A stretch of DNA of 64,000 nt from Moniliella sp. 'wahieum' (Eukaryota). Within the stretch, counting starts at the first letter, position 1. Every line of letters begins with the position of its first letter. The position numbers were made by a program, and so were the translations under genes. Shown here in pieces: positions 1-64,000 of the stretch. Location of the stretch: NCBI GenBank assembly GCA_003971905.1, contig RSEE01000139.1, positions 1 through 64,000 of the forward strand. Direction: 5' to 3'. Under the pieces are notes generated by a model. It had not been told where the DNA came from. It saw only the letters and a list, made by a program, of their open reading frames with translations, and searched no databases.

Positions 1-1436
1 TCTCTCTCGTTTTTGTCCTCCTTTTTCCTTTTCGCACACACACAGCACAGATCCGGTTTGGTTTGCTTGTTTGTTGGTTTGCTGGTTGGTTTGTTTTTTT
101 GCACTTGGCCCACACGTTTTCACCCCCTTCCCTCCCCCTGCCCCTCCCCCCTCCAGACGTCTAGACACCTACCTTACCCCCCTCCCTACCCTCGAACAAT
201 TTCACTGGCTTGCTTTTCCTCACCGCGTGGCCCCGCCTCCCGTCCCACGGATCAGATCATCGAAGCATCCCGCTTGGGCTCATAGTTCTTCAGGCCAGAT
301 ACCGTGCCCTCGAGGATCTGTGTGCTTCCCTGTCCCCATTCGCATAAGTATTCCTATTCGTATTCGGTTTGGGATTGGGATTATCCGAGACGCAAGACCA
401 AGCCCAAGCTCAAGCCCAAGACGCACAAGCCCAACATGCTACAGCTAGCCTGCTACAACACCCCCAGCGCCAAACAACGATGATGCAATAGGGACTGAGT
501 GGGGATTCGGTAGCGTTGGCTGTACTGCAATAGATGGAACGGTACAAAAAACAGGTGCGAGGATAGCTTAGCAATAGCAGTAGCATGGCATGGCAATGGC
601 ATAGCGTAGATCCAATGGGTGGGAATCGGCGGCAGGCGGTGTGCGGGGGGCGTAGCAGAGGTAAGGTTCAAGACGTACGTTCAAGGGCTTACAGGGTTTA
701 CTTGCCCAGAGGTCACGAACAAAAAAACAGGTGGCAAAAGGAATCGATCACGCGAAGCCCTCATTGAGGTTTCGGAAAATCAAGATGAGCGCCCAGACTG
801 GGCATTCATGATCGCAACTGCGATAATACTACGTGACCTGACAGCGTAGAAACGTGCGTATTTATAGAGGGATGGGATATTTCCTGCTATACCAGTTTCT
901 CTGCTAGATGTGTACTGTTCGTCCGGAGAGACGTTGGGTGCGCCCTGACACGTGGCTTTCTTGCCGCAATGGCTGGCTCCACTCGACCTGACGCTCCAAC
1001 CTTCATTGCATACACTCTCGATTAACGATGGCCCTTCAAGCTTCTGCAACCTGTCGGACTTTCTCAATGAGTCAATCTCTGCGCCTGCTCTCATACGCGT
1101 GCGCGTTCTCCTTCGAGTCCCATCATGCCACACTTGACTTGCATGGGACGATTACTATCGGAGTATTCTCCACATGTGCTTGCCACCCCTTACTTGCCAA
1201 AACGTACGCCACACTAGCAGCCAGACAATGCGGGTTCTCCCTTCCAGGGCATGGGCATGCAATGGCGGTACCTAAGATATGTAATCCATCCTCGAAGAAG
1301 CTCCGTGCTCATCACCGATCCATGACCCCACATGACAAAAAAGAGAAGCAAAACAGAGAGAGGCAGGTTGGAAGTTGCGGAGATGTTCCATCAGTGATAA
1401 CATGGCACCATGGTACCCTGTTACTCTGTTACCCTG

Positions 1437-2715
1437 TTACCACCCCTCCAATGGTCGTTCCACCACAAGCGCCACATTATCGATTTGATGTCCCCACCAT
1501 CCTCTTCAAACATGAGTTGGTAGGTGGACGAAAGCCGATCTAGATCGCTTTGGTGGGTCTGCTGGCGCATCAGCCCGTCGGCCCTCTCACCCAACCCCCC
1601 ACTGAAAGAAGTACGTACCTTGCCTGTAGGCCCTCCGCCCATGACGGTGGCAGGGTAGAAGATGGTCGTGTCGGGGTAGACGGCCAAGACTTGTTGTCCC
1701 ATAGCGTACTCCCGCGGTGGGAGCGTCCGGCCCGATTCGGGAGGGGAAGAAGAGTTTCGAGGGTGGTACTGTCGTTTTGCTATGAAATCACGTTAGAGTA
1801 AATCATCATCGCGGGGTTAGGGTAGGGGAAGGGGGGGGGGGAGTTGTACCAGAGCAAGGGAAAAAAGGGACGTACTCGGTATTGTAATCGTCTCTCACCA
1901 CTAGCAATTGTGATCGTTGTGGATACACTCTACCACTGTAGCCATGATCCATTTCTTCCAGCGACGCGGGGTCCCCATTGACCAGAGGCGTACGGAACGC
2001 CACCTTGCGCCCGGGCTGGAGAGGTAGATGGGAGGTATCCTGTTCCCGCTCTGGACGCACTTGGTCGTGAAGCGGGGAAGTGACAGCAGAGTGAACGGCC
2101 GAGGTAGCCCTTTCTGGTCCAGAGGGGCGGTCTGCCACTTTACGCTGTGCTTTCCCGCGCTTGGAAACGGGCGGGTCGGAGGATTGTCCGAGGTGTGGGA
2201 GGCGGAGAGGGACGGGGTGGTGGCAGGGGAAAGCCGTTGGTGCGGGGGGAGGGTCGACTCGCCTCCGTTTACGAACAAGCACGTCGTCGGTGGAGGGAGG
2301 AGTGAGCAAGGCTTGAAGAATGGATACCTTCTCGTACGCATTATCGGACAAGTCGTGGGCTAGCTGCAGACGCGGCCGCAGCTCGGCACGCACGTCGTCC
2401 AGCTGCGATCGGGCCAGGAAGGGTTGGTCACCCGCCATGCCTGGATCCGTTCGTACCGTCCTCGAGTGGCTTGATCTGGTCGCGCAGAACATCAAGTTGG
2501 CGCAGCTGCTCGCGGATCGAAGTCCAGAGCTGGGCTTCCTCAGGGCCAGCTGCAGAAAGGGAAGGAGAATGATTAATGAGCACTGTGAACATGATGGCAG
2601 CCGCCCTGCCTGCTGGGCGGTGTTCTGTTGAGATGCGCCCAGCAACGGCAAGCATCCGAGAGGGAAGGGAAGAAAACAACGCACCATTTCCACGGCTGCG
2701 ACTGCGCAAGCTCAT
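1437..2715 (-). CDS. SGF29: SAGA-associated factor 29 (tandem Tudor, H3K4me reader); spliced, with apparent indel errors
   Basis: Pieces across frames: MSLRSRSRG..., PEEAQLWTSIREQL, LPLQPGRKVAFR...EWIMATVVECI, GQQVLAVYPDTTIFYPATV, TYQLMFEEDG. These match the SGF29 Tudor consensus (VAF..., WI.A.V, VLA.YP.TT.FY.A.V). Both ends are approximate. Confidence 0.85.
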
Positions 2716-4379
2716 GAGGGCACGCGGGTGTGGCGAGTGTCCTCGACCCGGGTGGGGGAAGCAGACGACGATGACAGGACAAAAAGAGTGGTTGGTTGAC
2801 GTGGGCACGGATCTCACTAATTAATTGCATGCATTAATTGCCAGTGTCGTAAGGCCAAGCAAGCCTAAAAAAGCGAATTGGCGCTTTTAAAACCAGCTGC
2901 CCCCCCCTTAGTCGAGAGGATCACTCGTTCGACCGGGCCAAGAGGCACTTCTTGCATTACTTGCTTGGACTTCAAAGTTGAAGCTTTAGTTAAGGAAGGG
3001 TCTAAGGGTCTACCAACAGGTATTATATAGGCGTGCACAACAATGCAACTCGTGCTACCAAAGGCATACGACCAAGTAAGGAGGGAAGAGGGGGGGATCA
3101 GTACTGATCCCTGCGCGCGTATACGCTCCCACGCTCGTACGCTCCCCCTAGTCTGTCCGACCTCCCAATGCTAATGTCCTACGCTGTCCGGATGTTTTCC
3201 TACGGGATCGCCAGGGATCGCCCACAACAGAGAGCACGTATTATACTTGTCTCCCCCCCCATCCCCTCAATACAGCCGCGCTGCACCTGGATGTCGTCCA
3301 CCGGGGCCCCGACATTCAGGAAACACAGTCCAAGCGGGCAGCGGGCGAAAGTGAGAAGAAGAGAGGGCATATATGGAGAGAGGTAAGGAGAGAGGGCCAT
3401 GTGGAGAGAGAGGTGGGGTGGAGAATGGCTGAGAGGTGCTCAGCCCTGAGCCTCAGGACTGAGCCTCAGGCCTCAACTGTATTCCGTACTTGTGCTCCTG
3501 AGGCTCCTGAGGAGCATCGAACTCATTTCTCATCTCAATCCGACGGGGAGAAGTGCTGCGTACCGACACCTGATGATACCCAGTGCGCCCAAGCCTGCCC
3601 CATTCAAAATCAAAGCGTTCAGTTCAGCGTTCAGTTGAAAGTTCAGGCGCTCAGGGCTGAGCCTCAGCTCACAGCAGGCTTATAGCTTCAGGGTGTATAC
3701 AAGTTCACTGTTTTCAACTCAACGAACGTTTTGTTCCTGTCCCGTCGAGTTCAACGTCCCACGTTCCACCTTCAACCTTAGCGTTCGTTCAACGTACTGG
3801 CCTTCAGATCTCAGAGACCGACGGGTGGCACCGACGCATGGACACTGATACTGAGTATTACTGACTTCAAGCATCCAGCTTCAAGCTTCTAGCTTCAAGA
3901 GCTTAGTATATCTATCGCCTGCTATAGCTTCAAACTTACAATCGACACACCCCAGGCCGAGGCCCGAGGAAGAGACTGTGAGAACCGGCTGCAGTGGGCC
4001 GGCACGGCACGGCATTGACACGCCATCAATTCCATTGCAGGTCCCAAGTTCCCAGTTCCAAGTTCCAAGTTCCAGGTTGCATCATAGTCGGTGCGGGCAT
4101 CGCGGGCGCATGGAGTGCCCCCTGTGGGCATCGATCTCGATCATGCCATCAAGCCAGCATGTTCTTGCATCGTAGCATCTATACGACCCTGCAAGCCTTC
4201 ACGTTCCCCAACACACGCAGGCCGGCAGGCAGGTGGGAAGCAGGTCCCGCTCTAAGAACGCAGCTGACGCAGGGACAGCGGGCAAGCAGAATGAGATCCA
4301 AGGTCTACGATCTAAGATCTAAGAGCCAAGATCCAAGATCCAAGATCCCAGATCGATCGAGAGTCAATGGGAGCTAGGG

Positions 4380-5220
4380 ACTAGTTCAGTTCGTCGGAAG
4401 GGAAGGGAAGCGATGGAAGGAATAGGGAGAGAGAAAGGAGCGAGCGAGCGAACGGCAAGAACGCGGTAAGGCCTCAGGCAGCAACAGACTGAAGCAGCAC
4501 AACGAAAGAGAAAGGAAAAGGGACAAGAGACAGGAAAAGGCGACGGACAGGAAAGCGAAGCAAGTGTCGGGTCAAAAGGCAAGTCAAGTCACAGGGCGAG
4601 TCAAGCCAAGGCGAGAGGCGAGAGGAGAGGCAAGAGGCGAGAGGCGAGAACAGAGAGTGTCTGCGGGTTGGTCGTGGAGATCCAACGAGGAAACAAACGC
4701 ACACAACAACCGTCGAATAGAAATGGGTAAGGAGAAAAAGAGAAAAGAAAAGAGAGAGACCGGAATACAAAACTACTACATAGCGTTTAGTAATACGGGT
4801 AGAAATACGGGAAGTGGTGGAAGTGGAAGTGGTGGTGGAAATGGTGAAGGCGAAGGTGGTGGGGGGTAGGTTACCAAGGTACAGGTCTGCCGAGTACGTG
4901 CCCCCCCACAAAACGGGTCAGGTTTTGGTGGAGGGGTGATAGGACCACACAGAGATGGGGGAGATGGGAATCAATAAGGTGTCGCAAGTCGGGCCCTTGG
5001 ACCTCCGTGGGCCAAAAGGCCGCGGGACCCAAGTGCGGGACAAGGACCGAAGCGGGCAAACATGGAGAGGGGAAGCCTAGAGGGGAAAAGGAAAGAAAGG
5101 AGAGAGAACGAGTGGAAGAAAAAAGGAAAAAAGACAAAAGCAGGGAGAGGGATGAGAGGGGAGAGGGGAGAGGGGGGATCCACCAGCTTAAGAAAGAAGA
5201 AAGAAAAAAGAAAAAACGGT
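4380..5220 (+). repeat. Purine-rich (GA) low-complexity tract, pyrimidine-rich on the PMA sense strand
   Basis: Long runs such as gaaaagagaaaggaaaaggg, gaggcgagaggagaggcaagagg and aagaaagaagaaagaaaaaagaaaaa. Confidence 0.7.
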
Positions 5221-5339
5221 GCGTGCGGGTGGGGGTAGCGGGGCAAGTGGGGCAGGGCGGGGCGCAACGCAACGACGCCACAACCACACGAGCCATTAAA
5301 GCGAGACGTGAGCCCGCGCAGGACGAAGCCAAAGGGCAG

Positions 5340-8300
5340 TCAAGTCAATAACCGACCGCCAAAAAAGCATAGTAGGCACTTGAGTTGGACGCAAGTGCCT
5401 GACGTGCGCGACGACTGAGCAGCGGAAAGGGGGATCCGTTTACCCTCCTCGTCCACCTCGAGACGAGTGGCGAACGAGTAAATGTCGGGCTCGCCCTCCT
5501 CCGACTTCTCGTGGACGACAGTAAGGCGCTGGAGGTTGGTGAAGAAGTCTTCCAGCACCTCGTTCTTGGTCGAGCGAACGCGACGGCCCATACGGTTGAT
5601 CCACTCGAGCTTGTTCAGCACGTAGTACACGACGGTAATGATGATCGTCACACCAATCGAGTAGGCCCAGACACGCACAACGGTAACCACGTCGGTCCAG
5701 TTGTGCTTGTTGTGGCGCAAGCGAGGCGAGTGGATGTACTTGGCAATGGGGCCACCGAGCCAGCCAAACAGAGTGAAGAGCGTAGCAAGCGCATCGACAC
5801 CGAGAATGGCACCAACAAGCTCCCAGGAGGGAATGGTGTTCTCGTCCGAAGTGCCCGAGCCAAGACGCGTGACAAAGATGAGCCAGTTCTCCGTGAGCGA
5901 AACCTCAAGAAGAGGATAAGCTGCACGTTACCGAAGTTCTGCACGATACCACCGTTGGGAAGGAAGAGGGTGCCACGGACAATCCAGGTACCAGCAGCAA
6001 GCAGCGCACCAAGGATGGTCGAGATAACCCAAATCTTCGGCAGCTGCCACTCGACGGGCTCCTTGGCAGCAGGGCATTGTCGTACGCAATGGCAATGGTG
6101 GCCAAGTCGGCAAAGAGAGCAATGAAGACAATCAGGTCGGCGCGGATCACCTCGTCACGGATGCAGATCGACAGAAGCAGGTAGATCTCAAGGTGGAGAC
6201 AGAGCGAGATACGGTACTGAATGTAAGCCTTCATACGGTGGAAAATCTGGCGAGCGACCTTGATCGAGGTGATGATGGTCGACAGGCCCTCGTCGAGGAA
6301 CACGACGTCAGCAGCCGAGCGAGCAGCGTCCGAAGCACCCTCCACAGCAATACCACAGTCAGCCTTCTTGAGCGAGGGAGCGTCATTGACACCGTCACCC
6401 GTCATGGCAACCAAGTGACCACGGTGCTGGAGCATCTCGACGACCTGGTACTTGTGCTCAGGGAACACCTCAGCGAAACCGTCGGCAGCCTCAATAAAGT
6501 CGTGAATGGCCGAGCCAGCAAGACCGCCCGAGCCAATCAGGCGCTGCGAGTCGTACACCTTGGTGCCGAGCGAAAGCATCTTGCAAGTCTCCTTAGCAAT
6601 AGCGACAGCGTCACCCGTAAGCATCTTGACAGCGATACCAAGGTTCTGGGCCTCAGCAATGGTAGCAGCCGTGTCCGAGCGAGGGGGTCAAACATGGGCA
6701 GGAGACCAAGGAGGTGCCACTCGCCATCGTTGATGGCGACACCGAGCGAACGGAAACCACGGGACGCAAAGTCGCCAGCCACCTTGCGGTACTGGGCGCC
6801 TGCTCAGGGTCGGGCTGGCACAGCTTGAGAATAGCGTTGGGGGCACCCTTGGCAGCGATGTACTGCTTGCCGTCCTTCTCAACCTCGGCAGTGATACGCT
6901 TGGAGACGGGGTCGAAGGGAGTGAAGCGGTGGGTGATCCAGCCCGAGGCGAGCTCCTCCTGGGCACCGGGTAGTCCTTAAGGGTCGAGATGGTAACCTTG
7001 TCAATGGGGTCGAGCGACTTGATGTTGTGGGACGAGGCGAGGGCAGCGACAGCCATCATGAAGTTAACGTCGACACCTTCCGAGGTGAAGGGCTCGTGGA
7101 TCGAGAGCTTGTTGGCAGTAAGGGTACCAGTCTTGTCCGAGCAGAGCACGTCGACACCAGCAGCGACTCAATGGCAGTAAGCTTCTGCACAATAGCCTGG
7201 CGCTTGGCAAGGTAGGCAGCACCGACAGCCATGGTGGTGGTGGTAACGCAGGGAAGACCGACGGGCACACCGACAACAAGGAAGATCAGTGTAGGTGAGC
7301 AAGTTGTTCTCCTTGGGCTGAGCAATACCCGTGTGGCGGAAGAAGCCCGAAATCCAGAAACCAACGACGAAGGCCATGACAAGAACCAAAGAGCGGTACC
7401 AATCGAGTCCATGACCTTCTGGAAGTGACCCTGCGACTCACCGCCGAGCACGAGGGCAGCGGTGCGGCCGACGAAAGTCTGCTTGGCAATGTCCGTGCAG
7501 AGGACGAAACCCTTCCCACGCTTGCAGCCAGTGGTGTAGAAGACCGTGTCACCAATGTGCTTGTCAACGGCAAGCGACTCGCCAGTAATGGCCGACTGGT
7601 CGCAAGCAATGATAGCGGGCCTTTGTCGACACCCTCATCGTCGTCGTCATCGTGGGCCGTGGCACGAGCCTTCTCGAGAATAGCGGCAGCCTGAGATCCG
7701 TCCTTGTCCTCGTAGTCAGCCAGCAGGCGACCGTCGCAGGGAACCGTCTGGCCATCCTGAACAATACGATTTCACCGGGGGCGACCTCACGAGCTTCAAT
7801 TTCAACCTCTTGACCGTTGCGAATAACCGTGGCGCGGAGCGCAATGCCCGCCTTGAGCTGAGCGACAATGTCGCCAGCCTGCTTCTCCTGGTACCAACCG
7901 ACGAAGGCGTTCAGGGCCAAGATACCGCAAATGACACCCAAGTCAATCCAGTCACGCAGACCACCGGCAAGAGCGGCAGCCAGCTCCATAACGTAAGAAT
8001 GGGACCCTTGAAGAAACCGAGGAACTTGAGGAAGAGGTTCTCCGACGGGGCCTCGAGCTCATTGTACCCGAACTGGCACGGCGAGTCTGGACGTCCGAGT
8101 CGGACAGACCCTGCTGCATCGAGGTCTCGAGCCTAAAGGAGGGGAAAGAGTTAGCAGGCTGAATGCCAACCCGGGCGAAAAAGAGAGGAGACGTACCAGC
8201 TGGCGGGGACCTTGGCAGCGACGGTCTCCTGCTCGCCGTCCTTGTTGACGCGGATCTCGTGGACCTTCCACGGGCGGAGGAACTCGCGCTTGCGGACGAC

Positions 8301-8426
8301 GGTGATGTTGTTGTCTTGTTCCTCGTCGCCGCTGTGGGCCTTTTGGGCCTTGATGAAGTCGATGAGCGAGGCGTACTCGTCGTTGACCTGGGCCCCGTAG
8401 GAACCCTTGGGCAGGTCGTCGGCCAT
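5340..8426 (-). CDS. PMA1: Plasma-membrane P-type H+-ATPase (P3A)
   Basis: Motifs [10 protein letters not shown] (phosphorylation site), [30 protein letters not shown] and [11 protein letters not shown] at 8426; intron near 8134-8195 (GTACGT...GCTAAC...TTTAG). Several frameshifts; the true stop may be nearer 5440. Confidence 0.95.
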
Positions 8427-11400
8427 GGTTGGCAGAGGGTGGGGTGGGGGAGGGAGGGAGGTGTGCGCGCGAGAAGAACGAGAGGTGAGTCACTGGGTGG
8501 GGGGGTCGCGGCCGGGAGGGCGAGAAGAGGGGCGGGGGTGGAGGGGGGGGGCGAGGCGAGAGAAAGACCAGCAGCGACGGGCGAAGCGAGCCCTTTTAAC
8601 CACGCCGGGAGAAGCGTCTGTGCACCAGACTGCCTCCCCCGCGCACCAGCCTGAACGGCGGCCGGGGCACGCGGGCAGTGTGGGCGAGGGTTTGTTGGGC
8701 GCTGGGCGCTCTGGAGAGTGAATCTGCATTCTGCATTCTGCATCGCCTTGGATTTTGCACTTTGCCTTGCGTCGGCCGGTGGCCTTGCGACGCTGTCTCT
8801 GGCTCGGCCTGTGCGCGGCACCAGCCCAGCCACGCGCGCCCGGCGCATCACCTGTCGGCCTGATCACCCACACACTGCGCTGGCGCCGGCGCAGCACGGG
8901 AGCGCGGCCCAGAGCGCATCCCACCGCGCGCGCTGGCCAAGTGCGATGGGTGGGTTGCGCCCAGCCGCATGCATGGGTATCACTGCATGATCAGCGTGGT
9001 GCCGCTGATCAGCGATGGGGTAGGGTGCATGCAGCAGCATCGTGATCGATGACAGGGATCACACGTACGACACATGACATCACCGCCGCCCTCTGACTCT
9101 GACGCCTGAGGCTCTGGGCGGGCGCCACTAGCCACTAGCCACTAGCCGCAGCCTTCCCGGGGGGCGTGCGGCAGCCGCTCGGCGTAATTCCATGGGCGAG
9201 CGGGATCGCCCGCACCCCCGCCCAGGGAGCGTTGAACGTGAACGTTTGTTGAGCACTGCGCGTTCGGCCCCGCGCCCGCACCGCGCCACTCTTCCGGGAG
9301 CAATGCAGGCCGGGGGCGCCCTGCCGGCCGAGACGGGCGGGGCGCATGCACACCTGAGGCTTGGCTGGCTCCGTGCCCGCTGCTCCCTCCGCACGGCGCC
9401 AGTGCAAGCTCGCGCCCAAGCGGATTCTTTGTCGGGTCGCAGTGGTCAGCATGCACCACGGCCAGCTCCCCCAGTGGCAAGGCGGCTGGGGGGGAGCGTA
9501 ACCGCACAGCGCTCCGGCAAGGCTGATGCACTGATGCACCCCTGACTAGTGACCGGTGACCGGTGACCCCCCGTGCATAGTGGGCAGTACGTTCCGAGGC
9601 CGCGGTGGGAGTGAGTTCGGGATATGAATCTGAGCGCTGAGAGCGCAAGCGAAGGCTGGTGTGGCCGTCGTGTGGGCGCGGCCGGCGCTGGAGGCACGGG
9701 CCCTGTGGAAGGCCTTGGCAGGGGCTGTCGACCAGTGAGCCGTGCGTGACGTCCCCTAGGATCGACATCCGTGCATCAGCCTCTCCCCACGCGCGCGCTG
9801 GGCTGGCCACCGGGCACTGCGCCGCCACTCGGCCACACGCGGCAGGTGGCTGGGATGGGATTGAATGATCGAGGGTTAGGTTGGGTTGTGATCTAGGCTC
9901 TGGCATTGCCTCTCTCGTCTCTCTCTCTCGCTTCCCCAGGCCGCCGTGGGCCGACCTGGGCCGACCAGTCAACGTAGTCAACCCGTCAGTAGAGTATGAA
10001 TCTTGAGTTCACCCGGGACGATGTTCAACCAACCAGGCCGCGCGGCAGCTCAGCGCGTATGACCCCTCCCTGCCGCTCCACCCAGTCAAAACCACAACGT
10101 TCAGCGTTGTCAACGCGTCAGCGTCAACGTGCATCGCTCTCACGTCCACCCTTCCAGCTTCACCGCAGGCCTCGCCGGTCTTTCCGATCATTGATCTGAC
10201 CGATCATTTCGATCATTCCGGCTCGCGGAACGAGTGGTCGATCATCGATCAGATCTCAAAGGAAGCCAGAGCGAAGACGCTGCGTCGTGGCTCCATCGAC
10301 GTTGGATCCAGCTCCTACGTCAAGCTTCAGGCTTCAAGATTGCAGCTATGTAGGTTGTTTGCGCTTCAAACTGAATATTGGCTTTCTGGGCGTGTGCATG
10401 GCTAGCATGAGTAGCATCGCGTTGCACCCATTTTTTCGGAGCCATTCTACCCCCTGCCCTTGCTCTCTTCTTTTCGCTCCGCTCCAGACTCCTTGGCGCC
10501 TTGGCATCTACTTTCCAGAGCGCGCCTGCCCAGCTTGCTCGGCTCGGAGCTCCGCCACATCCCCATATGGCTGTACACACCCTCTTCTCTGTGTATAGGA
10601 AACCGTACGCATAACCGGCATAACGCATCTGCATCGCCGGTACCCCCTTGAAGCGTATAGACTTCACATGTAACTAGTCACACGTGACCGTCACACGTCA
10701 CGGCAGGTGGCGCTGCCGCCTGCTAAATACCTGGTCTCGTTTTCCCGGTTCCCCCCGCCTAGCCGCCGGCCTTCTGCTTGGTACAGCAGCCACTAGTCAT
10801 GCCTCAGGGGCAGCGGCAGTGTGTGGTAGCTGGTACTGCTGCAGCCATGTGTGGCGGGTACCGGTACCCAGCACCGTGACCGGGTGACCGGGCGCCTTGG
10901 TTTCGGTCCTGTCCCATGCACCATGTCCCTCCACTGGCCGCGGCGGCAGCAGCGGCGGTGGAAGCGGTGGCGGCGCCGCGCGTGGCCTGGACCTGAGGCC
11001 TGCGGGAGCGCCGGAGCGCCTGCCTGTACTAACGGGTACTGAGTACTGACTGGGCGCTTGGCTTTTTGGTAGGAGGATCTGACATGCTGACATGCGGATC
11101 TGCTGACATGCATGGCAAGAACAGCGAGCATGCATCATGCATCATGCATATGCAGGTGCAGGTGCATGAGCCTGATGGGTGAGCCAGCGCTCACCGGACC
11201 AGCACACCGGAGATCTGCCGGGCTGAGGACCTAGGATCTGAGGATCTGAGTCCTGCGCTGTGGTTTCGCCTGGGTTGCGGGCGAGGCAAGGATCACTGAC
11301 ACCAGGGTCCCCAGTATCGGCGCAGCTAGTCCCTAGTCCCCCTCGCTGGAAATTCAACATTGCACCTTGCGCATCCCTGAGAAACATGCGTCATGCATCA

Positions 11401-14400
11401 TGCATCATGCACATCATGTCTTCCGACCAGCGGTCTCAGATCTTATATTTGCCGGATTCACCGCCCCATGTACATGTCCATGTCATCGCTGACACCGCTG
11501 TCATCCCCTCCACATTCCACCACCTCCACCACCCCGTCTATTCCCGCCCGTCCCACGCCCCCTTCGCTACCGCCCCGTTCGCGTGGCGCTCCCAATGCCA
11601 GATTGGTGTTAGATGTCGATGGGAGGTTGAGATGCGAGATCTGACATCTGGGAGATGTTGAACGTTAAACGTTTGAATGTTGATGATTGATGCATGATGC
11701 ATGTGATGATCAACTCAGTCGATGAAGCTGAAGCGCAACCATAGGACCCATTGACAAAAAACGTCTCTCCACACGCACGCATCCCAAGTAGAACCATAGC
11801 AAACAAGACCTTTTCCAATTTCAAGCTTCAAGCTCCAACCTTCCTGGTGCGAGCTTCACAATGTCACAGGGCGCACATTATGTGCATGAGCGCATGAGCA
11901 CCCCGACTGAGTGGTTGGCATTTGCGAGAACCCGAGGGTGAATCATGCATCAAATTTCAAATTCCAATCGAACCAACACAGAAAAAAGGGCCAGGAAAAT
12001 GGGCAGAAAGATGGGCAGAAGGATGGGAAGGATACGCATGGGAATGGGACAGGAGAAGGGCTGCGAGAGATAGACATGGCCAGAGGGCTGCTCAGCTGAC
12101 CAGCCATTTTTCTGGCACAACCGCCAATAAAATGCCATCCATCACAAAAAAAAGTATAAATACAACAAGTAACTATTGTAACTAGTAACTTGGAACATGG
12201 AACATGGAGCATGGCACGCTGCGCTCAGCCCTTCAGCCGCTCCGCCGCTCGCTGAGCGCTGAGCTCAGGTGGATTGAGCAGGAAGAATGGGAGATACTAG
12301 TCCTGCTGGATCATCAATCAGGCGCTCTGCTGGACCTCTTCTCTCTTCTCTCTTCTCTCTCTCTGAGATCTGACCGGTGACCGGTGACCCGGCTCTCGGC
12401 CGGCGGACTTATCGTTGTCTTGGCTGGCAGCCGTTCGTTTGCGCAAAGCGCTAAGTGCTAATGCCGAGAGAGGGGCAGATGCCGAGGTGGTATCTGGTCC
12501 CTGCTGGTCGGTCGGTGTGGGCTGGGCTGTGGATGTGGTCGGGTCTCTCAGGACGTTTGCTTCAGAACCTCCACTCAGTAACTCAGTTACTCAGTTGTAC
12601 TCAGCCCCAGAGAAATCCGAGGACAATATCTCGAGGCACACGCTGGTCTGATATATAGGTCACTGGTCACACCATCACAGACCTGTCACACGCAGCCTAG
12701 TTGCCCCCCAGGATCCTGGGTGACATCATCGAATTCCAAGCCACACCCCCGCAATCCCCGCCCCCCCCCCCTCGTTTTGCGTGCCAGCCTTGTCCCATGT
12801 CAGATGTCACAGACAAGTCTGAGGCTAGAAACTTCAGATCTCAGAAGCTTCAGAGGCTTTAGAGGCGTCAAGCTTCAGGGCCTCAGGGCGTATGGGTTCG
12901 GGGTTAGGCTCATAGGTATTACTCCGGCGGCGTCCGAGGCCGCGGGTATATTTTCCCCCTGTGCCCTGCTATCGTTTGCCAGGTGTCATGGATATGAATA
13001 TCGCGGTGCTTGTTCGTCGTTCCTCTATTGCTAGGTACGAAGTACTAGGTCTTGCGGGTAAAGCCGGAACCAGCGTATAACCGAGTACCCGGGTACTACC
13101 ATGGTAACGCAGTAAAGCCGATAATCGATAATCGAAAACCCGATACAGCGCCCGTGGGTATTGCGTGACGCGCGCTACCGCATGTGAGAATATGTTCGTG
13201 ATGCGCGTGATGCATAGTGGCTCTGAGGGATCTGATGCATGATACACATGGTATGGTGCATGGCGCATGTGATGCATGATGCATGGTGCATGGCGGCCGA
13301 CTCCATCGACCATCCCTTGTCAACAAACGCATGTCATTGGTAGGCAGCCACATAATGTCACATGTCACAAATAACCACAGTCCTCTTAGAGCTTAGATTG
13401 TTGCTACAAGGGAGGGATAGTGGAGTGGATGGAAGAGTAGGTGGACGCGTGCCGAGTAGGTAGGTAGACGAGTGGATGGACCATGGTCGATGGACGACCA
13501 TCCGCGCGCCAGATGGACGACAGATGCTCACCGGCCTCTCAGTATACTGGTGATGGTCACTATGGTCACTCACTCCTTAGGCCTTACCCCCCTTCTCATC
13601 ATTCCGTTGTTACTAGTTACTGCTCTGGCATATTTTACTGGTTACTAGTTACGCGTTACGCGTCACTCGCGCACGACCAGCAGCTCTATAATAGTTACGA
13701 GTTACTCGTTAAAGCTGCTAGTTGTTAGATTCCTTTTCGCCACCCCATCTCGCCGCCCGCGATCCATCTTATGCATCATCGATGAGAGATGTGTTGGTGG
13801 TCGACGTTACGCGTTACGCGTTACTAGTTACGCTTACGTCTGTCCAGTGTGCATTGTATGTCCCTATCCTCATTAACAACGTCATTAACGTTTAACGTTT
13901 AACGTTTTACGCGCGTCGCAATCACGTTTAGCGTTCAACATCATCGACCATCGATCCTCCGTCCACATCTGCATCTGCATCTGCATCATTAACGACATAT
14001 CCCCTACATTGTCCCACGGTCGTGCGCGCGCGTCCTCGCATATATATCGCCACGCGCCACTGCAGATCTTTGCCTACCGTTGCAGGCTCTGCACCGCCCA
14101 GACCGCCAAGAGCCGCAAGAGCTCCCCCCAGGCCCCAGGCCCCGTTTCTATCCGTCGACAGCAAACAACAGGCACCAACACACACAACACGCAAAGTGGA
14201 CTGATTGGTTCAGCCCGGTTCCTTTAGCGTTAATTCCCATTTTCATCGATCATCAATCAATTTTGGAACACGGAACGAATATTGACGAGTGCGAGAGAGC
14301 TGCCGTGAGTGCATGTGCATATGAGCCCCAGCGCGAGGGGGGCGCGGTACTACGTCGGGGCCGGCCGGGTCGGGATCGGGATCGTCGGGATCAGAGTTAC

Positions 14401-16670
14401 TTGTTAGTACTTAGTACTTTTGGTCGCCTTGGTTCCTTGGTCGGAGTGGTCGGAGCGCCGCGCATCCAATTATGCATCTTCAAAGTGTCCTACTGGGAAT
14501 CGCCTCCCCCCCCCCCGTCTCTGCTGCACCGTCGCCACCGACGCCACCCACACGAGCCGAGACAGGAAACCAAAAGAATATGACCGTACGTTGAACGTTG
14601 AACGTACGACTCCTGAGAAACTGAGTCCGAATCGCGCCGCGCATGAGGAGGGGCGCGTGGGTTAGGTCTGGGTGTGTTTGTGTGCCAACTCTAGCGGCAC
14701 ACAACAGCTGCACATCTACCCTGGGGGGCCACTGAGTACTGACTGAGTCCACCGTGAGCCGGGTCAGGTCGATCGTACGGCTGAAGTTGAACGTTGAGAT
14801 CGAGTTAAGAGTTGAGTAACTGCGATGTGACAGGTACGAGCGAGGCTCGAGGCTGGAAATCTATGCACCATGGCGGAGAGAGGATTATCGATCATGGTAT
14901 GGTGCAGCATGACGAAGTGTTTGCGGGGTACATCAGGGTTCAACTTATCAGGGTACATCCCCAGCCTCAGGCCACCTCGGGGTACATCTTTTGGTAAGCA
15001 TCTCTTTTGGCGCGTTGTCAGATGTGTACATGGTATGCCCTGTGGTATATGTTCCCGTATGCCCCGAAGTCGTAAGCCCGAAATGGGGAAGCTGTGCCTG
15101 CGCGTCTTCGATCATTGCGATCATTTTCTCTGATCGAATCGACGACTTCCGTCTGCAGGTACATTAGTTGTGTTGCGGCCTGAACGTCGACTAGGTACTA
15201 GGTTCTACTTCGTTCCTACCCCTTTCGCGTTCTGCATTCCTCGACACATGTCAATGTAATGCCACGCGGGTCAGGCCAGGGCTGGGCGGCTACTGCTCGC
15301 TGGCTTGCACGCCGAGCTCCAAGCAGCAAAGTGGACACCACCCCGACCTCCAGTCTCCCCGTTTCTCCTTGGCCAAAAAAACCAGAACGTTGTTGGCGCA
15401 CGAACGATGCTTGGCAGAGGCAGTACCGTAACGGTCTGCGTGGATGCATGTATCGCAGGCGACAATGGTGGCTCTCTTGCGCTTCCCCGTTATTCAGCGG
15501 GGGGGGAGGGGGGGAGGGAGGAAGGTATATAACAGTGTGCATGATTTCGTACGCTACTGACATTTGACCCATCGACTCTCATATCTCAAGAAAGGCAGAG
15601 AGAAAGATCAAGCTGCGCGTGTCTCTCTGTGCGGCGCCCCCGAGGGCAGCTGGTAGAGGAACTGGAAGAGATTTTGCTATACATTTCTGCTGCATTCTGC
15701 ATCATCAGGGGCACGATCCCTGAGGGCCTAAGGCTTCACCTTGAGCGTTGAGCCTGAACGTTGTTGAATCTGTACCGCCTCACACACCATTCACGCTTTC
15801 CCCGCCTTCGCCTGGTCCATCCGCCGCTCAGCGCTCAGCGCCCAGCACCCATAGTGGATCGGCATTGGATGTCGGGGGGGAGGAAAGACACACGGCCAAC
15901 CAGGATCGGCCGGGGCAGTGTGGTCCAGCATCCCGTCGTCCTCTTTCGTGAAGAGGCGAGGAAAGACGGGGTGAGGGCGGTGAGGGCGGGCCGCAGGGAT
16001 TGCCACGTACGTTTAGCCTTTGCCTAGAGCAGCGATGCCCAGGAGGGCAGGCGGGAGGAGAGGGGCAAGCGGGGTGGGTATTGGATGTAGAGCAAGGAGA
16101 TTGATGTGACTGGAGCAGGGCCGAGTGTGGGGCAAACCACCTGGGCCTGGATTGGTTGGTCAGAAAAATTGGTGCCCTGTGCTGACAAACCCGCTGACAG
16201 CCCAGGGCCGAGCAGGGCAGAGCCTGCGGAGGGGGGCACAGGGGGGGCAGCGCAGCACCTGGCCGGGCGCGGGTAGCACAGTGGCGCCGTGCTGGGCTGC
16301 ACGCGTCGGGGGGCCTGGGCCGGGCCGGGCTCTGCCGAGGCTGCGGGGCAGAGGCGGCGGGGCCGTGTGGAGGCGGGAATTAGTAATGGAGACGGCACGG
16401 GGGCAGCGGGCGCGGGTGCTGCACCACGCTGGGTGGGTGCATGCGGTGGCCCTTGCAGCTGCAGGCTGCATGCCCCAGACGGCCAGGGCGGAGGGAGCGG
16501 ACGGGGCGAGAGGCCTGTGGCCAGAAGCCAGGCCCAGTCTGGCCCAGCAAGGCGGCAGATCCAATCCAAGCCGCTGGTCGGTGCCCAGCAGCCGCTCGAA
16601 CCAGCTCGCCAGCCCCACCTCCCCGCGCCCGACCACCTTCTCCGGCCCCGTCTCCGCTGCGTCCGCCGCC

Positions 16671-18694
16671 ATGTTTGCTCTTGGCCGCTCCGCCCTGCGC
16701 TCCGCCCCTCCTGTCCTCCGCGCCACGCGCGCCTTCTCCGCGTGCGCACCTGCCCGCCGTGTCGTGGCGTCCCAGCCGCTGCGCGCCAAGCAGGCTCTGC
16801 CCCGCTCGATGCGCCCCAGGGCTACCAGGTCATTGAGCACGAGTGCGTTGTCCTCCCCTTTGTCCCCTCCGCCACCCCTGCCTCCCTACCGCCGTTACTA
16901 ACCCCTTTCTCTGCAGATACGACGCCGTCGTGGTTGGTGCCGGTGGCGCTGGTCTGCGTGCCACCATGGGTCTCGCCGAGGCCGGTCTCAAGACGGCGTG
17001 CATCACCAAACTCTTCCCACCCGCCCACACTGTCGCTGCCCAGGGCGGCATCAACGCCGCCCTCGGCAACATGACCGAGGACGACTGGCGCTGGCACATG
17101 TACGACACGGTCAAGGGTTCTGACTGGCTGGGCGACCAGGACGCGATCCACTACATGGCCCGCGAGGCCCCCCGCGCGGTGATCGAACTGGAACACTATG
17201 GTCTTCCCTTTTCGCGCACCTCGGAGGGCAAGATTTACCAGCGCGCCTTTGGTGGTCAGTCGCTCCAATTCGGCAAGGGCGGCAGGCGTACCGTACGTGC
17301 GCTGCCGCCGACCGCACGGGCCACGCTATGCTTCACACGCTCTATGGCGAGTCGCTCAAGCACAAGTCCAACTACTTTATTGAGTTCTTTGCTCTGGACC
17401 TGATCATGGAGGATGGCGAGTGTGTGGGTGTGATGGCCATTAACCAGGAGGACGGGACGATCCACCGCTTCCGTGCGCACAACACGGTCCTTGCCACCGG
17501 CGGCTACGGTCGTGCCTTCTTCTCCTGCACCTCGGCCCACACGTGCACTGGCGATGGAGGGATGGCATGGTGTCGCGTGCAGGCCTGCCGCTGCAAGATT
17601 TGGAGTTTGTCCAGTTCCACCCGACTGGCATTTACGGTGCTGGGTGCCTGATCACCGAGGGTTCGCGTGGCGAGGGTGGATACCTGCTCAACTCAGAGGG
17701 AGAGCGGTTCATGGAACGGTACGCGCCGACGGCCAAGGACTTGGCTTCTCGTGATGTCGTCTCGCGTGCCGAGACGATGGAGATTCGTGCGGGCCGTGGT
17801 GTAGGACCAGAGAAGGACCACTGTTACCTTCAACTGTCACATTTGCCCCCCAAACTCTTGCATGAGCGTCTGCCCGGTATCTCGGAGACGGCTGCCATCT
17901 TTGCCGGTGTGGATGTGACCAAGGAACCGATCCCGGTCCTGCCTACCGTGCACTACAACATGGGTGGCATCCCGACGAACTACCAAGGTCAGGTGCTGAC
18001 CCACGAGAATGGGCAGGACAAGGTGGTCAAGGGGCTGTACGCAGCTGGTGAAACGGCATGTGTGTCGGTCCACGGCGCGAACCGGCTGGGAGCCAACTCG
18101 TTGCTGGACATTGTTGTGTTTGGTCGTGCGTGTGCGAACCACATCAAGGAGAACTCGACGCCCGGAGCACCGCACAAGCCTCTGCAGGGCGACGCGGGCA
18201 AGAAGGCGATTGTCGACCTGGACATTGCGCGCAACTCGAACGGTCCGCAGCACACGTCGGACATTCGGTTGCACATGCAAAAGGTTATGCAGACGGATGC
18301 CGCCGTGTTCCGGATGCAAGAGTCTTTGGACGAGGGCAAGAAGAAGATTGACCATGTGGCCGACATTCTGCCCCAGGTGGGCATCAAGGACCGCTCTTTG
18401 ATCTGGAACACGGATTTGTACGAGACGTTGGAGCTGCGGAACCTCTTGACGTGTGCGACACAGACGATGCACGCTGCTGCGGCGCGGAAAGAGTCGCGCG
18501 GTGCGCATGCACGTGAAGATTTCCCCGACCGAGACGATGTCAACTGGATGAAGCACACGCTTTCCTGGGACACGGCCGTCGACTTTGTCCAGCCTGGCGA
18601 GCAAAAGGTCAAACTCGACTACCGCCCCGTCATCTCCACCACGCTGGACGAGAACGAGTGCCCGAGTGTGGCCCCCTTTGCCCGCAAATACTAA
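16671..18694 (+). CDS. SDH1: Succinate dehydrogenase flavoprotein subunit, mitochondrial
   Basis: Arg/Ala/Ser-rich presequence [12 protein letters not shown]..., then [62 protein letters not shown] and [13 protein letters not shown]. Intron near 16843-16917. Confidence 0.97.
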
Positions 18695-19217
18695 GCGAAA
18701 ATCTATGGATCTCTAATCCGGTCGACCATTGTCACTTCCATGTTCCCCCTCCCCCCCCCCTTGGGCCCATCTTGTGGATCAGATCCCGGTTCATGAATTG
18801 GTTCCCCACATGGCCGTGGCTGCGAAGTGAACTTCAATCCATCCCACAGCATCTCTCGTTGAAGGTGGATCCCGTAGGAACAGATCAAGTAAAGGTGTAC
18901 CTGCCCCTTAGTCGAAAACACGTAGAAGACAAGGATGGTGGCGCAATCTTAAAGTGGCTCGGTAGGCTAACGTCAGTTGGTTGATTTGGCTACTTGAAGC
19001 TTGAAGCTTGACGGTGAGCCAGACGCAGAGAACCTTTGTGAATTCTTGACTGTAGCAAGCATCCCCTTGTTCATTCAGATGGAGTTGCCACGACCCGGTT
19101 GCCTGGGCACCCCCACTGGGGGTCGGTCCTTCTCGCCCCATGCACCGTCACTTTTGTTGGTCGGGCAAGCAGGACGCAACCAGAAGCTGGTTTTTGGGGA
19201 GCAGGGGAGATCTGCCT

Positions 19218-19282
19218 CTTGTGACCTGCCCCTTGTGACCTGCGCCTTGTGACCTGCCCCTTGTGACCTGCCCCTTGTGACC
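19218..19282 (+). repeat. 14-bp tandem repeat (CTTGTGACCTGCCC) x ~4.6
   Basis: Read directly from the sequence. Confidence 0.9.
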
Positions 19283-19456
19283 CGCGAGAGGTACGTCCTC
19301 TTCTGGCACACTCTTTACGTGAAGATGAGGCGTTAGCGAGTAGGACTGAGGCCAGCCAACAAAGTGATGGGCGTGATGGGAAACGTGGTGGGAAAGGGAG
19401 GGCATTCCAAGAAGGGGGACATGAATGTTGACGACTGCTGCTGTCGATTCCCATCA

Positions 19457-19528
19457 GGGCGGATAGCTCAGGGGTAGAGCGCTTGCTTAGCATGCATGAG
19501 GTCCGGGGTTCAATTCCCTGTTCGTCCA
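19457..19528 (+). tRNA. tRNA-Ala (anticodon AGC), intronless
   Basis: GGGCGGA/TTCGTCC acceptor stem with G3:U70, TAGCTCAG..GGTAGAGC D-arm, loop TT-AGC-AT, T-loop GGTTCAATTCC, discriminator A, and TTTT a few nt downstream. Confidence 0.95.
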
Positions 19529-20121
19529 TTCCTTTTGCATCAGTTGGTACACAACACTGCATGTTGGATTTTTTAGGTTGCTTTTTGTTCCACTAGGCAT
19601 CGCGCTCGTTCCTTCGTTCCTTGGACAGGCGGTCTGTACCTGCGCCTTCGTCCCAATTGAAGTAAGAGGGGGTTTCTTCTCGCTTCCTCTCCTTCCAAGG
19701 GGTGCAAACGAAAACTATTAATGTGTTGCTTTGAAGAATTCCCGTCGGCTTTTCTCTCTCGGGAACTGTTCTTCATTGACCCCCCCCCCCATGACAAGCA
19801 TCATTTTGTCCACAGCCAACACATACTAGTAGCCGGTGTCACGCGCTCTTCCCTGACTACTGCGGCCATACCCAATCGGAGCATGTGGAAAGCAGGCTCA
19901 CGCCTCTAAACGGCCATATTAATAGCTCTCACACGACTGGCATGTGTAAGATGTGTTTGCCCATCAAATTCATGTGAATTGATGCGCACAACCTGACTAC
20001 TCATACAAAAAGAAGAGACGTGGCGGCTGTATGTCGTTGCAATACCGCGTGAAGCCGGAGGACGCCACAGTGTGATATAATGGTCCTTGCATCTCGTTCT
20101 AATCGAAGCCACAAAAGTAAA

Positions 20122-20172
20122 TGGGCGTGTGGGAGGGCGTGTGGAAGAGCGTGTGGAAGAGCGTGTGGGAGA
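20122..20172 (+). repeat. 12-bp tandem repeat (GGAAGAGCGTGT-like) x ~4
   Basis: gggcgtgtgggagggcgtgtggaagagcgtgtggaagagcgtgtgggag. Confidence 0.8.
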
Positions 20173-20521
20173 TAAGCATCATTGTGAGATAGGAAGAGCG
20201 GACAAGGTTGATATCAACAACCATGTCAGCCATCCTTGTTTTGGGGGATCTTGTTCATGACGTTCATGTGAATAGTGTTACTTAACACTCTTTAAAAATG
20301 TTCGTAGTACATGTGTATACAGGTATACCAGATATATACCTGCCGTAGCTATCCATATCCCATCTTTTCTCCAACATCCCTCACCGCCTGGACACCTTTC
20401 CGGTGAGTATATAGCCCCTTTCCTCTTCCTGAATCCAACGTTTTCTACCCGCCGGAGCTGACCAGGCTTATGTGCCTTTTCTCGATACCACACATCTGGG
20501 GAATTGCAGCTACATCGACCC

Positions 20522-22026
20522 ATGCCACACCAATCCCTGTACACGGAGATAGTCCGGGAGGAGTCACCCGCCAGCACAGAGCGTGCAAAGCTGATGGAGC
20601 AGGTGGCCAATAAGTTAAATCTGACTGTAAGTTTGTGTCCGGTAATCATAATGTGCTTTCTATTCCACCCTTGAAACTGACATAAGAATGATACAATCCA
20701 GACGAAAGAGGATGCACTTCTGGTGTTAATGTACCTCGATTGGGATTGTGACCGTTTGGAACGATCCCTGTCCGTGTCTGGAATTGAAGAGCTGAAGACA
20801 AACGCTGGATTGGCGGATTGCCAGCCCGCGCCAGAACCGTCGCGAACAACAAGGACAATGAAAACTTGTGGTGTTGCTTTAGACGGATATATGAGACGTC
20901 GAGTCCGTCCTGGCAAGTAAGATGTGGTCACCCATACTGTACCAACTGCTACCGTCGCTTCATCCAGTCTAAAGTGGAGAGTGGTCATACGGGTCGGATT
21001 CAGTGTATGAATTCATCCTGCGACCATGTCCTCAGCATCCAGATGATCCAACAGGTGGGGGGTTCCAAAACGTACGGGGCATTTATGGACAATATTGATC
21101 GCATGTTGGTTAACAAGTCAACCCATCTGTGTTGGTGCCCTTACCCGGATTGTGACGAAGTGGTGGTCTACGACCATGGTAAACGTCACATCCCAACAAC
21201 TATGTCCAGTCCTGTGCGTTGTAACAAAGGCCACGATCCGTTTTGCTTTGCTTGCGGCGAGGCGGTTCATGGGTGGCTCTCCTGCAATGAGATGCGAATC
21301 GCTCAGGGCATGTGCATCAACGTTCAAGAACGAGGCCGCATTGAGAATCACCTTCTTTCTCGCCAGTGGATCTGGAAAAATACCAGACGCTGTCCTACAC
21401 CTGGATGTGGCGTCCCAATAGAAAAGGATGGAGGGTGTGACCGCATTTATTGCAAGAAATGCCACCACGAGTTTGACTGGGTATATTCACTTTCTCATCT
21501 GCATTATCCAATTGTTTCCGTTGCACCGTCAACGACTGTTGATCAGTTGGCTAATGAGGTCGCTGATCAAGAGGCGAGGTACAAACAGGAAGAAGCTCTG
21601 ATTCAAGCATATTACAGGGTTACGAAGAGGGGTCGGCCACTCGGACCCGGTTGGCGCGGACCAATCTGTTGACTGATTTGAAGGATACTCTACGCGACTG
21701 TCGCCTACAGGTGAAGTGGTGTTGTTTTTGGTCCTTGCTGCACCAAGGCGAAAAAACAAGGATGGTGACACAGGAAAGAGAGGGTTCTCGGCGCGTTTGC
21801 ACAAGACTACATTGCTATTGGGCTCTCTGAATGAACCCCCGCGCCGGAGCAACGGATATCAGGCTCGCGGGAATCCAATATCACAGTACGATACTTCTCT
21901 ACAGCCACAGCCAAGAGTTTGAAGAGTGAGCTGGATGAGGTGCGTCGATCGCAGCGGACATTCCTGCGGTATCTGGTTAAGGAGGGCGTTGCGAACAACA
22001 TTGAGGCCACGGCTACCGGGTACTAA
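20522..22026 (+). CDS. Ariadne-like RBR (RING1-IBR-RING2) E3 ubiquitin ligase, divergent
   Basis: N-terminal ALLVLMYLDWDCDRLE, RING1 CGHPYCTNCYRRFI..C...C, IBR WCPYPDC...C..GH..FCFAC....H...SC, RING2 WIWKNTRRCPTPGCGVPIEKDGGC. Intron 20627-20701. Start and end are inferred across frameshifts. Confidence 0.85.
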
Positions 22027-22979
22027 AAAAGGTGAGTGTGAATGTTGTGTACAAGTGGTGCGTGCGAAACATGACGGAGGTGTGCCAATAAAAAGCACCT
22101 CACTCACTTGGCTCTCCGTCATTTTCTCCGAGAAGGCAAGCATATATGAAAACCCTCCTTCTGATCTTAGAGACCATCTGTCATCGAAGGTATCTCAAGT
22201 GTGTTTTACATGTTACACACCTATCCGCCGAGCTATAGACCTGTAGGTTTTGCTTGCACCAACTGCGTCAAAGTACCATCAGCCAGCAGCATTTACGTCA
22301 TCCGATTACCGCCATCCCAACGCCATCCTCACTGGGACCTCTGAGATGGGGCTGAGGTGAGGCCGGTGAGGCCTGCAGGAGGCACAACAGGATTACGGAT
22401 TGCTGGTGAGATGTGCCACTCGCTTTGAACATTGCAGCGGGCTCCACTCTTATCGCCGGCGGCGTGCGGTCCGACATGTCTTGGGCGTGGCCGGGAGAAA
22501 CCGGACGAGGCGTGGCAGCGGGCCGGTTGAGGGACACTGGAGTGGTGCCCGTGAGAAGGGGCGGGTGGGTCTGTGCAGAGTAGCATGGCGCCAGTGTGGG
22601 TGGCTGCGACGCACGGGCCCGTCCCTGTCCGTCCCTGCCCGACCCGCTGGGTGGCCAAGAGACAGTGACCGGGGTAACGGTAACCGTTGTCGGGCAGGCG
22701 CGGGGCCTGTGTCGTGCCCCGCACCCCACCGCTTTCCCCCCCATCCCCGCCTCGTCCGGCGCTGCTGGGAGTAGGTGTGAAATCACCGCGAAGCTTCAAG
22801 TCCAGCTGGAAGCGGGGAGGCGGCAGAGGGGCAGCAGCAGCAGCGGCAGCGCGTTGCTGGCGCTGTGAAACTTGATATGCCTTGAAGCTTGAGGGTGCAC
22901 CATTCCGGTCGCTTTCCCAGCCCGTGTGTTCTCTCCCCTCTTCCACCAACCTCGCCAACCTCGCCCCGATCCCGCCGCC

Positions 22980-24128
22980 ATGACTGCCGACTACTTCCCC
23001 CCCGAGACCGACATCATCACCCTCACGCGCTGGGTGTTGCAGTCGGAGATTGAGGCGCGCAAGACTCACGAGCACGTCACCGGCGATCTGACCATCCTCC
23101 TCACCGCGCTCCAAACCACGTGCAAGTTCATCGAGTCCAACGTGCGCAAGGCGCGTCTCATCAACCTCGTCGGCCTCGCTGGAGCCGAGAACGTGCAGGG
23201 GGAAGACCAAAAGAAGCTCGATGTGCTCAGCAACGAGATTATGGTCAACGCCCTCCGTGCTAGCGGCAAGACTGCGGTGCTCGTGTCGGAGGAGGTGGAC
23301 GAGGCTATCTTTGTTAAGGACTCGCCCAAGGCCACTGTCGGGCGCTACTGTGTCGTGTTTGACCCTCTCGACGGCAGTTCCAACATTGATGCCGGTGTCA
23401 ACATTGGCACCATCTTTGGTATCTACGCCGTCAAGCCCGGTAGCAAAGGGACACTGGCGGATGTGCTCCGCCCCGGCAACGAGATGGTAGCTGCCGGCTA
23501 CTGCATGTACGGCTCTTCGGCCAACCTGGTCCTTACCACAGGAAATGGGGTAAATGGGTTCACGCTTGATAATGCTCTGGGCGAGTTCATCCTCACCCAC
23601 CCTAACATTAAGATCCCTCCTCGCGGAAAGATCTACTCCATCAACGAGGGGAATGCCGCATACTACGACAAGCCCACCCTCAAGTACCTCGACCATGTCA
23701 AGTTTCCCAAGGATGGCCGCAAGCCCTACTCAGCTCGCTACATTGGCTCGATGGTGGCTGATGTGCATCGCACCTTGCTGTACGGGGGCCTCTTTGGCTA
23801 CCCAGCGGACAGCAAGAGCAAGTCGGGCAAGCTGCGCATTTTGTACGAGGCGTTCCCCATGTCGTTCCTAGTGGAGCAGGTATGTCTCTTCCCTTTGTTG
23901 TACTTGCACAGGTCAATACTAATACACTTTCCATCTCCTCCAGGCTGGCGGCAAGTCCACGACGGGTACCAAGCGGGTAATGGACATCCAGCCGGACGGC
24001 ATCCACTCCCGCACGGGCATCTTCTTGGTTCCAAGGAGGATGTGGAAGAGCTGTACGTATTTTTCACCCTATTGCTTTTGGCCACATCCTAACTTCTGTT
24101 GTCCAGCGAGTCGTTTTACAAGGCGTAA
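22980..24128 (+). CDS. FBP1: Fructose-1,6-bisphosphatase
   Basis: NVQGEDQKKLDV, FDPLDGSSNID, YSARYIGSMVADVHRTLLYGG and GKLRILYEAFPM. Introns near 23880-23943 and 24056-24107. Confidence 0.97.
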
Positions 24129-24927
24129 GATAACGTTCCACCGTTTGGTCCCTATCATACCTTCAAGAGGGGCCATGAGGTATTCTTGACAACTGCTTGT
24201 GTCACTCATTTTCTCCTTCCTCTCCTTCCATGGCACATGCAACAGATAGCCTTCTTGACATGCATGACAGTGATTTTTTACGCACTGTGGTTCACAACGT
24301 TTGATGACTTCTTGGGAAGAGCCTGTTGGAAGAGGTAAGGAAAAACTATTATAAGCTTAAGATAGAAGGGTTCCATGTCTGCTCACACTCTTCTCGCTCG
24401 AAAACGTGTTCGTTGCATGCCACGCGGGTCATGCATCATGTCCTCTCCCACCGTTTCGGAGCCAAAATAACACTTTTCCAGTCAAGAAAAGCACTGCTGC
24501 TTGTCTTTGATCCTGAAAAAAACGTTGCTGCCTTTGTTTGAAAGCGCGGGGTAATGTCCACATGTCATCAACACATCTATATCTATCAAAACACGCATAA
24601 TGTGGTCAAACAACACAGCTTTGGTGGCTCACCTCCACACCCTCTTGCCCTTTTCCTCCTGGCGGTTCCCCGCAGCCTACCTGCGTCCGCCCCACCGCCT
24701 ACGTTTTAGAGTGGATTCTCCCTCGGCACTCACGTTGCGCTCACGCACTCTTTTTCCCTCGTATTGCTCTCTTCTTCTCATCCGTCCCACCACCACCAAT
24801 CCTGCTCCTGTGCTTTCCCTTCATCTCCTCCTGACTACGACCCTCGAGCGTGACCCAGAAAAGGTACTCTCCTCTCGCTCTCATCCGATCCCTGGTCTCA
24901 GGGCACCACCTGAAGACGCATCTAGAC

Positions 24928-27140
24928 ATGTCTTTACGCAAGAGGAAGACTCAAGGTCGACTTCATCCAGCTTCATTCATTCTCATCTCACTGCACAACG
25001 GGGACCTGGTCGAGTTCCTCTCCCGCCCTCTGACCAATGAAACAATCGGTATGTATCTATGGTTTTCCATGTTCAACCCGAGGATGCTGCGAACTATAAC
25101 CTACTAACTCCCCCACCTGATCAGAGTATGTAGCGTCCCGGGTATCTTCGCTTCTCTTGCAAGACGGCAATAAGAAGGTCAACAAGTCCGACTTGGATAC
25201 GAAGACGGTGGAACTCGAGAAAGAGCAGGCTGACGCTGTGGACTTCTTCTCTTTCTCTTCTCCCCCGCCGACCCATACGCGCAGGGCGTCTACCCCATCA
25301 CCATCTAACCCAAGTCGATTGGAGCCCCAAATGGTTCTCCCGGACCTAGAGTGCTGGTTGTGGCACTTGACCCAACAGACCGGTGCATCCGCACCCACCA
25401 TGATGGTAGCACTGGTCTACATTGAGCGGGCACGACCTGCCTTATCCCAATGCACTTCGTGCCTGCCCACCAGTGCTTATTGCCACCGCATCCTTCTCGC
25501 CTCCTTGGTTGTGGCAGCCAAAATGACTCACGATCGAACGCTGAAGAATAGTGTGTGGGCACAACATTCCGACCTGTTTGTAACGCAGGACGTGAATCGG
25601 ATGGAGGTTCAGTTACTGCAATTGATCAATTACCGTTTGGTCGTGAACGAGGGCCAGTTGCTTCAGACGTGTGGTCCGGCCATGGACATGGTGCTCAGCC
25701 CACCCCTCGGCGGGTCCCACAGTTCGTTATCCGCTTGTGCGGACTTGCAGGCCAAGCCGGCGGGACGCGCACGATCAGAGGCGAGTTTGAGGGACAAACG
25801 GGGGCGAGATATAGCCACGGATCGGTCTTCCAGCGTCGGACGACGCCACCCACTAATGGAACCCGCATCATCAACCACACCTCGATTGACCTCGACCCAA
25901 CAGCAAGCAGACCAGTCCGAATGCGGACCTGGGTCGGAACCGATCGACCACGCTGCAGAAAGAAGGCCTCGGCTAGGCGCATGGCCTCTCGCTTCCCCCC
26001 GGGTTGTTCTCAGGGCCTGGTATCCTGCCTTTCGTCTCTCTCGCTGTTTCCCCCCCGCAACGAGCTCTGTCTGCGCTGGAAACGTCGCCCAAAACAGGTG
26101 GGCCCAGCTCCATTGATGCTATTCAGTACGTCAAACGCGGCATGGTCTGCTCCCCCAACGATGAGGAGGATTGTTCGCCTCGTCCCGAGAGAAAAGTCAA
26201 GGACAGTCCAAAGGCCGAAGGGTTGCCAACGATCAAGTCTAATATGGACCATGTTGCCCTGATGAACTTTCCGGAAGATAAGGGCAGAACGAAGGTCACT
26301 TCCTGTACGGAAGGAAACGCGAAAAAGAACACCTCGGTTGAGCAACAAGACGAAGACAAGGCGGATCTCTCCCCTCCTCCTCCCGTCACGCCAACGAGCA
26401 TGGTCAACCCTGTTCTGAAGAAAAAGAACGAACCAGGGGGGAAAGGGAGCCTGACCCTCCACTCAGATGTGTTCGACTCGCACCCGCGTCTTTCCTTCTT
26501 TCCTGTCACACCGGACTTACCTACCGCTCTGTCGCGCCCTCCTACTGGTCATCCCACCTCGCCCCGCATACCCCCGTGCAAAATATACGTGGCGCACCAA
26601 ACACCTTCTTCACTCCCCCAACCTTGGACGCCGCCAGACGTAACGATGACGAGGGCGTGGAAGACTCCGACGAGACGTCGTCCTCTCCTGACCACGTTCC
26701 ACAGCATGCCTTACCTCGTTCCTTCGTCGGTCTTTTCCACCACGGATGGTTCGGCACTTGCACCCGCACCCGCACCTGCACATGTTCCTGATCCTGCTCC
26801 TGCCCTCGCTCGCACTGGCCCTCATACGGCCTCCGCTGCTCATATGCAAGAGCAACACCCATGTCCCCTCTCGCACTCGTACTCTAGCTGGGCGGTCCGA
26901 GCACGCTTCAAATCGTGCTTTCCGCTTGGTATAGAGGAAAAACGAGAAGAAGAAGAATGTCAACTGCCTGCCCAACAAGCGGTATTAGAAGAAGAAGCGA
27001 AACCCCATACGCTTCCACACCAGCGCCACCCCCCCTCGGCGCGGGCTGAAAGCCAAGGCATCAGCCTTGGGGTTGCGTACCGCCGCTCGATGGCGGTCAT
27101 TGGTGCAACATTATTGATGTTCCCACAAAACCGGGGGTAA
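24928..27140 (+). CDS. Pho85-type cyclin (PCL1/PCL2-like) with long low-complexity C-terminal tail
   Basis: Exon 1 MSLRK..HPAS...H...LVEFL, intron near 25049-25124, then the cyclin box PTMMVALVYIERAR...HRILLASLVVAAKMTHDRTLKNSVWA...DVNRMEVQLLQLINYRL. Extension past 26116 assumes frameshift errors. Confidence 0.8.
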
Positions 27141-27369
27141 ACAAAGCACAAAAAGCGATTGTGAGCCTAGGTCGATGCATCAATCATCACACAGGTCGTA
27201 GATCCATCTACGGAGTGTGCCAATGCTTGCCTCCCCGCCATTTTCTACAGTGCAGCCCTGCATGTTTCCTCATTTCTTGCCCTCTCTCTTCAGCCTTCCT
27301 CGTTTATTTATCGTTTCCTGCTTGTCTGTTCTTTTTTGCTCCTTGTGTTTATACGTTGCGGTTCCTAGG

Positions 27370-27644
27370 TGTTGACTGCGATCTTGCGGCACCCAGTCGG
27401 CAGACCAGGCTCACTTCGGTTCCATCAGCTTCCACGCTGATGGGTATCGCCCCAACATAGCACTGATACCCCTGCGCCCTCAATTCTCTCTTGTGTGCGC
27501 CTCACTGGCCCGCCAGTGCCTTAGTAGTCTCCTGGCCTCTTTAAGCATATATATATGCCTTTTTGCACCCACAAACCCTATACTCTGGCAACAATCAATC
27601 ACCTTCTCCTCATCCTTCTGCCCATTCGGCTATATAGCGGAGAA
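27370..27644 (+). mobile_element. Degenerate solo LTR of the same family as the 48834-51381 element
   Basis: The first 71 nt match the reverse complement of that LTR with 10 mismatches, and 27598-27623 is a 26-nt exact match (atcaccttctcctcatccttctgccc). The TATA region is conserved. The 3' terminus and TSD are eroded. Confidence 0.85.
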
Positions 27645-28495
27645 ATGGTATGTGGCATGCGGCCCTGTTACATGAAGACATTTCTCCCTCCGTCTCTTGC
27701 CCAATATTCTCTTCGTAGTTACCCTGGCCATATTAACGCCCAGGAAGAGCTCAAAGAGCAGCAAATGGGAATGGTGGTCGATGGAGATCAAATTGCTAAG
27801 GCGGTAGCGAATCCAAGTCATCATGGAGTCGGAAACGCCACGTCAGAAAACATCACACGCGCATCACACATGATGTCACTCGGAAGTGACCTTGGCCATA
27901 AATGACCAGAGGTCAACATATAGTGGCATATCACCCGACCATCCTTGGATCCATCCTACTCAGCCAATCTGGGTCCGATTGAGCTGGGAACTGAACCGAG
28001 CGCTTCTCCTGCCCTTGCTGTACTACAATCTGGGACAGATGCCCCTCACCTCGGCCTTCTTTTTGAACATGGATGTTGGGTGGTATGTGCGTGGTGACCG
28101 GTGAGGATCAGCGTCCACTTCAATTCGCCTGGGCGTTTGCGTGCGACCATTGAACCATCTGAACTCAACTCACAAGTTCCGCCACAGTGCGGTCTTTCTA
28201 ACCAAGGTCCTTCGCCTAGATGTTGTAGATGCTTAAGAAGATGGTTGCATGGATGAAATTGTGATCGTTGCAGATCCAGCCAATAGCAGGACATGGGAAT
28301 AGGGATGGAGTAGGTACATGCAGGGAGCAATGCTGGGAGAGGTAGAGGCAATGTCTGTGGGAGGAGAGGATGGGCAATAAGGGGCGAGGGAGAGCAAGCC
28401 GATGCACCAAGCATAACCGACGAGATGGGTCCAGCTGAGCAACGCCCACACGGGAACCGAACAAAAGCCGGTGTGTATAGCATGTAGCAACACTC

Positions 28496-29075
28496 TTACG
28501 CCCACGAAGGCTTGGGCACAATCTTGAACTTGCCACTAGCGTTGCCCGAGTCACCAAATACGATGACAATGTAGTCGCTACGGGTGGTCAGGCCGTCTGG
28601 GAGTTTGACGATCGTGTGGCCCCGGCCAATGGGGATGTTGGCGTCGGTGGTGAGCAGGTCCCACTCCTCGTGCAGGCTGCCGGTGCCGTCGTCGTAGCCG
28701 AGCTTGATAGCAACGGGACCGTTGAGGTTCGCACCCTCGGGGGCAGAAGACACGTCCCTGTCAAGAGCAAAGCGGGTCTGGTAAGCACCTATCCGAAACG
28801 AACAATCTCTGAGAGAGAAGCGGGGAGAGACGAACCATTTGATCACTGTCGGCACGCCAGAAACAAAAGTCTCGCCCGCAGCAGGTTGGGTGATGGTGGG
28901 GTCCCAGACGATGCGCTCGTGCAGGCCCAGCGCGCGCGTCCAACTGCTCAGACCAGGCGCCGCCGGAAAGCGCGCCCAACTCGCGCGCGGCAAGCTTGTC
29001 CTGGGGCGGCACAGTGAGGGCCAGGGCGGAAGCGGCGGAGGCCAGAGCGAGGGGGAGGAAGGAGGCAAACTTCAT
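28496..29075 (-). CDS. Small secreted protein (signal peptide plus Kre9/KNH1-N-like Ig-type domain)
   Basis: Signal peptide MKFASFLPLALASAASALA, then IVWDPTITQP...IKW, an intron near 28760-28834, and DVSSAP...DYIVIVFGDSGNASGKFKI. TATA-like tataaa upstream. The family assignment is from pattern recall only. Confidence 0.75.
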
Positions 29076-30448
29076 GCTGGAAGAGGGGAGTGGTAGACGC
29101 GGAAAGAGAGAAGTGCGATGGGAGGCGGATGGATGTGGGGAGTTGGGAGAGAGACGCGTGGGAGGAGGTCTGGGTTTTATAGGGCTTCTGTAGCCCGCCC
29201 CCCAGCTGGACTATTCGGGTGGATGTCAGCGGCGTGAGATCTGGGCGAGGAGAGTGGGCTGGTGCGGCGGCCGTGGAGGGAGGCAGAGAGCGTGGCAGTG
29301 CGAAGGAGTGGGGCGATTTGGGCGTTACGCATTACGCGTTACGCAGAAAGGCAGGTCTCAGCGTTGGGGCCCGGGGCGAGTCAATGAGAGCACTGCGCCA
29401 GTGTGGGGGCGTCGGAGTTGTGCGCAGGAGGGGTGAGACTCGTGTGATGCAATTGTCGATCCTCGGGCGGCTCTAGTGTGGGCTGGTGCGAGCTGGTGTG
29501 GGCTTGGGCGATGGTGCGAGCTGATGCCGGCAACGGGGACAGTCTCACACGGTGCGCCACGTCCGTCTTGGCTTCCTCCTCGCTAGCCCACTGGCGCCGT
29601 GCCGGGCAGCGCGCCTCAGCGCCTCAGCCTGCCTCCGCGCGTCAGCGCGTCAGCGCGTCAGCAGCGTTAGCACACTGCGCACGGAGCCACTCAGGCTCAG
29701 CGCCAACGCTCAGCAAGCGTTATGCCATGCTGGAGCTGCTGGGGCGTTGAGCGAGTCTCAGCGCCTCAGCCGCTTCCCGCGGGCACCCCCGGAGGTGACG
29801 TCATGCGGTTGTCCTGTCGTCGGACGTCCGCATGCTTTCCAGCAAACCAAACAAACGATCTTACAGCCCAACGCCCACTCCCACAACACTATTACATGCC
29901 CACACCGCTCCACCCCCAGACGGTGCTCATCTATTTCTCGCATTCTGCCTCCTCCCGTCAGCAACCACAACACTCAGCTACACTGGCATTGCCCCTCCGC
30001 CAGTGCGCTGCAGACTGGTAGGCATGCGGTATGTCAGCAGCATATGGTTAGATTGGCATACTCGACCGCGCAGTACCTATCTGGCAAAAAACTCAGTACT
30101 CCTGCATTTCTGCTTGCCGCAGAGGCCATGGAAGATTTCGGTAGGACCGATGAAATGCGTGGGGCTGCGAACCCGAGCGTTGTAGGGGTGCCTTAGGGCC
30201 TCAGCTTGAGACACCTCATGTATTAGCCTATGGGAGTGGGACGATGGATTTCCACAGTTCAGACCACACTGTTGCTTTCTCTCTTTGTTCTTGAATGCGC
30301 GTTGCGAGCTTTGCTCGGCCTCAGCTGCTACTCAGCGCCAGGACAGGGCTTGGCTGGCTTGACTACTAGCTAGACTGGCTTGACTAGCTTGACTGGCTTT
30401 CTTATAGCCTGACTTGCAGTGGCTCTTGGCGCTGCCGTCACAACTTGA

Positions 30449-30508
30449 GGCCCTGGTTGGCCCTGGTTGGCCCTGGTTGGCCCTGGTTGGCCCTGGTTGG
30501 CCCTGGTT
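30449..30508 (+). repeat. Perfect decamer minisatellite (GGCCCTGGTT)x6
   Basis: Read directly from the sequence. Confidence 0.95.
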
Positions 30509-33500
30509 GACCTGGTCGTACCAAGACAGGCAGGACTCGGCCGAGCTGGAATAGACGCTGCCTCCATGCCGCGCCCCTTGCATTCCCTCCTTGGGATCGG
30601 CGGCTCCACAGGGCTCCACCTGTCGACCCCCGCCCGACACTTGTGGTGTTTTGAGATATCATGTCGATCATGCATGATTGCTTCCACCATGCATCATCGG
30701 TCGCCCTTCCATGCGTCATCCTGTATCACCCCTCCCTAATCTACCATTCAATCACAGGAACAACGGTGATGCGAAGGGTGCTGGAAGACCATCCTCCCAA
30801 GAGTGGATCCCAAGCTTGTCCGCTTCATCCGGGACATACCAATTTAATGTGCCGGCTGTTGTGGAAGAAGAGGAAACACGGTGGGGGCACAGAAATGTCA
30901 GGTGTGTTACCGATGAAGTGATGAGAAAGAACCAAGACCAAGACCGTTTTGTGCGAGAGCCCATGACAGAAGGAGCGATGGAGGTGGGTGGATCACACAT
31001 CCAATGAGTGGGCCTTTTTTAGACACAAAAAGGGTAATGTCTTCGTGGTTTGAGTGCCGAGGAAGGCGTACACGGCACTGTGGAACGTTGAGAGAAGGAC
31101 AGGCAACTGAATATTGACTTTTGGAGCAAGCGGAATACCACAAGAAAACGCCAGGTACCAGGGACGACGCGCTTAAGAGTCTCGTTTTTCCCCTTTTGGG
31201 CATGCTGACACACACGGGGTATACTGACGGGATCACCAAAATTGCCAACAGTAAGATATGTTGAACCGCTGGAAAAAGTGTTCCTGAAGAGTCCCATGGA
31301 AGAGACGAGATGTTGGTTCGTCGCTCACATGACACATGATGACTACGACGCTCACTCGTATCCACTCGCATTACATTAGGCAGGGATGCGAATGGTGGGA
31401 GTCCAAGACGGTCATAACCTTGTGGAAGTGGCAGGCGAGCAAGGCAGGGGAAAAGATGGTGTGGATGCAATCTGTCGGGAGGCAGCCCGGAGGCGCACAA
31501 CAGGAAGGGGTGGAACAGAGGCGGAACGGGCCGCTTCGCACAAACCTGCTGGCGAACTCTCGATTGGGTTGACACATGAGCGAACCACACACTGTACGCC
31601 GAATGAGCAAGCCCGGTAGACGTGGTAGCGTTTGTTTGCCCTTGCTTGAAGTTCCACAAAACCTATGAATTTTCAAAAAAGGAAGGTGTGCAGGGGAGTA
31701 GATAGAGCCCTGGCAGGGGCTGAGAGAGGAGAGAAAAGAGGTACCAGAAGGAGGGTCAAAAAGGGAAAAGCGAGTCGAAATCATGAGACACAGAGAGGGG
31801 TAGTAAGAGTGATATGGGTCGTCATATATACCCAAAAGGGAAGAATGGAACCGACTGACTCAAGCTCGCGCCAATTTTCAACTCTGCATCATCCCGTCCA
31901 TCTGGCTCAATTCGCTTTCCCTTTTGCTCGTGCTCCCTATCCGATACCTGTTACTTAGTATTTTCTACCACGAACGAGCTCGTGCCGCCATTCTCCCCAT
32001 CTCTCTGGCTGTGCATTGGTCTCCCTCGGGTAGCCCCTACTGTTATGATAGAGTGTGCTGCTGCTGACGCTTTGTACCGTGACCCCCCCCCCCCCCCACC
32101 CCTCCGGTACTACAGGCGCGCGAGACAAATCCTGATGTCATCATAGTAGTGGTGGCTATGGACGAGACATGACACCTCTCAGTTCTCCACGATCGGCAAT
32201 AGGCTTTCGGCAGGATCTCTCACTGTTCCGTCGTGCCGTAGCCTGGTGCAAAAGGTCACCGTGGACTCAACTCCACCTGGGGTCGTCTGTGGTGCAACCT
32301 TTTTTCGGGTTCAGCAGTGTCCTCTCGGCGCGACCGACAGAACACCGTCGGAAGCGGATGAATCGATGGGTACACTATGGTCCCACAAGGAAAATGATAC
32401 CCCCCCCATCCTAGTCTCCTATATCTTCTCCGCTTGTTATAAATAGCCAAAAGAATATCGCACTAACCCTCATTGTTTCCCGACAATGCCAATAATTGTC
32501 CCCTCTCATCAACCCACGCACCTTACGCCTCTCAGTTTGCTATACTGTGCCCACAGCAAGAGATCCGACGGATCAAAGGTGTGATTCTTACTCTAGTCTC
32601 TGCCATGAGACTTGGTACAGGACCCTTCGTTGGACTGGGAAAAGCTTTCCGTTCCACACACCCGGTCTTTTTGTGATTTGTAGGAGAAGAGCTCGTCCTT
32701 TTGTTGTTGTGGTTCCGTGGGGGGTACAGTATAGAGGGAAGGGGCTGCGCTCCTCCTCTGAAGAAGGCTCCGGATTGACGACGAAAAGCGCCGTAAGGGT
32801 GGGAGCCATCGCCGATATTAGCTGTTTGAAAATGTTGTCCGTGGCGGGGTGGCGGGTGCATTCTCCTCTGCTAAAGGAGGAACTAACAGGATCACCTAAA
32901 GAAGTTAGGGCGGCCAGGGAAACTGTGCTGGACCGATATCAAGGGGGACCCCTGAAGGTGCATGAGGTCTCCAACACATGGCCCATATGGCCGGCCGTCA
33001 ACGTCATATGAACATGGTGAACGTACTTGATTGAGATTTAATATCACCAACAGAACATACGAACCGTAGTAGCCGCCACGAGACTTCGCCATCAATCATG
33101 TTCTCACGGTAAGAAAAACCATTCATATGGTGTGTTGGTGAGCAGGTCATTATACTGCAGCTCACAATACAATAACGGGTCATCTCGACACCCAATGCGT
33201 TAGAGGTGTGGTAGCACAGAACCGCGTATGTGGCTCATCCGAATGGCCGTCCAAGTATATATGTACCGGTAAACTATATGTAGGGACGGGCCCCACTTCG
33301 TGCGGCGCCACACTGGTGTAATGGTGCCGGTAGCCCAATCCCGGAACCTTCCGGTTCTTCATTCCTCCCAAATATTCCTTCCTGGAGGGCAGAAATGTTC
33401 TCTGGCTTCTGTAGCTCATGTGCAATGCCATACACCATCAACTGTCTGCTCTGTGATCTTTCGCACTTCAGTGCTCTGCTTATGACACGAGAGGATGGGA

Positions 33501-36500
33501 GGCGCCGAAGGGAGTACCTGCGCTTCGTATGCACTCAATATCCCTCGCGCTAAAGGGCGGGAAGAGTGGGAAAATGACACAATGGAGCCGATTTCTTTTC
33601 CTATGAGTGTAATGTTGTCTCGAGGTGGAATTTCTTAGAAGAAACCCGCCTTGTTCTACTCATGTACTCTGTTGCATGGGATTAATGTAACCGAACTGGG
33701 AAGGTGCTGAGACTCGAACAAGAGCGGGCAAGACCAGGTCTGATCGGACTGCTGGGAAGCGATGTTTCGTTCTCAAGATGGGAGAAGCCTGGACCAGACT
33801 AGTAGACGTAACGCCCAGTGCGCACCGCGCCTCCGAGTACAGAGACGAGAGAGATGCACGGCATGCGGTAGGGGCTGGGGGGGACATGTGGAGTCGGTGG
33901 GCGATGCTTTTGCACAACCGATGGCTCTGAAAACAAAACTAGGGCCGCGTGAAGGGCGCTATTGTTGAGAGCGATCACGTACAGAGCTTTCGCCCTAATC
34001 GCGGGGAAGCTCTCAGTTCTCACACTTTCTCCGAGGTGAGAGGCCACGACGGTCCGTGAAACTCATGGAAACGGCCCATTTAGGTGGTGGGTGGCCAGTG
34101 TTGAAAAAAGATATATATCTACATCACGATTCCTCTGAACCCGTTTGTGTGTGGAAACGCGGGAAGGTTGTATGTAGGAAGAAAACTGGTTTTGTATGCG
34201 TCCTATTCATGTGGCCACAGAGAACTATAGCCTGAAGCTTGAAGATGAATCTCCGTGATATTTTTTTGTTATAGACATTGATCTTGAAGGTCCTGATGAC
34301 TTGATGACGATGCTAGCCGAGTCCTGCTCATGCGATGAGCTCGAGCTGCAGGCAAACGCCAGGCAAGGTTGACGCGTGACGAGGAAGCCGGGTCTCTCCC
34401 TGTCCCGTCCCCAGGCGTTTTCGCAAAATGGCATGCATCTGATGATATTACCAGACTCCCCCTCCCCCTGCGTTGGGTCCGGTCAAGTCGACTAGTAGTA
34501 AAGAGAGGACACTTGTGCGACTGAGCGCATGTGCCTCCATGTCTTCCAACCCGCAAAACGTTCTTGAAGCTTGAAGCTTGCAGTATTCACAACAGTCTGC
34601 TCTTGAGATTACAAGCTGGACACAACTTGTCGGGTGCGATCTGATATATTGCGATCACTGTTACTTATTTGGCCCCTATTATACTCTTCATCACAGGGAG
34701 CAGTAGCATCAGTTGTTCTCTCGTCCAGCGTTCGGTACGTCGGGTGCGTCCGTTCCACCAGCGCGCCACACAGGTTCCACGTTCAAAGCGTTCAACGTTC
34801 AATGTTCCACGTTCAACGTTCAACCCCCGCCTTTTTTCACACACGACTATACTGCATCCACATTATGTATGGTTTTGTGGCCACCAATCGTACCGCGAGC
34901 AGTTGAGCTGAGCTCTTCTGGTTTGTTTGCGCACATAGGCAAAATGATGGTGAAAACGGCGGAGATGACACGCATCACAGTGTGAGTATCAAACCTACGC
35001 GGTGGGATATTGAATCTATAGCGTTAAGCCACCCAGCTTTTCAAGCTTTTTGACATGAAGCTTCAAGCTTCAAGCTTCACTTGAAGTTTGAGCGCTTTTG
35101 AGCCTTGAGCGCTTGAGCGCTTGAGCAGCTTTGACCTTCAAGCTTTTCACAACTGTAAAACTTATAAAACCTATAAAAAAAGTTCATGCTTGGGATTCAC
35201 GCAGGCACGAGGGTCACGTGCTATTATTATACTTGCGTAACGCCTAAAGCATAACGCCCTTTTGACTCGTAGCGCGAAGGCTCGAAACGCGTAAAGTATA
35301 AGGCGCACAAGACGAGTTTCGGACGTGGCGAGTGGCCATGGAGTCGTCCGCTTCATCCGCGCCAGCGTCATGGATGGAACGGTCTGGGCGGGGACAAGCA
35401 ACTCCCGGCAACTACCGTTGACGTTATGGTTGTTGCCACACGATTAGGTACGTGGTGTGAGTTGGTGTGAGATCTGAGAGGCATGTGCGGTCGCGGCTAA
35501 CACGTTCACGCGTTCACGCGTTCGCGTTTACAGGGGACATCACATGTGATATGTGAACATGTGAACGTTGTGAACGTTGAACGTTGAGTACGCGGAACGC
35601 GCGGAATGCGTGGCACAACAGGACACAACTCCTATGAGTTACCAGCTCTCGCTCCCCATTCACATATTCACGCCGTAACGCGTAACGCGTTAGGTAAGTA
35701 GTAAAGCTAGACAGAAGGGGGGCAGATCAGATATCAAAATTATGGGTAGGTGGTACACCCCCCTGGCTAGGTGATGCAATGGTACCATTGGGCGTCGATA
35801 TTCGATCGTGGCCGTGAAAGTGATTGCCATCGGTCTCGCGTTCAACGTTCACGCGTCACGCATTGATGTATCACGCATTGACGTAAACGGCGGGGGACAT
35901 TTTCACAGGGAATATCAGTCACCTCGTGATGTTTGGCACGTCCCGCCGGAACCGCCACCTTCGGCGCCACTTTGGGTTCATTTTACACTGAGACAGGGTT
36001 GCGGTATTCCCTAGATTCACTCGAAGCTTGACCGCCGAGCGTGAAAAAAGCGGCCGTGAAAAGAGCTCCGCACAGGGGCAGTGTGCAAGCAGCTCCTCGT
36101 TTGAAAACGCGCAGACGGAAAATGCACGCGTGGATGATCATCACCGATTCCACCGATGAGATCCAGGAGCCCACTGCGACGTCCAAAGCCCGAGGTCCAC
36201 CTCGCCTCAGCGCCTCAGCAGCGCTCAGCCCAGAGGCCTGACCAGATTTTTCATTCTCGATTAGGAGATGTCGTGCCCTCAGGCTCAGGCTCAGTGGCTC
36301 AGGCTGAGCCCTTGCCTCAGGGCTGTCAGGGCCTCGGCGCCTCAGCCGAACGGTCGTCGTCCGTCAGGGCATCAGCCACCAGCAGAACCCGCTAAGCCCA
36401 GGCGGGCATGCTCTGGCCGCCGCACGCAGCTTGCAGTGGGCAGGACAGGCCATGGCGACTCGGAGTCAGATCTCAGACAACAGAGATATCTGCCTGTGGT

Positions 36501-36645
36501 CTGCGTAGGCCTGTCGCCTGTTCTTGTCTCTGCGCCCTTGCCACTAAGCTTGCTCGTGGGTTGGAGCAAGTGAACTTGCTGAGCCTCTCTCAACTCTCAA
36601 CTTCCATCCGTCTGCCCTTGCCCCTGGCTTCTACCTCCTCACGCC

Positions 36646-38480
36646 ATGGGCTCGGCCAGCACATCCAGCAGTGAGCGCAGCACCGACCCTATTTTTCTGC
36701 GCGCACCAGTCGCCGCACCAAGCGCCATATCCACACCCGCCAACCAGCATCGCCAGCAGTGGACTCTCCAAAGCACTGTCCAGTGTCTCCACCGGCCTTC
36801 CAGCCCCTTCTCCTCCATCACCCCTACTTCCTCGCTCTCCACCCCGACATGGCGCACGCCTCAAGCGCTACTCCCCCTCCACCCAAGGAGGAGACCATCC
36901 GCCATTAGGCCATCCTCCCGTTGAACCTTTTCCCAGTGGCCATGGACCAACAGCTCTCGATATTTCGAACTCCGCCCGCTCAGCGGCCCAGCTACTGCAA
37001 GCTCGATGGGAGCTAAAGAATCAGCATCAGCAGCGGCAGGAGCAGCAGCTGAGGAAAGCCTCTCATAAATCCCGTACCCATGCCTCCGACCCCACCCGCT
37101 TAGCCAAAACCGATGCCCCCCTTCCCAAACGGGTAAACACCTAAAGCGCAATCGTCGTCATCAATCCCAAGAACTGGAAAATTTCCCGAGCAATTGGTCT
37201 TCCCGTTCAAGCGATCGGAACCGTCTAGCGTCACGTTCGCGTAGGTCCAGCCGTGCTTCGGTGGAGGGATCTCTTCGTTCTGATCGTTCAACCCCCTCGG
37301 CTAGAAATAGCTTTTATTCGGCTCATTCCATCTTCAACCCAACAGGGGAACAGGAGTATAACGGCATTGATGTAATTCCTGAGGTGTCTCAATCGCACAG
37401 TTCGTCGCCCTCTTCCACGGCTTCACCTCTCCCTGGCAGCGATGGCCGTCAAAGGACACAGAGCATCACCTCACGCTCAATTCGTTCGGTTCGAACCGAT
37501 ACTGTCTCGTACTTGTGGGATGCATCAGCAGAGGATGCGAGACGTACGCGCCGCTCATCTGATGTATCATCATTGTTCCCGGACATTCCCGGTGCCTGGA
37601 CCGAACACCGCATTGAACCAACACCCCTTGCAAAGGGGAAAACTTATTCAACGTCGTCTACACTTGGATCGAATCCTATCTCCCAACAAGAAGATCATCC
37701 ACGTCGCCCTCAGAGCTCTCGCAGCTCTTTCTACCAAACCGAACTACTCTCATCGTCGCCAAAGGATAAAAAGGTCTGTCCGACCTAAGCAACTTACGTG
37801 CCTTGGACATGGGGCATCGGCAACTTTCCCATGCATCCTCTTAGCGCGTACTTTGACCCGTCCTCTTTCTGCGCCACTTAAGCCGGTTCTCCAATTCTGG
37901 TTAGCAGCCTGCCTCAGCACAATGGCTGTGCTGTCACTCAGTGTTCTCATGGCTTGCTCTTATCTCTTGACTTTTTACGACGATGCGGCCCACAGATCCC
38001 GCTCCATCACCTCGGCCGCAGCGAAGGCTAGGGGCAAGGCCCCCACCGTCGGTAGCATCCTCTTTCCCTTGGTCCGGCTCCTCTCTGCACCAATACGAGT
38101 GCCGTTGCGCCTCTTCTCTCGATCGAAGACCACTCGTTCTACTTCCCCTCCTCCTGATCTGGACGATGTTGGTGGTCCCGAGGAGAATACCCCGTCGGGT
38201 GCCCCGGGCCCACGACCTCCCATTGGCCCGCTCTTGGCTAGCCTCGCATTTGCTCTTACCGTTACGTTCGGGGCAGGGATGTTGCAGCTGTTTGTCTCCT
38301 ACCGCCGCCGCATGTTTCCACCAGTATTTTGACGCGGACGTTGACCACAGCTCCGATTCGGACCGGGCAGACTGGTCCCCTTCCCCGCCAAATCCACGGG
38401 AATCCCAGGGGAGCTCTGCTGCGTCCAGTCACTTCTCCTCCATGCCGCGTTACAGTCACAGGCAGCCAACTAATTCCTGA
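36646..38480 (+). CDS. Hypothetical Ser/Pro-rich protein with C-terminal hydrophobic (TM) segments
   Basis: Chain of overlapping + ORFs (36646, 36671, 37261, 37442, 37983) after a CT-rich leader; hydrophobic stretches FWLAACLSTMAVLSLSVLMACSYLL and LLASLAFALTVTFGAGML. Confidence 0.55.
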
Positions 38481-39095
38481 TATCCTGATCTTGATCTGGA
38501 TCATAATCCCTGATGACCCTCTCTCTCGCTTATTTCCTTCGCTCTGTTGGAGCTTCTTGTTCTTGCCTGCCCCACATGCACGTCTGCCATGTTTTCAGAC
38601 ACGGAGCAGCTATTGGCCTACACGCTCCTTACTAATTGTGCCGCCGCCCGTGTCGCGTGTAATTTATGAATGAAGAAGAGATGGCACTGTAGCTGGCACT
38701 CTTGCGCCATTGGCGTAGCGGCCTTAGGATACGTATCGGTTGCGCATGGCGTAGACGCAACCCCTTAATCACAGAGTACGGGTGGTTCTGCCACGGTGCT
38801 TTTGCTTGCACTTGCTCTGAAAATGGACATGGCCATCCAAGGGCGGCGTGTCAGGGCGTAGTGCTTTTGCAACATTCAGAAGTGGAGACGCTCAATTTCC
38901 TGTGTTGCGTGGCAAGCCCTTGCGCCGGGGCTAGTTGAATCGACCGAACGTTCAGGCTGGCCAGCAGCCGCAACTGCTAACCCACCATTGTCCGCCCAAC
39001 CACCATTGCCTGCAAGCGCCTTACCCGTCCCCGCACCCTGGAACCACCACCTCCCCTCGCGCTGCGCCGTCCGCACGACTGAACACGAGCCCACC

Positions 39096-39975
39096 ATGTC
39101 GTCCTTTGCCCGGTCCCAACTGTGGCTCCGCTCCACCCTCCTTGCCGTCGCTCTGGCCTTCACGCTCTTGTCCACAGCGCGTGCGCACATGATCGAGATG
39201 GCACCATATGGCAAGGACTGCTTCTTCGAGGATCTGCACATCGGGGACCAGGTATGCCATCCACCCCTTCTCCCCTTTCCCCCCCCCTCCTAGCCCCCTT
39301 CTGACTTCTAGTGGTGTTGCGCAGATGACGCTGTCCTTCCAAGTGGGCGGAAGTTCGCAGCTCGACATTGACACTGTTCTCACCGATCCCTCTGGGAACG
39401 CTTTGTACGAACGGTCGCGCAAGGATACGGGTTCCTATTCATTTGTCGCCTCTGCCGATGGGCGGTTCGAATACTGTTTCTCCAACGAGTACAGCAGTGC
39501 GGGGGATAAGACTGTGAGGTGGGTGCTACGCTGAGGGAGGACGCCTGGTATGGGTATGGGCCGGAACGACTGACTCAATTTTTCGATACAGCTTCAACGT
39601 CCATGGCATTATCTATGTTGAGGAGGAAGGCGACATGTCACCTGTCGAGCTGCGAGGTGCGCGACTTGGCTGCAGCAGTGCAGGCCGTCAAGGATGAGCA
39701 AGCCTACCTCGTGTGCGAGAGCGTTTGCATCGCAACAGTATGTCCTCCTAGAATGGGAAGCAAGCTGAATACTAACCCTTCTATTTATTTAGCTGCCGAA
39801 AGCACCAATGCACGGGTTCGTACCTGGTCGGTGGTCCAAGCGCTCATGTTGGCTGTGTGTGGCGTGCAGATCTTTTTGTTAAGAGGGGTTGTTTCTTTTC
39901 TCTTTGGGCAATGACGAGTGTAGACTGACCATCTTCCCTGTCTCCAGGCACTTTGAGGTGCGACGTATCGTTTGA
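39096..39975 (+). CDS. EMP24: p24/EMP24 family cargo receptor (GOLD domain)
   Basis: Signal peptide, DCFFEDLH, MTLSFQVG..LDID, GRFEYCFSNEYS, VKDEQAYL, AESTNARV..WS and C-terminal FEVRRIV. Four predicted introns. Confidence 0.92.
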
Positions 39976-41317
39976 TCCTCTTCTCGTTTGCATCTTCTTT
40001 CCCTGGCCATTCACGTGTGCTGTCGTGGCACATGTTGTGGCATGTCCCCCATCCGTACATTATACCTTTCGCTCGTGAGGGATGCCTCCATCCTACGCCT
40101 CATTTCATTGTATCCGTGCGTTGGTAGGGCGCCCACCAGTGTCTAATAACGCCCACCAACCTGGATGGAAATACGGTTGTTGTGACCTGGGACGCATCGA
40201 GATACTTTCATGCCAAGGGTTGTTAGTCCCCATTACCTCGCTCGGTGGACAATTTGTCAATGTCGAGGACAACCATTAATGAGGATCTGTGCCAGGCCTA
40301 TCAGCAATGATAGGAGCGCTTCAGCGAACACGTTTAGAGTGGGGATCATCCGCGACAGAGCATCACCCCAACGAGCCCAGTTGCATATACCTGCTTATCT
40401 ACTGCCTCTGCCCTCTGCCCTGCCAGGCCAGCCCTACATGATCACCAGCTATAGGGCAGGGAAGATTGATATCCAGCAAGCTCGTCCCTGGATGGTTAAC
40501 AAGCGACATCAACTTCGCTATGAGTCGGGAGATCAGCTCCCGGGCATCCGGGTGCATCACATTTTACCCAAGCGATGTAACAGGCGCGCGCCGGGTATGA
40601 AGATGGCACGGTGGAAGTCGTACCCAGACCATGTATGCCGAAAGCCCCACTATCCCATATCATCCCTTGGTGGCGAATGGGCCTTTTGGGCAGCTTTTTG
40701 CATTGGGTTCTATGATAGCAACAAACTGCTGGCTGAGGTGGTAACAGAGTTTTTCTCAGCACCACCCCTCTTTGTCGAAGCGGTGTCCCTCTGCTACAAA
40801 CTCACCATACCTTCCGAGTCGTCTTGTCAACAGAGGGATGGGAAACAAGGCATTTCATCCCTAGTTGCATACCCTGGCTTTAGAGAATCCCACCTGTCCC
40901 CGACACCCCTTGGCACGTATGTTCTCGTCCTGCTCCCGCAACCGTTGACGAACTACATGGGCTGCTTGGGGACAATTCTTGCGTGCACTATTTAATACCT
41001 ATATGGCGTGTGACTCGGAAGAGGGTTGCTAGATGGGGAATAGCATTTTGGGGGTCGTAGATGCGCCTAGTAAGGTGCGCATGGAAGAGCATAGCGCCAT
41101 AGATGCCCAAGGCAACCGGCAACCAATCGCGTGAGACCCATACGTTAGGGGAGGAGGAAAGGGGAAGGGGACAAAGAGAGACGAGATACTCCCCTGTCCC
41201 CTCACTGAACCCTACCCCGCTCCCACGCGCAGCGGGGCCCCAATGATCGTTCCCATACTGTCAAGGCTCACTCAGCCTAACGCCAAGGGCCGGTACAGAT
41301 ATCCAACCGGGGGGAGC

Positions 41318-41585
41318 TTAGGCAACCAGCTGGATGACACCGCCAGCCTCCTTGATCTTGTACTCAGCCGCGGCCGAGACAAAGCGGGCCTTGACAATGA
41401 AAGGAAGGTTGGGAAGGTTGCCCTTGGCGAGCACCTTACCGTAGCCAGCAGCCAGGGTGTCAATCACCGGCACCTCCGTCGACGAGGCGGTCAGACCCTC
41501 GCGAGCCGAGGCCGGAACGAGAGTCCAAAGCTTGTCCAGGTTGATCACAGGGCGCCAGTAGTGGTTGTCAAGCTGGTGGAAGTGG

Positions 41586-41622
<37 letters not shown>

Positions 41623-41828
41623 TGTCGAAGTTGGTACGGTGGTGGTGCTGACCACCAGCGAGACCGCGACCACCCGGATGCTTGCGGTGCTTGCTGTTTA
41701 AACGTAGCGGTTAGTGCATGCTCTTCACCGGAGGAGCTCCAAGAAAGGGGATGAGACGCACCCGATACGGCCGTGACCCGAGGAAACGTGGCCACGGTGC
41801 TTGCGGGTGTTGTGGAGGCGGTGGGCAT
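41318..41828 (-). CDS. RPL28: 60S ribosomal protein uL15 (L28/L27a)
   Basis: [21 protein letters not shown], intron, [39 protein letters not shown]...[10 protein letters not shown]...[13 protein letters not shown]. Confidence 0.96.
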
Positions 41829-44800
41829 GTCAACAGTCTTGGAGGTTGGTGCTGGGCAAAGACGGCGCGACAAGCAAATGCAAACAGAAGGCAGCAGCAG
41901 TCTGGCCCCTACAGAAAGAGTAGGGTTAGCCTCCGCGTACGTCATCAGTGTAATATTTCGCCGCAGCAGGTTTGCACCACGGCGCTAGGGTTGCAATCGC
42001 CCTCTCGCGCACGTCACGCGTCACGCGTCACCCTTGATCTGACGTCGTGGTCAAGGGTCCGATGGTCATCTGCCAGCGCCAAACTGGAACGCGGGATTAT
42101 AGGTCGTGCACCAATGGGTCTTTGCATGGCCTCCTCAACCATTGTAATTATCCACCCGGCATCACGTGAAGTCTGACGTCCCCGGTATGGACGTTCGCAC
42201 CAGCGTGCCCCCCATTCGTACTAGTGGTTGCCAGGTAAAGCTGCCGGTTGTCATTCATTCCAACTCACTAACCTTTCCCCTACCCCCTTCGCTATCATTC
42301 GTCGTGTTCACTAGCTTCAGTCTCCACCGTACGGATCCCGCGGGCTGGGGATTAATATAAAAGATTGAGGTGTTCTCTGTGACAGGACCTGTCCTACCAT
42401 GTCTTTGCCCGTGTCAACCTTCCGGCCAACCTTTCCGGCGCAAAGCCTACAGACATCCCAGTCCTGCTCGTTCTGGTGCACCACAACTTTGCCACGGGAG
42501 CCTATGCCTCAACTCAGACGCCTCGCCTTGTCTCTAGCTCCGTTCGGATATGTCAGTACTAATGTTCAAGCTCGTCGATCAACTGTGAGTGGACTCTGTT
42601 CCAAGGGAAAGCGCCCCTATAAACTGTGGGTCGGACTCCACAGTTCGGGATCCACCGATGACATAGACTGTGATATGCATAATGCATTTTCTCCTCTGTG
42701 CGGTACATGATTTGTCTGCCAAAGGGATCTCCGTATACTAGTGGTCACTGTCTGCCTGCAGAAAAGTAGAGAGCAATGCGCAAAAGGGCGATGGGGTGTT
42801 GACTGGTGTCTATAAAAGCCTCAGACCTCCACTGTTACGGGGCACTCCGGTTATTTCCGGACGCTAAGCCCTGCATGTCGTAGACATCTCATCCAAACAC
42901 GCGTCAGTGCCGTTAAACTATATCGAGAGAGAGCCAACAGATACCTATCCATGTGCAAATTTCATCCGCTGCCCGCCATGGTCGCATGTGCTTATCGGTA
43001 CGATGCGTTGTGCTCATCGCGCCCAGTCACACAACCTTTTACCCGTGCTGCGCCCGATTGCGCAGCGTCATCGCCTTTGAGAGCAAGGGTTAGAGTGAGG
43101 GACCATATGTATAGGAGCTGAGTACTCAGACTGAGCATGGAGAGAAGCACTGCAAACGAGCAACTATAAACAAGACCATTATATTCTCAAGTTACTAGTT
43201 ACCGGCTTCCAACGTGGTCCAACTGAAAAATTCTAAGGCTAAAAGGAGCTTCCAGGGAAACCATTAAGCAGGTTAATGCGCAACCCCCCGGAGTCGAGAT
43301 GCCAGAGCTTGGAGGCGCGGCACTGCCGAATCTCGGCGGAACGAGAAAAAGAACCCCCCTGGTGTGGTACATTTTCTCGACGTACCCAATAAAACCTCCG
43401 TCGCCGACAACACTGAACGTTGAACAGGCCATAGCACCGATGCACATGTGTGTACTCTTTCTGCCTTTCGCTCTCACCGTTTACATGGCGACGAAAGGGA
43501 AAGGAATTCAAAGAACGAACGATGTGGATGACATCTGTTAAACGTAGGACTCAACAAAACGTTTCGACATGAATATAGATTGATAGTAGATCGATGAGAT
43601 GCGGGGCGTGCTGATGCAGCGCTGATGCACTCTGATGAGAAGCAGGACGATGGGCGAGATGGGAGGCGATGGGCGATGGGAGGCGATAGACGGTAGGCGC
43701 TAGGCTGCCAAGTGCGGTCGAAGTGATGAGCGTTTGACGTTTGATCCAGCCAATAAAATTCAATGGCTGTCATCGATGTCATCAGCGCGACAGCCTGCGA
43801 CAGCCAAGCACCTCTCGCCGGATGCTTGGCGCCACACGGGGTGCAAGCCGAAGAGGCACTAGGCTAGTGTGCTGTTGGCCTCAGCTCGGTACAGCGAACG
43901 GCGATAGGCGCGAGGCACCCTGAAGGCACTACAGGGCACTTTCCGGCACTGCTCCAATCGCCGCCGCACTTTCCTGCTCCACTCCGCTTCACCATATGAT
44001 TCACCTGGCCGCCTCGCACGTACCCCTGAGCGCCTCCGCCTCCTCCCCGTCTCACCGCGGTTTCACCGCCCCTGGAGTGGAGAGCGAGCAGCAGACGGCC
44101 GCTGATGACCGACTAGTAGGACTCCACTACAGGCGGGCTTTCGGGCCTGACCTATTAACCGCGGCAACACATCTGCCAGCTGTACGTCATACCACCCGCC
44201 GCCTAACATCCAGCTGTGTGTATCTCAGCCAGCCGATCCCTATAAAGGTAACCACAATCATCGTCAGACGCATGTGGCCATGATGCACACATGATGTGTC
44301 CTGCTTCGTGCTCATGGCGCTCTTCTCTTGAGCCGCGGGCCGATCACATGCATCACAGTGAATTGCCAAGCTCAAGCTTCAAGCTCCAAGCTTCAAGCTC
44401 CAAGCTTCAAGCTTCAAGGCACTACTTAGGACTTCATCAAACTCATGATTATCCACAATCTCCACACTTCTCGCGCCGTAATCCATAAGCTTAGAGCCAC
44501 CGGCAAATGGCCAGTAACTAGTAATGCATAATGCGTAACGGTAACCGGTCAAGCTTTTGTTTGAACTTGGGTGCGGATACAGACGCAGACAGAAGGTGAA
44601 AACAAATGGATGATCGATGAAGAGAAGAAAGGGCGGGACCCACTGGACCGGGAACGGAGGGATCCGGGGGAATAACCCGGAGCCGGTGCCTGTCCCGCAC
44701 AACTTGATGGGCTATGAACGCATGAGCGATGAGCCTCATCGCTGAGCTCATAATAAGCATCGGACCAAGCACCCCGTCCACTTCAGAAAAGCACCGGGCG

Positions 44801-45597
44801 GGCGTAGTGGGGAGCTCCCCCTCATCACCACACCACACAGTATGATACGTGATCACATTATGTGTCAACGTACGTTCAACATGATGGGGACTATACGTTC
44901 CATACGTTACATGCATATGATGCAATGGTGTAATGATGGACTCGGAGACTCCATTGGGGATGATGAGACCTGGAGTCTAGATGGTCCTCGAGGGTGATGC
45001 AATCGCACTAGTAGTGGTGGTGGTCTAAGCCAACCAGCAACGCCTACAGAGGAACATCAAGCAGCGAGTCGCCACCAGGGGCTAAGCTGCGGAACAAGGA
45101 AAAACAGGAGAGAAAAACAACGGAACTCCTAGGCCTGAGGAGGAACTGAAGGGACATTGGCCAAAGCACGAGCCACCTGATGGCTCAACAGGGGACCATC
45201 CAAGCTTCAACGTCAACAACAAAAGCGTCAAGCTGTGTCCGATGAACGTGTTGCTGGACGCACCACGCCTGCCAGGCTTCACATCCAAGTAGCACTAAGC
45301 CCAGTCGGCAGCTCCAGCCACACTCACTCGCTGGGACAGTGCCGCTGGGGTGTCCGCGGGTTGTGCTTGTGGCAGAGGCCATATGATATGATCGATTTGA
45401 TCGCGCTTGTAGCCGCATCGGTGGCTCCGATGCATGCTCGGTTTTTGCCGTATCATTTATCATTTACACTAAACCGGCGCCACACGCATATAAGACACGC
45501 CGCGCGGACCTTTGGCACTCCTTCCTTTGCTCTCTCCCTCCTCCCGCCATCCCCCCTCACCACATCTTCGCCCATCCTCTGTTCGCTATTTGCAACC

Positions 45598-45895
45598 ATG
45601 ACCTGTTGTCGCCATACTTCCTTCTATTCACCCTCAACGTCCCATGCTTCTGGACACTCATTACGTACGTATGTCCTCCACGCATCGCCTCCAAGTCACC
45701 CCTCTTCTGTATCTAGTGCCCCCATTTTCCCAATCATAACCGGGCTAATCCCTTGTCCATCTTGCAGGAAGCATGGTCAACATGGCACTCGGTCCCTACG
45801 TTCGCTGTCCGTTCTGTGACAACATCATTGTCAAGTTGAATGAGTGTACCTCCTGCCACCGCTCCCTCATCGGAGTACGTTGCAAAGAACCCTGA
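45598..45895 (+). CDS. Putative small zinc-ribbon protein (CPFC-x9-CTSC), 64 aa after splicing
   Basis: Exon 45598-45664, intron 45665-45767 (GTACGT...GCTAAT...TTGCAG) and exon 45768-45895 join in frame. A CT-rich leader and catataa lie upstream. Confidence 0.55.
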
Positions 45896-46962
45896 CGCTC
45901 CACCTCCAGCCTCATCGATCATCCCCGTCCCGGCCGCTGGTCTCTTGCCCCTTGGTCCTTATATACTCCCCTTGGCTTGTTCCCATTGACTATTACGTTG
46001 TGGGACTACGCATCGTGAATCATGAGGAGCCCTGAGGCCAGGGACATTTTAGGCCTATGATCTGCCTCAGCAGGCCTGCTCCCCCGCTGAATCATGGTCA
46101 CTGAGCTGGTTCCATTTCGGCTCTCGTCCCAAGTTTCATGAGTTTGATAGTATATCCTTCGTCCCTCTGTCCAGCTTCCCATTACCACATCGATACCATC
46201 ACTCTCCTCACATGAACATTTTGTCTGTATCCTGTTTCTTCCCATTCCGTCGAGAAGACCGCTAGGCAACGAATACATCTCCCCCTCTCCATCTCGAACT
46301 TTGGACCTACTTATTATCTTCTTGGCACCATGTTCCATGTCATGCCTTGGGGCATCTGCATCTTCGCTCTATTGGCTGCCGCACTGTGATATGCTCGCAG
46401 GCCACGTTGTTTCCTGGTGATTCTACATCGTTCTGCTCAGTCCCGTTCTCATAGCCCCCAACACACTCGTGTAGCCCACCTAAGGACTGGGCAATGGGGT
46501 TGATTTAATACTCTCTTAGTAGTTTTCTATGAGATCATGTCGGTCATGAACTCATTCTATTGGGGCTTAACAAGGTACATCGCAGGTACAATAGGCGTCC
46601 AGTTCGAAGGGAGCTAAGATTAGGATGGGGAATCTCTGTTGATGTGCCCTGCTACACCTTGCACGCCGATGAAGGATTGGGCACAACGATTGTGGTTGTG
46701 TGAATCAGACTGCAGTCGACCATCTCATCGTAGTAACGCCTCTCGTGGCCTCTTGGTCTCTCCGGATTGCCCGCTGTTCGCAATGAATCCAAACTCAGTC
46801 GCTCTATCCGGCGTACTAGTCAGCAATTGGCTTTGCAATGCAAGAACATGGAATTCATCAAGCTTCAACCTGCAAGCTTCACGCTTTCTAGCTAGCGCAA
46901 GGGTGGTGCAGGGAAGTATGAGCATCTGAATTGCTATCTTGCAGGAGGGACACCGGAATGCT

Positions 46963-47789
46963 TTACTCTTCGTCTCCTCGGTGGGCTTCTCCTCCTTGGC
47001 ATCCTCCTTGGACTCCTCCTTGGACTCCTCCTTGGACTCCTCCTTAGGGGCCTCCTTGGACTCCGGCTTGGACTCCTTCTCGATCGGCTCAAGCACCTCG
47101 CCCTTCTGGGCCTTCTCGAAGGCGGCCTTAAACGACTGTGCGTCTGCAAGCACAACATGTCAGTACAATCCCTCAAAACAAACAAGGGTACAAGACGTAC
47201 TGTCGGCGTTGGCAAAAGGATGGCAAGCGTTTCAGCTTGGGGCTCACCATCCGACACATCCGCCGCTACGTTGTACACCCACACCGGTCGGACGAAACGT
47301 TGGGCTTGAGCTCAATGTCCGAGGTAACTGTTCAGCCGAGTTAGCATTTCATCTCCTGCATTCCGAACAGGAATTCAGTTCGGAATTCAGTAGAGGTAAT
47401 ACACACTGTAGTGATTCGCGCACACCTTGAGCGTCTTGTCTCGTCGCCGCATCACAACACGCACCTTCTTGGTGCTTGTGCTGGAGCAGACGCACATCCC
47501 CAGTACCCTCTCTTTCCATTGCTTGCCCTCGGGGTCCGAAACGGAAAGCTTGGCGCGGCTGCACACAAAAAATTATTATTAGGATGCTGAACTGAGCGTT
47601 CAGAGCAATAAACGGTCCAAAGCAGACGGAGACGTACACCTTGTACACCACATTCTCATCCTCCTCGAGCGTCTTGGTTCTCGACTGCTTCTCGAGCTTG
47701 ATGACCGGCTCGTAGTGCGGGTCGTTCTCCTCGCCGGGGTCGTTGCCGGTGGAGGCGAGGGGGTCGTTCTTAGGCTCGGTAGCAGACAT
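46963..47789 (-). CDS. YRB1: Ran-binding protein 1 (RanBD1)
   Basis: DPHYEPVIKL...KTLEEDENVVYK, RAKL.RF...WKERGTGDVRLLQH, RRDKTLKVCANH, WVYNVAADVSDGEP.AETLAI, AQSFKAAFEKAQ and an acidic KEES-repeat tail. Several introns. Confidence 0.95.
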
Positions 47790-48833
47790 GGGGAGGGGCG
47801 GGTGGTTGGTGGTGGTGGGAGAGCGGAAATGAACACCCGGGGCGATGACGCGGATGACGATGAGAGCTGCTCTGCTCTGCTCCCCAGCCCATTCTGCGCC
47901 TGGAAAAAATTGAATCCGAAGGAGCCGCAGAGGCACGGCGCCACTCTCCCCTGTGGATGCGCGCGCGAAGCAACACTGTTCCCCTGCAGAAACCCTAACG
48001 CTTGGGCAGACCAACACCAACAACGCATCCGCTTCAATTTCATAGATGGACTGGACTGTTGCCCATCGGACATTCGTCCGCTCTTTGGTGTTCCACGCCA
48101 ACCGCAGCTCAGCCTGAGCAGCCTCACAGGCTCACCCCAAAATGCACCATCGAACGCATTGTATGCGACTGACGAACTGGTGTGCCGCCCAATAGAGTGC
48201 GGTTAGAATTTACCACAGATCTCTTCTCTGGATCTTCCCCCAGCATCGGCTGAGGCAAGGCGAATGAAGTTATTCGGTCGCAACAAAGCTTGAGCTTCGG
48301 CCCCGTTAGGGAATTAGAAGGCAAAGTACCCAGGGCACTTTCAAGGTCCGTTCTTCCTTCTCTGTAGCCATGACGACGCGAGAATACTATGCTCAAGACA
48401 GCTATAGGTGTTGATTAAGCACTGAAAGGTGCTGCAGCTGAACTTTTGGGTCTCTTATAGTGATGGAGATGGTTTTCCGCTCTCATGCCCACCCCCTCAT
48501 TATTGGTATCACTGCTTGTGCCCCTTATTGCGGTTTGTAAACAACTGGTGAGACCCAGAGGATCTTGGCCTCTGCAGGTAACACTATTCCCCTCTCCTAA
48601 TTGGACAGGTACTGTATAAAAGTCGAGGGAAGGCAGGTACAACCAATTAGTGGCTAGTCAAGAAGAGGTACATGATTTGTTGCCGTAAGAAAAAACAGAG
48701 CAATGGCTAAGGACGGGGCTTGAGAGCTTGAGGGAATAAAAGAATCCTGGTTACCTAAATCAGACCTGACGCGTGACGGGCAGCGCACGTGTGGGAGCAG
48801 ACACCGGATGAACGCTCAGGCGCTCAGGCTGAG

Positions 48834-49073
48834 TGTTGGCCTAGGGAGCCGGACGGGCAGAAGGATGAGGAGAAGGTGATGGATTGGAGCCAGAGTTGGG
48901 TCTGGGTACAGAGGCATCTATATAGGAGGCTGGACTAGGCACAGGGACAGTGAGTCACACAGGAGAGAGTGCAGGGCACAGGGACAGTGACACGCAGGGA
49001 CGTCAGCGTGGAAGCCGATGGAACCGAGGCGAACCTGGTCTACCGACTGGGAGCCAGAGGATCACAGTCAACA
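48834..49073 (-). repeat. LTR copy 1 (3' LTR in element orientation)
   Basis: tgttggcctaggg...cacagtcaaca, TATATA at 48919-48924, internal direct repeat ggcacagggacagtga. Confidence 0.93.
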
Positions 49074-49790
49074 CCCCCGCTGGCCAGGGAACCCGGAGAC
49101 ATCGGTTGTGGGATGAGCTCCTGCCAGTGGATGTAGAGAGGGGAGGACTTGAGTGGCAACCGGGACGAATGGCCTGGAGTTGTGCATGGCCACACGACTG
49201 GCCTACACCCCCGCTGTCCAGGATGACACCTGAACGAGCCGAGCGCTTGTGGTTGGTGTATTGTGCGACCGCCAGATGCTTGTAGAAGTCTTAGAAGTAA
49301 AAGTAGTAGGGGTTGCGCCCCGAAGCGATTTGGTGGGCAAAAGTAAAAAGCACCAGTTATGTAGTGAAAGAAAATTGGAAACTTGGAGTAAATGCGGTCC
49401 AAGGTCGTTTGGCATCAAAATTGGATGCGTTTGGTAGTTGTTTGGTTCCGCATGCCTGGTGCCAGTGGGGTCCATTGGGCATGGGAAATGAACGGGCGCT
49501 ATGCGTCAACCGTCTTGATCTGTTTGGGTTCTCTTTGTTGTTGAAAAAGAGGAGTGGAAGAAGTTGGGTGACCCCCCCCCCATCCTTTCCCCAGGTGCCC
49601 CGGATGAATTGGCAATCCGGGGCGTGTAGCCGTGGGTGGGGCACTTGATGAGCAGCCACCCCCGCTTTCTGCGATTCGCCTGCGCCGTTTTGTCGTTGGA
49701 GGAATTTCGTCTCGTTGACGATACCCGACACGTTTTGTTCCGTCGTGTGTTGTCCCTAAAAATCATTGCCCCATCTGTGGGGGACGAGTG

Positions 49791-49866
49791 TGCCGATTGT
49801 GGCGGTAGTATGCCGATTGTGGCGGTAGTATGCCGATTGTGGCGGTAAGGTGCCGATTGTGGCGGT
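49791..49866 (+). repeat. 20-bp tandem repeat (TGCCGATTGTGGCGGTAGTA) x ~4 inside the element; second copy near 50949-51023
   Basis: Read directly from the sequence. Confidence 0.9.
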
Positions 49867-49987
49867 GGTGTTGTTGGGCGGGAGGACGGGTGTGTCTTGT
49901 GGGCTTGGCGGCTTAGCTTGGGCTTGTAGGCTTGGGGGTGGGCTTGCTTGAAGAGCGCTCCCCTTCCGGGGGATCAGATTGTAACTC

Positions 49988-50227
49988 TGTTGGCCTAGGG
50001 AGCCGGACGGGCAGAAGGATGAGGAGAAGGTGATGGATTGGAGCCAGAGTTGGGTCTGGGTACAGAGGCATCTATATAGGAGGCTGGACTAGGCACAGGG
50101 ACAGTGAGTCACACAGGAGAGAGTGCAGGGCACAGGGACAGTGACACGCAGGGACGTCAGCGTGGAAGCCGATGGAACCGAGGCGAACCTGGTCTACCGA
50201 CTGGGAGCCAGAGGATCACAGTCAACA
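49988..50227 (-). repeat. LTR copy 2 (shared central LTR)
   Basis: Appears identical to copy 1 by eye. Confidence 0.93.
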
Positions 50228-51141
50228 CCCCCGCTGGCCAGGGAACCCGGAGACATCGGTTGTGGGATGAGCTCCTGCCAGTGGATGTAGAGAGGGGAGG
50301 ACTTGAGTGGCAACCGGGACGAATGGCCTGGAGTTGTGCATGGCCACACGACTGGCCTACACCCCCGCTGTCCAGGATGACACCTGAACGAGCCGAGCGC
50401 TTGTGGTTGGTGTATTGTGCGACCGCCAGATGCTTGTAGAAGTCTTAGAAGTAAAAGTAGTAGGGGTTGCGCCCCGAAGCGATTTGGTGGGCAAAAGTAA
50501 AAAGCACCAGTTATAGGTGTAGTGAAAGAAAATTGGAAACTTGGAGTAAATGCGGTCCAAGGTCGTTTGGCATCAAATTGGATGCGTTTGGTAGTTGTTT
50601 GGTTCCGCATGCCTGGTGCCAGTGGGGTCCATTGGGCATGGGAAATGAACGGGCGCTATGCGTCAACCGTCTTGATCTGTTTGGGTTCTCTTTGTTGTTG
50701 AAAAAGAGGAGTGGAAGAAGTTGGGTGACCACCCCCCCCCATCCTTTCCCCAGGTGCCCCGGATGAATTGGCAATCCGGGGCGTGTAGCCGTGGGTGGGG
50801 CACTTGATGAGCAGCCACCCCGCTTTCTGCGATTCGCCTGCGCCGTTTTGTCGTTGGAGGAATTTCGTCTCGTTGACGATACCCGACACGTTTTGTTCCG
50901 TCGTGTGTTGTCCCTAAAAATCATTGCCCCATCTGTGGGGGACGAGTGTGCCGATTGTGGCGGTAGTATGCCGATTGTGGCGGTAGTATGCCGATTGTGG
51001 CGGTAAGGTGCCGATGTGGCGGTGGTGTTTGGGCGGAGGACGGGGTGTGTGTGTGGGCTTGGCGGCTTAGCTTGGGCTTGTAGGCTTGGGGGTGGGCTTG
51101 CTTGAAGAGCGCTCCCTTCCGGGGGGATCAGATTGTAACTC

Positions 51142-51381
51142 TGTTGGCCTAGGGAGCCGGACGGGCAGAAGGATGAGGAGAAGGTGATGGATTGGAGCCA
51201 GAGTTGGGTCTGGGTACAGAGGCATCTATATAGGAGGCTGGACTAGGCACAGGGACAGTGAGTCACACAGGAGAGAGTGCAGGGCACAGGGACAGTGACA
51301 CGCAGGGACGTCAGCGTGGAAGCCGATGGAACCGAGGCGAACCTGGTCTACCGACTGGGAGCCAGAGGATCACAGTCAACA
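51142..51381 (-). repeat. LTR copy 3 (5' LTR in element orientation)
   Basis: Appears identical to copy 1 and is followed by the TSD CTGAG. Confidence 0.93.
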
Positions 51382-52620
51382 CTGAGCGAACGTGGTGGGC
51401 AAGTGTTTCTCTGTTCCGTTGACGATCATCGAGATGACGCGGACGTCTCTGCTACGGGAAGCAACCTATGAGGCATTGTACTCAGATCCACCTACCGCCC
51501 GCCCCCGCACAGATGCCACCAAGGATGTGGCAATCCGATTGGAGTTTAAATTTAACGTTTCATGTCGAACTGAATGTCGAGGTCAACGTTTCAATCTTCG
51601 ACTATAATAAACGCCCGCCCTCTCTTGTCGGTCGATGCACGATGCAGGATGATCGATGATCGATGAGGCCTCGGCCTCAGCGTCCTCAGCCTGAGGATAA
51701 TACTGCGATCGATGATTCTTCGCCTTGTCGCGGTCCCACAGCCGACTCCACACCACCACATGCTCAGGGCGGATGCTCGGGTGGGACGATCGAGGATCCC
51801 GATGAGGTCGATGAGGGAGAGAGAGAATGCCTGTCTCTATCTCCCAGCCTCTGGGCGGCGCAAGAAGGGGCTCGTCCTTTAGCTTCTCCAGCTCTCACTG
51901 CTATACTCTAGCCACAACCCCACCGGCGGGAGGACAAACAGAAGAGTGGGCACACCGTGGCGGTGCCTGTCGCTGCCGATTGACGGTTTTGCGAGAAGCA
52001 CGTGTACCCCCCACATGCATCCATGCATCCACGCCTCCACACAACCCCAACTGAAACTGGTGTATTGGACATTTTGCTCTGGGTGGCACCATGTGTGGCT
52101 CTCCTCGAGAAGTGGCGTACGTACGTTCAACCAAGAAGAACCCCGGCTAATACCACTCAGATGGGCGTAAACCTCCAGAGCTTGACTAATTAGTACATAC
52201 CCCACAATAGATGTGTATACTGTTGCGAAAAGAGGGAACTGCCACAACCAGAGCCTCTCGAGCACCCCCACAGTATGCCACATCTATCCTGATTCAGAGA
52301 GAGGCGCCACCGCTCCCTTCAAGACCACAGCCAGCCTCTCCTGTTGTACTCTTGTGGATGGCGCTAGGCAAGGAGCGATTTGGCCGAACGCGAACATTGT
52401 GGCGCAGACTCTCGCGAGCTTAGTGTTGTTTTTTAGTTCCAAGCGAGAGGACGCTCGCGCCTTCGTATCTCTCTGTCATAACATCTTTGTTGCTTGTACT
52501 AGAGTGAAGAGTGACTAAAAAGCATATAATCGTCCATCTCCCTCATCTCTCTCACAAATCTCCCTCATACTCACATTCCCCCATCACCTCACTCCCACAT
52601 TCGACCTTGTTCTCCTCGCC

Positions 52621-53903
52621 ATGCAAATTTCCCCCTTCTTCGTTCTTTCTGCCTGGGCATGACATCCGTCGTCTCAGCGCAGAACCCCATTACGAAACGG
52701 ATGAGTGTACCCCGTCACGTCCATGGTGCCCGCTCAGGGGGCACATGCACCATTTCGGACTACTCCCAGATTGGTCAAGTTTCCACTTGCCAAACAATTG
52801 TACTGCAAGATCTTGCAGTCCCGGCCGGGAGACGCTCACACTCAAGCTTCCTGACCAGGCTCACCTGACATTTTCGGGAACGACCACGTTTGGGTACAAA
52901 GAGTGGGAAGGTCCCCTCATTTCCCTGAGTGGAACGGGGCTCACCGTTACCGCTGCCAAGGGCGCAGTGATTGATGGCGGTGGTCCCAAATACTGGGACG
53001 GTCAGGGCGGAAACGACGGAAAGACCAAGCCCAAGTTTTTCCGTATGGAGGATATGACCAATAGCACGTCACCGGTTGACGGTCCAGAACACCCCGGTGC
53101 AAGCATCAGTATTACCAATGCCCAATCTCTCTTCCTCGACATATCACCATCGACAAACCGACTTGGTGACACTCAAGGCGGACACAACACTGACGGCTTT
53201 GATGTGCCAACAGCGACGGAGTATTCATACCAACCCGACTGTACGTACCGAGCTATCCCTCTCCCTATCTCTCTCATCACTGCTTTTTTATCTGACCGAT
53301 TGTCACTTCAATAGGTATGGAACCAAGACGACTGCCTTGCCATCAATAGCGGCAACAACACCCTCTTTTCGGGTGCCATGTGCTCGGGCGGTCACGGCAT
53401 CTCGATTGGCTCCGTCGCTGCTGATTCAACTGTGTCCGGTACATGGAGAACTCGTGAGTAACAATTCCACTCCCAATATTCTGCTTTGCTCTGGATCTGT
53501 TTTGAGCCCTCATTTTCTGACCGCTCCCCTTCCCTCATACAGCCAAGTGATGAACAGTGCCAACGGTATCCGGATCAAGACCGTGCAGGACGCAACCGAC
53601 GGAGCGGTGACCAACGTCACCTACACCGGAATCGCCTTGACCAACATCACCCAGTTTGGCATGGTGATCGAGCAGGACTACTCCAAGTCCACTGGAGGTC
53701 CTAGCGGGCACCCTACAGCCGGAATTCCCATTACCGATGTGACCATCAACAACATTACTGGTACCGTTGCATCGGATGCTTCGCCGCTCAACATTGTCTG
53801 CGCCCAAGGCGGGTGCGACAGCTGGACCGTGACGGGCTTCGACGTTACTGGAGGCAAGCCGTCGAGCTCGTGCCAAAACGTCCCTTCAGGCTTGAAGTGC
53901 TAG
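52621..53903 (+). CDS. Endopolygalacturonase, glycoside hydrolase family 28 (secreted)
   Basis: All four GH28 motifs are present: [28 protein letters not shown] and NGIRIKT. Also [28 protein letters not shown], a signal/propeptide ending in KR, and introns. Confidence 0.95.
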
Positions 53904-56900
53904 CTGATTATCCTGTCATTTCTTGTGAGCCCCACTGCCGTCACTCAGGCCCTCGCATTCTTTTCTTCCCCCATCTCTTCAAGCTTCAAGCATACCTTCT
54001 TTTTGTAATTTGTTGCGATTTGCAGCTGCCGGGCAGCTGCGAACATGTCGCTACAGGAATCTCTGAGGCTAACGCCGTATTATCATTCTACATTCTATTC
54101 TTCAACTCCCTCCTTCGCCGTCTAATCAGTACCTTTTGATGTATATAAAAGATCCTATGCCAAACATGTGTGTGTCCCTAACAAGTGGTATGCTACCTTT
54201 AGCCGACAGAAAATGTCTTCAACGCGTTCTGCACAAATTCCATTCCCTTTTGACATTGCTTTCCTGCAACGTATCATGGTATCTGTTACGGGTTGCGTTG
54301 GATCCGAAATGGTCCGAAACAAGCTAAGGCCCGTCTTCTCTGCCCATGCCCGGTAGAGCGCGTTCCGAAGTCAAACCAATTTTGACGATGGTTGGTTGAA
54401 CCAGGTACGGTAGCCCGAGTAGCCATCCTAATCAAGGCCACCAAACTTCCGGTATCTTTGCGACGACTGTCGCCTCCTTCCCCGACGCTTCCTTTTCGTT
54501 TCTCTGTGCGCCTGCGGCAACCGATTCCTGTTTTGACCCGTCTTCCTTTCTACATCCCCTCTTTCTCGTCCTCTCTCGTATACCTTCTCGTCCCTTCCCG
54601 CCTATCCTCTCCAGCTCCTTCCCGTTTTCTAGCCAATTGATTCAGTACAGGCAGCTTCCCCTTCACTTAGCTCTCACCTCCTCTTCCGACCTCGTCCTGC
54701 AGTTCTTCATCCGTCCAGTATTTCAGTCATCATCACTTATCTGACAATGGCGCAGTTGCAGCCCCGAGCATTGAGAAGGGGGAAGTGCCCGCTCCTCTCG
54801 TTATTCGTTGCTTTGGGGTGCCATCGATAGCACATGCGACAATGCTCTCTCATCCCTTTGTCGCCATGGCGTAGTTCGCGTCATCAGTGGTGAGTGGAGA
54901 GGGGAGCCAGGGCCACGTGTTGGGCAAATGAGTGGGCAATGCACTGTGCATCGTCTCCCTGCTGGACGGACCAGGGGTGGATATAGATGCGCCTCAGCGG
55001 TGGGGGGGCAACACTTGCTTTATACGGCGGGGGCCTCCTTTCATATAGGTGACTTATTCTTGCCCCCGTCGTCTAGTGGGAAATTGCACTATTACTCTTC
55101 TGTATCACGCCCCATTTGCCGCCTCTCGGTTTCAACAAGTTAAGACAAACTCATATAGCATGCTCACCCAGGGGTGCATGGATTTGGGTCGTACGAACAT
55201 GGGCGTTAGTATCACGGCAACATGCCTCTTCGCAAGGCAAGGAGCTGTGTGGCCGATGAGAAGTCGCTGGGTCCCACAAGGACTATGCTGAAAAAGATAT
55301 GTGAAGCGCGGACACCCGGCATTATATGATTCGAATCATATGTGCTTGCTTCCAACAGTCTGCTCTCTGATCTCCGATCTAATCTCAGTTCGGAACTTCT
55401 AGACCGTAAGAGGATAATGTCCTAATAAGCGATTTGACCTTGGCATAGCGCTACGGCCATCCCATGGCTCGGCATAAACTTCACAGGGAGCTCGCGCAAT
55501 GTCGTGATGTATCCCGCCCATCGAGCTCATCAACAGAGGAGAGAAAGGGGCTAATATTATGAGGGAAGAACGGAGGGGGTGTTTACTCATCTAGTATCCC
55601 ACATGTACCTCTTTTCACATGTCCGACGTCGGAGACCTGTACCCAGGTTTTTTCTTTCTCGTGTTGGATGTTGCTGTTGACTAGAACTAGTGACTACTAG
55701 CGGCGTTGTGATATCCGGCACCTGGTTGTGCATGTGATACATGCCAACACGTGCGCATAGGGGTCACCGGTCACATGTCACAAGGGGCCGCACGAGAACC
55801 GTGTAAAAGAGGTGCGCCAAAGCGTTCAGTTCAGCCACAATAAGTTACAAAAGTCCGAATTAAGCCCCCCAGCTCACTTTGACAGCCACTAGCACAGCTG
55901 TCAAAGTTGGGTCATTAGCGGATCAGCGCATCAGCTGCATCAGCGTCTGGGAAACGGAGGACGCTCCTGTGACACGTTGTGACAGCTGCCAAAATGGATG
56001 GCGCAAGATATCGGTACGTAAAGGTGTGGTGCTCTTGCGGCTTTTACATCACGCACGTCATGATGCAAGAGAAGCATGACGCGCAGACGGCATGTGGCGT
56101 AAAGCGGGGGACAACGCGGGGCCCCGCAGGCCCCGCGCGGTGGGCCAGAGAAGACGGCGATCGGTGTGCTCGTGATCTACATCTTTCTGAATGGAGCAAT
56201 ATGGAATGCACATGATCTTATTCACATGCACATACCACAACAGGTCTGGATGGCGTGCACGGGCATGACAGTTGGAGGTGGTGGCGATGCGACGATTCCG
56301 AAGTCCACGGGGTACGCATGTGTTCTCAGACGTAGGGAAGCGTACCACACATACTTTGACTGGAGACATTTGCCTTCGCTTACGCCCGGCTGGACAGAGC
56401 GCATAGGCTGACCGAACTGAGCGCTGCTCTCTGCAGGCACACTGTTGCTACCTATGTTTCAACAGCCTTTCAATTTTTGGTTGGAGGTATCTTATGTGGT
56501 TGGAGACTATAGTCCCCCCGCTAGACCCTATTTTAACTATCCCGTTCTTCCCTACGACTTTGTACACCCTTCCCTCATTTTCTCATTGCGGAGGCTTATT
56601 GGCAAAAGGAAATGAAAAATGATTAATGAGGGTCTCGTAACTGGGTTATCGGGGGGCTGACCCAACGTTATTCGATGTAAAAGGGATCCTCACTCTCCCT
56701 TCAAAAGTTTTTGAAACTTCATGTTTCTTTCGTCCCTATAGCGTCTCGCTCTTTCCCTGTTTCCTGCACTTCGCATCATGTCCTCTGCTCTTGTTTCTTC
56801 CCCACGAACGATTGCTACATCCCTTGACATAGTTTCGACTCTGGTCTCCATCGCCTTAGCCCCGAGACTGTGACAGGTCCCCTCTTTGTTACCTCTTCTT

Positions 56901-59271
56901 AACGTTTCACGTCACCCCCTCAACGCAGGCTTAGCATATGCTTGCTGAGCGTTCAGGGTTCAGGCTGAACGTACGCTGAACGTTGAACGTGCTGAACGGA
57001 GATAGGCATTTTGTGGGGTTATAGGCGTTTGTTAATTGACGCTCGACAAACGTTTTTTTATACAGGTTGTTGGGACTGGTTTTGCTGGCGGGAGCGGAGA
57101 TCAGAGGTTTTGATTTATAAGTTTTCCTGTTACGCTTTACGCGTTACGCGTTACGGGCGCTGATCGATCGCTGATCGAAGATCGACAATACGCCCCTTAG
57201 GCCTTATTCCTAGTACCTAGTATGCGCCGTCCTGATGGTGTTTGAGCTAACCATCATTTCATAACCATGCGCCACCAGGGCTCAGTTGAACGTTGAGCGC
57301 TGAGTCGAGGCTCACACTAAGAGTGCTCAGCCGTTGAGGCTCGGCCCTGCTGATGGTTTAACGTTTACTCACACTGTCTATTGGGCGCCTCTCAGGCAGA
57401 GTTGTGAAGAGGCGCTGAAAGGGTCCGTGAGCATATGTGAGCGCCCTGAGCGCCCTGAGCGCCTAAATAAGCCACAGCCTGAGCGCCTAAGGCCCTGAGC
57501 CTGATGGCGCCTCCACCAGGCGGGCTGTTGTTTCACGTGCCGTATTGACCTCACTTCGTACTTACGGCTTACGCACCACCGCACGACGGTATATCCTGTG
57601 CTACTGCTCTTCAGTCCTCGGCCTCGCACCTCATGCCTCGTGTGATATGTGACATGTGACATGTGAGTGATCTCAGGCATCTCATGCATCACGCAATGGA
57701 TTATGGATCTTTTCACGAATCATAAAATGCGGGGTGTGGAGGGGACGCAGATGTGTTACGTGGTCCGGTAGGGTGTGACCGTCTGCGTTCTCTCCGCTGC
57801 CCGCCACTCGGCGGACGCGGGACGAGGCGGGATAGGTTGAGTTGAGGTGGTGCTGGGGCCTGCTGGTACCTGTCTGGACGAGTCGTGTGCAACAAAGCAA
57901 GTCAGGCCAGTTGCAGTTTGGCGGCACGGGTGCCGATCACATGCACATTCGCTGACAACCATCACACATCATGCGTCGCGTCGTTTATCATGTGCATCGT
58001 GTGCATCATGCCCATCGCTGCTCAGCGCGTCGCTCACCTGAGCGCCATCTATGCGTTGGCCTTAGACGCTTAGAGCTTAGACCCGGCGCCCTTGCGCAGT
58101 AGCGGTGTGGCTGGAGGGTTGGACCTAGGGTGGAGGGGCTAACCACCAGCGCTTGAGATGGCCTCATTTTTGCGGATGATCAAGTCCATCGCGCCGATCG
58201 GTGCATATAATACTGCACCAAGTAGTAGTTACTATACGCGTTGCTTTTGGCTGTCGAGGCGCGCGCTCCTTCTGCCCACGCTTAAGCGCGTATGCGCATA
58301 TGCCGGTGCCGGTTCGAGCTCCGTTGCGAAGGGTATGGTTGTTGCCATCGGCAGGAGTCGGGAGTGGCCGGACTGCAGAGTCTCGGTGTGGGCCCCTGAG
58401 AGTGTCGAAGTCATTAGTATCCTCGCCATCTTGCTTGATATAGTGACTAGTGAAGCTGGAAGCTACATTGCCACGACAGTTACAAGTTACGTGTTACGAG
58501 TCTGAGGCCTTCAGGGCGCAGCCGACCTCGGGCTTGCGTATAGGCATCTGGAATCAATACCTGCATCGAGGGATCTTCTGTGAGTATGTGAGTTGGGATT
58601 GCAACCAACGCATGAGAATAACAAGCTGCTAATACAGAGATTGAAAAATGTGACGGGATATGACATTGGATTGCTTTTCCTTTCATAGAAAGCGGCATTG
58701 GTTTCTCGATGATCGATGACATTCGATGACAGGAGAAGGACCGAGGCGTAGTAGGGCGTCGCGCGATGTCCAAGGGCCCCTCCGGGTCCTACCGAGGAAC
58801 CACAAGGGACAGAGGTAGCACGCAGCCCTGGACGGACCGGCATGCGCTCGCCCCCCTTTTTGACACCATGCGTGACAGTGGCAGGGCGTCTGTGTGTTTC
58901 TGGTTGCCTCATGCGCCGCACAGTCCGCAGGGTCTCATCTCCTCCAAAAAGTTTTCCCGCAACCCCACGGCAGCAGTGGGAATCGATGGCGGTCTGGGAC
59001 GTCCGTGTGAATGGAACTGGGGAACAGCTACGCGCTTAGTTAAGCGCCAAGTACCAAGTGCCAAGTGCAGCATCCCCCACCCTTGTCACTCGTCACTCTG
59101 TCACCATGCGCAATGCGGGCAATCTTGCCTCTTACCTTCATCACTTGTCCTTTCCGCATCCTCCTCCGCCTGTATAACCTCTCTCTGTCATTCGCAGCGA
59201 CCACACAGAGTCTACGTTTTAGCCTTGCGCACCGCCCCGTTAAGTATCACCCACATTCCTGGCCGGCTCCC

Positions 59272-60899
59272 ATGTCTACTCACCACCCCTCCTCACGCCA
59301 GTTTTGGCTTTTCCCCCGTGTCCGCTCGGCCAGCTCGTTGCACCTACCAGGACCTGCTTCTGCCGCCGGGCGTGACAGCGACGAAGATAGCATGGACGAT
59401 GGTTTTTGGGATCAAGTGCGTGGCATTTCTGTCTTCACTACTCTGCCGTTTGATGCACACCGCACAAAGCGCTTTGACTGACCCTTGCTTCATTTGTTGC
59501 CCTCAGAATGATATCTCGTTTCGGCAGGAACTGCTGGGCATCTTGAAATCGGCCATGATGTCATCCAGGACGCTTGGGTCATTCAACAGCTCGCGCACCA
59601 CCCTTCCGCCCAGTCGGGGACCCTCCCATCCGAACCTCCAGCCCTGCCACCTCGCTTCACAATTCCTCCGAATCCCATGCCGAGGACACGCCCACGTTGG
59701 ACCACGCAGTTCCACTGGAATCCAGTTCGCCTCTGCGTCCCGTAGGATCGTTAGATACGCTACGCAACCAGCCTTACGCACCACCCAGCAACGGTAACAC
59801 TCCGTCTGCGAAGTCTCCTACAGCGACTGAGTCTAACGAGCTAGATCAGCTACTGAACTCGTTCCTTCCCCCTCGTCCTGCCTCACCCCGTCTCGCACGA
59901 AGTCCCGGACCCGGAAACTATCACATGTACCCTCGGCCCCACAGCTGAATCCACGGAAGTACCCGCTGCATTGCTCCCACCCTCGCACTTCGCCGTCGGG
60001 TGTGCCCGTTCCCTCCATGCCCTCTTTGCCTTCCCTACCAGCTTCCACATCCTTCCTATACCCAGTGCTCCTCCATGCCCACAACTTCAGTCACGCAATC
60101 AGGAGGAAAACAGGGTCGTCGTCGTCGTGGCGTTCATTGGGTAAGAGTCCGCTGAAAAAACAACTTTCTCTGGCCTCGCTCTATAGTGCCTTTACCTCGC
60201 GCACCACAGTGAACAAGGCGGGTGGAACCGCACCGTTTAATCCGCTGCAGGCTGCTTCAGATTTTCCCACATCATCTCCTGCTCTTGCTCCTACGTCTAC
60301 AGCTACGGCTACGGTTGTGTGTACCTATGGCTGTACCTATGGCTGCTCCTAAGGCTGTACCTACGGCTGCTCCTACTGCTGTGCCTACTGCTGTGCCTAG
60401 GGCGCTTCCGATCCGTCGCCCGTCATGCCCGCCATGCGAACGCGTCTGCTTGCAAGCCGACGCCCATGCGCAGCACATTACCACCGTTTTGAACAAGCTG
60501 GGTTTAGCACCAGAGTCGGACAAACGACCTGCACCAGTGCAAGTGCCACCCACTTATCCTGTTTCCAAGTACGCGGGCCAAACTCCCCGCGGCTCGCGCG
60601 ACATTGATGCGCTTATGGCTTCCTTGCAGCCCGGTCCCTTCTTTTGTCACCTCACCCTCTGCGTCGCCAACCTTGCGTCCTGCACCCCCGCCGGCCGGGT
60701 GGCACACGTCTCGGCTCTCGTCGGCACCCGAAATTGCGTTCCTTCTCCCACTCTTCCCGGGCGAGCGCGCACACCCATGCGTCCCAAACCCAGGTCTAGA
60801 GCATGGCCAGGTTCCCCTCTTCTTCCTTCGAACTTGCCACGCCACCGCCCCAGCTTGCCCGCCACGCCTTCCCTCCCGGATCGCTCGTTTGATGCCTAG
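59272..60899 (+). CDS. Hypothetical Ser/Pro-rich protein, spliced and frameshifted
   Basis: MSTHHPSS...DDGFWDQ, intron (GTGCGT...CTGAC...CAG, near 59416-59506), NDISFRQELLGILK..., continued by overlapping + ORFs to 60899. No recognisable domain. Confidence 0.5.
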
Positions 60900-62253
60900 G
60901 ATCCAACAGGGCGGAAGGCGGTCGAGCATGGCACGGTAGTGGAGGCGGCGTCTTAACCCTCTTGATCTGATCACAAGGGGTTCTATTCATGTACTACTCA
61001 TTTTATTGGCATGTGCATGTGCCCGTACGATTTCATCCTCCTTTCCATCCTACTGATTGAACCCGATTAATCCTTTTTGGATCTCAGGAGAATGTGGATG
61101 CTTACGATCTGTTTTGCCATATGGTTCTGCCCCCTCCCTTCGACCTGTGTGACCTATGTAACTGGTGTAGTGAGTAGCGCGAGCGGGCAGACGGAAATGT
61201 AAAAACTCTCTGCACTCTCATGTAGACAAACCACGCCAAGACGTACATTAAGCGACGATCAACTCGATTGATGCGATCGCTGTTGTTTGCAGTCGGTCCC
61301 TTAGCGCCCACAGACTCAAGGGCTTGCTGAAGCTGGAGGGTGGGGAGGGGGCAGGTGGCTTCAGCTGAAGGTCACAAACAAAACCCGTTTTTGGGCCGGA
61401 AGGAACGATCTGCACTCCCCCACCCAACGTGGCCATATTTGTATTCGTCGGGACAGATGAAGGGTAAGAAGGGTCGAGTATGTGCTAGATAACTCGTGTT
61501 CTGTTCATACACTAGCCCTTGTGGGCTTGCTGTTATCCGATGGACACCTCCACCTCTATCAACATTGGGCAGCGTCGGCTGATATCGCACTGATATCTGC
61601 CTGCCCACGTCAACATTCGCCCTGGGAGCCACAATTGTCCACCGGCCCACAGCGCTCCCAGACTCGACGGCAGGACTGGCAATTTGACTCGAGGTTGGAC
61701 TGGGTAGTAGGTGGCCCTCCGGATCCATTCCCATTGCGACTATAGGAAAAGGCGGTCAGGCTAAAAAGAAAGCAAATGGTCGTGTGATGACTGATTACTG
61801 GTGATGGAGTAAACACTTTCGCACTGGTAGTGGTTATTGGCATGCCCCCCGTGCAAGGGCAGGTGCCGATCTGGCGGCCATCGGATGAGATGGCTAGCAC
61901 AAACAATATAAAGTAACCTTTTCAAGCTGAGTGCGATCCGGCGGAGGGGATATGCGGGTTCCCCCTATGCATGCCGTTCTTGGCCTGATGTAGCAGGACT
62001 TGGATCCTGCTTCAGCCTATCGGTAGCGGTACCGGATCCATGAGGACATACGACGGAGATGAGGATACATATCGAGGGAGGGTATGCAAAAATGGAGTGG
62101 AAGGGGAACAAGGCAGGCGAACAACAGCACTGGTGTAGCAAGGAGACGAGACCCGTCTGAACCCTCCCCCCCTTCTCCCTGAAGGCTTAGGCTTAGCGCG
62201 AAGGGTGGGATGGGGGAATGGGGGTAGCCCACACAGTCTCTCAAATCTGGAGT

Positions 62254-62850
62254 TTAGAGCAGATCGAAATCGTCCAGCTCATTTGTACTTGGCAATGGTG
62301 CGCTTGATGTGCGAGGTGTCGAGCCAGGTGACAAAGTCTTGGCGGTTGCGCGTGACGAGGTAGGCGGGATCGGTGATGGTATCCGGTCCCACCCGCACAT
62401 GCCCGCCTTGGACGTACTGCGTTGCTTGGCTCACCGTGTCGGCCATCTTGAGGCGAACCATGATGACGGGCAAGCGGCGGCGGGCAAAAGAAGATACGGT
62501 AACCTTTTCCATAATGTCACTTGGTTTCTCCGCCGTGGAGAGGAGACCCATATCGTACAACTTGGCCAGCAGTTGTTGTTCGTGCTTGGTGCGGAACGAG
62601 TCTTGGGCTGGCAGCGTGCCGAGACGGAGAACAAGGTGGCGGATCTGGCCTACCAAACGATTGTAGGTGGCATACTCTTCCCGCCCAGAAAGCTGGTAGC
62701 GCTTGATGATCTTGACCTGCCGCACGTTGTCCTCGCCTTTCCATTCCAGAAAGTCGTGCCTGGAGGGTGGTGCGTCAGGACACACGGACAGAAACGCAGA
62801 GGAGAATAACGTACTTCTTGAGCAGCTTCATGGTGTTTGAGTTTACGCAT
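62254..62850 (-). CDS. IMP3: U3 snoRNP protein IMP3 (S4 domain)
   Basis: MRKLKHHE..LLKK, intron, HDFLEWK...VTVSSFARRRLPVIMVRLKMA...GHVRVGPDTITDPAYLVTR...DFVTW...ELDDFDLL. Confidence 0.96.
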
Positions 62851-64000
62851 CGTGGGGCGGAGGCGCGAGACGGGTGGTGGTGGCGGGAGCGGGGGGGGGA
62901 GCGGGTCGCGGGTGAGCCAGGGGATGTGGCCCCCCAGCTGAGGCTCTCCCAGCAGGTGTATTTTTTTTTGCTGAAATCAATATCAGGGCCAGACCCGATC
63001 CGCCTTTCCGCCCGCTCGGTTCCGCTCCGCGCGACACTTTTTTCTCTTCTTCGTCTCTTCGCGCTGTCGGCCCAGCTTGGCGTTGCCCTACCACCACCAC
63101 CCACCTCCATCCTACCAGGTACGTTGCTCGCTTCCCTCCTGGGAGAGGATGACAATACCTCATTGCTCTAGGCCTGGCCTTTCTACCAAAGGGCTGGGAC
63201 TCGATGACCCGAGATTTGTCATAGTTACCCTGATCCTTCTCATCCTCGTCGATGGCCTCCAAACTGACATCTCGTTTGTGGCTTGTGCAGATTCAAGGAA
63301 CTTGAGCCGGAATTGGGTATACCTTGTCGCATGGGGCCAAGTCAAGGTGGCGGTATTTCCTCCGACGGGTTTCTATATGCTGAACGCATGGGCTTTTTCG
63401 TGACAGAGCTGTGGGCGCCATGCGACCCCTTCGGATAGGTACGTCCACTCGGCTACTGACACTTACGACAATTTCATGGGCATCCCCACGCTCTTAACGG
63501 GTGCATGCATAATGAGAGATCAGTTGTGTCCTCTTAGTCCTTGTGCGGTTCCAGCCGAAGTCGATGGGGCACGTCAGCGGCAGTTTTGTTTTATTAATCA
63601 GCCCGGAGTAACCCTGCCATAGAAAGGTTTTGCCGTGGGCCGAGAGGGCGGATAATCGACTATCAACGATCATCTTGCTCGCCCCACCCTCTCGACAACG
63701 AGACATCCCCATTGACTATGCCATGCATACTCAAGTGGACGATGTGGTTGAACGCTGAACAGGTTCGTTCTCTGTTTGTGCTCATTAATCATTGGCCATT
63801 GCGCTCCTTTTGTCTTGGCACTACTTTATCCCTCTTCCTGGCAGAATGACATGTGAGAAGAGAAAATGTATGTCAGTCTAGACGGGACAGAACGCCAAGT
63901 AGGCCGCCAACGTTGCTGAAGGCCCCAAGACCAAGGTCACAGCCAATGTGAGGGGAAGGCTGAGCATAAGGGGCGTATCGAGCTCCCATGCGATCCACAA

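Follow-up and report, generated by a model that had tools for sequence, protein, structure and literature searches.

TNA–palindrome heptamers in a 64-kb fungal sequence and their probable origin as iterated excision footprints

Heptamer units in non-coding blocks

The window, i.e., the whole stretch of DNA that was analysed, is 64 kb long and comes from a smut-related fungus with a compact genome. Pfam-supported open reading frames (ORFs) occupy 9.7 kb in total. The window contains 174 ORFs of at least 110 amino acids, and no transposase domain was detected in the 108 of them that were scanned. Neither a pair of terminal inverted repeats (TIRs), nor an element with a 7-bp duplication and TIRs, nor a resident element combining the matching duplication with a DDE transposase was found in the window.

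The non-coding DNA is patterned by 7-bp units consisting of a TNA triplet and a 4-bp palindromic core, which form 94 chains (72 single-core and 22 multi-core). Lag-7 autocorrelation was 3 to 7 times background in four non-coding blocks and absent from gene-rich blocks. The densest block (9000..15900), a gene-poor stretch of ~7 kb whose ORFs had no Pfam match, holds 36 of the 94 chains; its lag-7 4-mer autocorrelation was 0.0495 vs. ~0.01 at other lags, and period-7 runs cover 13.7% of its bases. The second, intergenic block (34200..36500) contains 12 chains, among them those at 35056 and 35676, with a lag-7 autocorrelation of 0.0367. The third (42000..46900) also has 12 chains and includes the (TCA/CCA-AGCT)x6 array at 44372–44416, while the fourth (55760..58720) has 11, including those at 57137 and 57650. 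A smaller block (2570..4480) holds seven chains.

The sequence TNA-[4-bp palindrome]-TNA occurs 121 times in the window, compared to 8.7 ± 2.8 expected from 100 dinucleotide shuffles and 22.5 ± 4.4 under an order-5 Markov model (100 sequences). These counts bear out the central observation of the preliminary description, namely that such units pattern non-coding DNA, and all the examples it cited (11036, 11131, 13885, 35056, 35676, 44372–44416, and 57650) were recovered. Its statement that nearly all units are non-coding also holds, with one of the 121 matches lying inside Pfam-supported ORFs. Match density reaches ~6 per kb at most, in the 9–16 kb block, and the bins covering 8001–16000 hold 50 of the matches. 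Fifteen types of core were found at fairly even frequencies. They comprise, as described earlier, all 12 four-base palindromes that are not pure AT, along with TTAA (4), AATT (2), and ATAT (1); TATA was not seen among the 121 matches.

Palindromic and non-palindromic cores were compared against shuffled and Markov backgrounds, as the preliminary description had proposed, and only the palindromic ones were enriched: non-palindromic cores between TNA flanks numbered 159 in the window vs. 146 expected. Replacement of the flanks by ANT, CNG, or GNC around a 4-bp palindrome yielded no enrichment (9, 22, and 16 vs. 9.3, 22.5, and 22.5 expected), nor did cores of 2 bp (34 vs. 34.8) or 6 bp (3 vs. 2.2) between TNAs in the window. 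The TNA flanks, a core length of exactly 4 bp, and the palindromic nature of the core are all needed.

The two N positions were identical in 101 of the 121 matches and complementary in only 8; therefore, the TNA pair represents direct repeats. Same-N pairs with period 7 and a palindromic spacer occurred 101 times in the window vs. 2.5 expected. Periods 3 and 5 showed no enrichment of same-N pairs in the window (TNATNA at period 3, 63 vs. 54.4 expected), and odd spacers of 3 nt at period 6 and of 5 nt at period 8 were found 25 and 6 times (9.3 and 2.4 expected). G or C stood at N in 77% of the scars, mirroring the share among all TNA triplets that the window offers (72%), and an apparent preference for these bases was accordingly dropped. 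A strand bias at N (C over G) in the 38 templated clean events described below did not reach significance in the larger set of 62 events (29 vs. 18, p = 0.14), and what looked like a preference for A/T 6 nt away from N was put down to neighbouring units within chains.

The clustering of matches in intergenic, possibly regulatory DNA speaks for selected arrays of sites bound by a dimeric protein, which had been among the earlier suggestions. This suggestion is contradicted by the N pair, since its bases are identical and rarely complementary; moreover, any palindrome serves as a core, and the core depends on the adjoining bases, as shown below. Neither coding DNA nor TNA would make a difference to an artefact of assembly or sequencing. 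We regard binding-site arrays and artefact, taken together, as the least credible of the explanations considered here.

Unit anatomy and flank templating

The commonest maximal period-7 run was 12 bp long (29 of 89 runs). Among the 77 single-core runs, 26 had the form TNAxy-y'x'-TNAxy or its mirror image, only seven were the bare 10-bp form, and none showed a 2-nt match on both sides, so that a simple 7-bp tandem duplication of an odd palindrome y'x'TNAxy was dropped. A perfect inverted duplication of TNAxy was likewise dropped, as N is the same in both copies and not complementary. In clean 12-bp events, the spacer was the reverse complement of the adjoining 2 nt in 38 of 114 cases (12.5% expected); in 29–30 of these 38, TNA occupied positions 1–3 of the repeat, and in one it lay at the opposite end.

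The palindrome is copied from the host dinucleotide that flanks TNA on one side. The 101 same-N matches fitted the left flank only in 29 cases, the right flank only in 33, both in 23, and neither in 16, i.e., 62 of them were templated by one flank alone. The core fitted a palindrome built from the flanking dinucleotide in 54 of the 72 single-core chains (~12% by chance) and did not in 18. Among the 22 multi-core chains, 12 fully obeyed the order 'left-flank core x m, then right-flank core x n', and the remaining 10, e.g., those at 35056 and 35571, showed partial or no fit. Different cores on the same TNA were mixed in 12 chains, four of which fitted fully, with a chance of ~0.4% each.

Several chains on the forward strand illustrate the rule. 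In the three-scar chain tc-TGA-GATC-TGA-CCGG-TGA-CCGG-TGA-cc (12364..12387), a full fit with mixed cores, the left core derives from 'tc' and the right cores from 'cc'. The two-scar chain gt-TCA-ACGT-TCA-CGCG-TCA-cg (35842..35858) follows flank templating on both sides, and the same full fit is seen in ag-TAA-CTAG-TAA-TGCA-TAA-tg (44515..44531) and gg-TCA-CCGG-TCA-CATG-TCA-ca (55764..55780). The uniform AGCT array with four TGA/TCA triplets (35056..35079, forward strand) has none of its three cores explained by either present-day flank; it is either a counter-example to the rule or an array grown by slippage.

Two longer classes were also present. A rarer class with a net gain of 9 bp consists of a 7-nt repeat, two inverted nucleotides, and the 7-nt repeat again; it was found at 18 positions, in 13 of which TNA was exactly central (~5% expected), giving the repeat the form ab-TNA-cd. 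Forward-strand examples are AGTCAAC-gt-AGTCAAC (9967..9982), with TCA in the centre, and TGTCATC-ga-TGTCATC (43768..43783). Intermediates with a gain of 8 bp numbered 18 and 10 vs. 2.3 and 2.2 expected; C-TGA-CATG-C-TGA-CATG-C (11079..11095, forward strand), in which the 4-bp palindrome is accompanied by a further base of the duplicated target, belongs to the first of these groups (period 8, 18 vs. 2.3).

Exact tandem arrays of period 7 were found 48 times in the window vs. 0.7 in 20 dinucleotide shuffles; periods 6 and 8 gave 12 and 22 arrays. The unit was A-xyy'x'-T plus one base in 29 of the 48. These arrays raise the alternative of ordinary microsatellite slippage, in which heptamers that are quasi-palindromic are prone to expansion because they form hairpins. 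Slippage would account for arrays reaching 3.6 exact or 5 to 9 imperfect copies, for the same core in 15 of 27 adjacent pairs (different in 12), and for uniform arrays that break the flank rule. However, a slippage microsatellite has at least two full copies with arbitrary phase and unit, and only a minority of loci, the 48 exact arrays, are of this kind: most are 10–13 bp long, with a length peak at 12 bp and a phase fixed on TNA, and 72 of the 94 chains are single units, short of two full copies. Furthermore, the 12 mixed chains carry different cores on the same TNA, perfect 6-bp palindromic units account for none of the 12 period-6 arrays, and the requirement for T-N-A is left unexplained. 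Slippage as the general origin of the units is therefore very improbable.

Proposed origin of the units

We consider that the units are probably iterated excision footprints of a cut-and-paste DNA transposon absent from the window. The scar geometry is observed; from it we infer that there was a transposon, that hairpins formed, and in what order the events took place, and since no element or transposase was found in the window, the agent is a proposed one. The element would cut its target, ab-TNA-cd, with a 7-bp stagger that has T-N-A in the middle, and integration would thereby duplicate 7 bp. At excision, the transposase would leave each flank as a covalent hairpin, and the even palindrome implies that this hairpin is blunt. 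Host enzymes would then nick each hairpin 2 nt beyond the tip; Artemis is known to open hairpins 2 nt from the tip. Each flank would then carry a self-palindromic 4-nt 3' overhang, the left one cd-d'c' and the right one b'a'-ab. As these two overhangs could not pair, only one would be kept per descendant after joining and replication. The product, either ab-TNA-cd-d'c'-TNA-cd or ab-TNA-b'a'-ab-TNA-cd, would be 7 bp longer than the original target and would read as TNA-palindrome-TNA. Repeated visits to the TNAs of a scar would build chains and short heptamer arrays, some of which may have been extended by replication slippage.

Two features of blunt flank-hairpin footprints, the chemistry of the Transib/RAG/Muta1 type, are present. 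An even, zero-loop palindrome whose centre falls exactly on the boundary of one target-duplication copy was seen in 38 of 114 clean events and in the 62 of 101 matches templated by one flank, and the whole target duplication is repeated directly across the junction in the untrimmed products (18 positions, 13 with a central TNA). Against the excision-footprint model stand the failure to find an element or transposase in the window, the ratio of same to different adjacent cores, which is 15:12 where the model predicts ~3 to 1, and the cases that flank templating leaves unexplained (16 of 101 same-N matches and 18 of 72 single-core chains) or explains in part or not at all (10 of 22 multi-core chains).

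Iterated transposon footprints had already been named as a candidate in the preliminary description, and it is this candidate that the data favour, though its details fail. The direct repeat is not a 3-bp TNA duplication, its length being 5 nt in the product seen most often and 7 nt in the untrimmed one (ab-TNA-cd), and the core does not consist of 2 nt from each TIR, being copied from the host dinucleotide adjoining TNA. Of the hairpin or template-switch synthesis also suggested there, only hairpin-derived palindromic nucleotides are retained. Other hairpin schemes were rejected. P nucleotides arising from a 3-bp TNA duplication predict only TGA with TCGA and TCA with TGCA, a minority of the matches with a weak correlation. 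A 5-bp duplication with one-sided P nucleotides gives the same 7-bp product but leaves the 9-bp class with its centred 7-nt repeat unexplained, and a general hairpin process acting at any repeat length disagrees with the spacer rule, since it was only at period 7, with 5 bases matched, that reverse-complement spacers showed clear enrichment.

A host process without any mobile element might also write such units, if a TNA-preferring nuclease (e.g., a domesticated transposase) or a template switch during replication or repair inserted 5 + 2 or 7 + 2 nt at TNA. The window without element or transposase, the unusually stereotyped products, and the density of ~6 matches per kb in the 9–16 kb block are in line with this. 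On the other hand, a 7-bp direct duplication with zero-loop palindromic bases is the outcome of integration followed by hairpin excision, and a lone break would not account for a 7-bp duplication together with inverted bases on just one side. For template switching, we could construct no route that demands T and A specifically, while CNG, GNC, and ANT show nothing. A host process of this kind is rather unlikely, and iterated excision remains our preferred reading.

A search of metagenomes with a pattern derived from the arrays returned 121 loci, none of which came from the same organism by blastn or tblastn. Most were GC-rich contigs with unrelated heptamer arrays; a single one of the 121, on an unrelated eukaryote-like contig whose four ORFs of at least 200 amino acids had no Pfam match, shared the TNA–palindrome grammar. 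Literature searches yielded no description of the TNA–palindrome heptamer pattern, the palindromic microsatellites of Fusarium being mitochondrial and unrelated, and a 7-bp target duplication centred on TNA was not found in the available parts of the literature searched. The term 'undescribed sequence-generating system', used earlier, nevertheless claims too much: the chemistry agrees with that of known flank-hairpin excision repair and is familiar in kind, and it is the dense, stereotyped genome signature that was not found in the literature. There is some modest chance that the writer itself is not yet described, being either a transposon lineage that duplicates 7 bp (nnTNAnn) and leaves blunt hairpins on the flanks or a transposase domesticated by the host, which, without any mobile element, would add units of 7 bp to open intergenic DNA at TNA. 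The former would have to be so active that its footprints make up about one-tenth of some intergenic blocks and seed the heptamer microsatellites of the species.

If the excision-footprint model is correct, thousands of past cycles of insertion and excision have left their record in a single genome sequence, and the scars alone reveal the target of the element (nnTNAnn), the cut stagger (7 bp), the excision chemistry (blunt flank hairpins), and the host hairpin opening (2 nt from the tip). It would also show how scars accumulate and seed short tandem repeats, and would provide a concrete origin for heptamer microsatellites and for the growth and turnover of promoter-proximal DNA. A simple statistic, the number of same-N TNA pairs that lie 7 bp apart and enclose a palindromic spacer, could reveal the process in other genomes.

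Comparison with known transposon systems

Elements of the Tc1/mariner type leave the footprint TA-CATG-TA, whose palindrome is supplied by the tips of the element itself and does not vary between sites. The scars resemble it in the order of duplication, 4-bp palindrome, and duplication; unlike it, their palindrome is copied from the host flank and varies by site, with 54 of 72 single-core chains built from the flank and 15 core types. A Harbinger- or Tc1-like element leaving a 3-bp TNA duplication and 2 nt from each inverted terminal repeat would produce the form TSD-xy-y'x'-TSD known from Tc1, and TNA is described as the classic target and target duplication of PIF/Harbinger in the available text of PMC12477816. 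Against such an element, the cores follow the host flank and not a family-specific tip, they are of 15 different kinds at fairly even frequency, the repeats reach 5 and 7 nt with a scar left behind, and TNATNA is not enriched, whereas PIF/Harbinger excision is usually precise (mPing in yeast, 109 of 110 events, as given in the accessible part of PMC2836001). We find this origin very improbable, slightly more so than slippage.

In rice, DNA-transposon excisions are a source of small insertions and deletions genome-wide, with footprints recognised by comparing two species; according to the available part of that report, these were mostly messy, with deletions and fillers, and 8 of 94 were clean (PMC4423477). 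Here, the scars are far denser and more uniform, which counts against their being footprints, and a single stereotyped product is detectable statistically in one 64-kb sequence.

Basidiomycota harbour DNA transposons with 7-bp target duplications, namely hAT7 and Kyakuja (KDZ), reported from Pucciniomycotina and Agaricomycotina; the string 'Ustilag' is absent from the main text of the report (PMC12730594). Both agree with the proposed element in duplication length, and nothing found here ties either to the window.

Flank-hairpin footprints are also among the closest parallels. Excision of hAT, Transib, and MULE elements passes through hairpins on the flanks; these are opened by host enzymes, and footprints remain after end joining (available text of PMC5499845); Ac/Ds footprints in a fungus contain palindromic P nucleotides, with two footprint types predominating (available text of PMC5873905). 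As in these systems (hAT, e.g., Ac/Ds, Transib, and the MULE Muta1) and in V(D)J coding joints, a short palindrome sits between two copies of the target duplication, with its centre at the duplication edge, inverted bases are added on one side and bases are lost from the other, and one or two products predominate in the fungal host (PMC5499845, PMC5873905, in the same parts). In Ac-type hAT footprints, with an 8-bp duplication (7 bp in hAT7), the palindrome is centred on the complement of the element-adjacent base and is hence odd (same part of PMC5873905), whereas even palindromes dominate here (101 vs. 2.5 expected); hAT7, the best-known candidate with a fitting 7-bp duplication, may therefore have the wrong chemistry. 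The present scars, whose element was not found in the window, differ from these footprints in a 7-bp duplication with TNA at its centre, in an even palindrome, and in being fixed in the genome at up to ~6 per kb, where they form chains.

Heptamer patterning of the non-coding DNA

The window, a eukaryotic sequence with a G+C content of 55.6%, carries genes for succinate dehydrogenase flavoprotein, fructose-1,6-bisphosphatase, a cyclin, an IBR protein, a P-type ATPase, emp24, a GH28 polygalacturonase, and ribosomal protein S9. The top named matches of the fructose-1,6-bisphosphatase were from Ustilaginomycotina (Kalmanozyma, Tilletiaria, Violaceomyces, Jaminaea, and Tilletia; 67–70% identity), which places the source among smut-related basidiomycetes, with no close relative in the protein collection searched. 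All array examples cited in the preliminary description, which had reported 7-bp units of a TNA triplet plus a 4-bp palindrome (the core), were found. The patterning proved to be real: TNA-core-TNA units with a palindromic core occurred 121 times vs. 8.7 ± 2.8 in dinucleotide shuffles and 22.5 ± 4.4 expected in the window under an order-5 Markov background. The predicted excess of palindromic over non-palindromic cores was also present, the latter being at expectation (159 vs. 146). Likewise, no excess was seen in the window when TNA was replaced by ANT, CNG, or GNC flanks, or when the core between TNAs was 2 or 6 bp long. The core repertoire comprised, as described, all 12 palindromes that are not pure AT, along with TTAA, AATT, and ATAT at low counts. 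The non-coding bias was evident as well, with one of the 121 units inside 9.7 kb of Pfam-supported ORFs. In four non-coding blocks, lag-7 autocorrelation exceeded background by a factor of 3–7, whereas gene-rich blocks were flat; in the densest block (9.0–15.9 kb), period-7 runs covered 13.7% of bases.

Exact tandem arrays of period 7 (48 vs. 0.7 in dinucleotide shuffles) were far more numerous than those of period 6 (12) or 8 (22). In 29 of these 48 arrays, the unit consisted of one base and the palindromic hexamer A-xyy'x'-T, which is the TNA-plus-palindrome unit in another phase; the hexamer is palindromic simply owing to the complementarity of T and A in TNA.

Other repeats were also observed. 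Perfect short arrays outside the TNA grammar were located at 30449–30509 (GGCCCTGGTT, 6.1 copies), 19212–19282 (14-mer, 5.1 copies), and 20125–20172 (12-mer, 4 copies). A tandem repeat of ~1154–1159 bp in nearly three copies (48834–51441; copies 1 and 2 100% identical over the compared stretches, the third 85%) overlaps minus-strand ORFs without a Pfam match. At least seven copies of a CTCCTCCTTGGA-like 12-bp repeat at 46977–47092, within overlapping ORFs without a Pfam match, are probably a coding low-complexity repeat.

Direct repeats and flank-templated cores

The base N was the same on both sides of the core in 101 of the 121 units and complementary in 8. Same-N TNA pairs at a distance of 7 bp with a palindromic spacer numbered 101 vs. 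2.5 expected; in the window, such pairs were not enriched at distances 3 and 5 and were ~1.8-fold enriched at 6, 8, and 9. Since N is identical and the excess is specific to 7 bp, the TNAs are direct repeats and not half-sites of a perfect palindrome. The earlier suggestion of arrayed sites for a dimeric protein was not upheld, given the same N on both sides and the fact that any palindrome serves.

The most frequent length of maximal period-7 runs was 12 bp (29 of 89). Among the 77 single-core runs, 26 had the form TNAxy-y'x'-TNAxy or its mirror y'x'TNA-xy-y'x'TNA, only 7 had the bare 10-bp form, and none had a 2-nt match on both sides. In clean 12-bp period-7 events, the spacer was reverse-complementary to the 2 nt beside it in 38 of 114 cases (12.5% expected), and TNA started the 5-nt repeat in 29–30 of these 38 and stood at its other end in one. 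This spacer rule showed no clear enrichment at other periods or repeat lengths in the window. The period-7 identity extending past TNA, together with the reverse-complement spacer, therefore indicates that the palindrome is built from the host dinucleotide adjoining TNA.

By flank match, the same-N units comprised 29 matching on the left only, 33 on the right only, 23 on both sides (array interiors), and 16 of 101 without fit to either present-day flank. The 121 units formed 94 chains with one (72), two (17), or three (5) cores. The flank-predicted palindrome was present in 54 of the 72 single chains vs. ~12% by chance; the other 18 fitted neither present-day flank. Of the 22 multi-core chains, 12 were described completely by the left-flank core preceding the right-flank core, and the other 10 partially or not at all. 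The 12 include four mixed chains (12364, 35842, 44515, and 55764), for each of which a full fit has a chance of ~0.4%; two uniform arrays, at 35056 and 35571, showed no fit at all. A rarer class (18 positions in the window) consisted of a 7-nt repeat, 2 inverted bases, and the same 7 nt, e.g., AGTCAAC-gt-AGTCAAC, with TNA at the exact 7-mer centre in 13 of 18. Intermediates with one extra base were enriched (18 and 10 vs. 2.3 and 2.2 expected).

When the commonest array was used as a query against metagenomes, no contig of the same organism was returned. One eukaryote-like contig, L079, contained 11 same-N units vs. 0.75 expected (three from the seed array), with flank-templated cores at 4288–4314, 4853–4872, 5683–5702, and 9999–10022; the flank rule held, as read from the flanking bases, for 10 of the 11 units. 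More than one species is therefore probably subject to the process. Many GC-rich metagenome contigs (L014, L016, L033, L050, L065, L069, and others) carried, at about position 10000, (AAGCTTS)n amid adjoining blocks of related heptamer arrays, e.g., (AGCTGCA)n, (GCTTGCA)n, and (AGCGGCA)n, of 3–8 copies each. These heptamer blocks are distinct in nature from the units of the fungal window.

Excision scars as a proposed origin

We lean towards the units being accumulated hairpin-type excision scars of a putative element that duplicates 7 bp of target centred on TNA. Of the transposon-footprint idea put forward initially, iterated scars are thus retained, and the Tc1-like details are not. Both a Tc1-like and a Harbinger-like version disagree with cores templated by the flank and repeats of 5–7 nt; the classic Harbinger duplication is described as TNA (PMC12477816), but its excision is usually precise (PMC2836001).

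A TNA-centred staggered cut of 7 bp at integration would duplicate the target ab-TNA-cd. On excision, both flanks would be closed as blunt covalent hairpins, and nicking 2 nt past each tip would give two self-palindromic 4-nt 3' overhangs, cd-d'c' and b'a'-ab. As these would be mutually unpairable, one would be trimmed, or both strands would be ligated with a 4-nt mismatch segregating at replication. The product would be ab-TNA-cd-d'c'-TNA-cd or ab-TNA-b'a'-ab-TNA-cd, a gain of 7 bp; a second hairpin opened at or near its tip would give the +9 and +8 products, and revisits to scars, each presenting two TNAs, would build chains. This one symmetric model fits the period of 7 bp and cores that are fixed at 4 bp but of any sequence. 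It would also account for the identical N, the either-left-or-right flank rule, and the order of left-flank and right-flank cores in chains, as well as for the 7-nt repeats with TNA at their centre and for 2-nt matches not occurring on both sides.

Repeat visits can be accommodated without an extra assumption. A second scar or more was added to ~23% of scars (22 of 94 chains), and in the densest block roughly 10% of TNA sites are estimated to be scarred, with two TNAs available in every scar. Neighbouring cores on the same TNA, counted from the chain list, matched in 15 cases and differed in 12, below the ~3:1 predicted by the hairpin-excision model. The longer arrays probably owe part of their length to slippage; slippage alone fails in view of single units of fewer than two copies, the fixed phase, and mixed cores. 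Period-7 arrays with a 3-nt part one step from TNA (CAA, TTC, CCA, GAA) beside a 4-bp palindrome (4294–4354, 8723–8743, 9124–9147, and 12191–12208) could be mutated scars later expanded, or could reflect a target preference less strict than TNA. At 13577–13911 (~330 bp), TTA is the triplet of almost every unit, and the 5-mer GTTAC occurs ~12 times in a single orientation with spacers TA, GC, GA, and TC. The region suggests local descent of its units from few ancestors, possibly with CG-to-TA changes inside the cores.

No transposase domain was detected in 108 ORFs scanned, of the 174 ORFs of at least 110 aa in the window, and neither TIR pairs nor a 7-bp duplication with TIRs were found there. 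A host process without a mobile element is a possible writer of the units, but the 7-bp duplication, the one-sided inverted bases, and the strict requirement for T and A would still need explaining.

Comparison with known transposons

A literature search, with most subscription journals outside its coverage, found no description of the TNA-palindrome scar pattern, and no 7-bp duplication centred on TNA was found in the literature searched. Hairpin-type scars of this sort would, in our judgement, belong to a familiar class of event that here takes a new form and shapes the genome. Flank-hairpin excision, host opening, and end-joining footprints are described for hAT, Transib, and the MULE Muta1 (PMC5499845), where the chemistry proposed here for the window scars is established. 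Ac/Ds footprints in Candida are reported to contain palindromic P nucleotides, with two products dominating, and Ac-type footprints to be centred on a single base (PMC5873905). The window palindromes, in contrast, are mostly even (101 vs. 25 odd at period 6), which argues for blunt hairpins, as in Muta1 with its reported 43+43 nt hairpin product (PMC5499845), and against an Ac-like hAT. Among the 7-bp duplications listed for Basidiomycota, hAT7 of rusts and Kyakuja of Laccaria (PMC12730594), hAT7 is for this reason a candidate by duplication length only. Compared with the rice footprints reported in PMC4423477, 8 of 94 of which were clean, the window scars are far cleaner and denser.
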